DNA of 64,000 nucleotides from IMG/VR virus record IMGVR_UViG_3300044591_002232, positions 1-64,000 of that record; one strand, 5' to 3'. The first letter of the stretch is position 1. Each line of letters begins with the position of its first letter. The notes beneath the pieces were generated by a model, which worked only from the letters and a program-made list of their open reading frames with translations, did no database searches and was not told the DNA's origin. Positions 1 to 64,000 of the stretch are shown here, piece by piece. Both the position numbers and the translations under genes were made by a program.

Positions 1-2
1 AG

Positions 3-733
3 GGCAATTTAGGTATCCAAGGAACAATAGGTCCACAGGGTATCCAAGGTATTCAAGGAATTCAGGGCAATTTAGGTATCCAAGGAACAATAGGTCCACA
101 GGGTATCCAAGGTATTCAAGGAATTCAAGGAATTCAGGGAATTCAAGGAATTCAGGGCAATTTAGGTATCCAAGGTATTCAGGGTACTCAGGGTATTCAA
201 GGTATATCTGGTATTGTTGGTTCTATTGGCCCACAGGGTATCCAAGGTATCCAAGGTATTCAGGGTACTCAGGGTATTCAAGGTATATCTGGTATTGTTG
301 GTTCTATTGGCCCACAAGGTATCCAAGGTATCCAAGGTATTCAGGGTACTCAGGGTGTTCAAGGTATATCTGGTATTGTTGGTTCTATTGGCCCACAGGG
401 TATCCAAGGTATTCAGGGTACTCAGGGTATTCAAGGTATATCTGGTATTGTTGGTTCTATTGGCCCACAGGGTATCCAAGGTATTCAAGGTATTCAAGGT
501 ACTCAGGGTGTTCAAGGTATATCTGGTATTGTTGGTTCTATTGGCCCACAGGGTATCCAAGGTATTCAGGGTATTCAAGGTACTCAGGGTGTTCAAGGTA
601 TATCTGGTATTGTTGGTTCTATTGGCCCACAGGGTATCCAAGGTATTCAGGGTACTCAGGGTATTCAAGGTATATCTGGTATTGTTGGTTCTATTGGCCC
701 ACAGGGTATCCAAGGTATTCAGGGTATTCAAGG
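3..733 (+). repeat. Tandem collagen-coding repeat (9-nt subunits in 54-63 nt higher-order units)
   Basis: Recurrent caaggtatatctggtattgttggttctattggcccacagggtatc blocks with a variable number of GIQ/GTQ triplets between them. Confidence 0.95.
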
Positions 734-1328
734 AGCGTCTGCTTTTTCAAATGCGACCGTAAATAATTTAAATGTCACGGGTATTTCTACATTAGGAATA
801 GTCAGAATATCTTCAGGAGTTGTAACTGCCACTTCTGGTATTGTAACTTATTATGGAGATGGTTCAAATTTAACTGGAATTACTGATGGTAATGTGGGTC
901 TCGGCACCACTGGCACACCGCAGTTTGCAGGGTTGGGTCTGGGCACGGCTGCCGTAGCCGGGTGGGAGCTGACGGTAGGGGGTGCCACCTGCCAGGTGCG
1001 GAATACGGTAACGGCGGTGAGCAATGTTTACTCGTTGGATGTGCAGGCTGCCAACGAGTTTGTTACTGCTGCAGCGATTGCAGAGGCAACTACGATTAAC
1101 CTGTCTAATCTGACTACAATCCCGAGCGGGTATTTATGGCGCGGGGTGCTGAGTTTTCAGTATACATCCGGCACGATTTCATGGTTTACGGGAAATAGTG
1201 GTTACACGGTGAAATGGGACGGAGGTAGCGCAATGACACCAACAGAAAATGAAATAGAGACCGTGGTGATTACAGTCGTTGGTGGTCAGACCACAATTGA
1301 AATTGCACCACTTAAGGGGAGGGTCTGA
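3..1328 (+). CDS. Collagen-like tail fibre protein, 5'-partial (ORF begins before the window)
   Basis: The frame starting at base 3 reads GNLGIQGTIGPQGIQG... with about 80 Gly-X-Y triplets to ~733, then NVTGISTLG...TYYGDGSNLTGI (cyanophage tail-fibre motif). It runs in frame into track ORF 894..1328. Confidence 0.85.
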   Translation, partial: GNLGIQGTIGPQGIQGIQGIQGNLGIQGTIGPQGIQGIQGIQGIQGIQGIQGNLGIQGIQGTQGIQGISGIVGSIGPQGIQGIQGIQGTQGIQGISGIVGSIGPQGIQGIQGIQGTQGVQGISGIVGSIGPQGIQGIQGTQGIQGISGIVGSIGPQGIQGIQGIQGTQGVQGISGIVGSIGPQGIQGIQGIQGTQGVQGISGIVGSIGPQGIQGIQGTQGIQGISGIVGSIGPQGIQGIQGIQGASAFSNATVNNLNVTGISTLGIVRISSGVVTATSGIVTYYGDGSNLTGITDGNVGLGTTGTPQFAGLGLGTAAVAGWELTVGGATCQVRNTVTAVSNVYSLDVQAANEFVTAAAIAEATTINLSNLTTIPSGYLWRGVLSFQYTSGTISWFTGNSGYTVKWDGGSAMTPTENEIETVVITVVGGQTTIEIAPLKGRV

Positions 1329-1330
1329 TC

Positions 1331-2371
1331 ATGCTGAGACGTAGTGCGTTGCTGGCAGCAACGAATAGTGGTGGGCCGCCGGGGTTTGGGGTCAAGTACA
1401 CGAATCCTGCAACTCTGCCTACGGGCACCGGCTTCGGTGTTGCATTTTCCCCTGCTGGTGATGCTATTGCAGTGGCTCATTTCATCTCCCTATTTATCAC
1501 CGCCTATCCCTGGTCAGCATCTGGCTTCGGCACGAAGTACACCAATCCCGCGACGCTGCCTACGGGCACTGGCTGGGACGTTGCATTTTCTCCGGCTGGT
1601 GATGCTATTGCAGTGGCGCATAACAGCTCTCCATTTATCACCGCCTATCCCTGGTCAGCATCTGGCTTCGGCACAAAGTACACCAATCCCGCGACGCTGC
1701 CTACGAGCACTGGCTGGGACGTTGCATTTTCCCCTGCTGGTGATGCTATTGCAGTGGCGCATAACGGCTCTCCATTTATCACCGCCTATCCCTGGTCAGC
1801 ATCTGGCTTCGGCACAAAGTACACCAATCCCGCGACGCTACCTACAGGCGACAGCTTCGGCGGCGTTGCATTTTCTCCGGCTGGTGATGCTATTGCAGTG
1901 GCTCATGGCAGCTCCCCATTTATTACCGTCTATCCCTGGTCAGCATCTGGCTTCGGCACAAAGTACACCAATCCCGCGACGCTGCCTACAGGCGACAGCT
2001 GGGGCGTTGTATTTTCCCCTGCTGGTGATGCTATTGCAGTGGCTCATGACAGCTCCCCATTTATTACCGTCTATCCCTGGTCAGCATCTGGCTTCGGCAC
2101 GAAGTACACGAATCCTGCAACTCTGCCTACGGGCACCGGCTTCGGTGTTGCATTTTCCCCTGCTGGTGATGCTATTGCAGTGGCTCATGGCAGCTCTCCA
2201 TTTATCACCGCCTATCCCTGGTCAGCATCTGGCTTCGGCACAAAGTACACCAATCCCGCGACGCTGCCTACAGGCGACGGCCTCGGCGTTGCATTTTCTC
2301 CGGCTGGTGATGCTATTGCAGTGGCTCATGGCAGCTCCCCATTTATTACCGCCTATCCCTGGAACTCCTAA
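1331..2371 (+). CDS. 7-bladed beta-propeller (WD40-like) protein, probable receptor-binding or tail-tip protein
   Basis: Seven near-identical 47-48 aa repeats GFGTKYTNPATLPT..VAFSPAGDAIAVAH..SPFITAYPW; follows the tail-fibre gene. Confidence 0.85.
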   Translation: MLRRSALLAATNSGGPPGFGVKYTNPATLPTGTGFGVAFSPAGDAIAVAHFISLFITAYPWSASGFGTKYTNPATLPTGTGWDVAFSPAGDAIAVAHNSSPFITAYPWSASGFGTKYTNPATLPTSTGWDVAFSPAGDAIAVAHNGSPFITAYPWSASGFGTKYTNPATLPTGDSFGGVAFSPAGDAIAVAHGSSPFITVYPWSASGFGTKYTNPATLPTGDSWGVVFSPAGDAIAVAHDSSPFITVYPWSASGFGTKYTNPATLPTGTGFGVAFSPAGDAIAVAHGSSPFITAYPWSASGFGTKYTNPATLPTGDGLGVAFSPAGDAIAVAHGSSPFITAYPWNS

Positions 2372-2637
2372 TGAACAAGCTCTCCATTCTAACCACCGCC
2401 CTTGAAGGCCGCGATCACGAACTGCTCTCCTATCAAATCAACATCGACAACTACCGCCTGGCCATCGCCAAAATCAACGCCGACCACGCCGATAACGATG
2501 ATTTGCTTTCATTCCGTGATGATCTGCAGGCTCGCCTTGACGAAGAACTCCACCAGCATCTTCGCGCTCGCATCATCCGCGATGTGATCGCGGAGCAAGT
2601 TGCCGAGCTGTCCACCCAGGAGGAACTAATCTCATGA
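2371..2637 (+). CDS. Hypothetical helical protein of the tail cassette
   Basis: 88-aa ORF translationally coupled (TAATG, ATGA overlaps) to both neighbours. Confidence 0.75.
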   Translation: MNKLSILTTALEGRDHELLSYQINIDNYRLAIAKINADHADNDDLLSFRDDLQARLDEELHQHLRARIIRDVIAEQVAELSTQEELIS

Positions 2638-3203
2638 ACTACGTCCACATCGCTGCAGACGGTCAGCCCGAGTACCCTTACAACCTCTGGCAGCTCCGCA
2701 AAGCACACCCCAACATCTCATTCCCCGCTGAACCCACCCCGGAAGACCTGGCGCCCTTCCACGTCTTTCCGGTCACCATCAACCCTCAGCCCGATGGTTA
2801 CGACCACCGCCTGCAGATCGTTGAGCAGATCCCGCCAACCATCACCGCTGATGGCTGGGTGATCAATTGGGCACTGCGCGACACCACCCCAGAGGAACAG
2901 GCCAGCTACGACGCTGCCCACACTCCCGAACCTCAGTGGATGGGTTTCGGTATCGAGCTGGCGGTTAACCCCGCCATCACCGAACTGTACGACAGCATCC
3001 CCACCGCACTGGCCAATGGCCTGAGCATCGGCCTGTCTGAAGCCAGCAAGGGCGACACCCGCTTATTCATCGGTTTGTGGCAGCGAGTTTTAGCCACTGG
3101 TGGGGTTTCTCCCGAGCTACTGGGAGAAATCGGCGCTCTGGCCCATCAGTTCAACCTGCCGACCAGTTTCGTTGCTCAGATGATGCCACCGAACAATGAA
3201 TAA
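2634..3203 (+). CDS. Probable tail-fibre assembly/chaperone-like protein
   Basis: YPYNLWQLRKAHPNISFP...W N-terminus resembles phage tail-associated proteins; last gene of the GC-rich cassette. Confidence 0.55.
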   Translation: MNYVHIAADGQPEYPYNLWQLRKAHPNISFPAEPTPEDLAPFHVFPVTINPQPDGYDHRLQIVEQIPPTITADGWVINWALRDTTPEEQASYDAAHTPEPQWMGFGIELAVNPAITELYDSIPTALANGLSIGLSEASKGDTRLFIGLWQRVLATGGVSPELLGEIGALAHQFNLPTSFVAQMMPPNNE

Positions 3204-3241
3204 CCGCAGTGATCCGAAAAAATCTATCGGTTTACTAAACT

Positions 3242-3249
3242 TATAAATA
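3242..3249 (+). promoter_or_regulatory. T4-type late promoter TATAAATA
   Basis: Exact T4 late consensus 22 nt before the ATG at 3271. Confidence 0.7.
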
Positions 3250-3270
3250 AACAAAACTTATAATGTCCTC

Positions 3271-4251
3271 ATGAATTTCGTTAAATATGCATTGGAGAAT
3301 GGTGGAACAATTAAACCTCTACTTATAAACCCAGAAGACCTTTCGGGACCATCAATCACAAATCCTTCTGTCTTCATTTATCAGAACAGAATATTAGTCA
3401 ATCTTCGTAATGTAAATTATACATTATATCACGCAGAACTCAATCGGTTTGAGCATATGTGGGGTCCATTATCCTACATTCATCCAGAAAATGATATGCA
3501 CCTGAGAACCACAAATTACATTGCAGAACTAGATGACAATCTAGATACGGTTCACTATTCAAAAATAGATACTTCAGACTTTGATACCTATCAACCACAG
3601 TGGGATTTCGTGGGCCTTGAAGATGTTCGGTTAGTAGAATGGAATGATAAACTCTATGGTATTGGTGTTCGCAGAGACTTAGACGACAAAGGAACCGGAA
3701 GAATGGAAATTAGTGAATTTCAGATTTCTGATTATTCGGTCAAAGAAGTTTTTCGTTATCGTATTCCTGGACCCCCCCCAGATAAAGAATACTGTATGAA
3801 AAACTGTACTCCAATTCTAGATAAACCTTTTCATTTATTAAAGTGGTCTAATCCCACTGCACTAATGAAATTTGATATTACTGGAAAGGAAACAGAAGTC
3901 TTTCAAACTGACCCAAATCCTACTCTACAAACTGACCTAAGAGGTGGTTCTCAGGTAATTCCTTATAAAAACGGATACTTATCACTTCTTCACGAGACAC
4001 ATCTTTATAATTCAGAACAAGGAAGAAAAAACGCGACTTATCGCCATCGGTTTGTAATTTGGGATAAGGAATTTAAACTTCAAAAAGTATCAAAATTATT
4101 TTCGTTTATGAATATAAAAATTGAGTTTTGTTGTGGTCTTGTAGAATATAAAAATGATTACTTGATTACTTTTGGTGCTCAAGATAATGCTGCTTATATT
4201 TTAAAAGTTTCTAAATCATTTGTGGAGGATTTTATTCATGAACAAACTTGA
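3271..4251 (+). CDS. Beta-propeller glycoside hydrolase/phosphorylase-like protein (GH130/GH43-like clan)
   Basis: Motifs NPSV, GLEDVRL, KNCTP, LRGGSQ, IEFCCG and FGAQD are characteristic of this 5-blade family. Confidence 0.65.
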   Translation: MNFVKYALENGGTIKPLLINPEDLSGPSITNPSVFIYQNRILVNLRNVNYTLYHAELNRFEHMWGPLSYIHPENDMHLRTTNYIAELDDNLDTVHYSKIDTSDFDTYQPQWDFVGLEDVRLVEWNDKLYGIGVRRDLDDKGTGRMEISEFQISDYSVKEVFRYRIPGPPPDKEYCMKNCTPILDKPFHLLKWSNPTALMKFDITGKETEVFQTDPNPTLQTDLRGGSQVIPYKNGYLSLLHETHLYNSEQGRKNATYRHRFVIWDKEFKLQKVSKLFSFMNIKIEFCCGLVEYKNDYLITFGAQDNAAYILKVSKSFVEDFIHEQT

Positions 4252-6130
4252 AGGACTTCCAACTATTCATTACATTAGTTTAGAAGAAAGCCTAGACAGA
4301 AGAACTAATTTAGAAAATTGGTTTCAAAAATATAATATAACAAACTATGTTCCTCATTTATTCAAAAGATTTGAAAATTATAATCATAATTTAATCGGAA
4401 CAAATGTGCATCTTTTGGCGGAACATTCAAAAGGTCCGATTACTTCTCATTTATGTTTACTCAGGGAATTATACGAGACTTATGATGATGAATATTTTTT
4501 GATTGTTGAAGACGATTTGTCTTTAGAAACTGTTGAACACTGGAACTTTACCTGGAAGCAATTCTATCAAAATCTTCCTAAAGATTGGAATGGTATTCAA
4601 TTAACTATTGTAAGAGAATATAATGTTAAAGCGTATTCTTTTGAAGAAAGAAGAGATAAAGACTGGTGTGTTGCTGGGTATTTAATAAAAAGAAACTATG
4701 CAAAATATCTCTTAGACTTATATTATTTTGATACTGATTTTAATCTAAACACTAGTTTTATTCCCGTAGTTGAGGACGTATTATTTTTTCATACTAATCC
4801 AAACATATATTGTTTTCCTTTATTTGTTGAGGATTTTTATAATGCAAAATCAACTTACAGAAATCCAGAACTGGTAGATGATTGTCATCATAAATCTTAT
4901 CGTAATGTTTTAAATTGGTGGGAAAATAAAGGTAAAAATTTAACTATTAATCAAATAATGAATACACAACTTAATCACATTTATCAAGAACCTCAATTTG
5001 GTGAAAATTGGTTTTCATATCCAAATCTGTATAGGAAAATGATTGAAAAATTCCCATCAGGTTCCAAGTTTGTTGAAATTGGTTCTTGGAAAGGAAAATC
5101 TTCCGCATTTATGGCAGTTGAAATTGCAAATTCCAATAAAAACATTGAGTTCTATTGTGTAGATACTTGGGAAGGAAGTGTAGAGCATCAAGATATAGAC
5201 GATTTAAAATCTTTATATGACACATTTAACCAAAATATGATGCCTTTAAAAGGCTATCATATTCCTTTAAGAATGACTTCACTTGAAGCGGTAAAAACTT
5301 TTGAAGATAAGTCTTTAGATTTTGTTTTTATTGATGCTTCTCACGAATATGAAGACGTGAAAAAAGATATTATTTCTTGGTTACCTAAGGTAAAACCAGG
5401 TGGAATTATTGCCGGACACGATTACTATCTTAATGGGACTGACTTTTTCCCTGGAGTAAAGCAAGCGGTTAATGAGACACTAAAAATTGATGAATTAGAA
5501 TTTTCTGAAGATTGTTGGATGTATAAAGTAAAATCTATATCTAATGAATTAATAGAATATTCATTAGATACTGAAAATGCGGAAAAAAATTATAATCTCG
5601 CAAAGTGGTATGAAAGTCAGGGTCATACTGCACCAGCACATATCTATTACTTGAGAGCAGCAGAAAGAAGTGAAGATAATCTTTTGGCATACTCCGCATT
5701 AATTCGTGGGTCATTCTGCTATGGGGCACAAAAATCAAGAGATTCTAGTGAAAAAGTATTACTAGAAAATGCTCTTGTGTTGCTACCCAAAAGACCCGAA
5801 GCATATTATTTTCTTTCGTTGATATATGAAAGAAAACAAGAATGGCAACATTCTTACATTTATGCAACACTAGGTCTAAATTGCTATGAAAATAACGATG
5901 AATGCATAAACATTAATATTCCAGAATATTCCGGGAAACATTTGCTTATTTTTCAAAAGGCAATTTCTTCTTGGTGGTGGGGAAAAGGAGATGAAAGTAG
6001 AGGACTTTTAGAATTATTATGCGATAATTATTGGAATGTTTTAGATGTGACACATAAATCTTTAGTCGAAGAAAACGCAAAAAAAGTTGGAGCAAAATTT
6101 GAAAAAAGACTACATTTCAACTTTCAGTAA
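4238..6130 (+). CDS. Fusion: GT25-like glycosyltransferase + class I SAM methyltransferase + TPR
   Basis: ATG 4238 follows a GGAGG RBS. GT25-like motifs YISLEESLDRR and LIVEDD; MTase motifs VEIGSWKGKSS, FVFIDASHEY and AGHDY; C-terminal TPR-like helices (PKRPEAYYFLS). Confidence 0.8.
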   Translation: MNKLEGLPTIHYISLEESLDRRTNLENWFQKYNITNYVPHLFKRFENYNHNLIGTNVHLLAEHSKGPITSHLCLLRELYETYDDEYFLIVEDDLSLETVEHWNFTWKQFYQNLPKDWNGIQLTIVREYNVKAYSFEERRDKDWCVAGYLIKRNYAKYLLDLYYFDTDFNLNTSFIPVVEDVLFFHTNPNIYCFPLFVEDFYNAKSTYRNPELVDDCHHKSYRNVLNWWENKGKNLTINQIMNTQLNHIYQEPQFGENWFSYPNLYRKMIEKFPSGSKFVEIGSWKGKSSAFMAVEIANSNKNIEFYCVDTWEGSVEHQDIDDLKSLYDTFNQNMMPLKGYHIPLRMTSLEAVKTFEDKSLDFVFIDASHEYEDVKKDIISWLPKVKPGGIIAGHDYYLNGTDFFPGVKQAVNETLKIDELEFSEDCWMYKVKSISNELIEYSLDTENAEKNYNLAKWYESQGHTAPAHIYYLRAAERSEDNLLAYSALIRGSFCYGAQKSRDSSEKVLLENALVLLPKRPEAYYFLSLIYERKQEWQHSYIYATLGLNCYENNDECININIPEYSGKHLLIFQKAISSWWWGKGDESRGLLELLCDNYWNVLDVTHKSLVEENAKKVGAKFEKRLHFNFQ

Positions 6131-6279
6131 ATCAAAATAATTCGTATTATGCAAATTCTACTTCTTTAAATTTTGTTCCAAGGGTGGACGGAGGCCCAAT
6201 TAAACAAAATTGGTTAAGAAGAATTATATACTGGCCTAAACGTTTACCAAATGAACAACTCCAGGCATTAACCAGGTAG
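6103..6279 (+). pseudogene. Relic C-terminus of a LamG/ConA-like tail protein
   Basis: Start-less open frame ending ...WLRRIIYWPKRLPNEQLQALTR*, a C-terminal motif I recall from cyanophage tail proteins. Confidence 0.45.
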
Positions 6280-6356
6280 ACACTTTATAAATCGTCCACT
6301 AACTTAACATAAAGTCCAATAATCGTCTATTATTCTGCTATTCACCAAATTTTGTA

Positions 6357-7589
6357 ATGACCTCCATTATTCTTCGTCCTCATCAGGCGACGGCTCTTTC
6401 TTCTATGGGAGAAAACGATCTTGGTAAAATTATTCTTCCGACTGGTGCAGGTAAAAGTATTGTTTTTATCAAAAACACCATAGAGCAATTTAAATCTGAT
6501 ATTCCCCAGACTGTTTGCGTTGTTGCCCCAAGGATTCTCCTCGCGGTTCAACTTTCTGCTGATTACGAAAAGCACGTTAATAATGCGAAATATATGCATG
6601 TGCATTCTGGTAGTCGGCTAAGAAACTACCGCACTACCAATATAAAAGATATTCAAGAGTGGCATAATATCCATAAAGATGATCATAAACTTATTTTTAC
6701 TTCTTATAATTCCCTGAAGAAAATCACCGAGTCAAATATTAAGGTGAACACCTACAATTTTGATGAATGTCACAATTCTACTAAGAAGTCCTTCTTTCCA
6801 CACATTGAAGATGCAGTAAGGGAAGCAGACAAGAAGTACTTTTTTACTGCCACTCCTAAGAACTCTGCAATTCCAACAAAAAAACCCGGAATGAATATTG
6901 CCGAGGTTTATGGTCATGATATTTGTAAGATTCCTATGACCGAGATGGTATATGGTGGTTATGTTTTGCCTCCATTGGTGGTTAAGAAGGAAGTGAATAT
7001 TGAAGAAAGTATGGATGAAATGAATAATAATCTGATTCTAAAAACCTTGGACGAGGATACTCCCAAGAAGGTTCTTATTTCTGCGAAATCAACAAAATCA
7101 ATTATTTCTCTTCTTACTGAGACCGATTTTGTCTCTCAGATGAAGGACAGAGATTATAGTATTATGCATATAACTGCGGCTCACGGGGCATATATTGATG
7201 GTAAAGAGGTAAAGCGAGATGTGTTTTTTAGAACTTTGGATGAGTGGGGAAATGACGATTCTAAGAAGTTTGTTCTTCTTAACTACTCGATTCTTTCTGA
7301 AGGGATCAATGTCAATTCGTTGGATGCCGTGATCTTTATGAGAAATATGGATGCAATTGCCATGTTGCAAACCATTGGACGTGTGATCCGTCTTCATAAA
7401 GAAGATGCAGATCACATTGCTTCTGGTGAATTGCGGGTCGGGGATTATAAAAATTACAAGAAGCCTTATGGTATGGTAGTACTTCCTCACGGTGATTCCA
7501 AATCGAAATCAATTGCTTCCGATATTGAAAATTTAATTTATCGGTCATTTGTTGCAGGCGAAGTAGTTTCTCAGGAAATTGTAAAGTAG
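6357..7589 (+). CDS. Superfamily 2 (DEAD/DEAH-like, ResIII-type) helicase
   Basis: Q-motif LRPHQ, Walker A PTGAGKS, Walker B FDECH, motif III TAT, motif VI QTIGRVIR. Confidence 0.9.
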   Translation: MTSIILRPHQATALSSMGENDLGKIILPTGAGKSIVFIKNTIEQFKSDIPQTVCVVAPRILLAVQLSADYEKHVNNAKYMHVHSGSRLRNYRTTNIKDIQEWHNIHKDDHKLIFTSYNSLKKITESNIKVNTYNFDECHNSTKKSFFPHIEDAVREADKKYFFTATPKNSAIPTKKPGMNIAEVYGHDICKIPMTEMVYGGYVLPPLVVKKEVNIEESMDEMNNNLILKTLDEDTPKKVLISAKSTKSIISLLTETDFVSQMKDRDYSIMHITAAHGAYIDGKEVKRDVFFRTLDEWGNDDSKKFVLLNYSILSEGINVNSLDAVIFMRNMDAIAMLQTIGRVIRLHKEDADHIASGELRVGDYKNYKKPYGMVVLPHGDSKSKSIASDIENLIYRSFVAGEVVSQEIVK

Positions 7590-7684
7590 ACACTTTTTAA
7601 ACTGTCTACTTGTTAGATCAATTTCCTTCTTTATGGGGTATTCTTGGTTTGTCCTGTAAATGTTCACTACCGTAAATTCCAATT

Positions 7685-9010
7685 ATGTTCAAAATTTCTG
7701 AAAAAGCCAACCCTAATTATCTTGCGGAGATCGTTGTATTAAATAATCTGCGACCACACCCAAACGCAGATAGATTGCAAATCGCCACAATTCAAGGAAA
7801 TAGTGTGATTGTTTCTCTTGATGCCAAAGAAGGGGATGTTTATGTTTATTTCCCATTAGAGTGCGCCATAAATAAAGAATTTCTTTCTTGGAGTAATTCG
7901 TTTTCCGATAAGACACTTAATAACGACAAAGAAGTGGCTGGATTCTTTAATACGAAAGGTCGTGTGAGGGCAGTTAAACTCCGTGGAATCCCATCACAAG
8001 GTTATGCTCTTCCGGCCCAAAAATTTCTTGATTGGCTAGAAGAAAAGACTGGAAAATCCATTTCTCTTAAAGAAGAATGGATCGGAAAGGAGTTTGATTC
8101 ATATGATGATATTCTGATCTGTGAGAAATATGTAAGTCCTCTAGTCCTTAAAAATCAGAATAAAGAGAAAAAGAATCAAAAGAAAGTTGTTCGTGAGCCA
8201 AAAGTGGTGGACGGACAATTCCGCTTCCATCCTGATACTCTTCAACTGAAGAAATCTATTCATAATATCTCTCCAAATGATTATATTTCTATTACACGAA
8301 AACTTCATGGAACTTCCTGGGTGGCAAGTCGCCTTCTTTGTAATAAAAAACTGACTCGATTTGAAAAAATCCTGAAGCGTTTTGGTATCAAAATTCAAGA
8401 TACTCATTACGATCTTCTTTGGGCCTCTCGTAGAGTTCTAAAGAACGGTTTTCTAGAAATCGGGAATAAAGATCATTTCTATTCTTATGATCTCTGGGAA
8501 GAAATCGCCAAATCAGTCGAATATGCCATTCAAGATTCCATTACTCTTTATGGTGAAGCAGTGGGGTACACGAAAACCGGGGCGTACATTCAAACCGGAT
8601 ATGATTATGGCTGCCCCGCCGGGCAGTTTGCAACTTATGTCTACCGAATTACAACAACCAATCATTCTGGGCAGGTTTATGAATTTTCTCATAGGCAAGT
8701 CAAGGACTATTGCGAAAAATATGGTCTGAATATGGTTCCAGAGATTTATTATGGAAAAGCAAAGGACTTATATCCCGAACTTTCCGTGAATGATCATTGG
8801 CATCAAAACTTCCTTGATCGTCTTATTGGAGATTATCTTGAAAAAGACTGTGAACTGTGCAAATCTAAGAAAGTACCAGATGAAGGTGTCTGTCTAAGAA
8901 AGGATATTTTTGATTCTGAAATTTATAAACTAAAATCCTTCAAATTCCTAGAATGGGAAACTAAGGAATTGGACAACGAAAACTTTGTAGATTTGGAGTC
9001 AGAAAATTGA
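7685..9010 (+). CDS. ATP-dependent RNA ligase with N-terminal OB-fold (Rnl2/DRB0094-like)
   Basis: N-terminal PHPNADRL; nucleotidyltransferase motifs KLHGTS, LYGEAVG, EGVCLR and KLKS. Confidence 0.85.
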   Translation: MFKISEKANPNYLAEIVVLNNLRPHPNADRLQIATIQGNSVIVSLDAKEGDVYVYFPLECAINKEFLSWSNSFSDKTLNNDKEVAGFFNTKGRVRAVKLRGIPSQGYALPAQKFLDWLEEKTGKSISLKEEWIGKEFDSYDDILICEKYVSPLVLKNQNKEKKNQKKVVREPKVVDGQFRFHPDTLQLKKSIHNISPNDYISITRKLHGTSWVASRLLCNKKLTRFEKILKRFGIKIQDTHYDLLWASRRVLKNGFLEIGNKDHFYSYDLWEEIAKSVEYAIQDSITLYGEAVGYTKTGAYIQTGYDYGCPAGQFATYVYRITTTNHSGQVYEFSHRQVKDYCEKYGLNMVPEIYYGKAKDLYPELSVNDHWHQNFLDRLIGDYLEKDCELCKSKKVPDEGVCLRKDIFDSEIYKLKSFKFLEWETKELDNENFVDLESEN

Positions 9011-9531
9011 AAATCCGAAACCGGGCTATTCTTCTCTGTGGAGTGCCGACCTCAGGCAAATCTTCCTGGGTGGCACAAAACAGTGACGGTTATATGGTCA
9101 TTTCATCGGACAATATCATCGAAAATTATGCCAAAAATGTTGGCTCTACATATAATGATGTATTCGATGATTATATCGAAACTGCAATTGAATTGATGCT
9201 AGGTCAATTGCGGCATTTTGTTCACCAAGGACAAAATATTATTGTTGATCAGACGCATCTGACTCCAAAGGTACGAAAGCGGAAACTCAAAATGATTCCG
9301 GATCATTATGAGAAGATTGCTGTTTATTTTGAAATTTCTAAAGAAGAAATGTTCCAAAGAAATCATAATAAAGATCGAACCAAGACTATTCCAGATTTTG
9401 TTTTAGAATCTATGCATGGTTCTTATGTTCGGCCCACTATTGATGAGGGATTCTTGACCGTCTATAGCGGCGAAGAATTTTCTCTTGTGCCAGCCGAAAA
9501 ATTGTCACAACCGCAGGCCATTTCTGTTTAA
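9007..9531 (+). CDS. P-loop polynucleotide kinase-like protein (AAA_33)
   Basis: GVPTSGKS, ISSDNI, IIVDQTHL, R-lid; overlaps the ligase stop (TTGA). Confidence 0.8.
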   Translation: MKIRNRAILLCGVPTSGKSSWVAQNSDGYMVISSDNIIENYAKNVGSTYNDVFDDYIETAIELMLGQLRHFVHQGQNIIVDQTHLTPKVRKRKLKMIPDHYEKIAVYFEISKEEMFQRNHNKDRTKTIPDFVLESMHGSYVRPTIDEGFLTVYSGEEFSLVPAEKLSQPQAISV

Positions 9532-9578
9532 GGCGTGCTATTATTAACCTGTCCAACAAACAAAGAGGATTTTAAAAA

Positions 9579-9923
9579 ATGCAACAAACTTATGATCGGT
9601 CTTACAATTTTGATTCTAAGGACCCAAATGTGACCGTGATGGCCCGTGATTCTAGTGGTCGATGGTCACAAACCACTCTTGGCGATGTCCGAGTTTTTTC
9701 GGGATTCACTCATTTTTATTTTGTTGATGAAGTGGATGAAGACGAAGAAATGAAAGAACCTTCTTCTGTTGAACTTGCACGCCAGGGGGTCAATCGAATG
9801 ATCGATTGGATTTCACAGTGGTCAGTCCGAGCGCCTGCAGTTGATGCTAAACTCAACGAATTCCGTACAGAGATTTTTGTTGCGCTTGATGATGTAGAGG
9901 CCGAACTAGACGATACTTGGTGA
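9579..9923 (+). CDS. Hypothetical protein
   Basis: GAGG RBS; follows an operator/promoter. Confidence 0.7.
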   Translation: MQQTYDRSYNFDSKDPNVTVMARDSSGRWSQTTLGDVRVFSGFTHFYFVDEVDEDEEMKEPSSVELARQGVNRMIDWISQWSVRAPAVDAKLNEFRTEIFVALDDVEAELDDTW

Positions 9924-10004
9924 CACTTTTTTAACTGTCACACTAAAAATCAAAACACCTTAAACTCCTGATATACTATTAATAGTTATCAGGAGTTTTT
10001 TCTT

Positions 10005-10676
10005 TTGAATTTTTGTTTAATTGGAGATGTGCATTCGCAATTCACCCGCCTCCATAAAGCAGTGGATTTTGCGCTTTCTAAAAATTTGCAGATTGTCCTT
10101 TTGGGTGATATTTTTGATAGTAAAATTGAATATTCTGATAGTACAGGTGTACTAAATCTTGTTGATAAACTTGTTAATTCTGGGCATATTTGCCTTAATT
10201 CCAATCATCAAGATAAACTAATTCGGCACCTAAAAGGTAATAATGTGTGTCTGAATAATGGCCTAGATCGGACTATTGCTGATTTTGAACGAGATAGTGT
10301 GGATACCAAAAAGGTATTTGATCTATTGACTTCTTTCCCCTACGGTGTCATTCTTAAAAATTCGCATGGCCAAGAGTTTCGGGCTGCTCATGCATATTTT
10401 CCCAATTCTGTGGATGGAAAAAGTGCCATTTATCGATCCGATCTAAATCGAAAATTCAGGGATGTTTTTATTTATGGAAAAGTTGACCGAGACCAAAATC
10501 GGCTAAAATGGTGGGAGACTATCGATCCTGAGCAAAAATTTGTGCGGGTCGCAGGACATTATCATGTCGTCACTGAAACCGAAACTTCACTAGTTTTGGA
10601 TAGTGAATGTGGATCTACAGTGGATGCCCCTCTTTCGCTTTACATTGCGGATTCTGGAGTCATTAAGGAGTTTTGA
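10005..10676 (+). CDS. Calcineurin-like metallophosphoesterase (PrpE/ApaH-like)
   Basis: IGDVH, LGDIFD, NSNH, AAH and AGHYH metal-binding motifs. Confidence 0.85.
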   Translation: MNFCLIGDVHSQFTRLHKAVDFALSKNLQIVLLGDIFDSKIEYSDSTGVLNLVDKLVNSGHICLNSNHQDKLIRHLKGNNVCLNNGLDRTIADFERDSVDTKKVFDLLTSFPYGVILKNSHGQEFRAAHAYFPNSVDGKSAIYRSDLNRKFRDVFIYGKVDRDQNRLKWWETIDPEQKFVRVAGHYHVVTETETSLVLDSECGSTVDAPLSLYIADSGVIKEF

Positions 10677-11152
10677 TGGATTATAAAGATCTTATTCCAC
10701 ATAAAGATGTGCTTCTTCTTAATTCTGACTACAACGCAATTTCCATCATAAAATGGAAAAGAGCTGTTGTTCTTCTAATTAAGAACAAAGTGAAGATGAT
10801 TTCCAAAAGAGTAATCTGCCTTTTAAATTATGTAAAAATTCCGTATCAAAAATTACTGAGCGTCAAGCCAACTAAGAATCTAGTTAAAAAACTAGGCAAT
10901 TATACTTGCGCTTACTGCGGATCTTATAAAGATCTTACAATCGATCATGTGATTCCATTATCTAGGGGAGGTAAACACTTATTTTCTAATCTTGCTTGTG
11001 CATGTAGAAATTGTAATGAAGAAAAGGGAAATATGACGCCAGAAGAATGGGGAAAATTGCCTTACATTCCTCATTATAAACCATCTTCTAAACTAGAAAT
11101 AATTGTGAAAAAATCGAATGTTGAAGAATGGCAACAGTACATTTACACCTAA
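10673..11152 (+). CDS. HNH endonuclease
   Basis: CAYCG, TIDHVIPLSRGG, NLACACRNCNEEKG. Confidence 0.9.
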   Translation: MMDYKDLIPHKDVLLLNSDYNAISIIKWKRAVVLLIKNKVKMISKRVICLLNYVKIPYQKLLSVKPTKNLVKKLGNYTCAYCGSYKDLTIDHVIPLSRGGKHLFSNLACACRNCNEEKGNMTPEEWGKLPYIPHYKPSSKLEIIVKKSNVEEWQQYIYT

Positions 11153-11694
11153 GACACTTGCCAAACTGGCACAAGATCCATAAGATCCCCTAATCACATC
11201 CTATATAATACAAAAGCCCAATTGGAGGACACTTGAACCAGCAGCAAAAATTTATTTATGAGACCATCGCACAAATTGAAGACATTCTTTATGATGCGGA
11301 ATACGATCTCGGATCTGATTCAGTCATCTATAAAAAAACCAAAGATCTTCTTTCTTTCGTAGAAAATTATCAAGAAGAAAACGAATGAGATTCACAGTTG
11401 TTTACAAAATTCCAAAACATAAAAAAGAACAGAAAGCCACCTTTCTGAATATTGAAGATTCCTTCAAATGGGAAAATCATGTAAAAGAAACCCTTAAAGC
11501 CTACGATCTAAAAATTATTCCATCTTAGGAGAATTTGTTTATGCTACCCACTTTTGTAGAGTCCAAAATTCGCATTGTTGATGTTGACATTATTCTTGAA
11601 GAAGACGGGTACTATTCTGTAGTCACCTATTCTGATGGGAAATTTGATGAGTTTGGCCCTTATGATTCTTATCAAGAGGCCGAATCGGCTGTTT

Positions 11695-11702
11695 ACTAAA
11701 TA
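11695..11702 (+). promoter_or_regulatory. Late-promoter-like ACTAAATA before a 40-aa acidic ORF (METQVIEKK..., ~11732-11854)
   Basis: Box followed by an AGGAGG RBS and ATG. Confidence 0.5.
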
Positions 11703-12275
11703 CAACTAACCCACAAAAAGGAGGGAACACCATGGAAACTCAGGTCATTGAGAAAAAGCAAGATTGGGAAATTCTTGAGTACCTTAATAGGGACGTAGAG
11801 GAAGAAGAAAATGAAGAGCCTTGCTATCCAGAATTTGATGACTGGGCAAGGTGACAATTGAAGAACTGTCCACTAATGGATAAAAAAGCAAAAATGCCTG
11901 TTAGGATCAAGAGGTCTAGAGAGAAGCTATCATCTTCTCTGATTGACGAACTTCTAGAGACTGATATTTTTCAGTCATCTGTCAAGGAAGAATTATCTTT
12001 AGAAGTAAAACAACTTCTAAAGGACTTTTAATTTATTATATTTGGAGTTATTTTTATGAACGAACAAGAAGCAATGGCGATTATTCGCTCTGGCAAAAAC
12101 GGCAGTCAAATTCTAGATCTTCTAGATAAGATTGTTTCTCTTTCCGATGTTGAAGAAACATCGTCAGAGGTTTCTGAAGAGATTGTGTTTGCCGACTGAC
12201 ACTTTTTAAACTGTCCACCGTATGCCCATTCTATTCGTAGGATGGGCTATTATTTTGGAAGTTCACTAAAGACTT

Positions 12276-12746
12276 ATGACTTCTAAATCTCAACTGCAAA
12301 CCAAAATTCAAGAACTGGAATCCGAGCTTCAAGAGTTCAAACAACAACTGAATAACTACAAAGAGACACCAACCATCGAAACCGCCAAAGTTGGTGATGT
12401 TCTAGAAGACGGTTGTATTGTACTCAAAAAAGAAAATGGTCTCGCTCTTTTGGTGGCCCCAAAATCAACCGAGGTTTATGATACTTGGAGTAAAGAGTTT
12501 TCAACAGTATTCAAGAAACTAGAAAAACAAGGATTTAATCCTTCTCAGTTCTTTATTCCAACCATGGATCAACTTAATCTTGCCTATAAGACCATTCCTC
12601 AACACTTCGCCAGCAACATCTATTGGTCTTCTACAGAGTTTAATGCTACGGGTGCTTACTATCAGGGCTTTAGCGGTGGTAGCATCTTCAGCTTCCGTAA
12701 GACGGCCGCGTGCAGTGTGCGTGCCTTCCGGTGTGTTACTTATTGA
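12276..12746 (+). CDS. DGR-target-like protein: coiled coil + C-type-lectin-fold (DUF1566-like) variable domain, copy 1
   Basis: C-terminus YWSSTE..A....F..G......K.....VRAFR is typical of DGR CLec targets; paralogue at 50780-51250. Confidence 0.8.
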   Translation: MTSKSQLQTKIQELESELQEFKQQLNNYKETPTIETAKVGDVLEDGCIVLKKENGLALLVAPKSTEVYDTWSKEFSTVFKKLEKQGFNPSQFFIPTMDQLNLAYKTIPQHFASNIYWSSTEFNATGAYYQGFSGGSIFSFRKTAACSVRAFRCVTY

Positions 12747-12935
12747 ACCTTGAATTTTGATACTTGATACTTAAGCAAAGTTATGAAATCATATTCAGCC
12801 CACTCGGACACCGAATTCTACGAGACAGACAATTTAAAAGAGGTAATTGAAGTTGCCCAGTCCATGGCCGAACATTTCGGCTCATCATACGTCATAAACA
12901 ACCAAACTAACGAAATTATTGAGAGGTTTTAAAAA

Positions 12936-14486
12936 GTGATTCTGAATTTTACTGTTCCTGAAAATCTTTACGGTAAGATCGAGGCCTACGATACCGTAAA
13001 ACCCAAAACACAGAAGACTAGCAATAAAGGTCCTGTTTTCCCTCGGGCAGGTATTCCAGAGAATCTGGTTCCCGAAAATATTCTTCCAAAACAGCAACTT
13101 CTCAATATTATTCAAACCCTGAATCGATCAAATGATCCACATTATAGGTTTGTGGTCCAACAACACCACATTGATGATCAGAAAAAAATTCTGATCTGCA
13201 AACTTTCCAGTAAGTATTGGTTTGCCATTTGGTTTGACATGAATGATTCTGAGACAGTCTTTCATTATTCTCTTTGTCTGAGGAATCTCTCTTCTTATAA
13301 AACCTATAGGGATAATAACTTCTTTAGGGACCATAAAGTTAGTGAAGAGGACTTCACTTCCCAGAAACACAATAAAAAAGAATATCTTTATTTGTTCCGG
13401 TCTGTGACCCCAGAAGATCTTAAAAATAGGAAATATGAACTGTTTCCCAACTTTCCGTATTACAATGTGCATGGTGATTTTCTTCTCCCCTTTAAGACAA
13501 AACTAGCCAAATACATCAGGGTTTGGAATAATGAGCAAGATCCCTTTCGGGCCTACAATACCTCACTGGCAACTATTATGGGGTATTATGATTCATCGCT
13601 CAGTTCAACTGATCTGTTCAACTGGATTCCGGACACTTCACACTTTATTATAATCACTTATTCTATTAAAGAAATTATTTCTATTCTAGAAACTCCTTTC
13701 TTTAAAAAAGCAATTCAGACTTATATTCAGTCTTTCATTGATGAATATAATTCAATGGAGCGGTATCGGGCTATTAATTCTGGCCCGTTGTTGGCGAAGA
13801 TTAGGGCAATTAATCTTGCTTATTCTCTTTATGGCGAAGAACTTTCTCTGGATCTTTATCAACAGATTTGGAATGCCGAGATGTCAAATACTTCCTATGC
13901 CTTTAATGCTTCCAATAGTCATGAATTTGTTTCTTCTTGGATGCGAAACAATGTCCCGGCCAAGTCTTTTGTGAATATGTTTGTTCGGTCTTCTGGTGAA
14001 ATTTCAGATGCAATCTCCATGCTTTCTGATATTTTGCGAAGGAATGGAGAGATTACTTATGAGGGAAGGTGGAGGCCCAGGGAATTTCATGATCATATTA
14101 TGAGCGAACAATGGAAGCTCCGCAATAAAAATGAAAAACTGAATCAGGATCTTTTCCCACAACCTCTTAAAGTTGAGAATATGACCTACATTCAGCCGTT
14201 TGACGTCCACCAATTGTCGAAGTGGGGTCGAGAAGTTAGAAATTGTGTCGGTAATTCTACCTATATAAACGGCATCAAAAACAAGACGCACTTTATTATT
14301 CTTGGTCTAAAGAATAATGAACCCTATCTGACGGTGCAGGCGAGACTTGAGAACCAGAATTTTAAGGTGGTTCAAATTGTAAAAGTTTGTAATGCTAGTT
14401 TGAATACTCAAGAAACCCAGGAATTCAATAAAACCTTCTCAAAGGCCCTGGAAATTCGCACAAAAGAAATCGCAAAACAAGCATGA
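12936..14486 (+). CDS. PcfJ-like domain protein
   Basis: C-terminal FHDHI...QLSKWGREVRNCVG...LTVQ resembles the PcfJ domain. Confidence 0.65.
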   Translation: MILNFTVPENLYGKIEAYDTVKPKTQKTSNKGPVFPRAGIPENLVPENILPKQQLLNIIQTLNRSNDPHYRFVVQQHHIDDQKKILICKLSSKYWFAIWFDMNDSETVFHYSLCLRNLSSYKTYRDNNFFRDHKVSEEDFTSQKHNKKEYLYLFRSVTPEDLKNRKYELFPNFPYYNVHGDFLLPFKTKLAKYIRVWNNEQDPFRAYNTSLATIMGYYDSSLSSTDLFNWIPDTSHFIIITYSIKEIISILETPFFKKAIQTYIQSFIDEYNSMERYRAINSGPLLAKIRAINLAYSLYGEELSLDLYQQIWNAEMSNTSYAFNASNSHEFVSSWMRNNVPAKSFVNMFVRSSGEISDAISMLSDILRRNGEITYEGRWRPREFHDHIMSEQWKLRNKNEKLNQDLFPQPLKVENMTYIQPFDVHQLSKWGREVRNCVGNSTYINGIKNKTHFIILGLKNNEPYLTVQARLENQNFKVVQIVKVCNASLNTQETQEFNKTFSKALEIRTKEIAKQA

Positions 14487-14710
14487 AAAAACTGAAAGTT
14501 AAGGCTCCTTATAATCACCACATGGAGTATCGTCATGATATTCAGAGAATTGTAGAAATCTTTGCCAAACGGGGTTATGAGATTTCTGAATCTGATGCTG
14601 TGATTACCTGGGAACAATTTTCTGATAGTATGTGCGCAGGGTGGATGATTTTAGGAACCGATGATGAAGTGTTTGAGGGCGCTTTTTATTACTTCGAGGC
14701 AGCCGAATGA
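14483..14710 (+). CDS. Hypothetical protein
   Basis: Coupled ATGA overlaps on both sides. Confidence 0.7.
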   Translation: MKKLKVKAPYNHHMEYRHDIQRIVEIFAKRGYEISESDAVITWEQFSDSMCAGWMILGTDDEVFEGAFYYFEAAE

Positions 14711-15504
14711 GAGTGCGCGTAGTTTCAGATATTCACTTAGAATTTTGCCAAGACGGACATGGAATTCCTGATCTTGGATCCGGAGAAGTTTTGATTTTAG
14801 GTGGTGACATTTTATGTGCAAGACATCTTGTCAAGGATGGGCCACTAAAACGGATTTATTCCGATTTTCTTAATAAATGCATACAAAATTTTGAGGACGT
14901 AATTTACCTAAATGGAAACCATGAGCACTATTCTCTAAACTACAACAAAACATTTGAGATTCTTAAAGAACACCTTCCAAAAGAAATCCATTATCTAGAA
15001 AACGATTATGTAAAAATCAAAGATGTTATTTTCCTCGGTTGCACTCTATGGACCGACTTCTTTAATGAAGATCCAATTGAAATGTTGGATGCTTCTAGAT
15101 TTATGTCTGATTATAATGTAATCAGAATCGATTCTACTTATAGAAAACTAAGGCCAGAAGATACTCTTTATTTTCATAAAAAGTCAAGAAAATTTCTTGA
15201 AGAAAAGGTAGAAGAGTTTAAAGATTATAAGATCTGGATTTGCACTCATCATACCCCCTCTTATCAGTCGATTCATGAGAAGTACAAAAATCAGGCTCTT
15301 AATGGCGCCTTTGCTAGTAATTTAGATGACTTTATTTTGAATCATCCACAGATTAAGTATTTTAGTCATGGACATACTCATGAAAGTTTTGATTATAAAA
15401 TTGGTGAGTGTCGAGTGATATGTAATCCGCGTGGGTATTACAATGGCTATAATAGTTCCGGACTAAATCCTAATTTTGATCCAGATTTAGAAATAGTAGT
15501 GTGA
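14707..15504 (+). CDS. Metallophosphoesterase
   Basis: SDIHLE, GGDI, GNHE, THH and HGHTH motifs. Confidence 0.9.
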   Translation: MRVRVVSDIHLEFCQDGHGIPDLGSGEVLILGGDILCARHLVKDGPLKRIYSDFLNKCIQNFEDVIYLNGNHEHYSLNYNKTFEILKEHLPKEIHYLENDYVKIKDVIFLGCTLWTDFFNEDPIEMLDASRFMSDYNVIRIDSTYRKLRPEDTLYFHKKSRKFLEEKVEEFKDYKIWICTHHTPSYQSIHEKYKNQALNGAFASNLDDFILNHPQIKYFSHGHTHESFDYKIGECRVICNPRGYYNGYNSSGLNPNFDPDLEIVV

Positions 15505-15755
15505 CAATTTTCAAACTGGCACACGATTTATCTGATACCCCAAAAAACTCCTACAATAATCCCAGTTAGCAAAAAACTCATGCCGCCACATCTAACCCTC
15601 CAAACATCATCAGCATTTGAACGAATCTATGATGCTATTATGGGGAAAACATCCGATGACCTTTCGGCAATCAATCTTCATTTGCGTGAACTTCTGCGCA
15701 AAGCAAATGAAGTAGAAGAAATTCGCGCAGAACTTAACAATTGATGTAAAAAATT

Positions 15756-16166
15756 ATGAAAAATCAAAATGGCTTTATTGATCCTGTTGTCGGGACTGTT
15801 ATTGCTGGGGTAGTCTTGATAGGTGCCCTGGCCTTTGGTCTTCCACAATATAATGTATGGCAACAGTCTCTTTCTGGTAAGGCAGAGCTACAAAAAGCCG
15901 AATATACACGACAGGTGGCTGTTCTAGAAGCCCAGGCCAAAAAAGACTCCGCATCGCAACTCGCTGAAGCCGAGATCATTAGGGCCGAAGGCGTTGCCAA
16001 GGCGAATGCCATTATTGGAGAATCCCTGAAAGGAAATCCTGCCTATCTTCAATATCTTTGGATTACTCAAGGTGAGGAAAACACCCAACGAACTGTTTAT
16101 ATGGTTCCGAGCAATGGTGGCGCACCTGTTCCAACTTTTGATATTCAGGTTCCTGCGCAAAAATGA
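15756..16166 (+). CDS. Membrane-anchored protein with SPFH/band-7-like C-terminal helix
   Basis: N-terminal TM segment, then AEAEIIRAEGVAKAN...YLQYLW. Confidence 0.65.
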   Translation: MKNQNGFIDPVVGTVIAGVVLIGALAFGLPQYNVWQQSLSGKAELQKAEYTRQVAVLEAQAKKDSASQLAEAEIIRAEGVAKANAIIGESLKGNPAYLQYLWITQGEENTQRTVYMVPSNGGAPVPTFDIQVPAQK

Positions 16167-16606
16167 ATGAAATCATCTTTTCGGCACACTCTCCTGCTGT
16201 TCTATGTGCCAACTATCCCGAATATAAAGTGGAATTTAAGATTGAAAACGGAGATGTAAATGTCCGAGAATATCTTACAGTTTTTAATAACTTCCTAAAG
16301 GCTCTTGGGTTCTCAGATTATACAATTCTAAAAGGGGAACTACAAGCCGCAACCGATAAGAATTGCAATGATTCAAAAATGGTAGATGAAATTCTAGAAA
16401 TGGAAGGTCTTATGGATTCTTTTGATCACACCCAGGAAATTCTAGATCTTGAACAAAACCATAAAGAAGAACTAGATCGTTATGAGGCCGAAATTATCAA
16501 ACTAAAGGCCGAGCTGTCTAGACTCAAGGATCCCGACAATCCCCAGTACACTGATGAAGAACTAGTTGCCATGCACACAAAAAGCCCAGACAAGCTATGG
16601 GACTAA
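16163..16606 (+). CDS. Hypothetical protein
   Basis: Coupled ORF with C-terminal coiled coil. Confidence 0.7.
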   Translation: MNEIIFSAHSPAVLCANYPEYKVEFKIENGDVNVREYLTVFNNFLKALGFSDYTILKGELQAATDKNCNDSKMVDEILEMEGLMDSFDHTQEILDLEQNHKEELDRYEAEIIKLKAELSRLKDPDNPQYTDEELVAMHTKSPDKLWD

Positions 16607-17318
16607 TTCGACTTTTTGATTGGTATAAAGGATGGGATTACGGTTGGGATGTTTATCTAATTTTAGGCCAATTTAAAAAATTCAATCTATTTGAGGCCAC
16701 GTTTTCTCAGTCTATGTGTATGGACTGGGAACCCAATGTTTCTTTGAGAGTTTCTCTTTTTTCTGGATCGGTCTTCTCTTTTAGAATCGAGATTTATTCT
16801 TTGGTTTTTTATTGTGATTTTATTACTTATCGTTGTCCAATGGATCTTTTGCACACAAGAGAATGAACTTTATTTTAAATCTCTGGTATAAATTCCAGAT
16901 GTGGAGATGGAAACGTAAATGCATCAAATATTTTAGTTGTAAATCGGAAACGATTTATGTTTCTCAACAAGATTATGATGCATTGGTCAGGAGAATCAAT
17001 GAGCCACCAGATCCAGAAACAGTTGAGAAATTGAAGAAATTTATGAATAGAAAATCACCCTGGGAGTCTTTAAATGACAGAAAAGGAAGTTCAGAAAATG
17101 ATTGATGAGGCCATTAAATCCCACGAAATCCGGGTTGGCTGGATTAGTGGGATTATTGGCGCTCTGTTTACTTTTGGGATCATTCACTCTATTTGGCTAA
17201 TTAAACTCAATGTCAACTACTGAATTTTTAGAATTTGTAGATTTTTTCTCAAGAGAACTTTACCTGTTCATTGCTTTTTTATGTGGTCTAATTCTGGGTT
17301 ATATTATAGGTTTTAGAG

Positions 17319-17549
17319 ATGGCCAATAACAGACTGATTCTTCTTCGATATTTGGGTAGTATTCTTGTACTAATCGGATATTTTTTTCTTTTAAATGTTG
17401 ATATTTTAACCGGGGTTTCTCTGCGAATTGTTGCAAACTGTCTCTCTCTTCCTTGGGCAATAAAATATAAAATTTGGGATTTTGTGATTCTTCTTGTATT
17501 CTTTTTGGTTTTAGAGATTGCAAAATTTATCGAGTTGACCACTTCTTGA
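17319..17549 (+). CDS. Small membrane protein
   Basis: Two to three hydrophobic segments; GAG RBS. Confidence 0.65.
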   Translation: MANNRLILLRYLGSILVLIGYFFLLNVDILTGVSLRIVANCLSLPWAIKYKIWDFVILLVFFLVLEIAKFIELTTS

Positions 17550-17592
17550 ACTGGCACACTACTATTGCTGAGTGGTGTGCTTTACCTTATGA

Positions 17593-17841
17593 TTGTCTGG
17601 TAAACAAAGGAGGTTCATCATGATGACAGAAAAAGAATTAAACCATGTAATTGATATGTCAGATTTCTGGGAAACTCACGACAAGAAAAGTCAGTCTTAT
17701 CTTGGAAAAATTCCTTCTAAAGATTTCTGGGATGAGGCGTATCAACTTTTTCTTGATTATGCAACACCAGAAGAACTGGAAACAGACACACTAAAACGAG
17801 AAACACTACAAAAAATTTCTACTGCATTGGGATTTGAATGA
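17593..17841 (+). CDS. Hypothetical protein, paralogue of 19202..19414
   Basis: YATPEELETDTLKRETL vs CATAEELEKDIIKKETL. Likely start at the ATG after GGAGG (~17619). Confidence 0.65.
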   Translation: MSGKQRRFIMMTEKELNHVIDMSDFWETHDKKSQSYLGKIPSKDFWDEAYQLFLDYATPEELETDTLKRETLQKISTALGFE

Positions 17842-18287
17842 TGACTAAAACCTTTACGCTAACACTCAGCGAAAAACAGGCCCAGACAATCTCAACTGCC
17901 TGTGAACTTCTGTCTCGCATTCAAAGTGGGCAGATTCTAGAGGCATTTGGGCACCTCCCACTTAAAAAAGACATTGATTGGGGAGTTTATCACGAAATTC
18001 GAGATGACCTGACCAAAAGGATGCCCGAAATTTTTATGGACGGGATTGATGGTTATGGCTCTTTTTTGGGGGTTAGAAATACCAAACTTCCAGAATCCCG
18101 CGACATTGCCTGGGACCTGTATCAGGTCATTCGCCACCACCTTTCTTGGCAGAAAGCCGTAGAAGATGGTATTGTCGAGAGTATGGATTCCCCAAGGGTG
18201 TTTCTTAAGATGATGGGAGTGAATTATGATACTCCAATGAAATTTGGCTGTGAATCACTTGCAAAAATGGAGATGATTGATGACTGA
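17838..18287 (+). CDS. Hypothetical protein
   Basis: 149-aa coupled ORF. Confidence 0.7.
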   Translation: MMTKTFTLTLSEKQAQTISTACELLSRIQSGQILEAFGHLPLKKDIDWGVYHEIRDDLTKRMPEIFMDGIDGYGSFLGVRNTKLPESRDIAWDLYQVIRHHLSWQKAVEDGIVESMDSPRVFLKMMGVNYDTPMKFGCESLAKMEMIDD

Positions 18288-19201
18288 CCTAGAAACTATG
18301 TTCACTAAATGTCGAAGTTCAGTTTGACAAAAATGGAATTCCTACTTTTGAGATTGAAAAATGACTGATGATCAAATCGTTAAAATTGTTATGAAATATT
18401 TTCTTCCTTATAGTGATGGTGAGGAGGGGGATTTACAATGGTGGGGTAAACATCAAGATATATTAGATTTCGCCCAGGCAATGTATAAGCAAGGTTATCA
18501 CCAAGGAACTTTTGATGAAAGTGCTCGTTACATTGGGGAAGATTATTGATGACTGAAACACCTAAAATAGACAAATTCATTGACGAAATATTCTTCTTAA
18601 AATCATCACACAAACTCTTAGAAAACCTTTTTGATGAAATTGGTCCATATAAGCATGGTGAAATTTCTTCTGAATTGTGGTACAAAGTTTGCAACCACTT
18701 TAATTTTGATGATAGTGAATAAATTCCAATTGTAAAATGGGGAAGATTAACTGAAAAATGATTGACCAAATGCAAAAAGAATTTGACGAATGGTTCTATG
18801 GCTTCTATGGTCGATTCTCATTCAGAATAGAGTATTTTTATGAGGACTGTGGAGTAGAGGATGTAGAAACTCGCAGAAAATTACTTCTTAGATAGATTAA
18901 GTCCGCTTTTGAAGTTGGTTATGAGAGTGGTTATAACCAAGGACGTGATGTTATGATGTAACTGGAGAGCAATGATGACTAGAAACCCCATCGCAATTTC
19001 TGATAATTTCGTTCTTTGTGAAGATGGAACGATTTGGAGGTGGAACAAAAGAAGTTCTGCTTTTTACTACGCTCTTGAACATTGGGAAAAGATGATACCT
19101 ATTCCAGATGATGAAGAATATCAAAAACAATGTGATTTCCACAAAGAACTTTATACTGATTATTGTGAAAAACTTCAAAGAGGGAAATTAGGTGGTAAAA
19201 C

Positions 19202-19414
19202 ATGGACCCATTAGAAGAAAAAAGAATGTATTCTTATTTTGGTCGAATCCCATCTATTGACTTGTCTGATTATGAGTACCATATTTTTCTTACTTGTGCA
19301 ACTGCAGAAGAACTAGAGAAAGATATTATTAAAAAAGAAACATTGGTGACAATTGCTAAAATGTTGGGGAAAGATTTGACCAAGTGGGGATGGGATCGAC
19401 TGGACACTCAATAA
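19202..19414 (+). CDS. Hypothetical protein, paralogue of 17593..17841
   Basis: Shared ATxEELExDxxKxETL motif. Confidence 0.65.
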   Translation: MDPLEEKRMYSYFGRIPSIDLSDYEYHIFLTCATAEELEKDIIKKETLVTIAKMLGKDLTKWGWDRLDTQ

Positions 19415-20023
19415 TCTGGCACACTACTCTTGCTGAGTGGCGTGCTTTTGGTTTATAATACTAAAGTAAATCCTGGAGCAACAACATGACTGACGAACAA
19501 CTAATTGAAAAAGTGGCCGAAATTCTCTTTAAAGAAGAAGAACTTGATTGCCTTTACATTTATGACAATCTTGAGGTTCTTTTTATCGATGAAAGGCCCG
19601 AACTTCGTAAAAAGTATATAGAATGGCAAAAGCATGAAGAACTTCGGGCAAAGGAGCAAGAAGTAATGGAATTAGGATTTCGACTAGCAAAAGCACAAAG
19701 AGAACTTGAGGAGATTAAGGGACAGTGAACAATCCTAAACTATCTGCATTGGACCTTTCCGTAATTCTTGATACACTCACTAGAACTCTATCAATTGCGG
19801 GGTTTGAACAGGCTCTGGGTGGTTATACTAAAGATGCCAGAGAAGCCGTTCTTGAAAAAGTTTATGCAATTATGGACAATATGGAAATGGAAAATTTATA
19901 ATTATGATTTTTATAGTAATTATTTTACTGTTGATATTGGCGGGATACCGCATTGAAATAAAATTTGGAGACCTTGATGACTAAAGCTGAAATTTCAAAC
20001 CTAATTACACCAGAATTTCCACC

Positions 20024-20230
20024 ATGCAGAATAATTTAAAAACACTTGACGAACATAATAAGATTGTTGAAGAATTAAGAAAAATTCAACCGACCGGCCA
20101 TACTGGAATCGCCTGTCCGAATTGTGGGAATGAACTTTTTGATATTTCCCCTGGACTTGTTCTACTATCTAATCCACCACAATATAGAGTTTTTTGTAGA
20201 GTATGCAATTGGATGGGGTGTAGGTACTAA
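20024..20230 (+). CDS. Zinc-ribbon protein
   Basis: CPNCG...CRVC. Confidence 0.65.
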   Translation: MQNNLKTLDEHNKIVEELRKIQPTGHTGIACPNCGNELFDISPGLVLLSNPPQYRVFCRVCNWMGCRY

Positions 20231-20511
20231 TGAAATTATCTAATTACAGGATTAAAAAAGTCACAAAACCTAATGGTAAAGTTTGGTATTTTCCACAGAG
20301 AAAGATTCTGGGATTTTTGTGGCGTAATATAAGCAGCGGATATTCAGATTTTCATTGGGCAAATGACAAAATTATAGAGGATTATGAATCTTATTTGGGG
20401 GATTTAGTTTAATAGAATTTGCCCGAGAAATGTATAAAAGAGGGCAACAAGAACTTAACCAAATCAAATAATTTCTAGTATCATTAAAACACAACTAATT
20501 GGAGTAATTTT

Positions 20512-20700
20512 ATGAGCATTTCGACTAATGGTCAACTTTGCTATGGGTGTCTTTTTGAAGAAGACTATGAATTTCCATGGAGTAATGATGAGTTTGAATA
20601 TGATATTGAGTTATGGTGGAGACATATTAAGGGGTTTGTAAATCCCATAGAAACTCCTTATGATGGAAAGGATCATAAACAGTTAATCATTCGCTACTAA
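20512..20700 (+). pseudogene. Gene interrupted by IS607
   Basis: Removing 20672-22430 rejoins ...TPYDGK to DHGIDVINVKDIKKIIEELENE* in frame. Confidence 0.6.
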
Positions 20701-20736
20701 ATAGTAACGTTAAACAACAAACTTTACTAAATAAAT

Positions 20737-21330
20737 ATGTATGTAACTTTAAGGGAGGCAAGAAAACAACTAGGACTTCATCCAAATACCCTTAGAAAGT
20801 ATGCCGATGAGGGGATTATTGAAACAATAAAAACTCCATCTGGACAACGAAGATTCAATGTTGAATCTTTTATAAAACAAAAACAAAATAGTTTACAAAC
20901 AATTCTTTACTGCAGAGTTTCAAGTGCTAGACAAAAAGACGACCTCCAAAATCAAAAAAATTATCTCATCTCAAAGTACCCAGGAGCAGAGGTTATTATT
21001 GATGTCGGCTCTGGACTCAATTTTAAACGAAGAGGTTTGCGTTCCATTTTGGAACGATTATTGCAGGGAGATTCAATCCAACTTGTGGTTGCCCAGCGTG
21101 ACCGACTTTGCAGATTCGGATTTGACCTCATTGAATATCTCGTCGTTAAAAACGGTGGAGAAATCGTGGTTCTCGATCAAATCGAGCACAGTCCAGAAGG
21201 AGAACTTGTATCCGACATCCTTTCTATCATCCATGTTTTCTCTTGTAGAATACATGGGATGCGAAAGTATAAAAATCAAATCAAAGAAGATAAGGATTTA
21301 CCCAAACCAAACTCAAAGACAAATCCTTAG
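20737..21330 (+). CDS. tnpA: IS607 transposase (MerR-like HTH + serine recombinase)
   Basis: YVTLREARKQLGLHPNTLRKY HTH; YCRVSS catalytic Ser; DVGSGLNFKR. Confidence 0.95.
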   Translation: MYVTLREARKQLGLHPNTLRKYADEGIIETIKTPSGQRRFNVESFIKQKQNSLQTILYCRVSSARQKDDLQNQKNYLISKYPGAEVIIDVGSGLNFKRRGLRSILERLLQGDSIQLVVAQRDRLCRFGFDLIEYLVVKNGGEIVVLDQIEHSPEGELVSDILSIIHVFSCRIHGMRKYKNQIKEDKDLPKPNSKTNP

Positions 21331-22411
21331 ACAATGGTTTGGTGCATCAAGATACACTTATAATGAAACCGTTAAGTTTTTAAAAGAACCAGATACTAAG
21401 GCATCTTGGAAATCAATAAAAACTGGTTTGATTCATTCTTTACCCGATTGGGCGGAAGAAATTCCTTATCAAATTAAATCTGTTGCCGTAAGAGATTGCT
21501 GTAAGGCAGTTTCTATGTGTAAACGAAAAAATAGAGGAATTCCACCAGAAGATTGGCATGAAGTTAAATTTAGAAGCAGACGTGAACCAAAACAAACAAT
21601 TTACGTTCCTAAGACTTCTATATCTAAAAATGGTGTTTATCACACTATTTTAGGGAAATTAAAAATGAGTGAAATGCTTCCCGACAACATTATGGATTCA
21701 AGATTAACATTAGATAATGGTAGATACTTTTTAATAATTCCTTACGAAGAAAAAACAATTCCATGTGAGAACCAAGCAAGAGTTGTTTCTTTAGATCCAG
21801 GAGTTAGAATATTCCAGACATTTTATAACCCAGAATTTTCCGGGGCTATTGGTGATGGCGACATTGGTAGAATAACCAGATTATGTTATCATCTTGATTC
21901 TCTAATCTCAAAACGAGATAAGTCTAAGTCTAGAAAAAAATATAGACTCAATAAGGCTATCAAACGAATGAGAAATAAAATCAAAGATTTGGTCGATGAA
22001 ATTCATCATAAGACTGCAAGGTTTTTGGTTGATAATTTTGATATTATTCTTCTTCCTTCATTTGATGTAAGTCAAATGGTTAAAAAGGGTAAGAGAAAAA
22101 TCAACTCTAAAACGACCAGATCTATGTTGACATGGGCTCATTATAGATTTAAGTGTTTTCTTAAAGACAAATGTGAAGAATTTAATAAGGTTCTTCTTAT
22201 TGTTAATGAGGCCTATACATCAAAAACAGTGTCTTGGAATGGAAAAATTAATTACTCTTTAGGTGGATCTAAAGTTGTTAAAGACAAAAACCATTGTGTC
22301 CCTAGAGATATTAATGGAGCCCGAAATATTTGGGTAAAAAGCGTCTCAAGAATTCTTGAGGCTTTGGGAGATAGCCCCTCAAGTAGCAATACTTGTGCAT
22401 TGTTAACGTAA
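21002..22411 (+). CDS. tnpB: IS607 TnpB with Fanzor-like rearranged RuvC (start uncertain: GTG 20924 or ATG 21002)
   Basis: SLDPG (RuvC-I), ILLP in place of the canonical Glu, NEAYTSKT (relocated Glu), RDINGARNI (RuvC-III); Zn-finger cysteines absent. Confidence 0.85.
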   Translation: MSALDSILNEEVCVPFWNDYCREIQSNLWLPSVTDFADSDLTSLNISSLKTVEKSWFSIKSSTVQKENLYPTSFLSSMFSLVEYMGCESIKIKSKKIRIYPNQTQRQILRQWFGASRYTYNETVKFLKEPDTKASWKSIKTGLIHSLPDWAEEIPYQIKSVAVRDCCKAVSMCKRKNRGIPPEDWHEVKFRSRREPKQTIYVPKTSISKNGVYHTILGKLKMSEMLPDNIMDSRLTLDNGRYFLIIPYEEKTIPCENQARVVSLDPGVRIFQTFYNPEFSGAIGDGDIGRITRLCYHLDSLISKRDKSKSRKKYRLNKAIKRMRNKIKDLVDEIHHKTARFLVDNFDIILLPSFDVSQMVKKGKRKINSKTTRSMLTWAHYRFKCFLKDKCEEFNKVLLIVNEAYTSKTVSWNGKINYSLGGSKVVKDKNHCVPRDINGARNIWVKSVSRILEALGDSPSSSNTCALLT

Positions 22412-22490
22412 GTTAGCAAAAATCTATCGGATCACGGAATTGATGTTATTAATGTAAAGGATATTAAGAAGATTATTGAGGAACTTGAAA

Positions 22491-22730
22491 ATGAGTAAGG
22501 CCCAAAAAATCTGGGAGGCATTTAAGGGAGAACTCACCCAGCCCGCAACTGATGATATGAGAGAAGCCTTGGCAACCGCATTTCGTGAATTAAATACTTT
22601 GTGTTCAGAATCACTATCACCAAACCAGGATATGGATGAGTTTTATGCTAGGCTCTATGGTAGTAGCGATTATGTCGTTTATTCTGACGAAATTGACAAA
22701 GTAGTAAATGAACTAGAAGAACTAGAATGA
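22491..22730 (+). CDS. Hypothetical protein (MSKAQKIWEAF...)
   Basis: ATG overlaps the reconstructed upstream stop. Confidence 0.65.
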   Translation: MSKAQKIWEAFKGELTQPATDDMREALATAFRELNTLCSESLSPNQDMDEFYARLYGSSDYVVYSDEIDKVVNELEELE

Positions 22731-23385
22731 ATTCAAAGAGAAAGATAAAACGAAGACTATCCTATGAGGTCTCTTTTTGGTATAATGGAAATAGAGAAAC
22801 AAAATATTTTCATTCGGCCAAGAAAATGAGGACCTATGTTAATGGTATTCACGAAATTACTGAAGTTGATTTCCCAACTGTGATCATTGAAAAAACTTGG
22901 TGTTATCGAAACCACCACCCAAAACATAAATGGTGGTACGAATCCACTGAACCTAATCAATTCATTTGTTATGAGAAATATTAGGACACCTGACCAACCG
23001 TCCACTCTGCCTTGTGGTGGAGTGGACTTTGACTTACAATAACGAAGTAAACCACCGAACTCCTTATGAATAGTTTGAACTATTATCTTTACAGATTGAG
23101 ATTGACTATTGATGGGTGGAAGTATTGGATGACCACTCCTTATGAAGATTTGCAAAAAATTACGAGTCCATATAATCCAGATGAACTATACTGGAGTGTC
23201 CGTAAAAGTGGACATACAATTGCCGCAAACTTTTGGTATATGGTAAATGATGGTTATTATGATATGATTGATGAATGGGAGGATTTATGAGTTGTATAAA
23301 GCAGGACACTTGACCAACCGTCCACTCTGTCTTGTGGTGGGGTGGACTTTGCCTTATAATGCCCTTGTAACCCACCGAATTCCTT

Positions 23386-23760
23386 ATGAACGAACAACTA
23401 CAGGCTCAAATTACGCAAATTCTCTCTCAGATTATGGTATCAGTCGGAGAAGTCAAGGATTTTTCTGTTGCCCAACTACCTGACATTGCCCAGCAGTATA
23501 TCACTTATGGCCTATGGGCAAATGCTTTTTATGCTGTATTTTCTGGTATGGTTGTTATTGTATGTGTAGGTCTAGGTTGGGGCATTATTAAATATGCTAA
23601 CGATGAAGAAGATGGAGATGTTTTTGTGGGGTTTCCTATCCTCTTTGCTATGGGATTTGTTAGTTTTTTTATTCTTCTTGACAAAATCCATAACCTCATT
23701 ATGGTACTGACCGCACCCAAAGTGTGGTTCCTGCTTGAACTTAAAAACCTTCTTTCTTGA
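23386..23760 (+). CDS. Membrane protein
   Basis: Two TM segments; follows an operator cassette. Confidence 0.7.
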   Translation: MNEQLQAQITQILSQIMVSVGEVKDFSVAQLPDIAQQYITYGLWANAFYAVFSGMVVIVCVGLGWGIIKYANDEEDGDVFVGFPILFAMGFVSFFILLDKIHNLIMVLTAPKVWFLLELKNLLS

Positions 23761-23958
23761 TATTATGGGATTTTTTCTGCTTTTTCTCTATCTTCTAGCT
23801 CTATTTCTTGGTTTTGTTTTTGTTGCCGGAGATTCTAATTCTAGACCAATAAAAAGAGAATCCACTGTAAAATTCTGCATCGAGAAACCTGTAGAATGTA
23901 AAAAAGAGTTTGATTTTTATCAAATGCGCGAAGAATTCAATTCATCCAAGGAGAACAA

Positions 23959-24684
23959 ATGACCTACATTATCAAACACGACTTTAATCAAAATGTTCCT
24001 TACTATGTAAGGCTAGTTGACGACAAGACTTTTGATGAGATTTACGACCCAACTTTTGCTACTCAATTCAATACCAAAAACGAGGCCCAAAAGTGGATTG
24101 ACACTTACTCATCAATGGCCGAACACTCACAGGTTGTTGAAACTGCTGATGCGATTCAAGAGTATGAGAAATGGGTTAAGTCTGGTTCAATTAGGAGAAC
24201 TCTGGCCTGTGTTAATACTTCAATGTCTAGGCCCTACAATGATGAACCTCTTGATGAGGTAATTGATTGGTGGATTTATGCAAAAGAGAATGATAGAGAG
24301 ATCAAATTTAAGCATTATAAAACTTGGCCACAACTTTATAGTATTTCCAAACATCTTTGGGATGTAAATCGATATTCTAATCGTAATTATACAAATTATT
24401 ATATTTCTTTTGAAATTTTCACCCGGAGAGATGGCAAGTTTGAAGATTTTGAATCAGAATTAAATAAGGTCATTGACAAAGTTACCTATAAAGATGATGA
24501 AGGTTATTTAATCTTCTCAATTTTTGACCATTATCTTTCTGAGCACGGTAATAGTGTTTCTTTGCTTATTCATCCAGAATCTAAACACGTAAAGATTAGT
24601 GGACGATACTCTTATGATAACAATGAGTTTTCTTCCCTTGAAGATGCATTTAATTATATGAAAAAGGAGCGTTATTATGAGTGA
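23959..24684 (+). CDS. Hypothetical protein
   Basis: 241-aa ORF with GGAG RBS. Confidence 0.75.
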   Translation: MTYIIKHDFNQNVPYYVRLVDDKTFDEIYDPTFATQFNTKNEAQKWIDTYSSMAEHSQVVETADAIQEYEKWVKSGSIRRTLACVNTSMSRPYNDEPLDEVIDWWIYAKENDREIKFKHYKTWPQLYSISKHLWDVNRYSNRNYTNYYISFEIFTRRDGKFEDFESELNKVIDKVTYKDDEGYLIFSIFDHYLSEHGNSVSLLIHPESKHVKISGRYSYDNNEFSSLEDAFNYMKKERYYE

Positions 24685-24913
24685 ACAAGACGCAAACTTT
24701 TGTCCTAAATGTGGAGGAAATTGCTATAGAGATTCTGTAGACATTGGGGTTGGTGTTATTCACGGCCCATACGGATGCATTAATTGCGGGTGGTCTGAAG
24801 ATTCTTATTATGACTCTAGTGATGGGACTTGCCAAGCAGAATTAGAAAATCCAGAGTACCGTTATGATTCTCGTGGTGGTGCTATTTTGAAAACTCCTTA
24901 TTCTTATGACTAA
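24677..24913 (+). CDS. Zinc-finger protein
   Basis: CPKCG...VDIGVG...GPYGCINCGWSE. Confidence 0.7.
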   Translation: MSEQDANFCPKCGGNCYRDSVDIGVGVIHGPYGCINCGWSEDSYYDSSDGTCQAELENPEYRYDSRGGAILKTPYSYD

Positions 24914-25090
24914 CACTAAAACTCTAATCCAACGCATCGCAACGGCAATCTCAACTGCCCCGCAAGGGGAAACCTATGAGGACTGCCGAAATAATGAGGC
25001 AAAGGCAGTTCTTGACGAGATTGCCGATTGGATTGAAGACCTACAAGTGCTTTGGATTACTCCATCTAGACTTCGTGAAGAGAAAAATAA

Positions 25091-25438
25091 ATGACCAATC
25101 CTGATAACCCAAAAGTCATAAAATCTAAAAACCAAAATTATTCCCAAAGTATTCAAGAATGGGTTGAGATGGGGCAAGTTTGGAAAGAACATCTTGAAGA
25201 ACTTGAAAAAGACAATAAAAACCTAAAGTTTTCTAGGGACTTTTATAAATCAAGGTGCGAACTTCTAGAAAAAGTCCAAAAGTATATGAGAGACCCAGAA
25301 CGAACAATTGTTTGTGACATTCTTGCGAACAATGCCTTACTCCCAGACCCAAAAGGAGAACGATATGGGCAAGACCTTTTGCCTCTTGTAAAAACTAGCT
25401 TCTTTCCAAAAGACCTTGAGGATTTATTTAAAAAATGA
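25091..25438 (+). CDS. Hypothetical coiled-coil protein
   Basis: MRDPERTIVCDILAN motif; coupled ORF. Confidence 0.7.
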   Translation: MTNPDNPKVIKSKNQNYSQSIQEWVEMGQVWKEHLEELEKDNKNLKFSRDFYKSRCELLEKVQKYMRDPERTIVCDILANNALLPDPKGERYGQDLLPLVKTSFFPKDLEDLFKK

Positions 25439-25540
25439 CCAAACAACAAGAAAACTAAACCCATCCACAATCTCCTTATGAACCAAGACTTCCGGTTCTA
25501 TCAAAACCTATAAATACTCGTTCAGAAAACTCTTCACCTT

Positions 25541-25753
25541 ATGGCTCATCCGGGAGACCTAAAAGTGACTGAACCAAGATTTTCAATCCACAGAGACAAA
25601 CACAAAATACAAGAACTCAAAAAAATGTCTAACAATCAGTTTCCTATGATGCACTGTGCAAAGGCGTTATATTCAACAGATGGAGACCTGGATAAGGCGC
25701 TTATTTGGGTGCAACAAAATCCCGTAGATGGTCTAGTAGATTACAAATTATGA
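25541..25753 (+). CDS. EF-Ts N-terminal (UBA-like) domain miniprotein
   Basis: KIQELKKM..PMMHCAKALYSTDGDLDKALIWV resembles EF-Ts VKELRxxTGAGMMDCKKALxExxGDxEKAxEWL. TATAAATA lies at 25509-25516. Confidence 0.6.
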   Translation: MAHPGDLKVTEPRFSIHRDKHKIQELKKMSNNQFPMMHCAKALYSTDGDLDKALIWVQQNPVDGLVDYKL

Positions 25754-26112
25754 ACCTAACACAATTCTTTGATGCCTCAATCAAACTTCAGAATTATGGA
25801 TGTTACATTTATTCTATCAGGGAAGACGAATATAAAAATTACTTTGTAACATTTGCTTATGCTGATGTCTGCTCTGGTCTTGCCTTTGGTGGAATTAAAT
25901 ATACAATTGATTTTTGCCCAACACCAAAATATGTTTATAAAAACGAGCCTAGGGCGGATGTAAATATTAATCAAAAGGTCTCCACTATTGATGAGGCAGT
26001 TGATTTTATTATTGCTGATATTCAAAAACTTGAAGAAGAAGCAAAAGAAGGAGAACGACAAAAAGTTCTTTCTAAACTTACTCAAAGAGAACGAGAACTA
26101 CTGGGAGTTTGA
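25750..26112 (+). CDS. Hypothetical protein
   Basis: ATGA overlap; C-terminal LSKLTQRERELLG motif is shared with 60608..60901. Confidence 0.7.
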   Translation: MNLTQFFDASIKLQNYGCYIYSIREDEYKNYFVTFAYADVCSGLAFGGIKYTIDFCPTPKYVYKNEPRADVNINQKVSTIDEAVDFIIADIQKLEEEAKEGERQKVLSKLTQRERELLGV

Positions 26113-26384
26113 TTATGAAAGTAAAAGCCTTGATTGAAGAACTCCAAGAGTATCCAGCGGATATGGAAGTTCTTATTGATTATGGGTCTCAAATTTATGA
26201 TGGAGAAATCATAGTAAAAGGAAAAGATTTATACCATTGTAATTGTACTTCAAAATTGCAGAGTAATTTTGATTTTTACTCTGAATATGATGAACCTTGT
26301 GTTTATAAGGATGAGGTTGATGGTAAAATAGTAGTGATGAAAGTTCCAACCGAAAAGAAAAAGTTTATTGTTTTAGATTGTTGA
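26109..26384 (+). CDS. Hypothetical protein
   Basis: MKVKALIEELQEYPADMEV small-phage-protein start. Confidence 0.7.
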   Translation: MIMKVKALIEELQEYPADMEVLIDYGSQIYDGEIIVKGKDLYHCNCTSKLQSNFDFYSEYDEPCVYKDEVDGKIVVMKVPTEKKKFIVLDC

Positions 26385-26386
26385 TT

Positions 26387-26500
26387 TTGATTTAAAAACT
26401 CCAAAGGAGTTCTCTTAACCTCACGGTTAAAAATTCCTGCTTCAACGCTTACGCCTTCAGCAAATTCGCTTCGGGTCTTATCTCTGCTCCACAGGCAAAC
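26387..26500 (-). ncRNA. Probable TnpB omegaRNA scaffold / element right end
   Basis: Minus strand reads TTGAAGCAGGAA...CCGTGAGG...AACTCCTTTGGAGTT hairpin, then TCAA, as in IS605 right ends. Confidence 0.55.
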
Positions 26501-27582
26501 CCTGCCAATCCGACAGTTAAAATATTTTTTGCCGCATTAATGTCTCTATCGTGAACTGCTCCACAATCATGACAAGTCCATTCACGGACACTTAACGGCA
26601 TAGAAGATTGAATAGAACCACAAGAACTACAAGTTTTACTTGAAGGGAAAAATCTATCAACTTTCAATAGAGTTCTCCCATACCAGTCGCACTTATATTT
26701 TAATAAAAAAATAAATTGCGACCAAGAAACTTCAGCAATTGCTCTTGCTAATTTGTGGTTTTTCAACATACCAGACACATTTAAGTCCTCAACCACTATC
26801 GTTTGATTCTCACGAACAAGTTGAGTGCTTATTTTGTGATGATAATCTAATCTTGTATCTACAATCTTTTGATGTAGTTTAGCAACTTTAACTCTTGCTT
26901 TCTCACGATTTTTAGAACCTTTCTGCTTTTTATATAATCTTTGATTGAGGATTTTTAATCTTTTTTGGACTTTTCTTAACCACTTTGGATTGGTAATTTT
27001 ATCACCGTTAGAAGTAGCAAAGAAACAATCAATACCTAAATCAAGACCTATCACTTTATCTGTTGGTTCAAGTTGTTTGATTTCTTCTTGACACAACATA
27101 CTAATCATCCATCTTCCGCTTGGTTCAAGTGTGATGGTTATAGTAGAAGGATAAGAAGGGATTTGACGAGACCAACGAATATTCAAGGGTTCTTTTGATT
27201 TTGCTATATAAATCTTACCTTCTTTATACTTAAAGGCAGATTTAGTTAATTCACAAGAGTTTCTGTTTTTTCTCTTCTTAAATCTTGGATATTTACTTTT
27301 CTTTTGGAAAAAGTTTTTAAATCCAGTTTGTAGATGTTGAAGAGATTGTTGTAGAGGAACACAAGAAACTTCATTTAACCATTCATACTCTTCTTTTTTC
27401 TTGAGTTCCGTCAAAAGAGCACTTGTTTGATTGTATCCTACAGAGTTTTTATTTTGATGCCATTCTTTGGTTCTATAATCAAGAAAATGATTATAGACCA
27501 CACGGCAACAACCAAGAGTTTTTCTTAAAAGAACCTCTTGACTTTCTGTAGGATAAAATCTAAACTTGTATGCTCTATACAT
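26449..27582 (-). CDS. tnpB: IS200/IS605-type TnpB RNA-guided nuclease, no adjacent tnpA
   Basis: RAYKFRFYP, GLDLG, VVEDL, CSSCG/CHDCG, DRDINAAKNI; all three RuvC acidic residues present. Confidence 0.95.
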   Translation of the reverse strand: MYRAYKFRFYPTESQEVLLRKTLGCCRVVYNHFLDYRTKEWHQNKNSVGYNQTSALLTELKKKEEYEWLNEVSCVPLQQSLQHLQTGFKNFFQKKSKYPRFKKRKNRNSCELTKSAFKYKEGKIYIAKSKEPLNIRWSRQIPSYPSTITITLEPSGRWMISMLCQEEIKQLEPTDKVIGLDLGIDCFFATSNGDKITNPKWLRKVQKRLKILNQRLYKKQKGSKNREKARVKVAKLHQKIVDTRLDYHHKISTQLVRENQTIVVEDLNVSGMLKNHKLARAIAEVSWSQFIFLLKYKCDWYGRTLLKVDRFFPSSKTCSSCGSIQSSMPLSVREWTCHDCGAVHDRDINAAKNILTVGLAGFACGAEIRPEANLLKA

Positions 27583-27609
27583 TTATGAGTTGTATGTTTA
27601 ACTCATAAG

Positions 27610-27617
27610 TATTTATA
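27610..27617 (-). promoter_or_regulatory. Late promoter TATAAATA for tnpB (26449..27582), followed by a hairpin abutting the ATG
   Basis: Minus strand: TATAAATA-c-TTATGAGTT-aaacatac-AACTCATAA-ATG. Confidence 0.7.
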
Positions 27618-27727
27618 AAAGTTTAACCTTTTCTTAACCTAATTTAGGACACTTTACGAACTGGAACAGGAGCACTTGAAATCCGGTGCCTTTTGTAGTA
27701 TAATGACCTTACAAACAAAGAACCAAA

Positions 27728-28111
27728 ATGACTAACCAAGCAAATTGTAATCATCGCACACCACCAAAACATCACGTTGATTATTTGGATGAAAGAATGG
27801 TAATTGTGAATGGAGTATCTTATACCAAAAAAGAACCAACCCCAATAGTTATTCAAAAAGACGAAAACACCATTGTTGTTGGTGGGGTGGAGTATCAAAA
27901 GGTGCAGCAGGCCCTCACAATCTATGAATTTCTTATTCAATGTGAATATGGAGAACTAAATCCCCCTTATATTGATAAAAAAATTGAAATTGAAACTAAT
28001 GCAGAAAACTTCTTAAATTATCTTTATGAATATTGTGATGTAATTGAAGAAGATGATGATAAACTTGTTGTGAGTATTTCTAAACAACAAATGGTGATGC
28101 CCAATGACTAA
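27728..28111 (+). CDS. Hypothetical protein
   Basis: Follows an operator cassette; shares a VGGVEY/IGGVKY motif with 28104..28364. Confidence 0.7.
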   Translation: MTNQANCNHRTPPKHHVDYLDERMVIVNGVSYTKKEPTPIVIQKDENTIVVGGVEYQKVQQALTIYEFLIQCEYGELNPPYIDKKIEIETNAENFLNYLYEYCDVIEEDDDKLVVSISKQQMVMPND

Positions 28112-28364
28112 TCAACAACATCCTGATATTATTGAAATCGGTGGTGTAAAATACAAACGAATTGTAGAAAACCCAAAACCAGAGACACTTTTTGATATTA
28201 TTTACGAATGGAAGTATAATACCTGTGACCCAACCTGCGAAAAACTTGTAGATATGATTGAAAGTGAATGGTTGCCTCTTGAAGGTTCCCACGACGGAAA
28301 AAGTTATATTTATAGTGCTGGTTGGAATGATTGTATCAAATATCTAAAGAAGAACCTCAAATGA
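28104..28364 (+). CDS. Hypothetical protein, paralogous in part to 37315..37551
   Basis: Shared WLP....GWNxCI motif. Confidence 0.65.
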   Translation: MTNQQHPDIIEIGGVKYKRIVENPKPETLFDIIYEWKYNTCDPTCEKLVDMIESEWLPLEGSHDGKSYIYSAGWNDCIKYLKKNLK

Positions 28365-29676
28365 CTAAAATACTCAAATACATAAAATCCAGAAAAACAA
28401 TCTACGTTCCTTCACTTTGGCTCGGTATTTTGTTAGTTGCTTTTTTCTTTCCACAGTATGGTTTGTGGTTTATGTTTGGAACTGCTTGGGGAGTATTGTG
28501 GATGGTCGCGTACAATTGGTATCACGACAAATGATTGATTATGCTTTGATTGAGTACGAACTCATCTTGGAAGAAGTCGCAAAACTTCCAAGAGCAAGCG
28601 CCACAGACACTTGCGGAACCATCCCTAGTGTGCTAGACTTGCTGTACCAACGACTTTTGGATTATGACTGTTGAAGAATTGATTGAAAAACTAAAAGAGT
28701 TTCCTCTTGACTCAAAAGTGAAGGTTTATGATGATTATTGGGGAGAACGTATAGACCCTCTTATTGATATGTGGGAAAAAGAAGTTGTTTTTTATTCTGA
28801 CCGACGATGACTAATATAATTATTCCTAAAATAGCATACCTTCCTCTTGAATTTACACTTCCTGTGGATGAGTTCTTGAAAATGTGGGACGAAACCTTAG
28901 GAGAACCTACACAAAAAGATTATGATAATTATTGTCGTTCTTGTGCCGTAGAAGTTTTTTACGGTACTTTGAGTGAAGATATTGAAGAAAGTATTCGTTT
29001 ACGACAGGACAATTGAGATGAACTTCAGTGATTTACCCGACAACTCTTGGGAAAAAGTAATGTATAAGGTTGTAGAGTTTATTGGTGGGGATGCCCCATA
29101 CTTATGTAATTGGAGTGATGAAATTCCAACACCGCAAAAAGTAGCAGAAGAGATTGTTTCTATGGTAGCATATCTTGATGATACCGACCCAGATAAGTTT
29201 ATTGAATCCTTTAGAAAGTTTTGTAAAAAATGACTGAACAAAATAGAATCTATTTTTCATACCGAGATGTAAACAGAGAACTACAACACGCATCTATAAC
29301 TCATGAGGATGCTGGTCCATTACTTGGAGATATGATGACGCAATTGTATGAATATATTGCCTGGATAAAAAATTCACCTGGAGGTAAAAATGACTGAACG
29401 CTCAAAATATTATCCAGTTTCTATTGAGAAACTACAAAAGGCAAGCATAGCAGATTTGGCATATCTCATTGCGCCCATGAATATTGGCATAGATTATGAG
29501 TATTTTAAACAAATCAAACATGTTCTTGATATACCAAAACCCTCAAAATCTTTAGAAGAATTCAAACAAGAACTAGATAGTAAATTTGTTGACTTTTTGG
29601 TAAAAACCAAGAGGAAATTTGCTGTATCTAAAGAGAGTGCCGAATAGTAATAAAAACCAATAAAAATCTAAAAACT

Positions 29677-30876
29677 CTATTGATTTTCTAGACGCTTCAA
29701 CGCAGACGCTAAATGATGTTGGACACCATTTAGACTTACTTCCGCTCCACGTCCGTAATCGACATACTCTGCCGATGTTAATTCTTGACCCGAAAGGTCT
29801 AACCACCCTTTTTTAAGGATGTTGATAGAGGCATTTAAGTCTCTATCGCGATGAGAGCCACAAGAAGGACAAGTCCATTCACGAACACTTAAAGGCATCT
29901 TGTCTTCTTTATGTCCACAGTTAGAACAGGTCTTGGAACTAGGGTAAAACCTATCTATTTTGGTCAAAGTTTTTCCGTACCAGTTACACTTGTACTCCAA
30001 CATAGAAACAAAAGTAGACCAAGAGGCATCACTAATGGATTTTGCAAGTTTGTGGTTCTTTAACATTCCAGAAACATTTAAGTCTTCAACAACAATCAAA
30101 TCAAATGTCTTAACAAGTTCTGTTGAAATATTATGCAAGAAATAATTTCTTGAGTTAGTAATGTTTTCGTGTACTTTAGCAACTTTAATACGTTGTCTAT
30201 TGTAACGATTACTACCTTTCTTTTTACGACTTAAATGTTTCTGTGCTTTTTTAAGTTTAGATTGGTTCTTTCTAAACCATCTTGGGTTATTGATGACTTG
30301 ACCATTTGATAAAGTCATTAGTTCTTTTAAACCCAAATCAATACCTACTACTTTACCAGTAGAGGGTATTGGATTGAGTTCTTGTTGGACTAAAATTGAA
30401 ACAAAATACTTTCCGGTTGGAGTTTTAGAAACAGTAATGCTTCTAAAATCGGCTTCTTCAGGGATATTTCGGTCCAGAACAATTTTGACCCAACCAATTT
30501 TTTCGATCCTTATTGAACATTTTTCTTGATCAAGTTTAAATCTAGTTTTTTCTGGAAGCCTAAATGATTGTCTATTGGTCTTTTTCTTGAATTTCGGCTT
30601 TCCAAGTTTAACCTTCCTTTTTTTGTTAAAGTATTGTTTCTTAAACTCAACAAAATCCATTCTTTTTTGTTGAAGTGTTGATGCCGATACTTCTTTAAGG
30701 AACTCAAACTCCTCTTGGTCTTTTAGTGTTTTTTCATTTACTATGGTACCATCATTATTGTTAAAATTTTCAACTAACTTATTCCAAACAAAACGAACAC
30801 AACCAAAAGTTTTAGCAAATAAAACCTCTTGTTCTTTTGTAGGATAAATCCTATATTTGTATGCTTTTAAATGCAT
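29677..30876 (-). CDS. tnpB: IS200/IS605-type TnpB, no adjacent tnpA
   Basis: KAYKYRIYP, GIDLG, VVEDL, CSNCG/CPSCG, DRDLNASINI; RuvC triad intact. Confidence 0.95.
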   Translation of the reverse strand: MHLKAYKYRIYPTKEQEVLFAKTFGCVRFVWNKLVENFNNNDGTIVNEKTLKDQEEFEFLKEVSASTLQQKRMDFVEFKKQYFNKKRKVKLGKPKFKKKTNRQSFRLPEKTRFKLDQEKCSIRIEKIGWVKIVLDRNIPEEADFRSITVSKTPTGKYFVSILVQQELNPIPSTGKVVGIDLGLKELMTLSNGQVINNPRWFRKNQSKLKKAQKHLSRKKKGSNRYNRQRIKVAKVHENITNSRNYFLHNISTELVKTFDLIVVEDLNVSGMLKNHKLAKSISDASWSTFVSMLEYKCNWYGKTLTKIDRFYPSSKTCSNCGHKEDKMPLSVREWTCPSCGSHRDRDLNASINILKKGWLDLSGQELTSAEYVDYGRGAEVSLNGVQHHLASALKRLENQ

Positions 30877-30882
30877 GTCACT

Positions 30883-30983
30883 TTAATTGGGTCGTTATAT
30901 CTATTTAGTAAATTTTATTTTTAGGGAGAGATTTATTCTCTCCCGCTTGAAAAGAACGACCCAATCAAGCACTTTTATTTAGT
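30883..30983 (-). promoter_or_regulatory. Twin late-promoter boxes and nested hairpins upstream of tnpB
   Basis: ACTAAATA at 30976-30983 and 30902-30909; 14-nt inverted repeat 30883-30896/30955-30968 enclosing a GGGAGAGA/TCTCTCCC hairpin. Confidence 0.7.
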
Positions 30984-31174
30984 AAAGTTTTTATTGGAAA
31001 TTTATTGATTTTATGCATTTTTGTATTTATACCCATATTTTTCTCAAGATGTAAAAAAATTGCCCAGGCATCCGGGGTTTTAGAGACCCTCAAGGACACC
31101 TGATCAACTGGCACAATTACCCATAAACACCCCCACTAATCCCCTAAACTACAATTGCCTTAAACAAAACACCC

Positions 31175-31732
31175 ATGAAAACTTTTGACACCTTTGAGAA
31201 ACTAGATGGAATGCTTCTTTGTAAGAAGAAGCCTATTATTGTCCATTGTATTCAGATTAATGAGCCATTTCGAGTAAATAGCCTGGAAGGCGATTATAAG
31301 CAGGGAAAAGTCGGTGATTATCTAATGCGCGGAATTGACGGTGAACTGTATATTTGCGACAAGGATATTTTTGAGCGGTCTTATGACATTATCGAGGAAG
31401 AACGCTCCCAAGAAGGACTAACTCTTGGTGAACTCATTGATACTTTGAGGTCAATGCCACCAGATACAAAAGTTTCCAATCTTACTTACCCTCACTCTTA
31501 TAGGGGTTATTATACAGACTTGGCCTTTGAAAAAAAGTCTGGTACTCGTCTGGCTTGTGAACTCCTTTTTGAATGTGAATCTGCACTAGAAAGTACATTT
31601 TACGGTTATAGAGGGGGAGAGTATGGAATGAATATGGAAACATCTGTCTGGATTGCAGATTATGGTTCCACCGGGGAAAGGCTTATTGGGCTAGGACCCG
31701 ATGGAACAATTGAAACCAAGTTTCTAAACTAA
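31175..31732 (+). CDS. Two-domain hypothetical protein (N-terminal GDYLxRG phage domain)
   Basis: SLEG...GDYLMRGIDGELYICDKDIFE; paralogue of 54660..54932. Confidence 0.7.
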   Translation: MKTFDTFEKLDGMLLCKKKPIIVHCIQINEPFRVNSLEGDYKQGKVGDYLMRGIDGELYICDKDIFERSYDIIEEERSQEGLTLGELIDTLRSMPPDTKVSNLTYPHSYRGYYTDLAFEKKSGTRLACELLFECESALESTFYGYRGGEYGMNMETSVWIADYGSTGERLIGLGPDGTIETKFLN

Positions 31733-32231
31733 AAACACTACATTAACAAAGGAGATTTTTTTATGTATCAAATCGTTATCGCAACTCCTCTGGGAGAACT
31801 TGGAACCAAACCCTTCTCTGAGGAAGAAAAGTCTAAGGTTGAAACTGAAATTCTTGAAAATCTTTCAATTCTAACTTATGTAAGTTTTGTACTTGAAGAC
31901 GGCCAAGACCTCTATATGACAAAGGATATGATTGGTCGGAGTGTCTTTTTCCTCAAAAAATTGTCGTGATTTTTGAATACTCAAATTCTTGGAATTCTCC
32001 GAGATTTTGGCTTTCACCAAATATTGGAGATGTTGTTGGGCAATTGTCTCTTTCTCATGGACTTGCCCTTGTAGAATATTCTCAAGAACTTTCTTGGACT
32101 CGTTCTATTGGTTCTTTTCTTGTCAGCGGAGACTTTAATGATGTTAGAGTCTTTGGGGAACGACTTGAAAAAGACTATTCAAAGTATTTAACTCTTACTC
32201 ACACTGACTGGATTTATTACCAAAACCTATT

Positions 32232-32966
32232 ATGATTATCGAAACTCTTCTTTCTCTGGCAATTTCTCACGCTGTTCCCCAACTTCCATCTCCTGTAATT
32301 TTTCAGGCCCTGACTCCTCCTGCTTATGCAAAGAGTTTTGGTGCGAGTAGTTCATCTTCTTTCCGTTCATCTTCTTCTTTTAGTTCTGGCTCGTCTTTTC
32401 GGTCTACTTCTTCTTTCCGGCCCAGTTCTAGTCCGTCATTTAGTTCCCCTAGGATTTCTACACCGGCTCCTGCGCCTAGGATTTCATCACCAGCACCCGT
32501 GAGGATTTCTACACCACCTCCTGCACCCAAGATTTCCGCTCCTCCTAAAGTATCTTCTTCGGCTCCTGCGAATAATATTGTTCGTATCAATAAGCAAACG
32601 ACTTCTGCACCAAAGACAGTCTCTGCACCTCCAGTAAAGAACACTATTTCTGCACCAAAAACTACTCCTACTTCCCCGGCTCCTGTGGTGACGCGAGAGA
32701 CTTATGTGGAGCGTTATAATGATTCTGGAATTATGGGGAATCCTTGGTTCTGGATGTACATGTTTGATAACAACCGACAATCTGCCCCTGTCCAACAACA
32801 GGTTCCGACTCAGGTGATTGTTAAAGATTCCGAAGGAGAATCTGTAAAAATTCCTGAAAATCAGATGATTGTTCGTAAATATAGTCACAATCCTCTCCGA
32901 GAGTTTGCAGTATTCTCTCTTGGTGGTGGACTTGGTGTTCTTCTTGGTCGTCGTCTTAGTCTTTGA
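32232..32966 (+). CDS. Secreted or membrane Ser/Pro-rich low-complexity protein
   Basis: Hydrophobic N-terminus ending AYA, SSF/PAP-rich linker, C-terminal TM segment. Confidence 0.7.
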   Translation: MIIETLLSLAISHAVPQLPSPVIFQALTPPAYAKSFGASSSSSFRSSSSFSSGSSFRSTSSFRPSSSPSFSSPRISTPAPAPRISSPAPVRISTPPPAPKISAPPKVSSSAPANNIVRINKQTTSAPKTVSAPPVKNTISAPKTTPTSPAPVVTRETYVERYNDSGIMGNPWFWMYMFDNNRQSAPVQQQVPTQVIVKDSEGESVKIPENQMIVRKYSHNPLREFAVFSLGGGLGVLLGRRLSL

Positions 32967-32976
32967 GGATTGAAAA

Positions 32977-33234
32977 ATGAACAACGATGATTCTTTTACA
33001 GGCGGCGTGCTTCTTATTGTATTTTTGGGGCTTGTTTTTGGATTGGGGTTTGGTTTGGGGGGTGTCGTTGGTGAATATGTTGGTCAAAAAGAAACCGCAA
33101 TACTCACCGTAAACGGACTCAACCGAATTAAAGAACAATTGCCGACCGGAACCAAAATCACCAATCCATTTGGAGACGAAGACCTGAAAAGTCTTAGTTA
33201 TGATGCTCAAAAAATCTTGAGGCTTTTTAACTGA
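32977..33234 (+). CDS. Small membrane protein
   Basis: Gly-rich TM segment. Confidence 0.65.
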   Translation: MNNDDSFTGGVLLIVFLGLVFGLGFGLGGVVGEYVGQKETAILTVNGLNRIKEQLPTGTKITNPFGDEDLKSLSYDAQKILRLFN

Positions 33235-34037
33235 GACACCTAATCAACTGTCCACTCTGCCTTGTGGTGGAGTGGATTTTGCCTTATGATACACTCATAA
33301 ACACAGGAGACCTTATGGAAACACTTTGGGACACAATACATAGAGACCTTACGAGAATGGGGGCTCTCTCTGAATATAAAGTTGATAGTATAGAACTTGC
33401 AAACCATTTAGAACAACTTTATGATAATATTGAAGAACTTAAAATTCAAATTTCTCAACTAAAAGAAGAACTTAAAAGTGAAATCCGTCAATTGAAAGAT
33501 GAATGAAATGAAAATGCTTAAAGAAGCACAAGCAGTTGCAGATGCTATTGAAGAAGTGAGATTTGACTGGGGTAATATGGAACAATCTCATCCTCACATT
33601 ATTGCCGTTGCTGCTCTTCGTAAAGTTGTAGAAGAACTCAAGTATATTGGTATTACTGAAAAGAACATTCTTGAAATTGCGAATACACTGGAGGAGTTGA
33701 AATGATTGACGTTTCACAGCTGACTGAAGAGCAACTTAACGAACTTGAACTTCAAATTCAAAAACATAAAGAACAGCAAAAAATAAATAATGCTTTAGAA
33801 AATTTAAAAGGTTATAAAGTAACTTTTTATGTGAGGTTTGACCCTGAAAAGCATAAGAATGATATGCTTACGAGTGATGGAGAACTTGATACGGGATTTT
33901 TTACTGATTACCTGTGTGATAATGTCGTTACAGACCTGATTGAAGATTTTCAATTGTATGATTACGAGGACGTCAGTTATCCTAATGTGGAGATGGCAAC
34001 AAAACAAGAAATTGAAGAGAAATTTTGAGGAACTGAA

Positions 34038-34379
34038 GTGACCTACATTATCTTAAGAGACACTCTTGGTGCGGGATTAACTACCTTTGAGTCCACAAAA
34101 TTAGAAGTTTTTAGCGAACAAAGCCTTCCAGAAGCGGTTGTAGCAGCTGGCCAAGAACTTATGGACAACGCCGGAATTGATACTGTTAACGAATACGAAG
34201 AAGAACTAGGTAGACATCTTGCGATTTCTGATGAGATTGTTATTTGCGAAATCATCGATGAGGTTGATAAAATGTCCGCCGATGTTTATATCAGGCATCA
34301 CATTGTAGAGGCCAAAATTAAACAGTCTACTGATGAGTATGGACTTTACCTAAAACTTAAAAAGAAATTTGAAAAATGA
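34038..34379 (+). CDS. Hypothetical protein
   Basis: GAGG RBS, GTG start. Confidence 0.65.
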   Translation: MTYIILRDTLGAGLTTFESTKLEVFSEQSLPEAVVAAGQELMDNAGIDTVNEYEEELGRHLAISDEIVICEIIDEVDKMSADVYIRHHIVEAKIKQSTDEYGLYLKLKKKFEK

Positions 34380-34935
34380 AACTCTACCGATACAAGAAAG
34401 ATGGACATCTTTACAAACTTTATGAACAAAAGATTCCCTATTATAGTCTTATAGCAGTTCCTTATTTTCCAAATCAAGGAATTCTTGCTAAAAGTAAAAG
34501 ATCTATTGTTATAAACGATTTTGAGGTGGTTGCTGAACGATGACTAAACTAACCTATGAAGAATGGAGTAAAGAAAATCCTATTGATTGGGAAAAAATTT
34601 ATGAGACTGGAAATGAAGACTCTCTAATCAGCAAAGACTTTGTAGAAATGGCACATCATTGGGAATATAAAAATTATTGTAAGGAAAATGACTAAATTCA
34701 TTATTGACGTTTCCCTTGACGGATATGACACCGAAGAAGAAATGCTTGAACATTGTGATGAATCTGCAGTAGAAGAAGCATTGAGCGATTATGGGTTTAT
34801 GGTCAATTATGTGAGGTGGACCGAAGAATGAAACTGTTTGAAAGTCATTGGAGGACACTTGACTAACTGACACAAGGGCGCTTCACTGGTGCCCTTTTTG
34901 GCCTATAATACTCTCATACACACAGGAGACTTTTT

Positions 34936-35319
34936 ATGAAACCCTTTGATTATTACTCTAGGCCCCAAACTCTTTATCCCAATAAAAAGGATTACATCAC
35001 AGTTTATGTGTATGATAAAGGTCTTTGTGTTCACGAAGGCGATTATTACACAAAGAGTATTCTAAAAGAAAAATACCCTAACGCGGTCATTCAGGAAGTT
35101 CTTAATGTAGATGGGTATAATGCACATTTAAAGCAATATGGCGAAGAAACTCATAAACTTCATGATGAGTTTATCAACGACCTCTTTGAGAATTTCAATG
35201 TGACTGATAATCCCAAAAGACACAAGGTATTTGAACTTGCCTGGGAACAGGGTCACGCTTATGGTTTTGAAGAGGTTTATAATAAATTTTATGACCTAGT
35301 GGACCTTATTAAGGATTGA
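34936..35319 (+). CDS. Hypothetical protein, paralogue of 44134..44526
   Basis: MKPFDYY...YNAHLKQY...AWE shared with MKPLAYY...YNAHLKHY...AWE. Confidence 0.75.
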   Translation: MKPFDYYSRPQTLYPNKKDYITVYVYDKGLCVHEGDYYTKSILKEKYPNAVIQEVLNVDGYNAHLKQYGEETHKLHDEFINDLFENFNVTDNPKRHKVFELAWEQGHAYGFEEVYNKFYDLVDLIKD

Positions 35320-35739
35320 GGAGACTTTTTATGAAAACCACAATCACTAAAGAACAACTTGAACGACTTTGGACTGCAATCGAATACACACGAGGAACGA
35401 TTGGTCCTGGATGTGTCCTTGAAAGCACAGAGAAACCTGAATGGGGAATTGTACTTCATACAGCACGGGCACATTCTTCTAGGAGGTTTCTAGACCAAGC
35501 AATTGAACTTGTAAATCAACTGAAAAAGGAGTGCAAATGAAAATTGTAATTAACTATCACCCACAACTAGATGAGTATCATTCAAAAATTTGGGATGGGC
35601 CTGATGGAATTTATGAAGAAAGTTTTGTTTGTCGTTCTCTTGGAGAACTATTTGAACAAATTATAATGTGGAGAACACTTATTGGACAACAATACAAATA
35701 ACTAATCTTAAACATTAAAAACCAACACACTTAATTATC

Positions 35740-36276
35740 ATGGGCTGTTTTTCTGCTTCTTGTTGCATCACTCGTACTGAAATCAGTGCTGGCGAACCAG
35801 TTTTCGTTGCTTTCGTAAAACCAACATATAGATCTGGAGGTATCAAAAAATTTACTACAAGTTCTATTCTAAGTCTGTCTCACTTTAATGAACTCCAATG
35901 GACTGCCAATCAATCTTGCGGAGAATTTGTTTATATCTCCGTCGAGGATTATGATGATTATGGATGTGTTAATTCTCATGTAGAAGAACAGATTGACCCT
36001 TATGGAATTTGGTGGGATTTCCAATTCATTGCTCATAAGTCTGTTTGTGAGACTCTTTTGGGTAGAGAGCTAGGTGAGGGGATTCAACTTGAGAAAGATT
36101 TTTTTGAGCTGCTTCATATGTGCCATATGGCAAGAATTGAGGTTTATCACGATTTACTCGGACCCCAACATTTGATGACACGCGAATTAGAACTTCAGGA
36201 ACTTGTTCATAAAGAAACCGGAAGAATTTTAGAGATTAAGAAACAACAATTAGAGGAATTTGAAAATGACTTTTGA
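35740..36276 (+). CDS. Hypothetical protein (MGCF.. family, related N-terminus to 58257..59150)
   Basis: MGCFSASCCIT vs MGCWNKTCGVS starts. Confidence 0.7.
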   Translation: MGCFSASCCITRTEISAGEPVFVAFVKPTYRSGGIKKFTTSSILSLSHFNELQWTANQSCGEFVYISVEDYDDYGCVNSHVEEQIDPYGIWWDFQFIAHKSVCETLLGRELGEGIQLEKDFFELLHMCHMARIEVYHDLLGPQHLMTRELELQELVHKETGRILEIKKQQLEEFENDF

Positions 36277-36949
36277 TAACGAAATTGAAAAAACAGAAGG
36301 AGAAATCAAAGTTCTTCAAGCAAAACTAGAACTTCTCAAAGAAATGGAGAATCACAAATCACCAGTAGAAGAGGCATATAAAAATGCTTATGGTAATTAC
36401 CCTATGGGCGAACCTTTTTGGGTTGTTTTTAAAAAGGGCTATGAGGCCCATCAATCATTGCCAGAAAGTAATGATTGGAAAACAGTAGCACTCAATTTTG
36501 GAGAATTACTTTCTAGTGTCGGACCTAACGGGTATTATAATATGACGGCTGACCAGTGGTTAGAATGGGCCAAAAATACATATACTTCTAATGAAGTAGG
36601 AGAATATGAACTAAAAGAAGAATCCCCTCCACCAGAATCAACTCCAAATAAGTACTTCCAACGGATACTTAATGCACCTATTGATGAAAGAGGTTATATA
36701 GATTTGAGAGGACCTACAAGTGAGTTTCGTCAAAAACTCTTTGAAGGAATTAAATCAGTCTTTTATAACCCAGAGTACGAGAGAACCCATTGGAGTGTAA
36801 AAGTCAATATGGCAGTTGATGAGGTTTTTACTCATTTTCAGGATGTTATTCCAGCATCACAAGACCCGATTTATGATGCTTTTGACAAGGGATGGAACTG
36901 TTGTTTATCGAGTATTAAAATCTGTATGGAGAAGGAGAAATTAGAGTAG
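36260..36949 (+). CDS. Hypothetical mosaic protein
   Basis: 229-aa ORF with an N-terminal coiled coil. Confidence 0.7.
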   Translation: MKMTFDNEIEKTEGEIKVLQAKLELLKEMENHKSPVEEAYKNAYGNYPMGEPFWVVFKKGYEAHQSLPESNDWKTVALNFGELLSSVGPNGYYNMTADQWLEWAKNTYTSNEVGEYELKEESPPPESTPNKYFQRILNAPIDERGYIDLRGPTSEFRQKLFEGIKSVFYNPEYERTHWSVKVNMAVDEVFTHFQDVIPASQDPIYDAFDKGWNCCLSSIKICMEKEKLE

Positions 36950-37813
36950 ACACTTTGTTAAGTGTCATAATGCACACAACGCCTTGTGATTTAACGCCCT
37001 ATACTCAATAAGTATCAACGCAAAATTACTCATGAGCATGAACCTCGCCTTGACCGACAAAGATAGTGGTCTTGATATTGACCTTTGGCAAACGCCAACT
37101 TTTATCACTTGGATGTGTCTGTCCTATAATCCCGAAACAAAACACCCAGACGGGGGACATGATGGAGTTCGTCGTAGGTATGTGGAATGGGTGAAATCTC
37201 ATACAAATGGTAAATGGGATTCTCCAGAAGATTTAGAATATATGACAGAAAGAATCAATGAACATTTGTCTACACTTCAAAAAGTAAAAAATCCTGAATT
37301 CTCCTTTATTTAAAATGACCGAACAAGAACAAGACGAGCGATTTAAAGAATGCCTAAGTATCATTGACCAATGGGCCGAGAGAAATAAACCACCGACACT
37401 CTGGGAGATTATACGAAATGATTTGGGTTATAGTATTGACCTAACAGACGAAATTATAGATGCCGTGGAGAGGTGGCTACCAAAAGAACACGATACGAAC
37501 GGTTATGGTTGGAATAGTTGTATTAAAATGTTGAGGAACAAATTACAATGACACAAATTCCAAGCGACTTCCACACATATTCTCCCAAACAAAGAGAACA
37601 ATTTTGGCTTAAATCTTACGAAGAACAACAAAAAATAATCAACGATTCATATATTTCAATGATTGTTGATGAGGCCGGAAACCTGGATAAGTACAAAATT
37701 ATTGAGGTTATCCTAGACCTACAAGACAAAATAGAAGATTTAGAAAACACTTGCCAACGAACTGATTCGTACTATGATTAATCTAAATAGTCAGAACTCC
37801 TGCTTTAGGAATT

Positions 37814-38716
37814 ATGGCTATCACCATAAAAGGTAAAAATTTCTACAAAGACGGAAAGAAAATTCGCCTTGCTGGTAATCATACCTGGAACACTGTTCAG
37901 ACAATTGGTGGTGAAAAAATAGGAATTGATAAGATAACCGGGAACTTCACAAGACTCTGGACAGTAGAAACAAAAGGAGCAAACTTTTCTCAATCACAAT
38001 GGGGTAGTAATACTCCCGGTATTGTAAGAATCAAAAACGGTCCCTGGAAGAAAGACGGTTCTCTAAACAAGAATTTTTATAAAAATCTAGAAGATGCCGT
38101 AAAAAGAGCCGAAAAAAGAGACATTGTAACCGGAGTCGTTCTTTTTGAAGGTTCTATTCCTGATATTTTTCCCCTAGCCTGGGAGAATCATCCATTCAAT
38201 GGTCTAGGACCAAAGGCACACGAACTTGTTCATACAAAGGGTCCTTGGAATAAGTTTCAAAGAGCCCACGTTAAGACAGTCGTAGAAATACTAGAACCTT
38301 ATGATAATGTAATTTATGAGGTTGGTAATGAGTTAATGTCCAACTCAACTGGTTGGTTTCAAAAGCAGGTTGTAAAATGGATTAACAAGTGGACGAATAA
38401 ACCAGTTGGCGTTTCTTATGCTCGGGGGATTAGAGCATCTAGTGGTAGAGATGAATCAGTATGGATGAAAAATACAGGAGCAGATTGGTTTGGTCCGACT
38501 TTTACTGCCCTAAGTAAAGGACAATTCTCTAAGAGTAATAAGCCAATTATATTTGATACGGACCACTCTTGGCCTCTTCGGTCTAATGTTTCTGGTCTGC
38601 AGAGCGCCTGGAGCCGAGGGTACAACCTCTTGCTAATGGACGGGTTTAATGGTACAATGTTGAGGAATCAGCAGAGCCTCGTTCCTGATAGGAATTTTAT
38701 AAACAATATTGTGTGA
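37814..38716 (+). CDS. Glycoside-hydrolase-like TIM-barrel protein (clan GH-A-like)
   Basis: VIYEVGNE acid/base-type motif, IIFDTDH; TCTAAATA late-like box at 37782-37789. Confidence 0.6.
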   Translation: MAITIKGKNFYKDGKKIRLAGNHTWNTVQTIGGEKIGIDKITGNFTRLWTVETKGANFSQSQWGSNTPGIVRIKNGPWKKDGSLNKNFYKNLEDAVKRAEKRDIVTGVVLFEGSIPDIFPLAWENHPFNGLGPKAHELVHTKGPWNKFQRAHVKTVVEILEPYDNVIYEVGNELMSNSTGWFQKQVVKWINKWTNKPVGVSYARGIRASSGRDESVWMKNTGADWFGPTFTALSKGQFSKSNKPIIFDTDHSWPLRSNVSGLQSAWSRGYNLLLMDGFNGTMLRNQQSLVPDRNFINNIV

Positions 38717-38818
38717 TGTATTTTCTTTATCCGATTTTTCTTTTTTGGATTTGCCTTGAATTAGTCCAAATTTCTTGGCTATTGTTTTTTCTTATGCTGC
38801 CTTTTATTGTAAGTATTC

Positions 38819-39592
38819 TTGACCACATTCAACCCTTTTGATATGATTAACTTATTAAACAAAATTCTTCATTTTTCAGAATCAATTAAATGTTCTAATG
38901 ACCCAATTTATTTTATTAACAATTATGTGAAATTTTCTTCGCTTAAAGAAGATAATGCGCCTTTTCTTCTTTATCCCGCCCAAGAAGAAATTGTCAAAAA
39001 AATTCATAAAAACAAATACAATCTTATAAAGGCCCCAAGACAATTTGGCAAATCATCGGTTCCATTATTCTATCTTTTACATCAGGCAATTTTTAAATCT
39101 AATTGCAATATTGTGATTAGTAGTTTTAGTTATCAAAATTCAAAATATTTACTTGAACGATTCTATAATACATATGAACAGTTACCCGATTGGATTAAAC
39201 CCGGAATAGTAAAAAGAACCTCAATGTGGATAATACTTAAAAATAATTCTAGGGTAAAAATAGTAACAAATATTTCTGCCCCTGAAACTTGGGAGAATTG
39301 GGAATACACTCACGCATTCTTAGATGAGTTTGCTTTTATGGAATATTATACTTCTGAGAATTTATTGGGCTCTTTCTTTCATCGTAATAGCTCTCCTAAA
39401 ATAATCATCGCAAGTACCAAAAAAGAAGGTAGTTATTTTAATGAGCTGGTTGAATATGCAAAGGATGGTATAAACAAATATTCATTATCAGAATATGATT
39501 GGAGAAATATTCCTAGGCTAGATATTAATTGGAAGGAAGAAGTGATTAAAAACATTGGTGAAGATGCCTTTAAACGTGAATACGAATTATGA
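38819..39592 (+). CDS. T4 gp17-like terminase large-subunit ATPase domain only (no nuclease)
   Basis: DPIYFINNYVK, PRQFGKS Walker A, FLDEFAF Walker B, ASTK, ends FKREYE. Possible start at ATG 38843. Confidence 0.8.
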   Translation: MTTFNPFDMINLLNKILHFSESIKCSNDPIYFINNYVKFSSLKEDNAPFLLYPAQEEIVKKIHKNKYNLIKAPRQFGKSSVPLFYLLHQAIFKSNCNIVISSFSYQNSKYLLERFYNTYEQLPDWIKPGIVKRTSMWIILKNNSRVKIVTNISAPETWENWEYTHAFLDEFAFMEYYTSENLLGSFFHRNSSPKIIIASTKKEGSYFNELVEYAKDGINKYSLSEYDWRNIPRLDINWKEEVIKNIGEDAFKREYEL

Positions 39593-39978
39593 TTAACTTT
39601 TTTAAATCTTTATGGGAAGATTTCATTATCTCCCGCTACGTCTCTGTTGGACTTCAATGGGGTGATGCAGAATCTTATTCGTTTATGGGTGAATGTGTTG
39701 GATACAACTCTCTTTGTAAGTCCCTAGAAAGACTAGAAACTCAATACGCAAAATTGGGCTATAAGGTAGTTGACCGAGAAACGTGGGTTCTTGCTGGTGG
39801 TTATGGCGAAGAATATGAATCAAAACTTAGAATTAAAGTCTACAAACCAAAAATAGTCATAAGAGATTCTGGTGCATCCGAATGGGTAAACAGTGCCGAA
39901 TATTTCTTAAGTGAAGAGGGCCAAGAGTTTTTAAAGAAAAGTAGTGAATTTGCCAAACGTTACATTGAGAAAAAATGA
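39589..39978 (+). CDS. Hypothetical protein
   Basis: ATGA-coupled ORF. Confidence 0.7.
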   Translation: MINFFKSLWEDFIISRYVSVGLQWGDAESYSFMGECVGYNSLCKSLERLETQYAKLGYKVVDRETWVLAGGYGEEYESKLRIKVYKPKIVIRDSGASEWVNSAEYFLSEEGQEFLKKSSEFAKRYIEKK

Positions 39979-40433
39979 CTGAATATTCCTGGTTAGAACC
40001 AATTCAAAGAGAAACCGAACGGATTAAAGAAGAAACCGAACGCATTAAAAAAGAGACCGAACGCCTTAGAGAGGAAAATAAAAAATTGTCTAAAATAAAT
40101 GTCAAAGAACAATTTGGACATATTCCAGATGGATTTTTTCTTGGTGAAGAATCTCAAAAAAACTACTACAACTATCGTATAATTGATTACACAGCGTCTG
40201 GCGAAGGGCGGACTATTTTTCTACAAATCTATCGCAATGATTCAAACGATTATTATGAAAAACGATGGCGACAATTTGTTGGTCAAGAATTCTATCTACC
40301 AGGAACCGAAGAACTTTCTGAAAGAGAGTTCCTGGACAAATATTCTAGATTTCTACCAAATGTCGTTGCCCATAAACTCCGAGATAGAAGTCTGACTATC
40401 TGGGAAACACAAGTACACTTTAACTACGGATAA
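39975..40433 (+). CDS. Hypothetical protein with heptad ETER repeats
   Basis: ETERIKE-ETERIKK-ETERLRE. Confidence 0.7.
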   Translation: MTEYSWLEPIQRETERIKEETERIKKETERLREENKKLSKINVKEQFGHIPDGFFLGEESQKNYYNYRIIDYTASGEGRTIFLQIYRNDSNDYYEKRWRQFVGQEFYLPGTEELSEREFLDKYSRFLPNVVAHKLRDRSLTIWETQVHFNYG

Positions 40434-40725
40434 TTATGGAACTCTTAGAAAAATTTAATGATTATTGCAATTTAGAATTTGCCTCTATGCCACATGGAAT
40501 GCCTGTTTCTTGTGAACACTTACAGTCAATTGTAATAAGAGGTGCGATTCAGGCATTTAATCAAAGGGAGGGGGTTAGAAAATCTATCGCTCCTTATGAA
40601 TTAGAAGAACTCGCAGACCTGATTGAACAGCAGGGTAACAGGACGGTTCAGGAAGTGTCCGAGGCTCATCGTCAGGCGGGTCTAGATGCCTTATAATACA
40701 TTTGTCAACAACGGAGTTTTAATCA

Positions 40726-40929
40726 ATGTCTAACAATTCTTCTTCATCTTCTAGCGGAATCGGATTTCCTGGTCTTTTGACTGTCTTGTTTATTGGTCTT
40801 AAACTGACTGGGTATATTAATTGGCCCTGGATTTGGGTGCTTTCACCGATTTGGATTAGTGTCAGTATCGTGGTTGCAATCATTTTGATCCTTGCACTTA
40901 TTGCACTTATTGCGGAGATGAACAAGTGA
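40726..40929 (+). CDS. Small phage membrane protein
   Basis: GIGFPGLLTVLFIGLKLTGYINWPWIWVLSPIW. Confidence 0.75.
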   Translation: MSNNSSSSSSGIGFPGLLTVLFIGLKLTGYINWPWIWVLSPIWISVSIVVAIILILALIALIAEMNK

Positions 40930-41137
40930 ATCTCATTCCACATTACCAAGGAACTTTTGAGGCATTCCGACACGAAGACAAACAATATGGGCGCCTTGAG
41001 TATCTCTCTGGTGCTTATGTTTGGTTCTCATTTGATTTCTTCACTGAAAGTTATCAAAGTTTTGAAAATGAACTAAACCATAACCGAGAATTGGTTAAAG
41101 AACTAGAAAATTCTTACAAACAACTTAAAAATTCATA

Positions 41138-41740
41138 ATGAGGGATACCAACTATTTTTCATTGGATTTGGAGTTGAACAATAAAAATGATGGAACTACT
41201 CCACGAATTATTCAGGTTGGCATTGCCTGGGGGAGTCCAATAAGACCCGAGGAAATCAAGACACACTCTTGGTATCTTGACCCTGAAGAAAATATTACAC
41301 CATTTATCACCGAACTCACAGGAATTACCGACGAAATTATCAAAGAAAAAGCAGTTCCTCACGATAAACTTGCCGAAGAATTCGGAATGCTTATATCTCG
41401 GGAGAAGTGTTTTGTCAACCCTGTAGTTTGGGGAGGTGGTGGAGAAGGAAATGATGCAACCGAACTCAAGGATGAATTCAGAGAAAGAGGAATTGTCTTC
41501 CCATACTTCGGTCGCAGAGTAATAGATGTAAAAACTCTATACGTCTTCAATCAAATGGTTCGTGGCAAAACTCCTTCTGGTGGTCTAAGAAAATCAATGA
41601 TTTCTTATGGCCTTAAATTTCAGGGAACTCCTCATAACGCTTCCAATGATGCACTCAACACTCTTCGGTTCTTCTTCTATTTTTTAGAACGTCAGAAAAT
41701 GTTTGAAGATTACAAAGAGTTGATGGGCGGTCTTAAGTAG
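41138..41740 (+). CDS. DEDDh 3'-5' exonuclease (DnaQ-like)
   Basis: SLDLE, LTGIT, IDVKTL, HNASND. Confidence 0.9.
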   Translation: MRDTNYFSLDLELNNKNDGTTPRIIQVGIAWGSPIRPEEIKTHSWYLDPEENITPFITELTGITDEIIKEKAVPHDKLAEEFGMLISREKCFVNPVVWGGGGEGNDATELKDEFRERGIVFPYFGRRVIDVKTLYVFNQMVRGKTPSGGLRKSMISYGLKFQGTPHNASNDALNTLRFFFYFLERQKMFEDYKELMGGLK

Positions 41741-43460
41741 GACACTCGACGAACTGGAACATATGCACTTTACGGGGGTCATTTTTGGCCTATAATAATC
41801 TTGTACCTCACAAAAATCTAATGTCAACTAAGCACTACCTTTTGATTGCTGGAGACGAATATTATCCTTCTGACTGTACCGGTGATTGGATTGAATGCTA
41901 CGAAACCAAAGAGGAAGCAATAGAAAAATGGGATGAAATATCAAATAGGTATGATTGGTATGAAATTGTTGATTTGAGGGACTGGATGAACCGATGACTA
42001 AAGACGAAATCCCCTTTATTATAGGTCTTTTTGTTGCTTTATTTTTGTCTCTTTCATTATGGCTCCATCTGATTTTTATTGTTCCAATTGGAAGAGAAAA
42101 TGACTGACAACGAAAGACTTAAATCTTCGGACTTGTTTGACTTTGATAACTGGACCTATAATATTCTTAGGGAAGATGTTAAAAACAACTTCTTTCAAGA
42201 GATATTCACATTTAAAAAGTATAGGACCAGATATTGGATAGCCGCAGTTAGAAAGGGTCCTTATGTGAAAAAGAGAGATATGAAGATTCTTTGCTATGGA
42301 ATTTATGTCCCCGGACAGTTTTGTTTTAATTCTCCAAATTGGATTTCATCGGGATATTATAAAATAAAATACTGGAACAACTCGCAAGAACCCATGGATA
42401 TTATTAGACACCTGAGAGCCAAACTAGATGTTGAGGCTCTTCCGGAAAATCTAGTCTTTTCATCTGATGATATTTAAAATGACCACCGAAAAAGAAATTC
42501 TACAACAAGCCGCCGATAAGGCCTCGGAAATTCTACAAATTCCGAACAGATACATTGATACAGTGAAGTTTCTTCAACTTTACTCACTTCTTCATGTTGT
42601 CGTTGGCGGCGATGGAGAAAATATGAGGTGGTTCCTCATGACCCATAACAAACATTTAGGGTTCTGTCCTGCCGCAAAGCTGACCGAAGAATATTATCTT
42701 GATAAAATTATTGCTTACTTGGAAACTTATGTAGACCCATGAACACAAAACAACAAAATAAAAAACTACAGAAAATGCTCCAAGACCTAAAGGACACTTT
42801 TTAAACTGGCACACTGGAGATAAAATCTGGTGTGTTTTTGGGTTATTATAATTAAGTACACAAAAAGAACTTCCACGACACCCTGTATTTCTTGGATTTG
42901 GGGATCCCGATGACTTATGATTGAAGACCTAATTGAAAATCCATCCGAAGAGAATAGGCAAAAATATCTAGATTTTGTGAATCAAAAAGAATATGATCTG
43001 ATTGTCGAGGCCCACGAGTTTCCACCAAAATCCCAGGAGTTTTTCGATAAAAAAAGCGAGGCCTTTGCTTTTAGGAGGGAATCTGCTAAGATTCTCCTGA
43101 ACCGATGGGTCGCCAAATACGGAACAGCTGAAAATTGTCCGGTTTCTTATGCAGACACCCTAAATGTACCGTTTCAACAAATTAAACCACCAAAGGAGAA
43201 TAATTAATGGATTATGATAAAGTATGGGAATCCATGAATTCCTTAGAAGGAACCATCTGTAATGCTTGTAGTGTTCGTGAGGTCATTGAGACTGCTATTA
43301 CTGCACTTGAAGAGCGAGATTATAAGAAGGCCGAAGCCCTGATGAATGCTTCTTATCAGTTTCTACAATATTTTATTGATGATTTTGATACGCATTTTAG
43401 AGTTGCCTGGGATGAAACCGTTGGTAAGTGTAAAAAAGAAGATCCTTCTCTATCTAAATT

Positions 43461-43868
43461 ATGAAAGAAATTCTCAAAAAAGTTAATTATTTCTTCCTGA
43501 CTCTTATCAGGAACGAGCCGACTTCCCCGGCCCTGTCTAAAATTATCAATCAGTATCTAGATGACCCGGATACGACTATTGTAATCCATGACGAATACTC
43601 ATGCACTCTTCAACACCCAACCTTTAAAATATTGCCCTTATGGATTAATAATTACCCTTATTGTTATGGGTTTCTTTATCCGGCTAATTTTAAATGCACT
43701 CTAGCCGATTTAAAAAATTATGAGGAACTCAAAAAGATTTTTGGTCGAAAACTTCCTGATCGAAAGACCGTCTGTCGTCTGCACGAGGCCGTAGAAAATA
43801 AAAAGAAAGAATTGGGATACTATCCCGATTCAGTAGAAAAACGAGCCAGGGAAATTCTCAATGTTTAA
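43461..43868 (+). CDS. Hypothetical protein
   Basis: LWINNYPYCYG motif; coupled ORF. Confidence 0.7.
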   Translation: MKEILKKVNYFFLTLIRNEPTSPALSKIINQYLDDPDTTIVIHDEYSCTLQHPTFKILPLWINNYPYCYGFLYPANFKCTLADLKNYEELKKIFGRKLPDRKTVCRLHEAVENKKKELGYYPDSVEKRAREILNV

Positions 43869-44133
43869 TTTATTTCTTCTAACACTTCTCACTTGTAATC
43901 AGGTTTTCGAGCTTTATAAAAGATTGATAACCAATCCTAGTCTCACTGAGACTCAAAAAAAGGAAATTATAGTAGAAATTCAGAAAGTAGTCAAATCGTG
44001 TCCTGTGATTATTAAAAACAAATAATCTGCACGACATACGCATCACATACGCATCATCCCTTTAAATCCCAGCCATTTGCCCTATAATAGTCACAGGACA
44101 GTCAAAGTCCAGTTGACCCTTGCTAAAGACATC

Positions 44134-44526
44134 ATGAAACCACTTGCTTATTATCAAACAACATCGGTATCAATTGCCAAAAAGGACGACTATACGACCA
44201 TTTATTACTATCGCAAAGGGGTAATGGTAGGGATAAAAAGGCAATTTGATGATGATTTCAAACCACCAAAGAACTGTGTAGAAGAAAAGGTTCTTGATGA
44301 AGTATCATATAATGCCCACCTAAAGCATTATTATGAAGAACAAGATAGACTGAAAAATGAATTCCAAACCGACCTGATTGCAGAATACAATATGGTCAAT
44401 CACCCAAAGGCAAACAGGATTTTTGATAAGGCCTGGGAACTGGGGAAAGGAAATCCTGAAGAAGTCGAATATTATTTCCAGGATCTAGTAGAACTTTTTA
44501 ACGAAAATATTTCTTACAAAAACTAA
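44134..44526 (+). CDS. Hypothetical protein, paralogue of 34936..35319
   Basis: ATG 44134 (MKPLAYY) aligns with the paralogue start. Confidence 0.7.
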   Translation: MKPLAYYQTTSVSIAKKDDYTTIYYYRKGVMVGIKRQFDDDFKPPKNCVEEKVLDEVSYNAHLKHYYEEQDRLKNEFQTDLIAEYNMVNHPKANRIFDKAWELGKGNPEEVEYYFQDLVELFNENISYKN

Positions 44527-44829
44527 ATCATGTCACTCACTATAGAAGAGATCCAAAACCAAATTAACACTCTTCAGCAAACCTTAGATCAGCTAAAAAA
44601 TCCAAAACTAGAAATTTCTAGGCACTTTACGGGTCAGTATTTTGCTCCTTATAAAGGAGTTTTTTACCGAAGAATGGAATCCGAGGGTGTTGCGATTTGG
44701 GAAACTTTTCTGGAGCCATCAGAAAGATGGGTTGCGGTCACCGCTAAAGAACTTAAAGAACTAGAAAACATTTTTCAGTCTGATTGCATTACAAAAGAAA
44801 AAGGCGATGATTAAACACCGCCTGGTAAA

Positions 44830-45078
44830 TTATGTGGCTGAGACCAATGATCCATCTTCTTCGGGTGGTTCATTGGTTTTTTCTGTTTCTGGACTTCTCA
44901 ACTGATAAATGGTCGCGTCCTGAGTAACATTCGTCATATCACCAAAATTGATCATGTTTTGATCGATATTGGCAATTTGGCTGTCAATCACATTATAAGG
45001 ATAATATCTCCTGTAATAATATGGATCAATATTATAATAACGCCTATAATAAGGATAAGGCCTAAATCGATAATGCAT
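44830..45078 (-). CDS. Tyr/Arg-rich small protein with a Q/N-rich C-terminal motif
   Basis: AGGAG RBS; YYRRYY repeats, then SQIANIDQNMINFGDMTNVTQ. Confidence 0.75.
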   Translation of the reverse strand: MHYRFRPYPYYRRYYNIDPYYYRRYYPYNVIDSQIANIDQNMINFGDMTNVTQDATIYQLRSPETEKTNEPPEEDGSLVSAT

Positions 45079-45090
45079 TTTTAAGTCTCC

Positions 45091-45219
45091 TTAATAATAG
45101 GGGTAGTAGGAATAATAAGGATACCATCTATTGTAATAGGGATAGCACCTATTCCAATAATAGTCGTCATAACAATATCTCCGCCTGTGGTACGGATAGT
45201 ATGGGTAGGGGTAGTACAT
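45091..45219 (-). CDS. 42-aa tyrosine-rich peptide (20 Tyr)
   Basis: AGGAGA RBS, ATG at 45219: MYYPYPYYPYHRRRYCYDDYYWNRCYPYYNRWYPYYSYYPYY. Confidence 0.7.
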   Translation of the reverse strand: MYYPYPYYPYHRRRYCYDDYYWNRCYPYYNRWYPYYSYYPYY

Positions 45220-45964
45220 TGAGTTCTCCTGCTTGGGATGGGATATCAAATGTCCAAATGTCGTATGCCTCTTTTTCAATATAATCAAAAGGAATCCAAC
45301 AATAGCCGTTGTCTCCCCAATCAGACCCAAAACTATTCTTTGCCAAAAATAGTCTCTTATTTAAATCATAACCAACCATACACATAGCATGGCCTCCAAG
45401 ATTTCTTTCCTTTCTAGAAGGAAAAGTAACAGTAGAAATACGCTCATTTAGATCCATAAAACTTTCATAAATGGTCATTCCAAATACAACTGGTTTGTTG
45501 TTGTTTATCACCTGGGCAATATAATAGGTGCTTATAAGTTTTTGGTAATTAAGAATTTTTCTTTTTATACCGTCCTCATATGCCTCTTCACTTGGTTTTA
45601 TGTTGAATTTGTCTATATCATAAGGCCATAATTTTTCACAACACACTCCATATTTGGATAATGATTTCATGCCATCCCTAAGAAACATTCCCTCGTCTTC
45701 TTCGATTATTCCGTGCTCAAGGCGTGTATTATAATAAACAAATAATCTACTTAGATGAGTAAACTGTTCAGGATAATTTCGATTAACGCAAAGTTCATAG
45801 GCATTTGTTATTGCATTGGCGGCGCAACTACCTAAATCGTCTTGCGATTCGACAATTGTATCCCATTCACGGAGATCTACGGATTCCCGCAAGATCTCTG
45901 TGCTATCGTTTCGGTAAATAAAGTCTCTAGTGTCAATTTGAGATGGTTTAATATTAAATTTCAT
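45167..45964 (-). CDS. Papain-like cysteine protease (C1A)
   Basis: Oxyanion Gln and catalytic Cys in QDDLGSC, His in GGHAM, Asn in KNSFGSDWGDNGY; LSRLFVYY; no signal peptide. Confidence 0.92.
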   Translation of the reverse strand: MKFNIKPSQIDTRDFIYRNDSTEILRESVDLREWDTIVESQDDLGSCAANAITNAYELCVNRNYPEQFTHLSRLFVYYNTRLEHGIIEEDEGMFLRDGMKSLSKYGVCCEKLWPYDIDKFNIKPSEEAYEDGIKRKILNYQKLISTYYIAQVINNNKPVVFGMTIYESFMDLNERISTVTFPSRKERNLGGHAMCMVGYDLNKRLFLAKNSFGSDWGDNGYCWIPFDYIEKEAYDIWTFDIPSQAGELNVLPLPILSVPQAEILL

Positions 45965-45973
45965 GGTTCTAGG

Positions 45974-46507
45974 TTAAATAATGTGCCAATCGCCGCCACG
46001 ACAAATTATGTTGATTGAATCATAAGGTACTTCAATAATGTACTCATCATCACCGTCAATTAATGAGCCATCCAAAGTCGTAATGGTGACTTTACGATTT
46101 CCGAGTGGTGGACCCATTTCTGCCTTTACGATGATCTCATAACAGTCGATGCAGTTTTCAGGTAGTGTAATAGTAACAGGTTCGTTGCTGTTGACACCGA
46201 TATAGTAATCATCGCAAGTAGCATCATAATCATCTGAAACCAGGATGCTTTTGCATTTACAGGTACACACTCCTGGCTCCCCTGGGGGTCCTGGGGGTCC
46301 TGGGGGTCCTGGGGGTCCTTCATTGCAGTGGTTGATAGTGTCCCTATCATCAATTTTGATGATAGTTTTATCGCCACGATCATTCAACATCGATGTTATT
46401 TCAGATCGAGTTGAATTAATGGCACCCTCTAGGGCTGGGTCATTATTTCTTTGATATTGGGCCAAAAGATTATAAAGATCAATGAGTTTTCTTTCTGCTG
46501 AGTCCAT
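45974..46507 (-). CDS. Short-collagen (GPP)4, Cys-rich protein with a fibre-head-like C-terminal domain
   Basis: GPPGPPGPPGPPGEPG-VCTCKC, then DYYIGVNS..VTITLP..IIVK..IDG..PY.S. Confidence 0.8.
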   Translation of the reverse strand: MDSAERKLIDLYNLLAQYQRNNDPALEGAINSTRSEITSMLNDRGDKTIIKIDDRDTINHCNEGPPGPPGPPGPPGEPGVCTCKCKSILVSDDYDATCDDYYIGVNSNEPVTITLPENCIDCYEIIVKAEMGPPLGNRKVTITTLDGSLIDGDDEYIIEVPYDSINIICRGGDWHII

Positions 46508-46523
46508 AGTTATTCTCCTTTTT

Positions 46524-46547
46524 AAAAAAGGGGGAGTTACCTCCCCC
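46524..46547 (-). terminator. Intrinsic terminator inside the minus-strand operon
   Basis: Minus strand GGGGGAG-GTAA-CTCCCCC followed by a U-run, between the first and second genes. Confidence 0.75.
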
Positions 46548-46566
46548 AGATAACTACTGAATTAAA

Positions 46567-47361
46567 TCAGCGTACAGCGTTGCTGGTTGAGGACTGACCA
46601 ACACCGGCCATGGTTCCGAAGTTAACCATACCTTGACGGGTCTCAGCAATTTGGCTGTTTAGGGCATTTAGCTGAGAGTTAACCTGGGAAGACAGGGCTG
46701 CAAATTGCGTATTGACGAGACCATCTCTGGCACCCCAATAGTCGTGGCGGCAATGTTGGAGATCAGTGTTGCGCTCAATAAGAAGACGATTGAGTTCATC
46801 ATTCTTGAGAGAATTGATGAGGTCACGGGTCTTCTCGTTTTCATAACCGACCTGCTTGCTAAGTTCAAACTTGCTCTCGGCAATTTCCTTGCTGAGTTGA
46901 GATTGACCTAGGGCAACAGCGGCGGCAACTTTAGCGGACTCAAGAGCAGTAGCAGTGGCCCCCCTTTCAGCAGTGAGAAGAATCTCGGTGCTGAGTTTTT
47001 GGGAGGCCATGTCTGTAGTTGCTTTTAGAGCCGCAACATCACGGGAAGTATCAAAATCTCTTGCTTGGCCAGCAAGATAGAAATCAGTGGCTCTTTGCTG
47101 AATCTTATCAGCGGCCTCATCGACTTTAACCTGAGTATGATAACCAGTGGTTAAAATATCACGGTTGGTTGATTCAGCGTGATCGGCAATTGCATACTTG
47201 ATTTCGCCTTGACCGACTGCATTAGCATAACGGTTATCGGCTGAGCGAGTAGCAACATCATAACGAATCTCGCCGCGCTCTACAGAACCTTCTCTACGAA
47301 TGTCTGAGTGCTGACCGGCAAGAATAGACCAGGGATCCGGTGCATAAACTGTGTCTGGCAT
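46567..47361 (-). CDS. 264-aa hendecad/coiled-coil protein with a Q/N-rich C-terminal motif
   Basis: AGGAG RBS before ATG 47361 (MPDTVY); 11-residue periodicity GEIRYDVATRS/ADNRYANAVGQ/GEIKYAIADHA. Confidence 0.85.
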   Translation of the reverse strand: MPDTVYAPDPWSILAGQHSDIRREGSVERGEIRYDVATRSADNRYANAVGQGEIKYAIADHAESTNRDILTTGYHTQVKVDEAADKIQQRATDFYLAGQARDFDTSRDVAALKATTDMASQKLSTEILLTAERGATATALESAKVAAAVALGQSQLSKEIAESKFELSKQVGYENEKTRDLINSLKNDELNRLLIERNTDLQHCRHDYWGARDGLVNTQFAALSSQVNSQLNALNSQIAETRQGMVNFGTMAGVGQSSTSNAVR

Positions 47362-47599
47362 TTGTTTTTCTCCTAAGGAAAAGAAAGGGTGGTTTGTTGG
47401 TAACACAATCTAATTCCTTCCTGACATAATGTCAGACGAGTCGGTTCTACAGGCGGCTGCAAATGAGTCGTCTGAGATTATTTCTCTTAGAATTGGATTA
47501 TGTTACCCAATTAGAGGAGAAGCATTAATGAAAGAGCCATTTCTGGAATCTTTTAGTAATACATCTTATTCTCTAAAGAGGAGAATTTCGTCTCCTGTT

Positions 47600-47863
47600 T
47601 TATTTAGTAAATTCGGAACGCCATTTTAAAAACCCGGCAATTGTATTTGGGTATTTTGGTTTTGCCCGACCTCTTGGTTTCTTTTGGGTTTTTATAAAAC
47701 ACTCATAATCAGACCAATTAAATGTTGGAATGGATCGATCTTGCTCAAGGCTTACCCAAAAGGTGGATTCATTTTTTAAGTGATCTTTCCACAAGGTAAA
47801 GGTGGCAAAAATTAATAACCAACCGAGTTTTATGTTTGAACAGAATTTTTTAATAGAAATCAT
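47600..47863 (-). CDS. Hypothetical basic protein
   Basis: 87-aa ORF with a basic C-terminus. Confidence 0.5.
   Translation of the reverse strand: MISIKKFCSNIKLGWLLIFATFTLWKDHLKNESTFWVSLEQDRSIPTFNWSDYECFIKTQKKPRGRAKPKYPNTIAGFLKWRSEFTK
47601..47608 (-). promoter_or_regulatory. Late-promoter-like ACTAAATA heading the minus-strand operon
   Basis: Same box as the other late-like sites, ~240 nt upstream of ATG 47361. Confidence 0.55.
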
Positions 47864-47906
47864 ATGCTCTTTTAATGAACTTAATATTATATATGGGGTT
47901 TAGGGC

Positions 47907-47935
47907 TTGACAAATTGGTGGATCCGTGCTAGTGT
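47907..47935 (+). promoter_or_regulatory. Canonical sigma70-type promoter
   Basis: TTGACA-17 nt-TAGTGT with an upstream TG; drives the gene at 47958. Confidence 0.7.
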
Positions 47936-47957
47936 GGAGCACCAGACCAGATGGAGC

Positions 47958-48155
47958 ATGACTGATTTAATTACTTTTACACAAACATCAGACGAGCCAT
48001 ATTTACGGCACGATTACAAAATCCACTTCATAAATAAGAAGACCAGAACATTTAACAATTACCAGGACGTACTTCAGACTTGGTTTCAGACACCAAGTGA
48101 ACTTTTAGATTATGTCGAGATTTTAGACTACCGAGAAAAAGCGAAGGGGTTTTAA
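47958..48155 (+). CDS. Hypothetical protein (MTDLITFTQTS..)
   Basis: GGAG RBS; YxRHxYK motif. Confidence 0.7.
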   Translation: MTDLITFTQTSDEPYLRHDYKIHFINKKTRTFNNYQDVLQTWFQTPSELLDYVEILDYREKAKGF

Positions 48156-48205
48156 AATGCAAATTAACTGGTTTAACGTATTGATAGATCTTTATATTAT
48201 CTGGT

Positions 48206-48622
48206 ATGGATTTAATTACGGAAAAAATAAAGATGATAAGTAAACCAATTTTAGGAACAGAAAATAAAACAAAAATGTCGTGGGCCGAGTATATTTTTAC
48301 TCACGTTCTTCCTACCTGGGTTCAGGTTTTTAGAATGAACTTTAGAATCTGGTCTGACCTAATGACAGATAATTTAGATAATTATGCTCTTCTAAAAAAT
48401 GATGATCCACTAGAAGAATGTTTGGGTTGGTTTTGGTCTAGTCTCGGTGAAGATGAGGTTTATCCAAAAGAGTTTCTAGAACATCTACTTCAGATGGTTG
48501 ATGATATTGACACTGGTAAGGTAAAGACTTATACATTAGAAGAATGTAGGGAAGACCTAAAACTTTTAGGAGTGGACGATTCTGAAAGTGACCACTTAGG
48601 CTCCAAATCTGGTTTAAATTGA
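48206..48622 (+). CDS. Hypothetical protein
   Basis: 138-aa ORF. Confidence 0.65.
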   Translation: MDLITEKIKMISKPILGTENKTKMSWAEYIFTHVLPTWVQVFRMNFRIWSDLMTDNLDNYALLKNDDPLEECLGWFWSSLGEDEVYPKEFLEHLLQMVDDIDTGKVKTYTLEECREDLKLLGVDDSESDHLGSKSGLN

Positions 48623-48655
48623 GTTAAACTGTGAAAGTTCAAAGGAAAATTATTA

Positions 48656-48940
48656 ATGACTGACCCTATCCACATTGCACTAGACCGACTACATGACTAT
48701 GCAGTTGGCCATCCTAATCATGACACTGATGAGATAGTGGAAGCCGCCATCGCCGCCATCGCCGCCGAACGGGAAGCATGTGCGCGGATTTGTGATAAGC
48801 AATACGAAAGGGCACGAACCAGCACAGGTGCAGCACGAGCCGATGCCTGCGCCACGGCTATTCGCGCCCGCACCGCCCTGACAAAAGAACAATTTACCGC
48901 TTCTAGTCAGTTTATCGAAAAAGATGATGACCAAATTTAG
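48656..48940 (+). CDS. Chimeric hypothetical protein spanning the AT-to-GC junction
   Basis: AT-rich N-terminus, then GC-rich AIAAIAAEREACARIC. Confidence 0.6.
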   Translation: MTDPIHIALDRLHDYAVGHPNHDTDEIVEAAIAAIAAEREACARICDKQYERARTSTGAARADACATAIRARTALTKEQFTASSQFIEKDDDQI

Positions 48941-49448
48941 ACAGCTGCCTGGCCAAGATGTCTTAAGGGAGCTTTTCCGCTACAGCGACTCCGATGGCGC
49001 ATTGTTCTGGAAGTATCGCCATAACAGTCAAATCGATCTGAGCAAACCCGCTGGCTGGCTGCAGCAAAATGGCTATCACGGGATTGCTGTGAACGGAGTC
49101 AAGTACAAGAGACATCGTATCATCTGGTGTTTCTTTAATCGTGATCCCAGGGAAATGGAAGTGGATCATATTAACGGAATCAGGAATGATGATAGGATCG
49201 AGAATCTGAGATTGGCTACCCGAACTCAGAATCAATACAACCGTCCCGTCCTTTCTACCAATAAGTGCGGACTAAAAGGTGTTTCACCTCACCATAACAA
49301 GTGGCGTGCGCAAATTCAAGATAGCAATGGACGGAATAAGTTTTTAGGTACTTTTGCTACACCAGAAGACGCTGCAGCAGCCTACGCAAAGGCTGCTCTT
49401 GAGCTTCAGGGTCAGTTTGTCCACCAATCCCTTACCACTCATGTCTAG
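48924..49448 (+). CDS. HNH endonuclease with C-terminal AP2 domain (homing-endonuclease type)
   Basis: HRIIW, EVDHINGIRNDDRIENLRLAT, GVS..KWRAQI..FLGTF.TPEDAAAAY. Confidence 0.9.
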   Translation: MMTKFRQLPGQDVLRELFRYSDSDGALFWKYRHNSQIDLSKPAGWLQQNGYHGIAVNGVKYKRHRIIWCFFNRDPREMEVDHINGIRNDDRIENLRLATRTQNQYNRPVLSTNKCGLKGVSPHHNKWRAQIQDSNGRNKFLGTFATPEDAAAAYAKAALELQGQFVHQSLTTHV

Positions 49449-50124
49449 TCATCAGTTGCCCAGCAAAAATAACCACCCATCCCGCCCGGACCTGTCCAAA
49501 ATGACAAGCAATCTTTTATCGGATGGTGGCTACGAAGCCAGCTCAATGTGGACTGGCCATGGAACACGGCAGGTGGCCCAGCACGAGCCTGAGGTGGCGG
49601 GGCCAGTCACAGATGGCCGTCCCATGAACCAGTCTTACTGGTTGGCATTACTCAACCACGATGCCTATGCAGCATCATTCCAATCAGTGGGCCAGTACCG
49701 ATCAGCATTGATCGAACGTGCGTCATCACCACGGGCCCAGCCCGAGCGAGAGGGACCGACAGATGAAGAGTGGGAAGACCTAAAGGAGCGCCTGTGGGAT
49801 CAGTACCAAACCGTTGGTTATCAAGGCGAGCGCTTTATGTACGACGCCGATTTCTACACGGCGCTTGATGTTGCCCGCCAAGAGATCACCCGCCACGCCC
49901 GCCCCACCATCGAGCCGGTGCCCGTGGCTGAGCGGCTGCCGGGACCGGAGGATTGTGATGCCAAAGGAAGATGCTGGGTCGGATGCCCTGAATTCAGCGA
50001 CGACGGCGATTACGGACCGACCACGTTTAACCCATCTTGGGAGCTGGCACCTTTCGCCCAAGGGGACACCCACTGGCGCCCCCACAACGCCCTGCCGGTG
50101 CCCGGTGCGGAGGTGCAATCGTGA
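49441..50124 (+). CDS. GC-rich hypothetical protein with a DUF551-like C-terminus
   Basis: EPVPVAERLPGPEDCD..GRCW...THWRPH. Start at ATG 49441 or 49501 is uncertain. Confidence 0.65.
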   Translation: MSSHQLPSKNNHPSRPDLSKMTSNLLSDGGYEASSMWTGHGTRQVAQHEPEVAGPVTDGRPMNQSYWLALLNHDAYAASFQSVGQYRSALIERASSPRAQPEREGPTDEEWEDLKERLWDQYQTVGYQGERFMYDADFYTALDVARQEITRHARPTIEPVPVAERLPGPEDCDAKGRCWVGCPEFSDDGDYGPTTFNPSWELAPFAQGDTHWRPHNALPVPGAEVQS

Positions 50125-50779
50125 AGGTCGAAGACTTCAGAGCCAGCATCATCGCCGCAGCCGCTCTCCTTCCACCTGAGCCCCGAGGCCCAAAATCAGG
50201 CACGACCTGCCTCTATCGCGGTGGCGAGGTTCTGTGGTGGGCCGAGCCTGATCCATGGTCCCCCATTCTGTCGGTGCCCGGTGCCTGAGGGGGAGGTAAT
50301 GGCACGACCTTAGCCGAGAATGACACTTTAAGAACTGTCCACTTCTGACAAAATTCTAGAAATCCCTAGATACAATAAGATCAAATCAATTCAGGTTTCC
50401 AATGTCCCGCACCCATCGCCAAACTTCTTACAATAAATGTGCTCTTAGGAGCCCCAAAACCCTGAACGAAAAACGTCAAATTGATTCTTTTCTCACCGAT
50501 GATGAAACTGTGGAGTTTCAGATTTCTGGTATGAATAGGATCAAAAATCGCCGGTCCATTCCCACACATCACGACGACATTGTTTGTTCTTCTTATTATG
50601 AGACTGATTATGACCACCACTGAAAAAACTGCGTATTCTAAGTCTATGTTAGCAGATGCCGAAGATTTTCTCTGGAAAAACTTTGGTATCTCTGTAGGAA
50701 CCCCCGATTATGAATGGCCTCAAGATCAAATCATCTCAGAGGCTGTAAAACGCGGCTGGAAATTTAGTTTTTATTGATT

Positions 50780-51250
50780 ATGACAACCAAAACACAACTT
50801 CAAACCAAAATTCAAGAACTAGAAGAAGAACTTTCTTCTTTTAAACAACAATTGAATAACTATAAAAACCATCCAACTATTCAAGAGGCATCTGTAGGTG
50901 ACGTTCTTGAGGATGGCTGTATCGTCCTTAAAAAAGAAAATGGTGTCGCTCTTTTGGTGGCCCCAAAATCAACCGATGTTTATGCTACTTGGAGTAAAGA
51001 ATTCCCTAAATTCTTCAAGAAACTAGAAGAACAAGGATTTAATCCTTCTCAGTTCTTTATTCCAACCATGGATCAACTTAATCTTGCCTATAAGACCATT
51101 CCTCAACACTTCACCAGGACCATCTATTGGTCTTCTACAGAGTTTAATGCTACGGGTGCTTACTGTCAGGGCTTTAGCGGTGGTAGCATCTTCAGCTTCA
51201 GTAAGACGATCAAGAACAGCGTGCGTGCCTTCCGGTGTGTTACTTATTGA
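50780..51250 (+). CDS. DGR-target-like CLec/DUF1566-like protein, copy 2
   Basis: Paralogue of 12276..12746; YWSSTE...VRAFRCVTY. Confidence 0.8.
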   Translation: MTTKTQLQTKIQELEEELSSFKQQLNNYKNHPTIQEASVGDVLEDGCIVLKKENGVALLVAPKSTDVYATWSKEFPKFFKKLEEQGFNPSQFFIPTMDQLNLAYKTIPQHFTRTIYWSSTEFNATGAYCQGFSGGSIFSFSKTIKNSVRAFRCVTY

Positions 51251-51512
51251 ACCTTGACACTTGAGGAACTGTCCATACTTCTGCCCGCACCACAAATGCG
51301 GGCTTTATAATATTCACAGTTAATCCAAATTCAATGGACACCTTCGGATTTTATGATGCATCAAATTGGCCCCAAGATCCTAAACAAAACTCGGCTTGGA
51401 ATGCCTATGCAAGGTCCACCACTCGGCGGTATCTTTCACCCGGAATCGCCCCTGAATGTTTTGTTGTAAGGCATCGTGGCTATAAGGGATACTACGTTTT
51501 TGGTAAATAAAC

Positions 51513-51836
51513 ATGGCAATTTGGGAAGCTAAAATTATTGCGGTTCAAAACGGACCCTTTATTAATGTGCGAGTAAATGCAAGTTCTGCAAACACCGCAA
51601 AAGCAACAATTAATGCGATTTATAATAATCCCCCAATGATTACTAACCTTAGATGTGTTAGTAGTATGGATAGTGGTGGTAATTACACATCTTCCTCGGA
51701 TCCAGATGATATGACTATCAAGTACTGGATTTTAGGAATTGGTACTGTTTTATATTTTGCCGTGACTTATTGGTATATCGCCATTCCTTTGGGGATTTTG
51801 GCATTTATTTTGTGGCTTAAATGGAACAGTTTGTAA
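51513..51836 (+). CDS. Membrane-anchored hypothetical protein
   Basis: C-terminal hydrophobic segment. Confidence 0.7.
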   Translation: MAIWEAKIIAVQNGPFINVRVNASSANTAKATINAIYNNPPMITNLRCVSSMDSGGNYTSSSDPDDMTIKYWILGIGTVLYFAVTYWYIAIPLGILAFILWLKWNSL

Positions 51837-52404
51837 ATTTTGATTGCGTCTTTTTGGGTCAATTCCAAAACTGTCACAACCCTGTCAGCAAATGGCAACC
51901 ATGTGCCCTAAGATACAGAGCAATCGAAAAAAGCCAATGATTTCTTATTTCTCCCAAATTCTCGCCAATGATCTCACTGTTGATGATATTGAGAATCTTT
52001 CACTAGAAGATACTTATAAGGTTCTAGACGAACTACAATCTTATAAGGAAGTTTATTTCGCAAAATGGCGTAAGGTCCCAAAAGCCGAGATTGATTCAGA
52101 AAAGAGTGTTGAAATTCTTGAGGACATGAAGGCCTACAATACTCTTTTTATTGTCGCAAAGCGTCGGGCTCATTATCTCAATCATGCAAAGGTGAAGCAA
52201 CTGACAACTGCTGTTATTGTATGGAAAAAGCGTGCCTTTAAACTTGGTAAGGACCTCGGTTTTTCTAATGACCAGGTGAAGGAGATTATGGTTTACTGAA
52301 CTTAATTAAATAAGCCGTAACAGATCCAACAAGAAGAACACAAAAACCAGTAAGAATTTCTTGGGTCATTGTTTTTCCATAAATACTTATTATTTATTGA
52401 TATC

Positions 52405-52650
52405 ATGCAAGACCTAATCGCCCAAGAAATTCTTAAAATTCTCATGGAATCGGGTATCTTTAGAGAAGAAAGTACTGCTCTAGAAGTTTTGGAATCTGCC
52501 CCTAAATCCTGGATTGCTGAACTAGAAGAATCAGCTAGTTTTGTGGCCATTTCTTCACTGCAAGAGAGCCTAGAAGAGGCCGTTGCGAATAAAGATTTTG
52601 AGTCGGCAAAGAACATTAAAGAAAAAATTGCACAACTGAGCCAATCTTAA
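52405..52650 (+). CDS. UVR (UvrB/C-type coiled-coil) domain protein
   Basis: LEEAVANKDFESAKNIKEKI; CATAAATA late-like box at 52378-52385. Confidence 0.6.
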   Translation: MQDLIAQEILKILMESGIFREESTALEVLESAPKSWIAELEESASFVAISSLQESLEEAVANKDFESAKNIKEKIAQLSQS

Positions 52651-53081
52651 AAGTGTCCACTTTTTAAAAAGTCTGGGCACTTTTTGGTTATTATTGTTTT
52701 GTATCTGTGAAAGATGCTGATGATCTTCATAAAACCGCTGATAAACTTAGGGAATCTGTCGATAAACTTGTAAACAAGAAAAATGGTAAAAACCGAAAAA
52801 GAACTTAGAGAATTAATTAAAAAGAGCACGGAATTAATTAAAAAACAAAATGAAAGACTGGAACAACTAATTCAAACCCTTAAAAAGACCAATTCACAAA
52901 CTGGCACACGACCACCAGATTCTCCCTGATCGGGTGCTATTCTTTAAAGGTGTTAAGGGCTCTCGCTCAATTTTGGGATTCCGTCTCACTTAACACAAAT
53001 CGAAAAGGAATTTGTGCAGGCTTCTTTTCTTCTATTTAATCCGTTACAATGGGCCTGAGTTGAAGCAGGCTTGTTTTTCTT

Positions 53082-53160
53082 ACTCCACTGGCGAAACGGT
53101 AAACGCGGCAGACTCAAAATCTGCTTCTTCGGATTCCCAGTTCAAATCTGGGGTGGAGTA
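53082..53160 (+). tRNA. trnL: tRNA-Leu (anticodon CAA)
   Basis: Acceptor ACTCCAC/GTGGAGT, D-stem GCG/CGC, anticodon arm GCAGA-CTCAAAA-TCTGC, TC-TTCG-GA variable arm, T-arm CCCAG-TTCAAAT-CTGGG; CCA not encoded. Confidence 0.92.
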
Positions 53161-53794
53161 CTAACCTACTATTCTTTATTATGAACACTTTACATCAAGA
53201 CATTGAAAAAATTACTAATATGAGTTGCGGCGATGTAATTGATATTAATATGTCTGAAGAATCTGGTGGAGAAGTTCATCGTCATAATGATGGCTTGGTT
53301 CTTTATGAAATCCCATTATATGGTGGTGAAGGTAATTTAGTCGCAACATACCAGTTTAATAAAGAAGGTATTGAAGAATTAGTTACAACAGTCCATTCTT
53401 GGACATAGTAAGTATTTTTTACCATGAACACCACAGAAACCATTAATCTTCTCACAAAAAGAATCAAAAATCTTAAAGAAGAACTAGACCAAAATCCACA
53501 ATATAAACAAAACATTGTGGATTCTATTCTAGACGACATTTCTTATTATCAAAACCAACTGAATTCTTTACGAGACCAATGACTGAAGAAAATTTCTATC
53601 TTTTGTGGGAAAGATTCGCTCTTTCTGAAATTACAAAAAGTATTCCTGATAATGTAGAAGAATTTTGTAAACAGAATGAAATTACTGTTGATTATTTTAT
53701 AGAGGAGTGGTTGTGACGATTTGAAAGGTGCCCACCTCTTAAGGCCCAGCCGCAATCCATCCACTAAAATTACCAAGCATTTCACAAGAAACTT

Positions 53795-54364
53795 ATGAGC
53801 ATCCATCTTGACAAATACCTCAATCAAGAGGTCCAAATAGAACTCCGAAACGGAGAGGGATATATTGGCGTAGTTGAAGAATGTCTAGATTCACGTTTTA
53901 GCTTCAGATTTAAAATAGGAAATAACCCAAATTATTATAATACACTAGGATATTATAGTAACTCTTGCGTGGCAGAACCCCACGACATCGTATCAATCAA
54001 ACCATTCACAAAAACCATGAAATTCACCGGACTTGCCCAAAAACATCCACACATTGACCTCAATAAGTTTATTGGAAAGACTATTCTTATTCGGCTGAAT
54101 AAAGAATACTCGGGCCTTTCAACCCAATATATTGGAAAAATTTCTGGTGATTTAAACATCGGTGGGTTTCAGTTTACAAATTCAGGAAAGCGTTCTCATT
54201 GCCCAACTACTCAATGGATTACAGAAATCTATGAAGAAGGAGCCTTCCACATTGAAACCAAAGAAATTCCTGATGTAGACCCCGAAGTAGAAAAGGCCAA
54301 AGAAGCCGTAAAAAATCTGTCTGAGGAACAAATTGCTCAACTTCTTCATTCTCTTAAAAAATGA
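53795..54364 (+). CDS. Tandem-domain protein (Sm/SH3-like pattern), paralogue of 61309..61836
   Basis: Two L.K(Y/F)(L/I).....I.L.N.....G units; shared C-terminal SEEQIA.LL.SLK. Confidence 0.7.
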   Translation: MSIHLDKYLNQEVQIELRNGEGYIGVVEECLDSRFSFRFKIGNNPNYYNTLGYYSNSCVAEPHDIVSIKPFTKTMKFTGLAQKHPHIDLNKFIGKTILIRLNKEYSGLSTQYIGKISGDLNIGGFQFTNSGKRSHCPTTQWITEIYEEGAFHIETKEIPDVDPEVEKAKEAVKNLSEEQIAQLLHSLKK

Positions 54365-54561
54365 ACTGGCTTCCAATTGAAACTGCACCAAAAGACCGCA
54401 AAATGTTTGCTGTCATTGCCAAGGATGTTGTAGTAACTCCAAATGGAGTTCCTTATACAACTGACCCATATTATGTTTGGATGGAAAGTGAGGACGCATT
54501 TGCTAGATGGCCACACCCATTTCCACCAACCCATTGGCATCCTATGCCCAATTTTTCTTAA
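54361..54561 (+). CDS. DUF551-like small protein
   Basis: WLPIETAPKD...PTHWHPMP. Confidence 0.7.
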   Translation: MNWLPIETAPKDRKMFAVIAKDVVVTPNGVPYTTDPYYVWMESEDAFARWPHPFPPTHWHPMPNFS

Positions 54562-54659
54562 TTATGAAACCACTTTTTAAACCGTCCACTGCACCACCAC
54601 AAGCCGCCCATTTCACTCTATACTAAAAAAGTCCACTTAATTCATCAAACAAACAAAAA

Positions 54660-54932
54660 ATGGCATTTTACAATAAAAAACCAGTCACTATTGAGGCTCG
54701 TCAATTTGACGGAACACTTGAATGCACCCAGGCTCTTTATGAGTGGGTGGAAAGCTGCAATCCTGGAAAGCTCCGATACCTTCAAAATCCAGACGGAACT
54801 TGCCTGATGTATATCACTACTCTTGAGGGTCCACACAGTAGCACTATTGGGGACTTTCTTATCCGAGGAGTAAAGAACGAATTTTACTTCTGCAAGCCAG
54901 ATATTTTTGAAATGACTTACGACCCCGCCTGA
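54660..54932 (+). CDS. Phage protein of the GDFLIRG family
   Basis: KKPVTIEARQF...TLEG...GDFLIRGVKNEFYFCKPDIFEMTY. Confidence 0.8.
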   Translation: MAFYNKKPVTIEARQFDGTLECTQALYEWVESCNPGKLRYLQNPDGTCLMYITTLEGPHSSTIGDFLIRGVKNEFYFCKPDIFEMTYDPA

Positions 54933-54934
54933 TT

Positions 54935-55171
54935 ATGGAAATCACTTATCGCGGAATCCCCAAGAAAGAACGCATCTGGCGTGGTCGATGTATGGAATGT
55001 GGCTCTACTGCCACTGCAAGGCAATCAGAACTGACTCACATTTCAACAGATCAACTAGAGGGGGAATTTTCATGGATGACGTGTCCTGTTTGCAATGCCG
55101 GATCTGATTCCGATGGTCACGGGGGAATGCTTTTTTATCCACGAACTGAAGTCAATTGGAGTCGAGATTGA
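54935..55171 (+). CDS. Zinc-ribbon protein
   Basis: CMECG...CPVC. Confidence 0.65.
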   Translation: MEITYRGIPKKERIWRGRCMECGSTATARQSELTHISTDQLEGEFSWMTCPVCNAGSDSDGHGGMLFYPRTEVNWSRD

Positions 55172-55539
55172 AAAGGATGGGCAGTTAACCTACTGTCCAC
55201 CACACCACCATAAGTCACCCATTTCAATGTACAACATCAACCCCAACCAACGCTACATTGTATATGCTCAGCGAGCAATTATCTATTTTATTCTTGCTCT
55301 TATTCTAAACAGCCTTGCAATCTACCCATTTCTTTTGGGAGCTTGTATCGGCTGGGCTTTTTGCAATACTGTTCTTTCTATTATCACTCTAATTCAAGAC
55401 TAATGTTTACTTTTGGATTGGTCAAAAAATTACCTTTATTCCCTTGTGACACTTCAAGAACCTGCACAGCCTCCTTTGTAAAACTGCACATTTAGACGTA
55501 TGATGACTGCTCCACCCAAACCCAATACAAAAACTAATA

Positions 55540-55839
55540 ATGTACTTCTCAGAATACGGCGTTTCTCTTGAGGCGGGAGAACTTCGGGACATTCTCACGG
55601 GCAAGACAGGATTTCGTAGGTGCCCTGATTGTGAAGGTCACGGAGAGAGTTGGATACTTCATTATGTTGATGTTAATGACCCTGACCAAAATAATGAACA
55701 ATACAAAATTGTAAGTGCTCAATTTGCTGCCGATTTTGATGAGGATAATATCCATTCAGAATACTCTTGGGCAGAGTGTGATTTGGAGGATTGTGAAACT
55801 TGTTATAGTGTCGGGTATATCCCTATTGAAGGTTATTGA
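55540..55839 (+). CDS. DnaJ-type zinc-finger-like protein
   Basis: CPDCEGHG...CETCYSVG. Confidence 0.6.
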   Translation: MYFSEYGVSLEAGELRDILTGKTGFRRCPDCEGHGESWILHYVDVNDPDQNNEQYKIVSAQFAADFDEDNIHSEYSWAECDLEDCETCYSVGYIPIEGY

Positions 55840-57618
55840 GGTTGACACTTTATAAACTGGCACAATGACCCTACCCCCAGGGTCCTTTTCTTTTAAAATT
55901 ATCCCATAATCAAACAGCAATCCACCATGAAATTTGAGCATCATTCTTCAACTAGCAATGTGGTTCGTTTGTTCATGGAGAATGACGAAATGCATGATTT
56001 TCGTAATGACATGTTTGAGGCGGTGTGCAATAGCCAAGAACCGGCTCCTGTTCTTTATGATTTTATCACTGATAATTGGATTGTTGGAAAATCTTTTGAG
56101 ATGTGTAGTTGTTCTGTCAAGTATCTGGTGGAACTCGTGAGTTACTTGGAGACTAACCAAAAATGGGATAGTTATATGTCACCAACAACCAAAGTTCTTA
56201 TTGAATTTACCAAACATGCTCAAAGGCGCATTGCCAATATTAAATTTTTTGAAGAAGTAATGGAGACGATTTAAATATTATGGACCCTAACAGAAACAAA
56301 CTAGAAACAATTCTTAAACTCCCCACTCATCGTCTCTTGGGGGTTTATCGTAAAGAAAGAGAGTATTTACACGTTTATGCAGCGGACTGGGTATGGTATT
56401 GTGATTGTTCTTCTTGTGTTGAATGGAGAGAAAATAGAAAAAAAATTAATCAAAAACTTTCTGTAATAAAAGAAGAACTTGACAAACGAGAACACTTATC
56501 AAAATGAAAATTAAAGAATTAGAAGAACTCATAAAGTCCGGTAAATTTTTTGATGCAAACAGCATAGTCCCATCAAAAGACCTTGATTCTTATGATTACA
56601 ACTTATTTCTCAAATTTGCTAGTCAAAAAGAACTAGAAGATGATTCTTTCACCACAGAAACATTCAAGAAAATTGAGGAGTACAAAATTCAAGGACTTAC
56701 TCCGACTGTTAGTTTTGTAGACGAAATTTGAATTATTATTATGAACGACCTAATTGAAGCACTCCAAATCTTTTCCAAATATGGAAATTTTGAACCCCCA
56801 TTGTTCCATTGTGAAAACAATTCTTTGACTGTTAATCCTGCAATTTCACCTTTTTATGTATCCTCTGAGGATAAGAAGAGGTTGGAAGAATTGGGATTCT
56901 TTGTTAGTACTGATTATGGATACGATATCTTTAAATCTCATCGTTTCATCGTTTCGTGATCTGTTGATTATTATGAAAACACTTTTAAATATTGGCGAAT
57001 GTATAATTTTAAGTATTGTACTTTCCATACCAACATTTTTGGCTGTTTATCTTGTATCTAAAATTCCAAAGATGCCAAAAGAACCACCACAAAAGTTTGA
57101 AGTAGTTGACACGTACAAGGGTTGCGTGGTGGTTCGCTATACTCCGGTGAATTCGGCTCATTATCACTACTTTTTGGATTGCACCAGAGACACCTAACCA
57201 ACTGGCACAAGGACCCGACCAGACCAGCCAATTCTCTTTTATACTGTCTCCAGTTCAATCAACTGATTATGCCATTACTTATTTCTAAATTTAATAATTC
57301 AAAAGGCGATTTGTCGATTAAACTAGGTCAATTTATCCCAGATGAGGAACTAAATGAATTTATGTCACCTAGAACTAATACGGTGGTTTATGCGTCTTAT
57401 CAAGAGTTGACTGTGTGTTGCGATATTCTAGGGAGACGGAACCCATCTGGAATTACTCATGGATTTTTTGGAGATAATGCAAAGGAAATTGTAGGAAATT
57501 GGAATTCTTATCAAAAAGAAGTAAATGGGGTGACACCTGATTAACTGACACAAGGACCCTACCGCCTCCCACCAACATCCATTACAATACACTCAGTTCA
57601 ACCAACTCATTTCAAATT

Positions 57619-58170
57619 ATGTTGACTCCAATTGATTTCAAAAACAACTATTTTGCCCTGCTTGCCGAATCTCAACGAATTACTGGTGTAAGGCCAGCTA
57701 GTTTTATGTTTTGGCGGAATGATTCTATTTTCAATAGTGGAAGTTCCATCACGACCGAGCAATGGAGTAATCTTGTAAAGGTTGCCTCTATTATTAAATC
57801 AAATCAAAATCGATTTTATATGGGGGCCATCCACAAAAAAACTAGTTGCGGGACTGCTCACTGTATCTCCGGATATGCACACGCCCTCTATATGAATGAT
57901 ATTGATTATTATGATAATAAATCCTCCAATATTCTAGAAATTTCTACGAATATGCTTTCCCATTATGCCAAGCCATTTTTCTGGATTATGCATTCTAACC
58001 TTAACGCAAACAGGGAGGCTCATAAAGGACTTCCAGAACAACTAGTTATGAAGTGGTTCATTGACCCAATTCTTGAGGAGGCCCGCAAAGAATCTCACGA
58101 TTTGTCTGGTGAAATTACTCAGTTTGTTCAAAAGTCTCAACAAGAACAAATGGCTACTTGTGATGTATAA
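57619..58170 (+). CDS. Hypothetical protein
   Basis: SCGTAHCISGYAH motif; follows an operator. Confidence 0.75.
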   Translation: MLTPIDFKNNYFALLAESQRITGVRPASFMFWRNDSIFNSGSSITTEQWSNLVKVASIIKSNQNRFYMGAIHKKTSCGTAHCISGYAHALYMNDIDYYDNKSSNILEISTNMLSHYAKPFFWIMHSNLNANREAHKGLPEQLVMKWFIDPILEEARKESHDLSGEITQFVQKSQQEQMATCDV

Positions 58171-58256
58171 GTAGCCACCTTTTTAACTGTCACAAGGGCT
58201 CCTCACCGGGAGTCCTTTTTGCTTTATAATACCAAAACAACTGTGAGGAAACTTTA

Positions 58257-59150
58257 ATGGGCTGCTGGAACAAAACTTGCGGGGTTTCTAACCTGCATAT
58301 TCATGCAGGAGACCCTGTTTATGTTTTTATTCTACAACAAAATACTGTAAGGTCTAATCATTGTTATTCTAATCATTTTTATACCCCAGTGATGGTCCCT
58401 TTTCAAAGTCATTATGATTATTATGGTCGTGGAAAGAATAATAGCGGTATTGGGTTAGAGGTAATTATTAAAAACCTAAAAGAAAAACTGATTGAGAAAG
58501 AAATTGGCGAAAATCAATATCACGATATTGCAGTGAAACGAGAAAGATTTGATGTACATATGCTTTTTGAGTCTATGCAAAAAGGTCGGCTTGAGATTCA
58601 GAATCCTTATGCCAGATACTCTGGAAATCCAGAAAATATTTCTGTTGATTTTGTGATGATGCGAAAGGATGTGGTAGATAAACTCATTGGAGAATATGAT
58701 ATTGAGGAGTATAGTAATGGTGGGTACATATATTACAAATTTTCTACTGTTTTAGATGGTGTGGATGAACTTATTCAGGCTATTCAAGATAAAGTTAATA
58801 AACCATATTTCTTTAGTGCTATTAAATTATCTACCAATGATAAGATCAATCACTGGGTTAGTTTTTGGACTGGATTTGAATTTAGTAGTTTTATCAATCC
58901 TCTTACTGAACTTACATCCCTAGTAAAACAAAAACGCATCGAAGATGCCAAGCAATTTGCCATAGATGCTTTGAAGGGTGCATTTATGACCAAGTTTATG
59001 GAAATGACTCGTCGTAGTTGGATTCCTCAGTGCGGCGAAGGGAGCCAGAATATAGAACTTGCTGGTCATAAAATACTTGCTAAGACTATTCTTGAAATTG
59101 CAGAAAAAGAAGAAAGGGAAATTGAACAAGAGGATTACGATGACACCTGA
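58257..59150 (+). CDS. Hypothetical protein
   Basis: 297-aa ORF directly after an operator/promoter cassette. Confidence 0.8.
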   Translation: MGCWNKTCGVSNLHIHAGDPVYVFILQQNTVRSNHCYSNHFYTPVMVPFQSHYDYYGRGKNNSGIGLEVIIKNLKEKLIEKEIGENQYHDIAVKRERFDVHMLFESMQKGRLEIQNPYARYSGNPENISVDFVMMRKDVVDKLIGEYDIEEYSNGGYIYYKFSTVLDGVDELIQAIQDKVNKPYFFSAIKLSTNDKINHWVSFWTGFEFSSFINPLTELTSLVKQKRIEDAKQFAIDALKGAFMTKFMEMTRRSWIPQCGEGSQNIELAGHKILAKTILEIAEKEEREIEQEDYDDT

Positions 59151-59753
59151 GTAACTGCCACAAGGACCCTATCACCGGGTCCTTTTTCTCTATAATAATC
59201 GAGTAACCTACTAACAACTAAAATGGCACTATCAGTATCCCAACAAATTGCATCCATTGAAAATCAATTGGCCAAATTGAAGGACCAAATTGAAGAACAA
59301 GAAAATTCCCAAAAAAAGGTTTTCTATCACATTTAAATATAACACTACGAAAGAATTCTGGGGTGATGTGGAACCGACTGAAGGACTTATTCATAGTATC
59401 CTCCAGTCTAAATTAGAAAAAATTAGTGAAGCTATGACACTTTACTGGGGATTAGAATTGGTTGAGGTTTTTGAGATTTAGACAAATGAAAATCGAACTA
59501 AAGTACATTATTTCTATCATTTTCTGCATATTATTTCTTACGTCCTGTGGGGATTATGACTTTATTTTAGAAAACCAATGTAAACTAACAGGAAAACATG
59601 AAGTAAGGACAGTAGATACTTCTTATATGATTTATGTGGGCGATGTCCCTATTTGGTTTCCAGATAGTTCAGAAGTGACCTATTATGAATATTCCTGTGT
59701 CAATGATAATGTATTCTGGTCTAGAGAACAAGTAATAGCCAAACCTACTGAAA

Positions 59754-60041
59754 ATGATTAGCATAATGGACGAAAGTAAAGCCAGAATCTTAATAAGGAA
59801 ACAAACCGAACTTCTTAAAGAAGAAACCGAACTTCTTAAGAAACAAAATGAAAGACTAGAACAAATGATTACAAAAGTTAAATGTGAAACCTGCGATGGG
59901 ACCGGACTTGTAAAAGTTCTTATTAATCCAGATGGTTATTACGTTTATGCTGATGAACCGATTATAGAAACTTTAGGATGTCAGAATTGTGGAGGAAGTG
60001 GTTATGAACATAAAGACCCACCTGAAACACCGGCATCTTGA
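59754..60041 (+). CDS. Coiled coil + DnaJ-type zinc finger protein
   Basis: CETCDGTG...CQNCGGSG. Confidence 0.65.
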   Translation: MISIMDESKARILIRKQTELLKEETELLKKQNERLEQMITKVKCETCDGTGLVKVLINPDGYYVYADEPIIETLGCQNCGGSGYEHKDPPETPAS

Positions 60042-60540
60042 CCTAGAACTTCACAGGCCAATTCTTGATGAAGAATTAAACATCGCCACTTTTGTTCTCT
60101 ATAATCTCTCTGGTCAACTGGTGGGTTATCAACAATACAACCCTCTAGGCGACAAGAAGATTTTCAATTCCAAACTTGAGGGGAAATACTACACATACCG
60201 GAACAAAAACCAACCAACCATCGCAATCTGGGGAGTAGAGAGTTATTATGTTTCTGATGGTCCTATCTTCCTCACCGAAGGAATCTTTGATGCTTGTCGG
60301 ATGACTGAACTAGGCCAATCAGGATTTGCGACTCTTGCAAATAATCCACCAAAAGATTATAAAAATTGGCTAGAAATGTTACATCGCCCGGTCATTGTTG
60401 TTTGTGATAATGATGATGCTGGAAGAAAATTAGCCAAGTTTGGTGATTATGTTGAGGTAGTGCCTGATGGTAAGGACCTTGGAGAAGCACCGGATGATTA
60501 TGTTCAGTTTCTTGTAAATAACTATTGTGCCGGTTTTTGA
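60004..60540 (+). CDS. Small Toprim-domain (primase-like) protein
   Basis: LTEGIFDA, VCDNDDAG, KDLGE. Confidence 0.8.
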   Translation: MNIKTHLKHRHLDLELHRPILDEELNIATFVLYNLSGQLVGYQQYNPLGDKKIFNSKLEGKYYTYRNKNQPTIAIWGVESYYVSDGPIFLTEGIFDACRMTELGQSGFATLANNPPKDYKNWLEMLHRPVIVVCDNDDAGRKLAKFGDYVEVVPDGKDLGEAPDDYVQFLVNNYCAGF

Positions 60541-60607
60541 ACTGTCTACATCGGTCTCCATTTGCGTCCAATATCCCGTATAATACACTCAGTTCACCAA
60601 CAAAAAC

Positions 60608-60901
60608 ATGATTATTTGGCAAACCTATCGAAATGCTGATATGATAGAGGGCCGGGGACCAAGCATTCCTGACCTTGCCTTTCTTCATAGGCAACATGCG
60701 GCCAATTATATTGATGCTCAAGATGGTGTCATGGGTCGTAGGGTAAAATGGTCTAAAGATACTTTTGGAGATTGGTACATGAAAAGAGTCGAAGTGCTTG
60801 AGTATGATTATATGGAAAGTGAGCAACGAAAAGAGGAACTCAAAGAACAAGCACTTAACAAACTCTCCCAAGAAGAAAAAGAAATTCTTGGTCTTATTTG
60901 A
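60608..60901 (+). CDS. Hypothetical protein
   Basis: NADMIEGRGP motif; C-terminal ALNKLSQEEKEILG. Confidence 0.7.
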   Translation: MIIWQTYRNADMIEGRGPSIPDLAFLHRQHAANYIDAQDGVMGRRVKWSKDTFGDWYMKRVEVLEYDYMESEQRKEELKEQALNKLSQEEKEILGLI

Positions 60902-60923
60902 CAAATTCACAACATAACCTACC

Positions 60924-61304
60924 ATGAGCATCTCCATCGAAGTTTCCGACAACAAGTACCAAATGATTCTTAGTGGCATTGAGTCCCTTCAGACAAGGTA
61001 TTTTAATTCTGGCAATAAAACTATGGCTGACCGAGCTTCCGACCTCTATTCAGAACTGCGTAAGCATCAAAAAGTAGAAAAAGCCAAAAACACACAACTA
61101 CTTGTCGTTGATGTCCAGAACCCTGGCTCTACGTCTTATCATAATGCCAATACGATTGGTAGTTTCCTTCTTGGTCGGAAGATTTCTGACTATCTACTGT
61201 TTATCGTTGGTGATAACAACAAAACACGACAGATTTTTATCACAAGTTCCGAATGTTTCGAGATTCAATCTCAAGTCCTAGACCAAATTTACACCTTCAA
61301 CTAA
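60924..61304 (+). CDS. Hypothetical protein with an LLVVD-family C-terminal domain
   Basis: LLVVDVQNP...GRKISDY is similar to 63209..63415. Confidence 0.7.
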   Translation: MSISIEVSDNKYQMILSGIESLQTRYFNSGNKTMADRASDLYSELRKHQKVEKAKNTQLLVVDVQNPGSTSYHNANTIGSFLLGRKISDYLLFIVGDNNKTRQIFITSSECFEIQSQVLDQIYTFN

Positions 61305-61308
61305 TCTT

Positions 61309-61836
61309 ATGGTTATCGATCTTTTACAGCACGTTGGCGAAACTATCACCGTTCAACTTGGTGATGATAGTTTCTTAACTGGACAAGTTTCCACAAGTGA
61401 AGCTCCTGAATTTCCATATGTAATTTGTGGTTACTGGTTTCAAAGGTATGGGACCGGAGTTAGTCGAGCAAATATTGTTCGGATTCTTTCATCAGAAAAA
61501 ACCTTCAACGGAATAGCCCAAAAAGCGCCCAACATCAATTTGGATGATTTTGTGGGCCAGAAGGTTTATGTAAAACTAGCCAGAGGTACTGAACATATCA
61601 CAAACGTCAGTCCTATTTACAATTTGTCCGAGATTGGACGATATGGAAAGAACGGAACATCCGCATCCGGTAATGAAAATTGGGATATTGTAGAAATCTA
61701 CGGCCAGGATGCCTATGAAATTAACACAAAATCTACCTTTGATAATCCCAATGACTATCAAATCGAGCAGGCCAAACAATTGCTCAATCAAATGAGCGAA
61801 GAACAAATCGCCAAACTTCTGAAATCGCTTAAATGA
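61309..61836 (+). CDS. Tandem-domain protein, paralogue of 53795..54364
   Basis: GIAQKAPNINLDDFVG vs GLAQKHPHIDLNKFIG. Confidence 0.7.
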   Translation: MVIDLLQHVGETITVQLGDDSFLTGQVSTSEAPEFPYVICGYWFQRYGTGVSRANIVRILSSEKTFNGIAQKAPNINLDDFVGQKVYVKLARGTEHITNVSPIYNLSEIGRYGKNGTSASGNENWDIVEIYGQDAYEINTKSTFDNPNDYQIEQAKQLLNQMSEEQIAKLLKSLK

Positions 61837-62080
61837 ATAATCAAATTGATCCCACTTCTGGTCTTGCAATTAATTGCCGCAATTGCATTCATTGTAGCAT
61901 AAGTTGCAATGGTGCGTATTTTGATAAATGTTTGAAGGCTGGTGGGTCTTATTGTGATCAAATACACAAATATTCGGTAATTTATCGAAATATTTGTGTG
62001 AACTACAGTTCATGGACCCCAAGAAAAAAGACTATTATGGAACTACTTGGAGACAAGATTCGTAAACTTCTTTCTTGAAC

Positions 62081-62431
62081 ATGAAACTCCTCGCAATCGG
62101 GCTCAACAAACAACCAGAATACAGCGAGGCTTATGAGGTCGGAGAATGGATGGAAGGTAAAAAATTGGCCGACTATTCTCTATTTGCATACAGCGAACGG
62201 GCCGGAATTATCCAACAAATAAACACCGACCCAAGAACACCGAAAGATTATAAAAATTGGCTCAAAATGCTAATCAGACCAATTATAGTAATTTGTGATA
62301 ATGACGTTGCCGGGGAACAATTAGCCGAATTCGGTGATTATGTAGAGGTCATTCCTGAAGGTAAAGATCTGGGGGAATCTTCTGATGATTATGTTCAGTT
62401 TCTTGTAAATAACTATTGTGCCGATTTTTGA
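62081..62431 (+). CDS. Chimera: LLVVD-family N-terminus fused to a duplicated Toprim C-terminus
   Basis: PKDYKNWL...CDND.AG...FGDYVEV.P.GKDLGE..DDYVQFLVNNYCA.F matches 60004..60540. Confidence 0.7.
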   Translation: MKLLAIGLNKQPEYSEAYEVGEWMEGKKLADYSLFAYSERAGIIQQINTDPRTPKDYKNWLKMLIRPIIVICDNDVAGEQLAEFGDYVEVIPEGKDLGESSDDYVQFLVNNYCADF

Positions 62432-63208
62432 ACTGACCACTCAGGCCGCCCTCGGGTGGCCTTTATGGCCTATACTACTTTCAGTTCAACCACAATTATG
62501 ACTCTCACCGGATTTGAATACGCTAGTTTGGTGTTCTTTATTTTTCTGGCTCAAGCAAATAAGAACACTCCATCTATTCCAATTATTACTTTTATGTTTG
62601 GCGGTTTGACTTTGTTTTTTATGATTGTTGGTAAGTAATTTATGATTACAAGAATTTTTTCTGTTGGACTAGGAATTTTTCTAATTATCCTAATCCTATT
62701 TTTCAGGGGACTGCCAGTTTTAGTTCTTCTAAAAATGTTTCCCCTGATTGCCCTATTTCTTCTCGCAATTGCTTTTATAATTGCGGGAATTGCCTCAGAT
62801 TCAAATTAATTTGTCCTTTACTCTCTTAAAAATTACTATGGAACCAACCGTTACAATCACAAAAAAAGAATATGAAAGCCTGCTTGAAGACTCTAAAATT
62901 CTCCAAGCACTTTATGCTGGAGGAGTAGATAATTGGGAGTGGTATGGCGAATCCCTGGCATCCCTTGAAGATTCCTGATTTTATTTTTTAACTATCCTTT
63001 ACTCTTTTTTAAAACGTTATGTCTACTGGTAAAATTGTTATTGGCGCCGTTGGTGTTCTTGGTGTTCTTCTAATCAATGGGGCGCCTATTCTCTCACTCT
63101 CTGACAAGGATTTTGTCACTACAAAGTGACCAATTCTCAAACTGACCACTCAGGCCGCCCTCGGGTGGCCTTTTTGTTTATAATGACTAAGTACATCTAA
63201 ACAATCCC

Positions 63209-63415
63209 ATGAAACTTCTTGTTGTTGATCTCAAAAATCCACAGAACTCAGAATACATGAACATACACAATTTTGAATCTTGGATGTCAGGAAAGGCTCT
63301 GAAAGACTACATGTTTGCGAAAGTAAGTGAAACCGGATATTCTCAACTGATTATATTGGATACATACACCCCAACACCATTGAAGCACCAGATTCTTAAC
63401 CAATTGCTTTTCTGA
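63209..63415 (+). CDS. Hypothetical protein (LLVVD family)
   Basis: Follows an operator cassette. Confidence 0.7.
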   Translation: MKLLVVDLKNPQNSEYMNIHNFESWMSGKALKDYMFAKVSETGYSQLIILDTYTPTPLKHQILNQLLF

Positions 63416-63419
63416 AACA

Positions 63420-63971
63420 ATGCCAAAAAAGAAATCTCCTAAAATTCAAATAGTTAAGGAACTTTCTTTTGATGATGTGATTCAGTCCGAAAAGATTTAT
63501 TCTTCTAGATTTTTTGGAACAGCCAAAAGAATTAAACTTCTTAAAAAACTTGGACATACTTGCGTTTCATGTGGACGATCTGCGTCCAGGCTACAAAAGT
63601 GTAAGGATTTAAAAGATAACAATAGAATTTTCTGGCGCATTCTCTCTGAAGATGATATGGAGATCACTATTGATCATATTAAACCCAAATCATTAGGTGG
63701 TAAGGACACATTGGAAAACTATCAGACAATGTGTTTAGAGTGTAATGTTAACAAAGGAAACACTCTTGGCCTAGTTCGTTTTACTGATTATAAAGGAAAT
63801 ATCTCTGGAAAAGAACTTTGGTTAAAGTGTAAAAAGTGGATATATAAGGGCATTATTGACCGAATTGATGTCAATCCTTATACGGGAAATCCTGAAATTT
63901 TTATCATCAGTGAACGTGGTTCATGCTACAAAATAAACAACAATGCCTTTATCAATCTTAAAAATGACTGA
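63420..63971 (+). CDS. HNH endonuclease
   Basis: CVSCG, TIDHIKPKSLGG, NYQTMCLECNVNKG. Confidence 0.88.
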   Translation: MPKKKSPKIQIVKELSFDDVIQSEKIYSSRFFGTAKRIKLLKKLGHTCVSCGRSASRLQKCKDLKDNNRIFWRILSEDDMEITIDHIKPKSLGGKDTLENYQTMCLECNVNKGNTLGLVRFTDYKGNISGKELWLKCKKWIYKGIIDRIDVNPYTGNPEIFIISERGSCYKINNNAFINLKND

Positions 63972-64000
63972 ATTTAACCACTATTTAAGGGATGTAGTAA

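What the first reader, a model, noticed from the sequence alone, without database searches (positions are those of the whole stretch)
6279..63146. A 34-site palindromic operator regulon with fixed spacing to -10 boxes and no canonical -35
Seen: an 18-bp dyad GACACTT-N4-AA(C/G)TG(T/G)C (perfect arms at 36949: GACACTT-TGTT-AAGTGTC) recurs 34 times, usually overlapping the previous stop codon and with the same asymmetry on the + strand. A TATAAT-like box starts 32-34 nt after it (e.g. 11204, 19454, 23355, 27699, 34904, 41791, 58225, 63179), often with a GC hairpin where the -35 would be. Established: T4-type phages carry repeated early-promoter/stem-loop cassettes, and motifs upstream of early promoters are reported in T4-like cyanophages. 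Inference: a dimeric activator bound near -53 drives the whole early programme. It does not match NtcA (GTA-N8-TAC), so the factor may be phage-encoded, virion-packaged or an unrecognised host regulator.
Basis: partly seen in the sequence, partly recalled or inferred. Interest (0 to 1): 0.75.

Follow-up and report, generated by a model that had tools for sequence, protein, structure and literature searches.

The report
Cyanophage early-promoter palindrome cassette
A palindromic DNA site sits at a fixed distance upstream of about 32 promoter-like boxes in this lake cyanophage; the same cassette occurs in every T4-like cyanophage tested, so it is a real, apparently already reported, early-gene control element whose binding protein is still unknown.

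Summary
The dyad occurs about 32-35 times in the window and 60-69 times in the 249,820-bp genome, against 2-5 in shuffles. It is almost always on the gene strand. A TATAAT-like box starts 49-51 nt after its first base, a purine follows at the canonical +1, and an ATG usually follows 15-20 nt later. There is no -35 signal.

Pooled over seven phages, the element is a 24-bp palindrome, TGTGMCASTT-N4-AASTGKCACA, centred near -54. A hairpin lies between dyad and -10 in only a third of sites. The arms do not covary, so the dyad is not a hairpin.

The same module is enriched in all ten T4-like cyanomyoviruses tested, including Syn9 and P-TIM40. It is not enriched in the SAR11 relative HTVC008M, T4, Ma-LMM01, three cyanopodoviruses or one cyanosiphovirus. 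It was not enriched in the 65 picocyanobacterial genomes searched.

The best reading is an operator for a dimeric protein that controls host RNA polymerase at -10-only early promoters. It is most likely the early-gene element reported for Syn9 and P-TIM40 in 2016, but I could not read that paper. The binder is unidentified, and the distribution favours a phage-lineage factor over a host regulon. This is a new member of a known kind, of moderate interest.

The parts
6279..6333 (+). Module 1: dyad 6279-6296, -10-like TATTAT 6328-6333, ATG 6357 (SF2 helicase-like, 410 aa)
7589..7644 (+). Module: dyad 7589-7606, -10-like 7639-7644, ATG 7685
9489..9544 (+). Module (weaker dyad, 19 bits): dyad 9489-9506, -10-like 9539-9544, ATG 9579
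9922..9977 (+). Module: dyad 9922-9939, -10-like TATACT 9972-9977
11153..11209 (+). Module: dyad 11153-11170, TATAAT 11204-11209
11853..11907 (+). Dyad 11853-11870 with only a weak -10-like box (TAGGAT 11902); no clear ORF behind it
12198..12253 (+). Module: dyad 12198-12215, hairpin in the spacer, -10-like 12248-12253, ATG 12276
15503..15557 (+). Module: dyad 15503-15520 (close to the full 24-bp palindrome), TACAAT 15552-15557, ATG 15580
17538..17593 (+). Module: dyad 17538-17555, hairpin, TATGAT 17588-17593, ATG 17620
19403..19459 (+). Module: dyad 19403-19420, hairpin plus T-run, TATAAT 19454-19459, ATG 19486
22985..23040 (+). Module: dyad 22985-23002, hairpin, TACAAT 23035-23040, ATG 23066
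23305..23360 (+). Module: dyad 23305-23322, hairpin, TATAAT 23355-23360, ATG 23386
27648..27704 (+). Module: dyad 27648-27665, hairpin plus T-run (also a chance TTGAAA at -35), TATAAT 27699-27704, ATG 27728
31095..31150 (+). Module: dyad 31095-31112, unstructured C/A-rich spacer, weak -10-like box 31145-31150 (an alternative TACAAT starts at 31150), ATG 31175
33235..33290 (+). Module: dyad 33235-33252, hairpin plus T-run, TATGAT 33285-33290, ATG 33315
34854..34909 (+). Module: dyad 34854-34871, hairpin plus T-run, TATAAT 34904-34909, ATG 34936
36949..37005 (+). Module: perfect 18-bp palindrome 36949-36966, TATACT 37000-37005, ATG 37032
41741..41796 (+). Module: dyad 41741-41758, TATAAT 41791-41796, ATG 41821
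42793..42849 (+). Module: dyad 42793-42810, hairpin plus T-run, -10-like box 42844-42849, ATG 42917 (long leader)
50322..50376 (+). Module: dyad 50322-50339, TACAAT 50371-50376, ATG 50402
51256..51311 (+). Module: dyad 51256-51273, hairpin, TATAAT 51306-51311, ATG 51334
51858..51914 (+). Module: dyad 51858-51875, weak -10-like box 51909-51914, ATG 51937
52888..52943 (+). Module: dyad 52888-52905, TATTCT 52938-52943; no ORF behind it; tRNA-Leu(CAA) at 53082-53161 lies downstream
54569..54624 (+). Module: dyad 54569-54586, TATACT 54619-54624, ATG 54660
55448..55504 (+). Module: dyad 55448-55465, TATGAT 55499-55504, ATG 55540
55844..55899 (+). Module (best PWM score, 30.8 bits): dyad 55844-55861, hairpin plus T-run, TAAAAT 55894-55899, ATG 55927
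57189..57245 (+). Module: dyad 57189-57206, TATACT 57240-57245, leader of the CAGTTCAAC type, ATG 57269
57532..57588 (+). Module: dyad 57532-57549, TACAAT 57583-57588, ATG 57619
58174..58230 (+). Module: dyad 58174-58191, hairpin plus T-run, TATAAT 58225-58230, ATG 58257
59142..59196 (+). Module: dyad 59142-59159, hairpin plus T-run, TATAAT 59191-59196, ATG 59223
62420..62476 (+). Module: dyad 62420-62437, hairpin, TATACT 62471-62476, ATG 62498
63129..63184 (+). Module (17 bits): dyad 63129-63146, hairpin plus T-run, TATAAT 63179-63184, ATG 63209
52640..52694 (+). Weak dyad (16.5 bits) 52640-52657 with TATTAT at 52689; uncertain member

Best explanation
Each site is the upstream half of a compact early-gene promoter cassette about 100 bp long. 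The cassette starts at, or overlaps, the stop codon of the previous gene. A spacer of constant length (31-33 nt) follows; in about a third of cases it also carries the terminator hairpin of the previous gene. Then come a TATAAT-like -10 box, a purine at the canonical start position, a leader of usually 15-20 nt, and the start codon.

The operator is centred about 54 bp upstream of the predicted start, immediately upstream of where a -35 box would lie. There is no -35 box in most copies. The most likely mechanism is that a dimeric DNA-binding protein sits on the palindrome and controls the host RNA polymerase with its primary sigma factor at these -10-only promoters. It most probably recruits the polymerase, which would give the phage's small-ORF region its early expression.

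The cassette is not special to this phage. It is the common early-region module of T4-like cyanomyoviruses and very probably the 'novel regulatory element' of early genes reported for Syn9 and P-TIM40 in 2016.

Shown: the anatomy, its statistics, the distribution among phages, and the lack of enrichment in the hosts searched. Inferred: protein binding, activation, early timing in this phage, and identity with the published element. The binding protein is unknown. The distribution points to a factor specific to the cyanomyovirus lineage, delivered with the virion or made very early, rather than a host regulator with its own regulon.
For: Non-chance recurrence: 69 sites against 2-5 in shuffles; 10 exact against 0 expected.

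Rigid geometry: the -10 box starts at +49 to +51 in 48 of 60 strong sites. A purine stands 12 nt after the first -10 base in 50 of 55 sites. The distance from predicted start to ATG is 15-21 nt in 21 of the 28 window modules with a called ATG.

No -35: 2.6 against 2.53 matches of 6.

Selection rather than recent duplication: the spacer, -10 and leader (72 nt) have a median pairwise identity of 33%. Only four small clusters of similar cassettes exist, and only six downstream ORF pairs are paralogous.

Independent half-sites, so a duplex protein site and not a hairpin: positions 1 and 16 show no covariation, and positions 4 and 13 take the combinations CC 59, GG 32, GC 31 and CG 13.

The palindrome extends to 24 bp over 151 sites in 7 phages.

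The same module with the same spacing (+50 +/- 1) occurs in Syn9, P-TIM40, S-PM2, P-SSM2, S-CRM01 and S-SRM01. The dyad itself is enriched in S-SSM7, P-HM2 and S-RSM4.

More than 120 IMG/VR stretches carry the exact 24-bp form.

In arrays on IMG/VR contigs, a TTGACA box lies 7 nt after the palindrome and 17-18 nt before the -10-like box. This fixes the centre near -54.5.

The genome is a Kyanoviridae-type myovirus syntenic with S-SRM01 and P-SSM2, and the sites fill its 6-85 kb small-ORF region.

Cyanomyoviruses lack alt, modA, modB, motA and asiA, so a different early mechanism is expected (PMC2984593).
Against: There are no transcript 5' ends for this phage; no RNA run was listed.

The 2016 paper (PMC5029184) is not held. 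Identity with the published element therefore rests on my memory of its abstract and on finding the module in the same two phages.

A centre near -54 is not one of the classical CRP class I or class II positions.

No DNA-binding candidate was confirmed:
- DUF7717, the only unknown small protein that co-occurs perfectly with the dyad, has no DNA-binding fold match.
- The 51-aa HTH-like protein is missing from P-TIM40.
- The 84-aa 'transcriptional regulator' has no family support beyond a PHROG label.
- The complex prediction was not folded.

An activator needed for the very first transcripts must pre-exist in the cell or be injected, and neither was shown. Many cyanobacterial promoters lack a recognisable -35 (my own knowledge), so the -10 box alone might give basal activity.
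Confidence: 0.6

Rival explanations
1. A host transcription factor conserved in picocyanobacteria binds the palindrome, and the phage borrows it to fire its early promoters immediately after injection.
For: The dyad is found only in myoviruses of picocyanobacteria. It is absent from the related SAR11 phage HTVC008M (0 loci) and from T4, so it tracks the host group. A pre-existing host protein would explain immediate-early timing without any packaged factor. From my memory of the 2016 abstract, Syn9 runs the same programme in three different hosts.
Against: There are no exact degenerate matches in five host-type genomes, including WH7803, a host of S-PM2 by its record. With one mismatch, 61 Cyanobiaceae genomes show counts at or below the reversed-pattern control. 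Five of the six host hits inspected lie inside long open frames, and none shows the phage cassette. No dyad plus spacing plus TAnnnT was found in WH7803 or a freshwater Cyanobium. Cyanopodoviruses P-SSP7, Syn5 and P60 and the siphovirus P-SS2, which infect the same host group, are not enriched.
Confidence: 0.2
2. The palindrome is an operator for a phage-made early protein that shuts the early promoters off, or insulates neighbouring cassettes by blocking read-through. It would replace the T4 AsiA/MotA/Mod shut-off that cyanomyoviruses lack. The -10 box alone would give the initial activity.
For: The hosts searched lack the site, and the lineage-specific distribution fits a phage-encoded binder. 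DUF7717 is a conserved early-region gene present in all seven cyanomyoviruses compared and has no hit in HTVC008M. It often sits directly behind a dyad promoter. Two thirds of cassettes have no terminator hairpin, so another insulator would be useful. Cyanobacterial promoters commonly work without a -35 (my own knowledge).
Against: A site centred at -54 does not overlap the core promoter, which is unusual for a simple repressor. The strict helical phasing to the -10 fits contact with the polymerase better than a roadblock. The DUF7717 model shows no DNA-binding fold match.
Confidence: 0.15
3. The repeats are mainly recombination substrates: PeSL-like mobile promoter-terminator cassettes that shuffle ORFans. 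The dyad would be conserved by concerted evolution rather than by protein binding.
For: The cassettes flank small ORFans in a hyperplastic region, as PeSLs do (PMC2839356, PMC4122927). Each lineage has its own preferred base pair at positions 4 and 13. A few cassette subfamilies are nearly identical over about 70 nt.
Against: Outside the dyad and the -10 box the cassettes are about 33% identical, which is random. The shared homology is therefore only 18-24 bp. The palindrome and its spacing are conserved across genera whose flanking sequences are unrelated, which needs direct selection on the site.
Confidence: 0.04
4. The dyad acts as a hairpin in RNA or single-stranded DNA, as a terminator, a processing site or a cruciform.
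For: It lies at the 3' end of the upstream gene and could draw a 7-bp stem with a 4-nt loop.
Against: Pairing is not maintained. Positions 4 and 13 are non-complementary in most copies (CC or GG in 91 of 151 sites). Positions 1 and 16 pair no more often than independence predicts. Separate GC hairpins with T-runs supply termination where present. No Rfam family matches.
Confidence: 0.01

Closest known systems
Early-gene regulatory element of T4-like cyanophages (Doron et al. 2016, ISME J 10:1437; Syn9 and P-TIM40)
   Same: The module I define here stands in the small-ORF regions of both Syn9 (43-53 kb) and P-TIM40 (45-55 kb), with the same dyad, the same +50 spacing to a -10 box and a short leader. 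It is widespread in cyanomyovirus isolates and in IMG/VR contigs. This matches the abstract's statement, as I remember it, that the element is abundant and conserved.
   Different: I could not read the paper, so the published logo and start sites were not compared. This phage is an uncultured freshwater relative with many more copies (about 60) and a C...C preference at the two S positions, where Syn9 prefers G...G.
PeSL cassettes (promoter-early stem-loops) of T4-type phages RB49/phi1, nt-1/KVP40, PST/T4 (PMC2839356, PMC4122927)
   Same: [quoted passage not shown] Both combine an early promoter with an optional terminator stem-loop, are repeated dozens of times, and are concentrated in hyperplastic ORFan regions.
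   Different: PeSLs have a near-consensus sigma-70 -35 and -10 with an A/T-rich upstream region. Here the -35 is absent and a GC-containing palindrome takes the upstream place. The stem-loop is present in only a third of copies.
Activator-dependent promoters of the CRP/FNR/NtcA type
   Same: All have a palindromic site for a dimer at a fixed helical position upstream of a -10 box with a weak or absent -35. The outer bases of the 24-mer read TGTGA...TCACA.
   Different: The half-sites are 14 bp apart, not 6 (CRP) or 8 (NtcA, GTA-N8-TAC). The centre is near -54, not -41.5 or -61.5. No matching regulon was found in the host genomes searched.
T4 early promoters with UP elements and injected Alt
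   Same: Both are very early phage promoters whose strength depends on a sequence at about -40 to -65, in T4 combined with a virion-delivered protein.
   Different: The T4 upstream element is A/T-rich and is read by the alpha subunit. Alt is an ADP-ribosyltransferase, not a site-specific binder. Cyanomyoviruses lack alt, modA and modB (PMC2984593). The dyad is not enriched in T4.

Membership tests
T4-like cyanophage early-gene element (Doron et al. 2016) | Present upstream of genes in the early/small-ORF regions of Syn9 and P-TIM40 | tested here: met
   The same dyad, ACA flank, +50 -10 box and ATG module occurs in Syn9 at 43116, 44777, 47207, 48561, 49081, 51003 and 52999, and in P-TIM40 at 45032-55027. 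The temporal class of those genes comes from my memory of the paper and was not checked.
T4-like cyanophage early-gene element (Doron et al. 2016) | Abundant and conserved among T4-like cyanophages and in metagenomes | tested here: met
   Enriched in 10 of 10 cyanomyoviruses tested, with 9-58 loci against 0-7 in null or reversed-pattern controls. More than 120 IMG/VR stretches carry the exact 24-mer.
T4-like cyanophage early-gene element (Doron et al. 2016) | Sequence identical to the published logo, and mapped start sites at a fixed distance | not testable with these tools
   The paper is not held and no RNA run was listed.
PeSL (promoter-early stem-loop) cassette | Sigma-70-type -35 and -10 boxes with 17-nt spacing | tested here: not met
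   The -10 box is present. The -35 match is 2.6 of 6 against 2.53 at random; only 3 of 55 sites reach 5 of 6 or better.
PeSL (promoter-early stem-loop) cassette | Stable stem-loop within the cassette | tested here: inconclusive
   18 of 55 sites have dG <= -6 kcal/mol, and 8 of these also have a T-run of 4 or more. The feature is optional here.
PeSL (promoter-early stem-loop) cassette | Intergenic, repeated, concentrated in hyperplastic ORFan regions | tested here: met
   The sites fill 6-85 kb, a region of small ORFs with few homologues.
NtcA binding site | GTA-N8-TAC centred at -41.5 | tested here: not met
   The consensus is TGTGMCASTT-N4-AASTGKCACA, centred near -54.
CRP/FNR-type operator | TGTGA-N6-TCACA or TTGAT-N4-ATCAA at -41.5 or -61.5 | tested here: not met
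   The outer pentamers resemble TGTGA and TCACA but are 14 bp apart, and the centre is near -54.
Intrinsic terminator or RNA hairpin | Base pairing maintained between the arms (covariation), followed by a U-run | tested here: not met
   Positions 4 and 13 are mostly non-complementary, and positions 1 and 16 are independent.
Host regulon operator (any picocyanobacterial transcription factor) | Sites in host genomes above chance, in promoter positions | tested here: not met
   0 exact matches in 5 genomes. No excess over control in 61 genomes. Five of six inspected hits are inside long open frames and none shows the cassette. No dyad plus -10 arrangement in two genomes.

The most novel reading that the evidence does not exclude
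The palindrome is read by a site-specific dimeric protein that is encoded by cyanomyoviruses, has not been recognised so far, and is delivered with the virion or is already active before any other phage gene. It would turn -10-only cassettes into the strongest promoters in the cell. This would be a new way for a T4-like phage to seize host polymerase without Alt, Mod, AsiA or MotA. The 58-bp head-to-tail arrays of the site seen in some uncultured relatives would then be part of the same system.
Probability: 0.25. Interest if true: 0.75.

Novelty: new member of a known kind. Interest (0 to 1): 0.4.

Why it matters
T4-like cyanophages kill a large share of the ocean's and many lakes' picocyanobacteria. 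How they start their programme without the T4 takeover genes is still unsolved.

This genome carries about 60 copies of the early cassette. That gives an unusually clean definition of the element: a 24-bp palindrome, a fixed 31-33 nt spacer, a -10 box and no -35.

The survey here narrows the search for the binder. The site is found in all cyanomyoviruses tested. It was not enriched in the host genomes searched, in other phage families of the same hosts, or in the SAR11 relative. That makes a pull-down with the 24-mer a direct and cheap experiment.

The cassette can also serve as a marker for early genes when annotating uncultured cyanomyovirus genomes.

Tried and rejected
1. Reading the key paper (Doron et al. 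2016) by DOI and by PMC id: not held. Mann et al. 2005 is also not held. Eight full-text searches found no open paper that prints the motif.

2. RNA evidence: DNA runs from lake-water metagenomes hold the region. No RNA run was listed.

3. Host regulon: five named host-type genomes, 61 Cyanobiaceae genomes, inspection of six hits, and a dyad plus -10 pattern all gave nothing above control.

4. Candidate binders by phyletic pattern (present in at least 5 of 6 cyanomyoviruses, no tblastn hit in HTVC008M), followed by Pfam, PHROG and NCBIfam scans:
- No HTH family was found.
- DUF7717 was modelled (pLDDT 85.6). It has no PDB match, and only uncharacterised proteins match in AlphaFold DB.
- The 84-aa homologue of Syn9 gp230, labelled 'transcriptional regulator', has no Pfam, NCBIfam or PDB support. 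It looks like a cysteine-less FmdB-type N-terminus and has a weak HTVC008M hit.
- The 51-aa HTH-like protein is absent from P-TIM40.

5. Protein-DNA complex prediction for the 51-aa protein with a natural 30-mer was not folded by the tool. It is no evidence either way.

I rebuilt the alignment from database hits instead.

7. Hairpin reading of the dyad: rejected by the lack of covariation.

8. Recent duplication as the cause of the repeats: rejected by 33% identity outside the conserved boxes.

9. Rfam scan of the window and the next 20 kb: only the tRNA matched.

Full report
**What is there.** With up to two mismatches there are 49 matches on both strands, against 1.16 expected.

The window is the first 64 kb of a single 249,820-bp contig. 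Runs from lake-water metagenomes hold the same sequence. A weight matrix built from the sites and iterated finds 69 sites of at least 12 bits in the contig, against 2-5 in Markov shuffles. Thirty-nine are in the window.

The sites are packed between 6 and 85 kb and scattered elsewhere. The aligned strong sites lie on the strand that carries a -10-like box at the expected distance and, in most cases, a downstream ORF.

**Anatomy.**
- Aligned on the dyad, a TATAAT-like hexamer starts at +49 to +51 from the first dyad base in 48 of 60 strong sites.
- Aligned on that hexamer, T1, A2 and T6 are nearly invariant. A purine stands 12 nt after its first base in 50 of 55 sites, which is the canonical +1.
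- From that predicted start to the ATG is 15-21 nt in 21 of the 28 window modules with a called ATG.
- The best match to TTGACA at 16-18 nt upstream of the hexamer averages 2.6 of 6, against 2.53 at random genome positions. The claim of no canonical -35 is therefore correct.
- A stable hairpin between dyad and -10 is present in 18 of 55 sites, 8 of them with a T-run of 4 or more. The other spacers are C/A-rich and unstructured, yet their length is the same. Some of these hairpins are also picked up by the terminator scan.
- For most window sites with an upstream ATG-ORF, that ORF ends within, or a few nt from, the dyad.

**The element is larger and more symmetrical than described.** I pooled 151 sites from this genome and six reference phages. 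The conserved block is TGT-GMCASTT-N4-AASTGKC-ACA, a 24-bp palindrome in which every conserved column has its mirror. In this genome the left TGT is weaker because it overlaps stop codons.

The two arms behave independently. Positions 1 and 16 pair no more often than chance. Positions 4 and 13 take all four combinations (CC 59, GG 32, GC 31, CG 13), with a different favourite in each lineage: C...C here, G...G in Syn9, P-TIM40 and P-SSM2, and G...C in S-CRM01.

This rules out a hairpin function. It also shows that the 'same asymmetry on the + strand' reflects cassette ancestry within a genome, not functional polarity. With the -10 box at +50 and the start at +62, the palindrome centre lies near -54.

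**Selection, not copying.** Outside the dyad and the -10 box the cassettes are unrelated. The median pairwise identity over 72 nt of spacer, -10 and leader is 33%. There are only four small clusters of similar cassettes and six paralogous pairs among downstream ORFs.

**Relatives.** The genome is a T4-like cyanomyovirus. Of its ORFs, 140 have tblastn hits in S-SRM01 and 75-102 in each of five other cyanomyoviruses, with conserved order of the structural and replication genes from 93 kb onward. It encodes an hli-type protein.

The Syn9 small-ORF region (43-53 kb) carries the same module on the gene strand. Examples are GACACCTGCCTAAGTGTC-cac at 47207 and GACAGTCAAAGAGGTGGC-aca at 48561, each followed 32 nt later by a -10-like box and then an ATG.

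A self-complementary degenerate pattern with up to one mismatch gives these counts:

| Genome | Loci | Markov null |
|---|---|---|
| This genome | 58 | 1 |
| S-SRM01 | 27 | 1-3 |
| S-CRM01 | 23 | 1-3 |
| S-PM2 | 18 | 1-3 |
| P-TIM40 | 13 | 2-4 |
| P-SSM2 | 12 | 1-7 |
| Syn9 | 9 | 0-2 |

Nearly all of these have the ACA flank and a -10 box at +50 +/- 1.

S-SSM7 (16), S-RSM4 (15) and P-HM2 (9) are also enriched, against reversed-pattern controls of 1-2. The following are at control level:
- Pelagibacter phage HTVC008M (0)
- T4 (2)
- Ma-LMM01 (1)
- the podoviruses P-SSP7, Syn5 and P60
- the siphovirus P-SS2

By my own rough estimate only a few would be expected by chance.

**Hosts.** The degenerate dyad has no exact match in Synechococcus WH7803, a freshwater Cyanobium and three further Synechococcus genomes. 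With one mismatch, 61 Cyanobiaceae genomes show counts at or below the reversed-pattern control. Six hits were inspected: five lie inside long open frames and none shows the phage cassette. No dyad plus spacer plus TAnnnT arrangement exists in WH7803 or the Cyanobium. A host regulon using this operator is therefore unlikely, though one or two weak host sites cannot be excluded.

**Relation to what is known.** PeSLs of T4-type coliphages and vibriophages are the closest architectural analogue. [quoted passage not shown] Here the -35 and the A/T-rich upstream region are replaced by the palindrome, and the stem-loop is optional.

Cyanomyoviruses lack alt, modA, modB, motA and asiA, and their early mechanism was called unclear in 2010 (PMC2984593). 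From memory, the abstract of Doron et al. 2016 says three things:
- A novel regulatory element controls early genes of Syn9.
- Host-like promoters drive the middle genes.
- The same holds for P-TIM40, and the elements are abundant in T4-like cyanophages.

I could not open that paper. The module found here in exactly those two phages and across the family makes identity very likely, but it is not verified.

**Who binds it.** The site is absent from the hosts searched, from unrelated phages of the same hosts and from the SAR11 relative. This fits a factor specific to cyanomyoviruses best. For immediate-early use it would have to be packaged.

I listed ORFs with homologues in at least five of six cyanomyoviruses and no hit in HTVC008M, and scanned them against family libraries.
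- **DUF7717** (85522-85965) is the only unknown small protein with perfect co-occurrence, and it often lies right behind a dyad promoter. Its model (pLDDT 85.6) is a helical hairpin plus a five-stranded sheet with no match to solved structures.
- **The 84-aa homologue of Syn9 gp230** is labelled 'transcriptional regulator' in the records. It has no family or structure support and resembles a cysteine-less FmdB-type N-terminus.
- **The 51-aa HTH-like protein** (236075-236230) is missing from P-TIM40.
- The complex prediction was not folded.

No candidate is supported.

**Verdict.** A promoter-coupled operator for a dimer near -54 is the best reading (confidence about 0.6), activation is the more likely sign, and the factor is unknown. 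The element is a new, copy-rich instance of a class already reported for T4-like cyanophages. Its interest lies in the clean definition it gives and in the still open identity of the binder.

Noticed in passing
L263:1-420 and L220 (IMGVR_UViG_3300008113_001711); L225:1640-1960 (IMGVR_UViG_3300031784_003461). L232 has similarly spaced matches but was not read.: In some uncultured viral contigs the 24-bp palindrome forms head-to-tail arrays of 5-8 units of about 58 bp. Each unit is palindrome, 7 nt, TTGACA, 17-18 nt, then TAGCTG or TAGATG, with no ORF between units. The purpose is unknown; a promoter array, a factor sponge or a short-transcript array are possibilities.
   Followed up: partly
window 26449-27582 (-) and 29677-30876 (-): Two TnpB-type genes (HTH_OrfB_IS605, OrfB_IS605 and Cas12f1-like TNB domains) lie on the minus strand inside the early region. 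Each is followed on the + strand by a dyad promoter, at 27648 and 31095.
   Followed up: partly
window 1-733 and 1394-2362: The first 4 kb have 49% G+C, against about 35% elsewhere. They hold a collagen-like Gly-X-Y repeat array (periods 18, 27 and 81) and a 141-bp repeat of 6.9 copies inside the ORF at 1331-2371. These are probably tail-fibre-type late genes that continue from the end of the contig. The dyad region starts only at 6279.
   Followed up: partly
window 38843-39592 (+): An ORF inside the early region has a T4-type terminase large-subunit N-terminal domain (Terminase_6N, E 2e-8). It hits the terminase loci of all six reference phages, although the full-length terminase gene is at 121582-123687. 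It appears to be a partial second copy.
   Followed up: no
window 45167-47406 (-): A minus-strand block without dyads holds a papain-family cysteine protease (45167-45964), a short collagen-like ORF (45974-46507) and an ORF of 279 aa with no family match.
   Followed up: no
window 52888-53161: The dyad module at 52888 has no ORF behind it. The only tRNA of the window, Leu(CAA) at 53082-53161, lies about 130 nt downstream of its predicted start. The tRNA may be driven by an early cassette.
   Followed up: no
G000:C1 81533, 82011, 82383, 84272, 84752 (minus strand; L153): Five nearly identical minus-strand dyads (CCTTGT-GMCACTTAAACAACTGGC-ACAC) are followed by no ORF or only ORFs of fewer than 45 codons. 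The sequences after 82383 and 84272 are alike for about 150 nt. They may be small RNA genes under the same promoter type. Rfam finds nothing there.
   Followed up: partly
G000:C1 85522-85965 (L153:5522-5962): DUF7717 is a very abundant viral family, with 6503 clusters at E <= 1e-5. It is present in the early region of every cyanomyovirus compared and has no hit in HTVC008M. Its predicted fold has no solved relative.
   Followed up: yes
window 34904-34935, 57240-57268; also S-PM2 and S-SRM01 modules: Two leader types recur across phages: TATAAT-ACTCTCATAC... and TATACT-GTCTCCAGTTCAAC.... The initially transcribed region is therefore also conserved. In P-TIM40 the spacer carries an extra conserved box, CACTACCG, at about +30 to +37.
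   Followed up: no
whole contig G000:C1: No psbA was found with four conserved D1 peptide patterns that detect it in Syn9, S-PM2 and S-SRM01. An hli-type gene is present at 199674-199883. Only two tRNA genes were found in 250 kb.
   Followed up: partly

What the first reader, a model, noticed from the sequence alone, without database searches (positions are those of the whole stretch)
12276..12760. Remote DGR target: a 156-aa CLec-type protein with adenine-biased divergence from its paralogue 38 kb away
Seen: from codon 12609 to the stop, copies 1 and 2 (51113-51250) differ at 12 nucleotides. Nine have A in one copy and ten are at codon positions 1-2 (gcc/acc, aac/acc, tat/tgt, cgt/agt, gcc/atc, gcg/aag, tgc/aac). 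The flanking sequence is identical, including the 3' GTGCGTGCCTTCCGGTGTGTTACTTATTGAACCTTGA (IMH-like). The region is rich in NNC/NNT codons. Established: DGRs mutate template adenines in AAY codons of C-terminal CLec variable regions. Unusual: the targets are tiny early-promoter genes (coiled coil + lectin fold), not tail fibres, in an apparently lytic T4-like genome, and no RT, Avd or TR is in the window. Inference: a trans-acting DGR diversifies an intracellular binder, for example an anti-defence or host-takeover protein.
Basis: partly seen in the sequence, partly recalled or inferred. Interest (0 to 1): 0.8.

Follow-up and report, generated by a model that had tools for sequence, protein, structure and literature searches.

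The report
Orphaned DGR target genes in cyanophage
Three small lectin-like genes of a 250-kb freshwater cyanophage end in the hypervariable stretch that diversity-generating retroelements (DGRs) rewrite; sister phages rewrite this gene family with their own DGR, but no DGR was found in this genome, so here the variable ends look frozen and reshuffled by recombination.

Summary
Copies 12276-12746 and 50780-51250 differ at 12 bases in the last 138 nt, 9 involving A and 10 at codon positions 1-2, and the 3' 37 nt are identical. A third copy lies just outside the window.

The genes belong to a family of at least 755 protein clusters, each an N-terminal helix plus an Lcl_C/DUF1566 C-type-lectin-like domain. 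The C-terminus is a DGR variable region:
- Eleven hypervariable codons carry almost only AAY-accessible residues.
- It is DNA-homologous to the TR and VRs of a bAvd-TR-RT cassette in sister phages.
- Near-identical genomes differ at template-adenine positions only.
- On a 227-kb sister contig, four family VRs fit a sister TR with 1-3 non-adenine mismatches.

So the DGR-target reading holds for the family.

It does not hold as an active system in this genome:
- No RT, Avd or TR is in the window, and exact-pattern scans of the 249,820-bp contig found none.
- The site where sisters carry the cassette holds unrelated GC-rich DNA.
- The three VRs fit no known TR (8-10 non-adenine mismatches).
- Copies 1 and 2 share 8 of 11 hypervariable codons and are gene-conversion mosaics.
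- Copy 1's VR is unchanged in lake metagenomes from 2020 and 2024.

Most likely these are orphaned, frozen DGR targets.

The parts
12276..12746 (+). Copy 1 of the family called 'type B' here: 156 aa, N-terminal helix (aa 4-26) plus an Lcl_C/DUF1566 C-type-lectin-like domain (aa ~38-156)
   Evidence: ORF. 755 homologues. AF2 model with pLDDT 87; best PDB match is the Legionella Lcl C-terminal domain 8q4e, E 3.7e-5, TM 0.70. Pfam Lcl_C is below threshold (18 bits vs 34.9).
12609..12731 (+). DGR-type variable region of copy 1 (codons 112-152). Family hypervariable codons are 115, 126, 129, 131, 133, 134, 136, 138, 140, 144 and 146.
   Evidence: Entropy profile. Only 2 of 1342 residues at these codons are outside the AAY-accessible set. 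DNA alignment with sister TRs and VRs. 8 non-adenine mismatches to the best TR.
12717..12746 (+). IMH-like 3' end: the GC-rich 15-mer GTGCGTGCCTTCCGG (12717-12731), then a VR-specific tail and the stop codon
   Evidence: In ten sister DGRs, TR/VR homology ends right after CCGG; the TR continues AGTG and the VRs continue TGTG. The 15-mer occurs only 3 times in the 249,820-bp contig, all in VRs.
12200..12257 (+). Upstream regulatory cassette: motif CACTTTTTAAACTGTCCAC, a hairpin at 12224-12247, then a T-rich/TATTAT stretch
   Evidence: Motif found 12 times in the window against 0.18 expected. Terminator-like hairpin. Resembles the PeSL promoter-terminator cassettes of T4-type phages (PMC2839356, PMC4122927); function not tested.
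50780..51250 (+). Copy 2 of the family (156 aa). VR at 51113-51235, IMH-like end at 51221-51250.
   Evidence: It is a mosaic: it matches its orthologue L013 over most of the gene, but carries copy-1 states at the sites that distinguish copy 1 from L013 between codons ~97 and ~128.
12565..12660 (+). Approximate tract in which copy 1 and copy 2 share states that copy 2's orthologues in other strains lack (gene-conversion tract; its 3' end lies between codons 128 and 129)
   Evidence: Six-way alignment of copies and orthologues.
1..6357 (+). The site where sister phages carry the DGR module, without the module. It holds a collagen-like fibre gene end (1-1328), a GC-rich 346-aa repeat ORF (1331-2371), a 189-aa ORF (2634-3203), a GH130-like gene (3271-4251) and a methyltransferase-domain gene (4220-6130), followed by the UvsW-type helicase from 6357.
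   Evidence: Synteny with L188 and L209/L210. There, fibres are followed by a target, bAvd, TR, RT, a 2OG oxygenase, a sulfotransferase and further genes, then a 325-aa homologue of window 3271-4251 (71% aa). GC content is 54-57% at 1001-3000. Pfam. No RT, Avd, 2OG or sulfotransferase by tblastn.

Best explanation
The ORF at 12276-12746, its paralogue at 50780-51250 and a third copy at contig 68141-68611 belong to a large family of small phage proteins. Each has an N-terminal helix, probably an oligomerising coiled coil, and an Lcl_C/DUF1566 C-type-lectin-like binding domain. The last ~40 codons of this family are a genuine DGR variable region.

In sister phages of this freshwater T4-like cyanophage group, a bAvd-TR-RT cassette sits between the tail-fibre genes and the UvsW-type helicase. 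It rewrites an adjacent 156-aa target ('type A'). In at least one sister genome it also appears to rewrite several dispersed copies of this coiled-coil family ('type B') as non-adjacent targets. The mechanism is the standard one: error-prone reverse transcription at template adenines, then homing to the GC-rich IMH (inferred from the sequence pattern, not assayed).

The window's own genome appears to have lost that cassette, and unrelated GC-rich DNA occupies the site. Its three VRs are therefore orphans. They keep an intact IMH and the adenine-derived codon pattern, but since their last rewriting they have evolved by ordinary point mutation (including loss of both conserved cysteines in copies 1 and 2) and by gene conversion between paralogues and strains.

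Shown: homology, the family-wide pattern, TR fits, synteny, the mosaic structure, and absence of every pattern searched.
Inferred: loss rather than never having had the cassette, the frozen state, and the binding/adhesin role.
For: Family-level DGR signature:
- 11 codons have entropy of 2.5-3.5 bits and are flanked by invariant scaffold.
- Only 2 of 1342 residues there are K/E/Q/M/W, against 43% in variable N-terminal columns.
- VR divergence is saturated whatever the N-terminal divergence.

Sister DGRs:
- RT (RVT_1) and bAvd were confirmed on the L077 cassette and carry the same precomputed Pfam labels in the other cassettes.
- Cis VRs differ from their own TR at 10-18 adenines and 0-1 other positions.

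Type B genes as real targets elsewhere:
- L185 and L186 have identical flanks; 21 of 22 VR differences fall on TR adenines and none at third codon positions, as in a bona fide cis pair.
- Four VRs on the 227-kb contig fit TR_L204 with 1-3 non-adenine and 14-18 adenine mismatches.

No DGR found here:
- No TR-like repeat in the window.
- No RT, Avd, 2OG oxygenase or sulfotransferase in contig positions 1-78,608.
- The whole contig gave only the three VRs for the 18-mer TATTGGTCTTCTACAGAG and the 15-mer anchor.
- The whole contig gave nothing for an AAY-template pattern, RT N-terminal motifs, the DGR-RNA scaffold, or the TR/RT junction.
- The syntenic site lacks the module.

Frozen and mosaic state:
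- There are 8, 10 and 10 non-adenine mismatches to the best of ten TRs.
- Copies 1 and 2 share 8 of 11 hypervariable codons and the core QGFSGGSIFSF with L013/P0014; L009/P0002 have N at the seventh position.
- C128Y and C147S are non-adenine changes.
- The conversion mosaic is visible in the alignment.
- Copy 3, and the copy-1 locus of a 99.5%-identical strain, carry a different scaffold type with 10 third-position differences.
- The exact copy-1 VR is present in lake runs of 2020 and 2024.
Against: - Only 78.6 kb of the 249,820-bp contig could be read. The rest was tested only with exact patterns, which a divergent RT or an atypical template could escape.
- The contig starts inside a collagen-like fibre gene, so completeness is inferred from size alone (sister genomes are 244-247 kb).
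- The sequencing runs are held as contigs, which drop rare variants, and paralogues co-map. Low-level ongoing diversification cannot be excluded.
- A sibling template of the scaffold type of copies 1 and 2 (ACA/ACG/TTT/GGT) must exist or have existed somewhere, because L185/L186 look recently rewritten. It was not found.
- The IMH is intact, so the copies may still be competent targets.
- TR_L204 and the 227-kb contig come from two sister samples, not one molecule.
Confidence: 0.6

Rival explanations
1. The copies are active remote targets of a DGR encoded elsewhere in the same phage genome, beyond the window, and their differences record recent independent mutagenic homing.
For: - The IMH is intact and identical to that of active targets.
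- Family members on a sister contig fit a sister template as non-adjacent targets.
- 7 of 9 differences within codons 116-147 fall on template adenines.
- Most of the contig (positions 78,609-249,820) was tested only by exact patterns.
Against: - A cognate template must contain the 18-mer TATTGGTCTTCTACAGAG, because every A in a VR must be an A in the TR. The contig has only the three VR copies of it.
- Five further independent pattern scans were negative.
- The module is absent at the conserved site.
- Independent homing would randomise the 11 hypervariable codons, but 8 of them are shared.
- 5 of the 12 differences and two shared scaffold changes are at non-adenine positions.
- Two incompatible scaffold types coexist among the three VRs.
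Confidence: 0.1
2. Diversification in trans across genomes. The DGR-less phage keeps IMH-bearing genes that are rewritten, occasionally, by the DGR of a co-infecting sister phage, or that import freshly diversified VR cassettes from such phages by recombination.
For: - DGR-bearing and type-B-bearing contigs co-occur in sister samples (3300075146 and 3300075147).
- The 227-kb contig holds VRs of two scaffold types.
- The copy-1 locus of a 99.5%-identical strain holds a wholly different VR cassette between identical flanks.
- The IMH is conserved at the DNA level across lineages with about 36% protein identity.
Against: - No sampled template fits the window's VRs.
- Cassette exchange by plain homologous recombination explains the strain differences without any RT step.
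- The copy 1/2 VR lineage has persisted unchanged across strains and years.
Confidence: 0.2
3. No retroelement history. The copies are ordinary paralogues whose binding loops diverged under diversifying selection.
For: The share of copy 1/copy 2 differences that involve an A is no higher than in the rest of the gene (p=0.33).
Against: - The residue repertoire at the hypervariable codons is confined to the NNY set derived from AAY.
- There are no third-position changes in L185/L186.
- The VRs are DNA-homologous to real templates.
- Cognate fits to a template have only 1-3 non-adenine mismatches.
Confidence: 0.03

Closest known systems
Bordetella phage BPP-1 DGR (Mtd target, bAvd, TR, Brt)
   Same: The sister phages have the same cassette logic: a target with a C-terminal VR, then bAvd, a TR directly upstream of the RT, adenine-only TR-to-VR differences, a GC-rich IMH at the VR 3' end, and a position next to tail-fibre genes.
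   Different: The host phage is a ~250-kb T4-like cyanomyovirus relative rather than a temperate podovirus. The RT is at most ~40% identical to any RT in isolate phage genomes. The VR fold is the DUF1566/Lcl_C class, not Mtd. There are many dispersed small targets. In the window's genome the cassette was not found at all.
Legionella pneumophila DGR / LdtA and the CLec2 (DUF1566) class of DGR targets (Wu et al. 2018, PMC5758913)
   Same: The VR lies on a DUF1566-type C-type-lectin-like domain. About half of that class are short proteins made of the domain alone. Conserved cysteines are a feature of the class.
   Different: There is no lipoprotein signal; an N-terminal coiled-coil helix takes its place. 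The genes are phage-borne and multi-copy. Copies 1 and 2 have lost two of the conserved cysteines.
DGRs with several non-adjacent targets (Treponema denticola, cyanobacterial DGRs; PMC4891356, PMC7517822, PMC5758913)
   Same: One template appears to serve several targets kilobases apart. At least four type B VRs on one sister contig fit one TR.
   Different: Those are cellular DGRs. For phage-associated DGRs, Wu et al. report non-adjacent targets in nearly all cases within 50 kb of the RT, and remote targets (>100 kb) in only one possibly phage-associated case. Here the window's genome carries the targets without the DGR.
PeSL promoter-terminator cassettes and modular shuffling in T4-type phages (PMC2839356, PMC4122927)
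   Same: The family copies sit among small ORFs in hyperplastic regions, flanked by a repeated motif-plus-hairpin cassette. Copies and VR cassettes are exchanged between loci and strains.
   Different: The motif sequence differs, and its promoter or terminator activity is untested. Much of the exchange seen here is within the gene (conversion tracts), not at cassette borders.
Legionella Lcl C-terminal domain (PDB 8q4e) and Bdellovibrio Bd2740 fibre-tip domain (8oks)
   Same: These are the best structural matches to residues ~35-156 (E 3.7e-5, TM 0.70; E 6e-3). Both are surface adhesin tips on oligomeric stalks.
   Different: Sequence identity is 24% or less, and no ligand is known here.

Membership tests
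DGR target gene (variable region) | The VR differs from a cognate TR only at TR adenines | tested here: not met
   Window copies 1, 2 and 3 have 8, 10 and 10 non-adenine mismatches to the best of ten clade TRs, and the contig holds no TR. The feature is met by other family members: four VRs on the 227-kb contig have 1-3 non-adenine and 14-18 adenine mismatches to TR_L204.
DGR target gene (variable region) | A DGR-type RT (with Avd) in the same genome | tested here: not met
   tblastn with three clade RTs plus an Avd, a 2OG oxygenase and a sulfotransferase against contig positions 1-78,608 gave nothing. Scans of IMG/VR for RT motifs, the DGR-RNA scaffold and the TR/RT junction never hit this contig. 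The syntenic site lacks the module. Sensitivity beyond position 78,608 is limited to exact patterns.
DGR target gene (variable region) | An IMH-type GC-rich element at the 3' end of the VR, where TR homology stops | tested here: met
   GTGCGTGCCTTCCGG lies at 12717-12731 and 51221-51235. In ten sister DGRs, TR and VR diverge directly after CCGG.
DGR target gene (variable region) | Hypervariability confined to codons derived from AAY, with an invariant scaffold | tested here: met
   For the family: 11 codons, with 1340 of 1342 residues in the AAY-accessible set. For the copy 1/copy 2 pair alone it is only weakly met: 7 of 12 differences fall on TR adenines.
DGR target gene (variable region) | Ongoing diversification at this locus (population variants at adenine positions) | tested here: inconclusive
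   Contigs from four lake runs show the exact copy-1 VR in 2020 and 2024, and only a few discrete alleles that match paralogues. Contigs drop rare variants, and no raw reads were available.
Lcl_C / DUF1566 (PF07603) C-type-lectin-like domain | Sequence match above the Pfam gathering score | tested here: not met
   18.1 and 16.9 bits against a cut-off of 34.9, covering only the last 46 residues. One family member carries a precomputed PF07603 hit.
Lcl_C / DUF1566 (PF07603) C-type-lectin-like domain | Fold match to a solved member | tested here: met
   AF2 model with pLDDT 87.4. Foldseek top hit is 8q4e, the Lcl C-terminal domain (E 3.7e-5, TM 0.70), followed by Bd2740 and C-type lectin-like proteins. 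BFVD hits are DUF1566 phage and fibre proteins.
T4-like cyanomyovirus (Synechococcus phage B3/B23 group) | Core genes most similar to that group | tested here: met
   The UvsW-type helicase is 70% identical to B3 and B23 and ~44% to marine T4-like cyanophages. B3 and B23 lack both the family and the RT.

The most novel reading that the evidence does not exclude
DGR-less phages keep IMH-bearing 'landing-pad' genes that are rewritten in trans by the retroelement of co-infecting sister phages. On this reading a mutator cassette carried by only part of a lytic cyanophage population would diversify a multi-copy binder family across the whole population, and the copies in this window would still be live targets.
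Probability: 0.15. Interest if true: 0.85.

Novelty: new variant of a known kind. Interest (0 to 1): 0.55.

Why it matters
DGRs in phages are known mainly as single-target devices for tail-fibre tropism switching in temperate phages. This evidence points to a DGR clade in ~250-kb T4-like cyanophage relatives from lakes with three unusual properties:
- It appears to serve a cis target next to the fibre genes.
- It also appears to serve a multi-copy family of small coiled-coil lectin-like proteins scattered through the hyperplastic regions. At least five VR-bearing copies lie on one sister contig, and four of them fit one template.
- The cassette can be missing while the targets stay behind.

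Comparing genomes that have the cassette with genomes that do not, in the same lakes, offers a natural experiment on three questions. What happens to a variable region once the mutator is gone? Does recombination substitute for retrohoming? Can a DGR act across co-infecting genomes?

The finding also flags a large, unannotated family (at least 755 clusters at 90% identity) of probable phage binding proteins.

Tried and rejected
- Both scans of the JGI metagenome-contig collection were uninformative. The collection holds only one VR of this family, so finding no template there means little.
- Both genome-contig scans, one with the VR anchors and one with the DGR-RNA scaffold, found nothing. No host-encoded template is evident in 185,579 species-representative genomes, but only exact patterns were used.
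- tblastn of the protein against isolate phage genomes gave no match. blastn gave only a 64-nt match to Synechococcus phages B3 and B23 in a neighbouring gene.
- The first RT search with a single protein missed close relatives. It was redone with a three-RT alignment.
- I first argued that a cognate template must carry the exact 15-mer anchor. This was weakened when near-cognate VRs turned out to differ from TR_L204 at codon 149 inside that element. The argument now rests on the 18-mer upstream anchor and the other scans.
- Read laying returned only assembler contigs that break inside the gene and mix paralogues. It shows presence of alleles, not within-population frequencies.
- A hairpin called at 12719-12736 relies on G-T pairs and was not taken as a DGR target-recognition structure.
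- Co-loss of Cys128 and Cys147 is not a strict rule in the family: 9 members are Y/C. I make no disulfide claim.
- I could not show a type B gene and a cognate TR on one contig. L209/L210 carry no type B gene within 21 kb.

Full report
**1. The observation**

The window equals positions 1-64000 of IMG/VR contig IMGVR_UViG_3300044591_002232, which is 249,820 bp long. Two 156-codon ORFs lie at 12276-12746 and 50780-51250. A third copy lies at contig 68141-68611.

From 12609 to the stop, the first two differ at 12 positions. Nine involve an A and ten are at codon positions 1-2. The last 37 nt are identical.

Its statistical weight is modest:
- The codon-position skew is significant against the rest of the gene (p=0.011).
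- The A involvement is not significant (p=0.33).
- The N-terminal third is far more divergent, with 44 differences, 27 of them at third positions.

**2. What the gene is**

The protein has at least 755 homologues at E<=0.001, nearly all 155-159 aa, from JGI, ENA and Logan metagenome data. None carries a functional name.

Pfam gives only a sub-threshold Lcl_C (DUF1566) hit over the last 46 residues. An AlphaFold2 model built on a 59-sequence alignment is confident (pLDDT 87.4). It shows a helix at residues 4-26 and a compact alpha/beta domain.

The best solved-structure match is the Legionella Lcl C-terminal domain (8q4e, E 3.7e-5, TM 0.70). Next come the Bdellovibrio Bd2740 fibre-tip domain and C-type-lectin-like proteins. 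Among predicted viral structures the matches are DUF1566 proteins and fibre-like proteins. 'CLec-type' is therefore right at the fold level.

**3. The family-wide signature**

In an alignment of 122 members, eleven codons have 2.5-3.5 bits of entropy between invariant scaffold positions (YWSS, G135, VRAFRC). They are 115, 126, 129, 131, 133, 134, 136, 138, 140, 144 and 146.

Of 1342 residues at those codons only 2 are K, E, Q, M or W. These are the residues that cannot arise from an AAY codon changed at its two adenines. In variable N-terminal columns the same residues make up 43%.

VR divergence is saturated at about 9 of 11 codons, even between proteins with identical N-terminal 111 residues. 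The 90% clustering of the database inflates that class somewhat.

**4. Real DGRs with homologous VRs**

The 15-mer GTGCGTGCCTTCCGG led to IMG/VR contig 3300032294_003113. There, two tandem 156-aa genes are followed by bAvd, a non-coding template and an RT (RVT_1). A third target lies elsewhere on the contig.

The template carries AAC or AAT at every hypervariable codon. The VRs differ from it only at adenines.

RT searches and context look-ups gave ten templates of one RT clade (61-100% identical, all ~343 aa). The clade always has the same order: fibre genes, target(s), bAvd, TR, RT, 2OG oxygenase, then a sulfo- or carbamoyl-transferase.

Their adjacent targets, called 'type A' here (N-terminus MGLxIGPT...), show 0-1 non-adenine and 10-18 adenine mismatches to their own TR. 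In one sample, six contigs with identical RT and TR carry twelve different VRs. That is an active system.

No isolate phage genome has an RT closer than ~40%.

**5. The coiled-coil family ('type B') is a target elsewhere**

L185 and L186 are the same locus in two sister samples. They have 0-1 differences in 900 nt upstream and none in 250 nt downstream, but about 30 in the VR. Within codons 116-147, 21 of 22 differences fall on template adenines and none at third codon positions. This is indistinguishable from a bona fide cis pair.

On the 227-kb contig Ga0645785_00217, at least five type B VRs occur. Four fit TR_L204, a template from the sister sample, with 1-3 non-adenine and 14-18 adenine mismatches. 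The recurrent mismatch is codon 149 (CGT/CGG), inside the GC-rich IMH part.

So this family does contain non-adjacent targets of a phage-encoded DGR. One caveat applies: template and targets come from sister samples, not from one molecule.

**6. This genome**

The phage is a T4-like cyanomyovirus relative. Its UvsW-type helicase is 70% identical to Synechococcus phages B3 and B23. L188, a 247-kb NCBI contig, is 65-80% identical in helicase, RNA ligase and HNH genes and carries the DGR module about 5 kb upstream of the helicase.

In L209/L210 the module is followed by a 325-aa gene that is 71% identical to window 3271-4251. In the window, the interval between the collagen-like fibre gene (ends at 1328) and 3271 holds only a 346-aa repeat ORF and a 189-aa ORF, in DNA of 54-57% GC. 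The phage background is about 36%.

Further negative results:
- There is no TR-like repeat in the window.
- There is no RT, Avd, 2OG oxygenase or sulfotransferase in contig positions 1-78,608.
- Across the whole contig, the 18-mer TATTGGTCTTCTACAGAG occurs only in the three VRs. A cognate template must contain it, because every A of a VR comes from an A of the TR.
- The 15-mer anchor, an AAY-template pattern, RT N-terminal motifs, the DGR-RNA scaffold and the TR/RT junction never hit this contig.

**7. State of the three VRs**

Against the best of ten templates they show 8, 10 and 10 non-adenine mismatches.

For copy 1, six of the eight are synonymous third positions (ACA, ACG, AAT-type, TTT, GGT, CGT). 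These define a sibling, unsampled template type, the same one implied by L185/L186. The other two are C128Y and C147S, scaffold changes a DGR cannot make.

Copy 3, and the copy-1 locus of a ~99.5%-identical strain (L003), carry a different scaffold type (GTG, GCG). They have 10 third-position differences from copy 1. One template could therefore never serve all three.

Copies 1 and 2 share 8 of 11 hypervariable codons. They share the core QGFSGGSIFSF with the copy-2 orthologue L013/P0014, and the other orthologue (L009/P0002) differs in it at one residue. This is incompatible with independent homing.

The six-way alignment shows that copy 2 matches its orthologue L013 over most of the gene. 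At the sites that separate copy 1 from L013 between codons ~97 and ~128, however, it carries copy-1 states. The differences downstream are largely the old copy-2 allele. L003 carries a copy-2-like patch in its N-terminus.

Contigs of four lake runs contain the exact copy-1 VR in 2020 and 2024, and only a few discrete alleles that match paralogues.

**8. Conclusion**

The predicted template shape was found almost as predicted, but in sister phages.

In this genome the best-supported reading is that the DGR module was lost or replaced. The three type B genes are orphaned, frozen variable regions. Their present differences are legacy adenine mutagenesis, overlaid by ordinary mutation and reshuffled by gene conversion.

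A role as an intracellular anti-defence binder has no support. Fold relatives, and the cis paralogues next to fibre genes, suggest an oligomeric adhesin-type binder. Neither virion association nor expression timing was tested.

The literature records non-adjacent targets for cellular DGRs. For phage-associated DGRs it records such targets within about 50 kb of the RT (PMC5758913). Large metagenome surveys did not score remote targets (PMC8144416). A multi-copy dispersed target family in a lytic T4-like cyanophage group, and its persistence without the retroelement, is therefore a new variant of a known system.

Noticed in passing
window 900-3203: A GC-rich block (54-57% GC against ~36%) covers the C-terminal end of the collagen-like fibre gene, a 346-aa ORF made of ~141-nt tandem repeats (1294-2442) and a 189-aa ORF. 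It sits exactly where sister phages carry the DGR module. It looks like a horizontally acquired fibre-tip or host-range module that replaced the DGR module.
   Followed up: partly
window 1-800: The contig starts inside a collagen-like (G-X-Y, 9-nt period) fibre gene with nested 72-81-nt repeats. This is a likely reason for the assembly break, so contig completeness is unproven.
   Followed up: no
window 6281, 7591, 11855, 12200, 22987, 23307, 33237, 48572(-), 50324, 51258, 54571, 63131, and the GGCACA variants in repeat families D6, D9-D11: An intergenic motif CACTTnnnnAACTG(T/G)CCAC, followed in many copies by a GC-rich hairpin and a T-rich or TATAAT-like stretch, occurs 12 times against 0.18 expected. 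It resembles the PeSL promoter-terminator cassettes that mediate modular shuffling in T4-type phages.
   Followed up: partly
window 48924-50400: An HNH_3 + AP2 homing-endonuclease-like gene (48924-49448) is followed by a GC-rich island (52% GC) with a 256-aa Pro/Arg/Ala-rich ORF (49354-50124) that has no Pfam match, just upstream of copy 2.
   Followed up: no
contig 68141-68611 (L002 10001-10471; L014 75-545): A third paralogue lies 4 kb beyond the window. Its VR has a different scaffold type (GTG130, TTA132, GCG137) and retains Cys128 and Cys147.
   Followed up: yes
window 12301-12320 vs L003 10026-10045: In an otherwise ~99.5%-identical strain, a 20-nt patch in the coiled-coil region of copy 1 carries copy-2-like sequence. 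This is a second, independent gene-conversion tract.
   Followed up: partly
L107 ~4879-5010 (IMGVR_UViG_3300045431_000534): The template of this sister DGR is adenine-poor (28% A; TAC, GAC, GCC, GTC where others have AAC). Its VR has 11 non-adenine mismatches to it. This looks like a decaying DGR in the same clade.
   Followed up: no
L193 3864-4335 and L211 ~8283-8775: Two VR-bearing genes in sister genomes are interrupted. The second cis target in L193 is called as 141 aa with an early stop. In L211 a VR at 8639 lies outside the called 85-aa gene. These may be casualties of mutagenesis or assembly errors.
   Followed up: no
L191 14516-15712: An IS605 OrfB / Cas12f-like TnpB gene sits 3.5 kb downstream of the RT in a 170-kb sister contig.
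   Followed up: no

What the first reader, a model, noticed from the sequence alone, without database searches (positions are those of the whole stretch)
20672..22430. Phage-borne IS607 with a Fanzor-like (pro-Fanzor) TnpB lacking the zinc finger
Seen: RuvC-I is DPG; the usual RuvC-II Glu position holds Pro (IILLPSF); a Glu sits in NEAYTSKT; the CxxC pairs are replaced (TVSWNG...); and there is an N-terminal FWN..C..LWLP..SWFS extension. Two ACTAAATA late boxes (20696, 20726) lie in the left end. Established: the rearranged catalytic site typifies Fanzors and the IS607 TnpB clade, described largely from cyanobacteria, proposed as their ancestor. Inference: phages may carry this lineage between hosts, and this is a compact Zn-free RNA-guided nuclease candidate.
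Basis: partly seen in the sequence, partly recalled or inferred. Interest (0 to 1): 0.7.

Follow-up and report, generated by a model that had tools for sequence, protein, structure and literature searches.

The report
Phage IS607 with Fanzor-like, overprinted TnpB
A jumbo cyanophage carries an intact, mobile IS607 insertion sequence whose RNA-guided nuclease gene (tnpB) is of the Fanzor-ancestor type, has lost its zinc finger, and starts inside the transposase gene in another reading frame, a conserved arrangement I did not find described in the papers searched.

Summary
Window 20672-22430 is a 1759-bp IS607 element bounded by GG. The same element (95.5% identical) sits in a different viral contig with unrelated flanks, and 82% copies sit in at least two more contexts. 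It interrupts a phage ORF, and an IS-less allele exists in a lake metagenome.

TnpA is a full-length IS607 serine recombinase. TnpB has DPG, Pro at the canonical RuvC-II position, a relocated Glu (NEAYTSKT) and no CxxC pairs. Its best solved relative is mimivirus Fanzor2. The three other TnpBs in this phage are canonical.

Zinc-finger loss is clade-wide, not phage-specific. Relatives occur in cyanobacteria, Poribacteria, Latescibacterota and Chloroflexota, and a graded series from intact to absent zinc finger is visible.

It is encoded in the +1 frame of tnpA. This frame is open, under purifying selection and has its own start in nearly all relocated-Glu IS607 elements examined, but not in canonical IS607 of the same genomes. 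The predicted structure aligns it with the Fanzor2 N-terminal domain.

CTAAATA is this phage's most enriched upstream motif, so the promoter reading of the boxes is plausible. Nuclease activity, ωRNA and translation of the long form remain untested.

The parts
20670..20671 (+). Left-flank GG, the presumed crossover dinucleotide and 3' end of a purine-rich TAM-like flank (AAAGG)
   Evidence: Homology with L006 begins right after GG(+1). Left flanks of other copies are TAGGG, GAGGG and AAAGG. GG crossover and a GGG TAM for IS607 are described in PMC10711439.
20672..22430 (+). Complete IS607-family insertion sequence, 1759 bp
   Evidence: This is the only segment shared with L006, at 95.5% identity, with unrelated flanks. 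Copies at 82% identity sit in other contexts (L090, L094) and a tnpA-deleted derivative is L092.
20672..20736 (+). Left end, with two TACTAAATA boxes (20695-20703 and 20725-20733)
   Evidence: The boxes sit where cellular relatives carry repeated (G/A)CTAA(C/T) motifs, the inverse of GTTAGC in the right end. CTAAATA is also the phage's top upstream motif. There is 1 substitution in 65 nt against L006.
20737..21330 (+). tnpA, IS607 serine recombinase (197 aa; MerR-type HTH plus resolvase catalytic domain; presumed nucleophile Ser62 at 20920-20922)
   Evidence: NF033518 at 178 bits (cut-off 110), PF00239 and PF00376.
21002..22411 (+). tnpB, proposed long form (469 aa). ATG 21002 is preceded by GGAGCAGAGG. 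It overlaps tnpA by 329 nt in the +1 frame.
   Evidence: The frame is open from 20876. The MSALDS start is conserved in the phage subfamily. Substitution density is reduced in 21002-21327 (2.1% against 5.5%). NF040570 guided_TnpB scores 137.6 bits.
21002..21253 (+). Overprinted N-terminal extension (84 aa here) with near-invariant PFW, LP and TVEKSWF motifs
   Evidence: Searches cover the conservation and selection tests. In the AF2 model, residues 14-37 and 50-68 are structured, and the aligned span with the Fanzor2 structure starts at model residue 13 / chain residue 53, so it covers the NTD.
21254..22411 (+). TnpB core (WED/REC/RuvC/TNB). Alternative short starts are ATG 21233 and ATG 21254, neither with a Shine-Dalgarno motif.
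   Evidence: PF12323, PF01385 and PF07282. Gene callers give 392 or 385 aa. VIA-align Z 26.5 to ISDra2 TnpB from model residue 90.
21794..21802 (+). RuvC-I motif D-P-G
   Evidence: Asp and Gly are invariant and Pro is present in at least 90% of 90 relatives. The three canonical TnpBs of the same phage have D-L-G.
22055..22057 (+). Pro at the canonical RuvC-II Glu position (IILLPSF)
   Evidence: Present in at least 90% of the clade. Canonical TnpBs of this genome have VVEDLNV.
22208..22210 (+). Relocated catalytic Glu (NEAYTSKT), six residues before the former first Cys
   Evidence: Invariant in 90 relatives. It aligns with Glu467 of ApmFz2 (PMC11832414).
22229..22306 (+). Degenerate TNB / zinc-finger region (VSWNG...HC), with no CxxC pair
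   Evidence: L085 and L097 keep both CxxC pairs, while Chloroflexota copies and the A8 consensus keep only the first Cys.
22307..22309 (+). RuvC-III Asp (RDINGARNI)
   Evidence: Invariant.
22231..22430 (+). Putative ωRNA scaffold and right end. The last ~95 nt are almost invariant and the terminal motif is GTTAGCAAAAATCTATCGG.
   Evidence: MFE z-score is -3.5. There are 4 variable sites in ~94 nt among copies that are 82% identical overall, with one compensatory change, CAAG..CTTG to CAGG..CCTG. Two base pairs covary family-wide. The right-end motif is conserved across phyla. No RNA data.
22431..22450 (+). Right flank, the predicted guide-matching sequence of the ωRNA (ATCACGGAATTGATGTTATT)
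   Evidence: Inferred from the IS607 TnpB architecture in PMC10711439. Not tested here.
20512..20671 (+). 5' part of the phage ORF interrupted by the IS. Its frame resumes at 22431 and ends at 22495-22497, in an ATGAGTAA overlap with the next gene.
   Evidence: Read directly from the sequence. An IS-less allele reading ...YLDGD|HGID... is in run X20.

Best explanation
Window 20672-22430 is an intact and probably still mobile IS607-family insertion sequence in the genome of a freshwater jumbo cyanophage.

Proposed mechanism (inferred except where marked shown):
1. Transposition. TnpA is a serine recombinase. It moves the element as double-stranded DNA by crossover at GG, binding the (G/A)CTAA-type repeats of the left end and the inverted GTTAGC/GTTAAC repeats of the right end.
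2. TnpB type (shown). tnpB belongs to the DPG / relocated-Glu lineage that includes pro-Fanzors and eukaryotic Fanzors. It sits in a large sub-branch in which the C4 zinc finger has decayed.
3. Long form. Translation most likely starts at ATG 21002, inside tnpA in the +1 frame. This gives a 469-aa protein whose overprinted N-terminal extension packs on the RuvC/WED core, like the N-terminal domain of mimivirus Fanzor2.
4. Guide RNA. The 3' ~100-200 nt of the transcript, running across the right end, would form the ωRNA. Its guide would be the flank beginning at 22431.
5. Homing. The ribonucleoprotein would cut IS-less alleles that carry a purine-rich ...GG TAM, using Asp 21794, Glu 22208 and Asp 22307. 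Recombinational repair from an IS-bearing copy would then keep or spread the element among co-infecting phage genomes.
6. Expression. This is probably driven by the phage's own CTAAATA(G) promoter-like boxes in the left end.

Shown here: element boundaries, mobility between contexts, family assignment, the motif pattern, and the conserved, selected overlapping frame.
For: Boundaries and mobility
- The element is 95.5% identical in L006 with unrelated flanks. Copies at 82% identity lie in L090 and L094, and a deletion derivative in L092.
- An IS-less allele is present in run X20.
- Between the window and L006, the tnpB-only region shows 34 synonymous and 25 non-synonymous changes.

Family assignment
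- TnpA: NF033518 at 178 bits. TnpB: NF040570 at 137.6 bits.
- Best solved relative by sequence is 9b0l Fanzor2, E 2e-20 and 1e-34.
- By structure, 9b0l scores Z 26.4 over 405 residues, in a span that reaches back to model residue 13. Canonical TnpBs align only from residue ~90.
- D, E and D are invariant in 90 relatives. The other three TnpBs in the genome are canonical.

Overprinted extension
- The +1 frame of tnpA has a mean of 1.3 stops, against 12.4 in the +2 frame, across 70 loci.
- 63 of 70 loci have no stop in the +1 frame, where synonymous shuffling gives 4.37 stops and a mean P(0) of 0.008.
- Four-fold-site identity is 0.475 in the overlap, against 0.27-0.30 elsewhere.
- The start codon and Shine-Dalgarno motif are conserved.
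- The extension is 32% identical (E 6e-11) to that of a TnpB whose core is 35% identical, in Microcoleus phage. None of 300 synonymous shuffles reached that score.
- Control within five cyanobacterial genomes: 17 of 18 IS607 loci with a relocated-Glu-type tnpB downstream have 0-1 stops in the +1 frame, whereas the 10 loci with a canonical tnpB or with no tnpB match and a closed frame have 7-17.
- In the AF2 model (pLDDT 84.3), parts of the extension are structured.

Right end and ωRNA
-.

Promoter motif
-.
Against: - There are no RNA or protein data. No RNA run was listed, so the ωRNA, the long-form start and nuclease activity are all inferred.
- The TNB/zinc-finger domain helps load the target strand in relatives. 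Its decay could mean reduced or altered activity.
- The phage copy has lost the first ~65 residues of the extension seen in cellular relatives. There are two extra stops in tnpA codons 20-46.
- Much of the extension has low pLDDT.
- Sequence similarity of the extension to the Fanzor2 NTD is weak: 5-9 bits, reached by 1 of 500 and 7 of 1000 shuffles.
- The tree has a very distant outgroup and contains no Fanzors.
- The box nearest tnpA lies only 3 nt from the ATG, which is too close to serve as its promoter.
Confidence: 0.8

Rival explanations
1. TnpB is the short ~385-392-aa protein (start at 21233 or 21254). The open frame upstream is an untranslated by-product of tnpA sequence constraints.
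For: Gene callers give 392 or 385 aa for the window's protein and several relatives. Much of the extension is low-confidence in the AF2 models. The +1 frame inherits some conservation from tnpA: the +2 frame also gives a local score of 115.
Against: The +1 frame is stop-free in 63 of 70 loci, against 4.4 stops expected. Canonical IS607 tnpA genes in the same genomes have 7-17 stops there. Wobble positions of tnpA are constrained only in the overlap. The observed +1-frame similarity beats all 300 synonymous shuffles. The start and Shine-Dalgarno motif are conserved, and neither 21233 nor 21254 has one. Many database entries are already 510-600 aa.
Confidence: 0.08
2. The zinc-finger-less TnpB no longer cuts DNA. 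It acts as an RNA-guided DNA binder or regulator (TldR-like), or as a transposition accessory factor.
For: All four zinc-ligand Cys positions are lost. Nuclease-dead TnpB derivatives are known (papers listed).
Against: D, E and D are invariant in 90 diverse relatives. The gene remains linked to tnpA and to conserved transposon ends, and occurs in many copies per genome and in several insertion contexts. PMC10691335 notes zinc-finger loss in large branches of apparently active TnpBs.
Confidence: 0.1
3. The two ACTAAATA boxes are only TnpA-binding subterminal repeats of the IS, not phage promoters.
For: Cellular relatives carry (G/A)CTAA(C/T) repeats at the same places, and the inverse GTTAGC in the right end. 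ACTAAATA is not enriched in the 64-kb window. The proximal box is 3 nt from the tnpA ATG. In L090 the distal box reads GCTAATAAATACTAAT.
Against: CTAAATA is the most enriched 7-mer upstream of ORFs genome-wide, 16.6-fold. TACTAAATA occurs 16 times against 4 for the reversed control, often just after terminator-like hairpins and 13-31 nt before long ORFs. A 17-nt identical stretch with the box lies upstream of another tnpB. The two roles do not exclude each other.
Confidence: 0.35
4. The window's copy is an immobile relic that merely hitch-hikes in this phage.
For: It is identical in the near-identical contigs L005 and L007, so there is no evidence of movement within this phage lineage. A decayed derivative exists, L092.
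Against: Both ORFs and both ends are intact. Near-identical and 82% copies lie in different contexts, and an IS-less allele exists. Substitutions show purifying selection.
Confidence: 0.1

Closest known systems
Pro-Fanzor IS607 TnpBs of cyanobacteria (Yoon et al. 2023, PMC10711439; also called TnpB2 or RIIr branches)
   Same: DPG in RuvC-I. Glu relocated to six residues before the zinc-finger position. Paired with an IS607 serine-recombinase TnpA. GG junctions and a purine-rich flank. Cyanobacterial or cyanophage setting. Zinc-finger-bearing members (NESYTSKTCPECG...) in Moorena and Anabaenopsis share the same tnpA-overprinted extension.
   Different: No CxxC pairs, so the regular expression that Yoon et al. 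used for their search would not retrieve this branch. Phage-borne. Relatives also occur in Poribacteria, Latescibacterota, Chloroflexota and a Desulfatirhabdium MAG, whereas the paper says 'exclusively cyanobacteria'. The paper's text and the supplements held do not mention the extension or the overlap.
Acanthamoeba polyphaga mimivirus Fanzor2 (L79; PDB 9b0l; PMC11832414)
   Same: Best solved relative by sequence (E 1e-34 with a profile) and the only one whose structural alignment also spans the N-terminal extension (Z 26.4, model 13-453 against chain 53-518). Same relocated Glu. An IS607-type element. GGG TAM, against AGG/GGG flanks here. NSW(Y/F) motif in the NTD.
   Different: About 20-22% identity. 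Fanzor2 keeps the zinc finger, has an NLS and lives in a virus of eukaryotes. Whether its NTD also overlaps tnpA was not checked.
Canonical IS200/IS605 and IS607 TnpBs (ISDra2 8exa/8h1j; ISFba1 8iaz; ISXfa1)
   Same: Same WED/REC/RuvC/TNB core fold (Z 23-26.5). The ωRNA is expected at the 3' end. Homing logic.
   Different: Those have a hydrophobic residue after the RuvC-I Asp (D-L-G in this phage's canonical copies), Glu at the canonical RuvC-II position, an intact zinc finger and no N-terminal extension. Their tnpA +1 frame is full of stops.
Phage-borne IS607 elements (Campylobacter phage CP21; the phage-related IS of Microcystis, Kuno et al. 2010, cited in PMC13565253)
   Same: IS607-family elements resident in phage genomes. 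Exchange between cyanophage and host has been proposed before.
   Different: Those were not retrieved as close relatives: CP21 matches only 34% of the query. Their TnpB type was not examined here.

Membership tests
IS607 family insertion sequence | Serine-recombinase TnpA with an N-terminal MerR-like HTH and a C-terminal catalytic domain | tested here: met
   NF033518 at 178 bits (cut-off 110). PF00376 covers residues 6-40 and PF00239 covers 56-178.
IS607 family insertion sequence | No terminal inverted repeats or target duplication. GG dinucleotide at both junctions. | tested here: met
   Junctions are AAAGG|ATCAT... and ...TATCGG|ATCAC in the window, and TAGGG|TTCAT... and ...TATCGG|TTT in L006. 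...ATCGG| is conserved in 45 relatives.
IS607 family insertion sequence | Subterminal repeat motifs in the left end, inverted in the right end (TnpA binding sites) | tested here: met
   The left end has (G/A)CTAA(C/T/A) repeats and the right end has GTTAAC/GTTAGC. Binding itself was not tested.
IS607 family insertion sequence | Mobility (the same element in different genomic contexts) | tested here: met
TnpB RNA-guided endonuclease (OMEGA) | RuvC D-E-D triad in a TnpB fold | tested here: met
   NF040570 at 137.6 bits. D265, E403 and D436 are invariant. Z 26.5 to ISDra2 TnpB. The Glu is at the alternative position.
TnpB RNA-guided endonuclease (OMEGA) | C4 zinc finger in the TNB domain | tested here: not met
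   VSWNG...HC, with no CxxC pair.
TnpB RNA-guided endonuclease (OMEGA) | ωRNA encoded at the 3' end and reading across the right end | tested here: inconclusive
   z-score -3.5, hyper-conserved last ~95 nt, and a few compensatory pairs. No Rfam match. No RNA run listed.
TnpB RNA-guided endonuclease (OMEGA) | Guide- and TAM-dependent DNA cleavage | not testable with these tools
   Needs biochemistry or an interference assay.
Pro-Fanzor / Fanzor lineage (Yoon et al. 2023) | DPG motif in RuvC-I | tested here: met
   SLDPGVR at 21788-21808.
Pro-Fanzor / Fanzor lineage (Yoon et al. 2023) | Alternative RuvC-II Glu six residues before the first zinc-finger Cys position | tested here: met
   E-AYTSKT-V, where L085 and L097 have E-AYTSKT-C.
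Pro-Fanzor / Fanzor lineage (Yoon et al. 2023) | CxxC...CxxC after the Glu (part of the authors' search pattern) | tested here: not met
   It is a search criterion rather than a stated defining character.
Pro-Fanzor / Fanzor lineage (Yoon et al. 2023) | Association with an IS607 TnpA | tested here: met
Pro-Fanzor / Fanzor lineage (Yoon et al. 2023) | Phylogenetic placement with Fanzor2 rather than canonical TnpB | tested here: inconclusive
   Sequence and profile searches rank Fanzor2 far above canonical TnpB. No Fanzor sequences could be fetched for a tree: the best 150 representatives did not reach them.
Fanzor2 | Encoded in eukaryotes or their viruses, with an N-terminal NLS | tested here: not met
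   The host genome is a cyanophage. Cellular relatives do start with a basic KSKASKTKQGK-type stretch, but the phage copy lacks it.
Fanzor2 | Structured N-terminal domain (RuvC-R, thumb) ahead of WED | tested here: inconclusive
   The aligned span with 9b0l starts at model residue 13 / chain residue 53 (residue-level correspondence not checked). Sequence support is weak.

The most novel reading that the evidence does not exclude
The whole DPG / relocated-Glu IS607 lineage (pro-Fanzors, with or without a zinc finger) makes a TnpB of about 470-600 aa. Its N-terminal 85-200 residues are overprinted on tnpA in the +1 frame, and this extension is the prokaryotic forerunner of the Fanzor2 N-terminal domain (RuvC-R, thumb, and possibly the basic NLS-like tip). 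If so, the domain thought to be unique to Fanzor2 arose in bacteria or phages by overprinting. It would physically lock tnpB to tnpA. Pro-Fanzor constructs annotated as ~390 aa would lack a functional part.
Probability: 0.45. Interest if true: 0.8.

Novelty: new variant of a known kind. Interest (0 to 1): 0.68.

Why it matters
Fanzors are the eukaryotic RNA-guided nucleases, and their bacterial ancestors (pro-Fanzors) are the bridge to TnpB and Cas12.

1. That lineage is larger and more widespread than the published zinc-finger-based search could detect. It includes phages and the sponge-associated phyla Poribacteria, Latescibacterota and Chloroflexota.
2. It tolerates complete loss of the zinc finger while keeping the catalytic triad.
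3. Its tnpB carries a conserved N-terminal domain written inside the transposase gene in another frame. This is a long, selected gene overlap that distinguishes it from canonical IS607, and it matches the position of the Fanzor2 NTD that was reported as unseen in any other available TnpB structure.

Consequences:
- Annotation: many entries are truncated, or tnpA is missed, as in Microcoleus phage My-WqHQDG.
- Biochemistry: constructs should use the long form.
- Evolution: this bears on how Fanzor2 acquired its N-terminal domain and perhaps its nuclear-import tip.
- Phage biology: an RNA-guided homing element carrying what look like phage-type promoter boxes.

Tried and rejected
- Megablast of the element against isolate phages found no match.
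- An Rfam scan of 20000-23000 gave only a chance snoRNA hit at E 0.71.
- RNAalifold on 45 right ends from the whole family returned only 6 pairs, because the variable stems align poorly. I did not build a covariance model.
- I first took the N-terminal extension for an ORF-calling artefact. I dropped that view.
- I looked for an uninterrupted copy of the disrupted phage ORF. L089 is too divergent after ~50 aa, and isolate phages gave no match. An IS-less allele was eventually seen in run X20.
- The representative search with the long-form profile returned 12,759 hits, but the best 150 did not reach Fanzor2, so no tree with Fanzors was made.
- Model coordinates are not exposed to scripts, so I could not measure active-site geometry or the contacts of the extension.
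- No RNA runs were listed.
- The GUUAGC...GUUAGC pair as an RNA hairpin: the motif changes to GGTAGC in Moorena copies, so it fits TnpA sites at the DNA level better. I left it open.
Full report
**What is there**

The window is the first 64 kb of a 249,820-bp virus record with direct terminal repeats. Its RNA ligase is 59% identical to that of the ~244-kb Synechococcus phages B3 and B23. The sequence recurs in many lake-water metagenomes. It is therefore a freshwater jumbo cyanophage.

tnpA lies at 20737-21330 and encodes a full-length IS607 serine recombinase (NF033518 at 178 bits against a cut-off of 110; MerR-type HTH plus resolvase domain). Downstream, in the +1 frame, runs a TnpB frame that is open from 20876 to 22411. 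It matches NF040570 guided_TnpB at 137.6 bits.

**Boundaries and mobility**

- A viral contig with unrelated flanks (L006) shares only window 20670-22430, at 95.5% identity.
- The element is therefore 20672-22430, 1759 bp. GG precedes the left end and CGG ends the right end, as expected for IS607 crossover at GG (PMC10711439).
- Copies at 82% identity lie in further contexts (L090/L091, L094). L092 is a derivative with tnpA deleted and a mutated right end.
- The IS interrupts a phage ORF that starts at 20512. Without the IS, the frame continues from 22431 to a stop that overlaps the next gene's ATG.
- A contig in run X20 carries an IS-less, slightly diverged allele reading ...YLDGD|HGID....
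- Between the window and L006, the tnpB-only region has 34 synonymous and 25 non-synonymous changes, which indicates purifying selection.

All are present.

| Feature | Sequence | Coordinates |
|---|---|---|
| RuvC-I | DPG | 21794-21802 |
| Canonical RuvC-II position | Pro in IILLPSF | 22055-22057 |
| Relocated Glu | NEAYTSKT | 22208-22210 |
| Former first CxxC | VSWNG | from 22229 |
| RuvC-III | RDINGARNI | Asp at 22307-22309 |

- In 90 diverse relatives the three catalytic residues are invariant, and the Pro is present in at least 90%.
- The three other TnpBs of this phage are canonical: DLG, VVEDLNV and CxxC...CxxC.
- By sequence, the best solved relative is mimivirus Fanzor2 (9b0l), at E 2e-20 for the single sequence and 1e-34 for a profile. 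ISDra2 TnpB scores E 0.6 and 5e-5.
- This is the signature that defines pro-Fanzors and Fanzors (PMC10711439, PMC11832414).

**Zinc-finger loss is clade-wide**

- More than 1,800 proteins match at E no greater than 1e-10. The nearest cellular ones are 50-58% identical.
- 484 or more genomic loci were found in cyanobacteria, and also in Poribacteria, Latescibacterota, Chloroflexota and a Desulfatirhabdium MAG.
- Nearly all of them read EAYTSKTVSW(T/N)G.
- A decay series is visible. L085 and Microcoleus phage My-WqHQDG keep both CxxC pairs. Chloroflexota copies and the consensus of the wider representative set keep only the first Cys.
- Yoon et al. searched with a pattern that requires CxxC...CxxC and concluded that pro-Fanzors are exclusively cyanobacterial. 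Their search could not have retrieved this branch.
- Zinc-finger loss in large TnpB branches is noted in general terms in PMC10691335.

**The N-terminal extension is real and overprinted on tnpA**

I first took it for an ORF-calling artefact, but the evidence goes the other way.

- *Open frame.* In 70 unique loci the tnpB frame is always +1 relative to tnpA. It is open for ~150-175 codons upstream of the TnpB core, usually from tnpA codon 19.
- *Stop counts.* The +1 frame of tnpA has a mean of 1.3 stops, against 12.4 in the +2 frame. The non-overlapping part of tnpB has 20.5 stops per 351 codons in its +1 frame.
- *Shuffle null.* 63 of 70 loci have no stop in the +1 frame, where synonymous shuffling gives 4.37 stops and a mean P(0) of 0.008.
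- *Wobble constraint.* In the most diverged pairs, four-fold-degenerate third positions of tnpA are 0.475 identical in the overlap. They are 0.30 identical in tnpA codons 1-19 and 0.27 in tnpB alone.
- *Conserved start.* In cellular members an ATG lies at tnpA codons 21-24 and is preceded by AGGAG or AAGGA, both built from the TnpA 'TLR(R/K)' codons. The product begins with a basic KSKASKTKQGK-type stretch.
- *Conserved residues.* PYW, LP and TVxKSWF are invariant or nearly so.
- *Distant relative.* The extension is 32% identical (E 6e-11) to that of the Microcoleus phage protein, whose core is only 35% identical. None of 300 synonymous-shuffled pairs reached the observed score of 161; their mean was 69 and their maximum 133.
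- *Within-genome control.* Thirty IS607 tnpA loci from five cyanobacterial genomes were examined. Of the 18 followed by a relocated-Glu-type tnpB, 17 have 0-1 stops in the +1 frame; the exception, L108, has 6. These include zinc-finger-bearing copies that read NESYTSKTCPECG. Seven loci followed by a canonical TnpB (several reading DRFYPSSKTCS.CG), and three with no tnpB match, have 7-17 stops. Two further loci without a tnpB match have 0 and 2 stops. The +2 frame has 2-21 stops across all 30.
- *Size.* The zinc-finger-bearing copies have 570-607-aa open frames with the same motifs, plus a basic patch just before the core.

The overlap is therefore a lineage trait that predates the loss of the zinc finger.

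**The extension in the phage subfamily**

- The frame opens only at tnpA codon 46.
- The first ATG is 21002, preceded by GGAGCAGAGG.
- This gives an 84-aa extension that retains all the conserved motifs, and a 469-aa protein.
- Substitutions between the window and L006 drop to 2.1% in 21002-21327. They are 4.2-5.5% in the single-coding parts.
- The short starts at 21233 and 21254 have no Shine-Dalgarno motif.

**Structure**

- With a 90-sequence alignment, AF2 gives a mean pLDDT of 84.3 and pTM of 0.81.
- In the extension, residues 14-37 (helix 19-26) and 50-68 (strand 59-63) are structured. The rest of the extension is low-confidence.
- VIA-align aligns 405 residues with Fanzor2 9b0l (Z 26.4), spanning model 13-453 and chain 53-518. 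This span reaches across the Fanzor2 NTD, residues 53-130.
- Canonical TnpBs align equally well, but only from model residue ~90.
- Sequence support for homology is weak: NSWY against (K/N)SWF, at 5-9 bits, matched or exceeded by 1 of 500 and 7 of 1000 shuffles.
- I rate homology of the extension with the Fanzor2 NTD as plausible but not shown.
- None of the papers or supplements I could search mentions the overlap or the extension.

**Transposon ends and ωRNA**

- The right end ...GTTAGCAAAAA(N)GTATCGG| is conserved across phyla.
- The left end carries (G/A)CTAA(C/T) repeats, which are the inverse of GTTAGC.
- Among copies that are 82% identical overall, the last ~95 nt are almost invariant. 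They show one compensatory change, CAAG..CTTG to CAGG..CCTG.
- Family-wide, two base pairs covary.
- The last 200 nt fold with a z-score of -3.5.
- This fits an ωRNA scaffold overlapping the 3' end of tnpB, but there are no RNA data.
- Left flanks read AAAGG, TAGGG, GAGGG and AAAGG. They resemble the GGG TAM of ISXfa1 and ApmFz2.

**The ACTAAATA boxes**

- The octamer is not enriched in the window.
- Genome-wide, however, CTAAATA is the most enriched 7-mer in the 60 nt upstream of ORFs: 28 of 257 ORFs against 1.7 expected.
- TACTAAATA occurs 16 times, against 4 for the reversed control.
- It often lies after terminator-like hairpins and 13-31 nt before long ORFs.
- The boxes sit where cellular relatives have their TnpA-site repeats.
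- Both readings may be true: IS repeats that also match the phage's promoter.
- 'Late' timing rests only on analogy with T4-type TATAAATA promoters, which I cite from my own knowledge.

**Phylogeny**

In a tree of 72 TnpB cores, the phage copies form their own clade (SH-aLRT 81). It lies outside the cellular zinc-finger-less clade (support 92) and near the zinc-finger-bearing L085. The outgroup is very distant and no Fanzors are included. This argues for a phage-resident sub-lineage, not a recent pick-up from a sampled host. Transfer between hosts is not shown.

**Verdict**

This is a real and probably active phage-borne IS607 with a pro-Fanzor-type, zinc-finger-less TnpB. That much is a new variant of a known kind. 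The tnpA-overprinted N-terminal domain is the most valuable result, and it applies to the whole lineage.

Noticed in passing
window 26449-27582 (-), 29677-30876 (-); G000:C1:72868-73959 (+): The phage carries three more tnpB genes, all canonical (DLG, VVEDLNV, CxxC...CxxC; phrog_506). No adjacent tnpA was noted. Two lie 2 kb apart on the minus strand.
   Followed up: partly
window 30902-30910 and 30976-30984 (-), compared with 20717-20733 (+): Two TACTAAATA boxes lie upstream of the canonical tnpB at 29677-30876. One shares a 17-nt identical stretch (AAACTTTACTAAATAAA) with the left end of the IS607 element.
   Followed up: partly
whole genome G000, e.g. 160815, 171239, 174248, 221936: CTAAATA(G) is the most enriched 7-mer upstream of ORFs (16.6-fold). 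It often follows terminator-like hairpins and is probably the phage's main, possibly late, promoter motif.
   Followed up: partly
run X20 laid on window 19000-24000: loose ends at 22433 and 20665: One contig carries an IS-less allele of the interrupted ORF (GATGGCGAC|CACGG), whose sequence at the would-be TAM and seed differs from the window. Another contig joins the IS to a different left flank that still ends in GAAAGG.
   Followed up: partly
L097 (Microcoleus phage My-WqHQDG, OR578706) 940-2625 and 981-1520: A 561-aa 'hypothetical protein' is a long-form pro-Fanzor TnpB with an intact zinc finger. The overlapping tnpA (179 aa) is not annotated in the record.
   Followed up: yes
L092 891-2287: A derivative of the phage-type IS has an internal deletion of about 360 nt of tnpA and a right end mutated from CGG to CTG. 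It lies next to a GIY-YIG/NUMOD3 homing-endonuclease gene.
   Followed up: partly
loci L017-L083: The zinc-finger-less relocated-Glu IS607 family is multi-copy in MAGs titled Poribacteria, Latescibacteria, Caldilineaceae and Dehalococcoidia, not only in cyanobacteria. This suggests horizontal spread beyond cyanobacteria.
   Followed up: no
L098 (Vibrio phage 355E48.1) 1222-2703, and about 20 related Vibrio phages: TnpB relatives at 34% identity are annotated as two ORFs (356 aa plus a 95-aa 'transposase'). The gene is possibly split or frameshifted. The HTH starts at residue 87, so there may be an N-terminal extension there too.
   Followed up: no
window 4220-6130; 7685-9010; 53082-53161: A fused glucosyltransferase plus DNA-methyltransferase-like ORF, an RNA ligase (phrog_968) and a tRNA-Leu(CAA) gene.
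   Followed up: no
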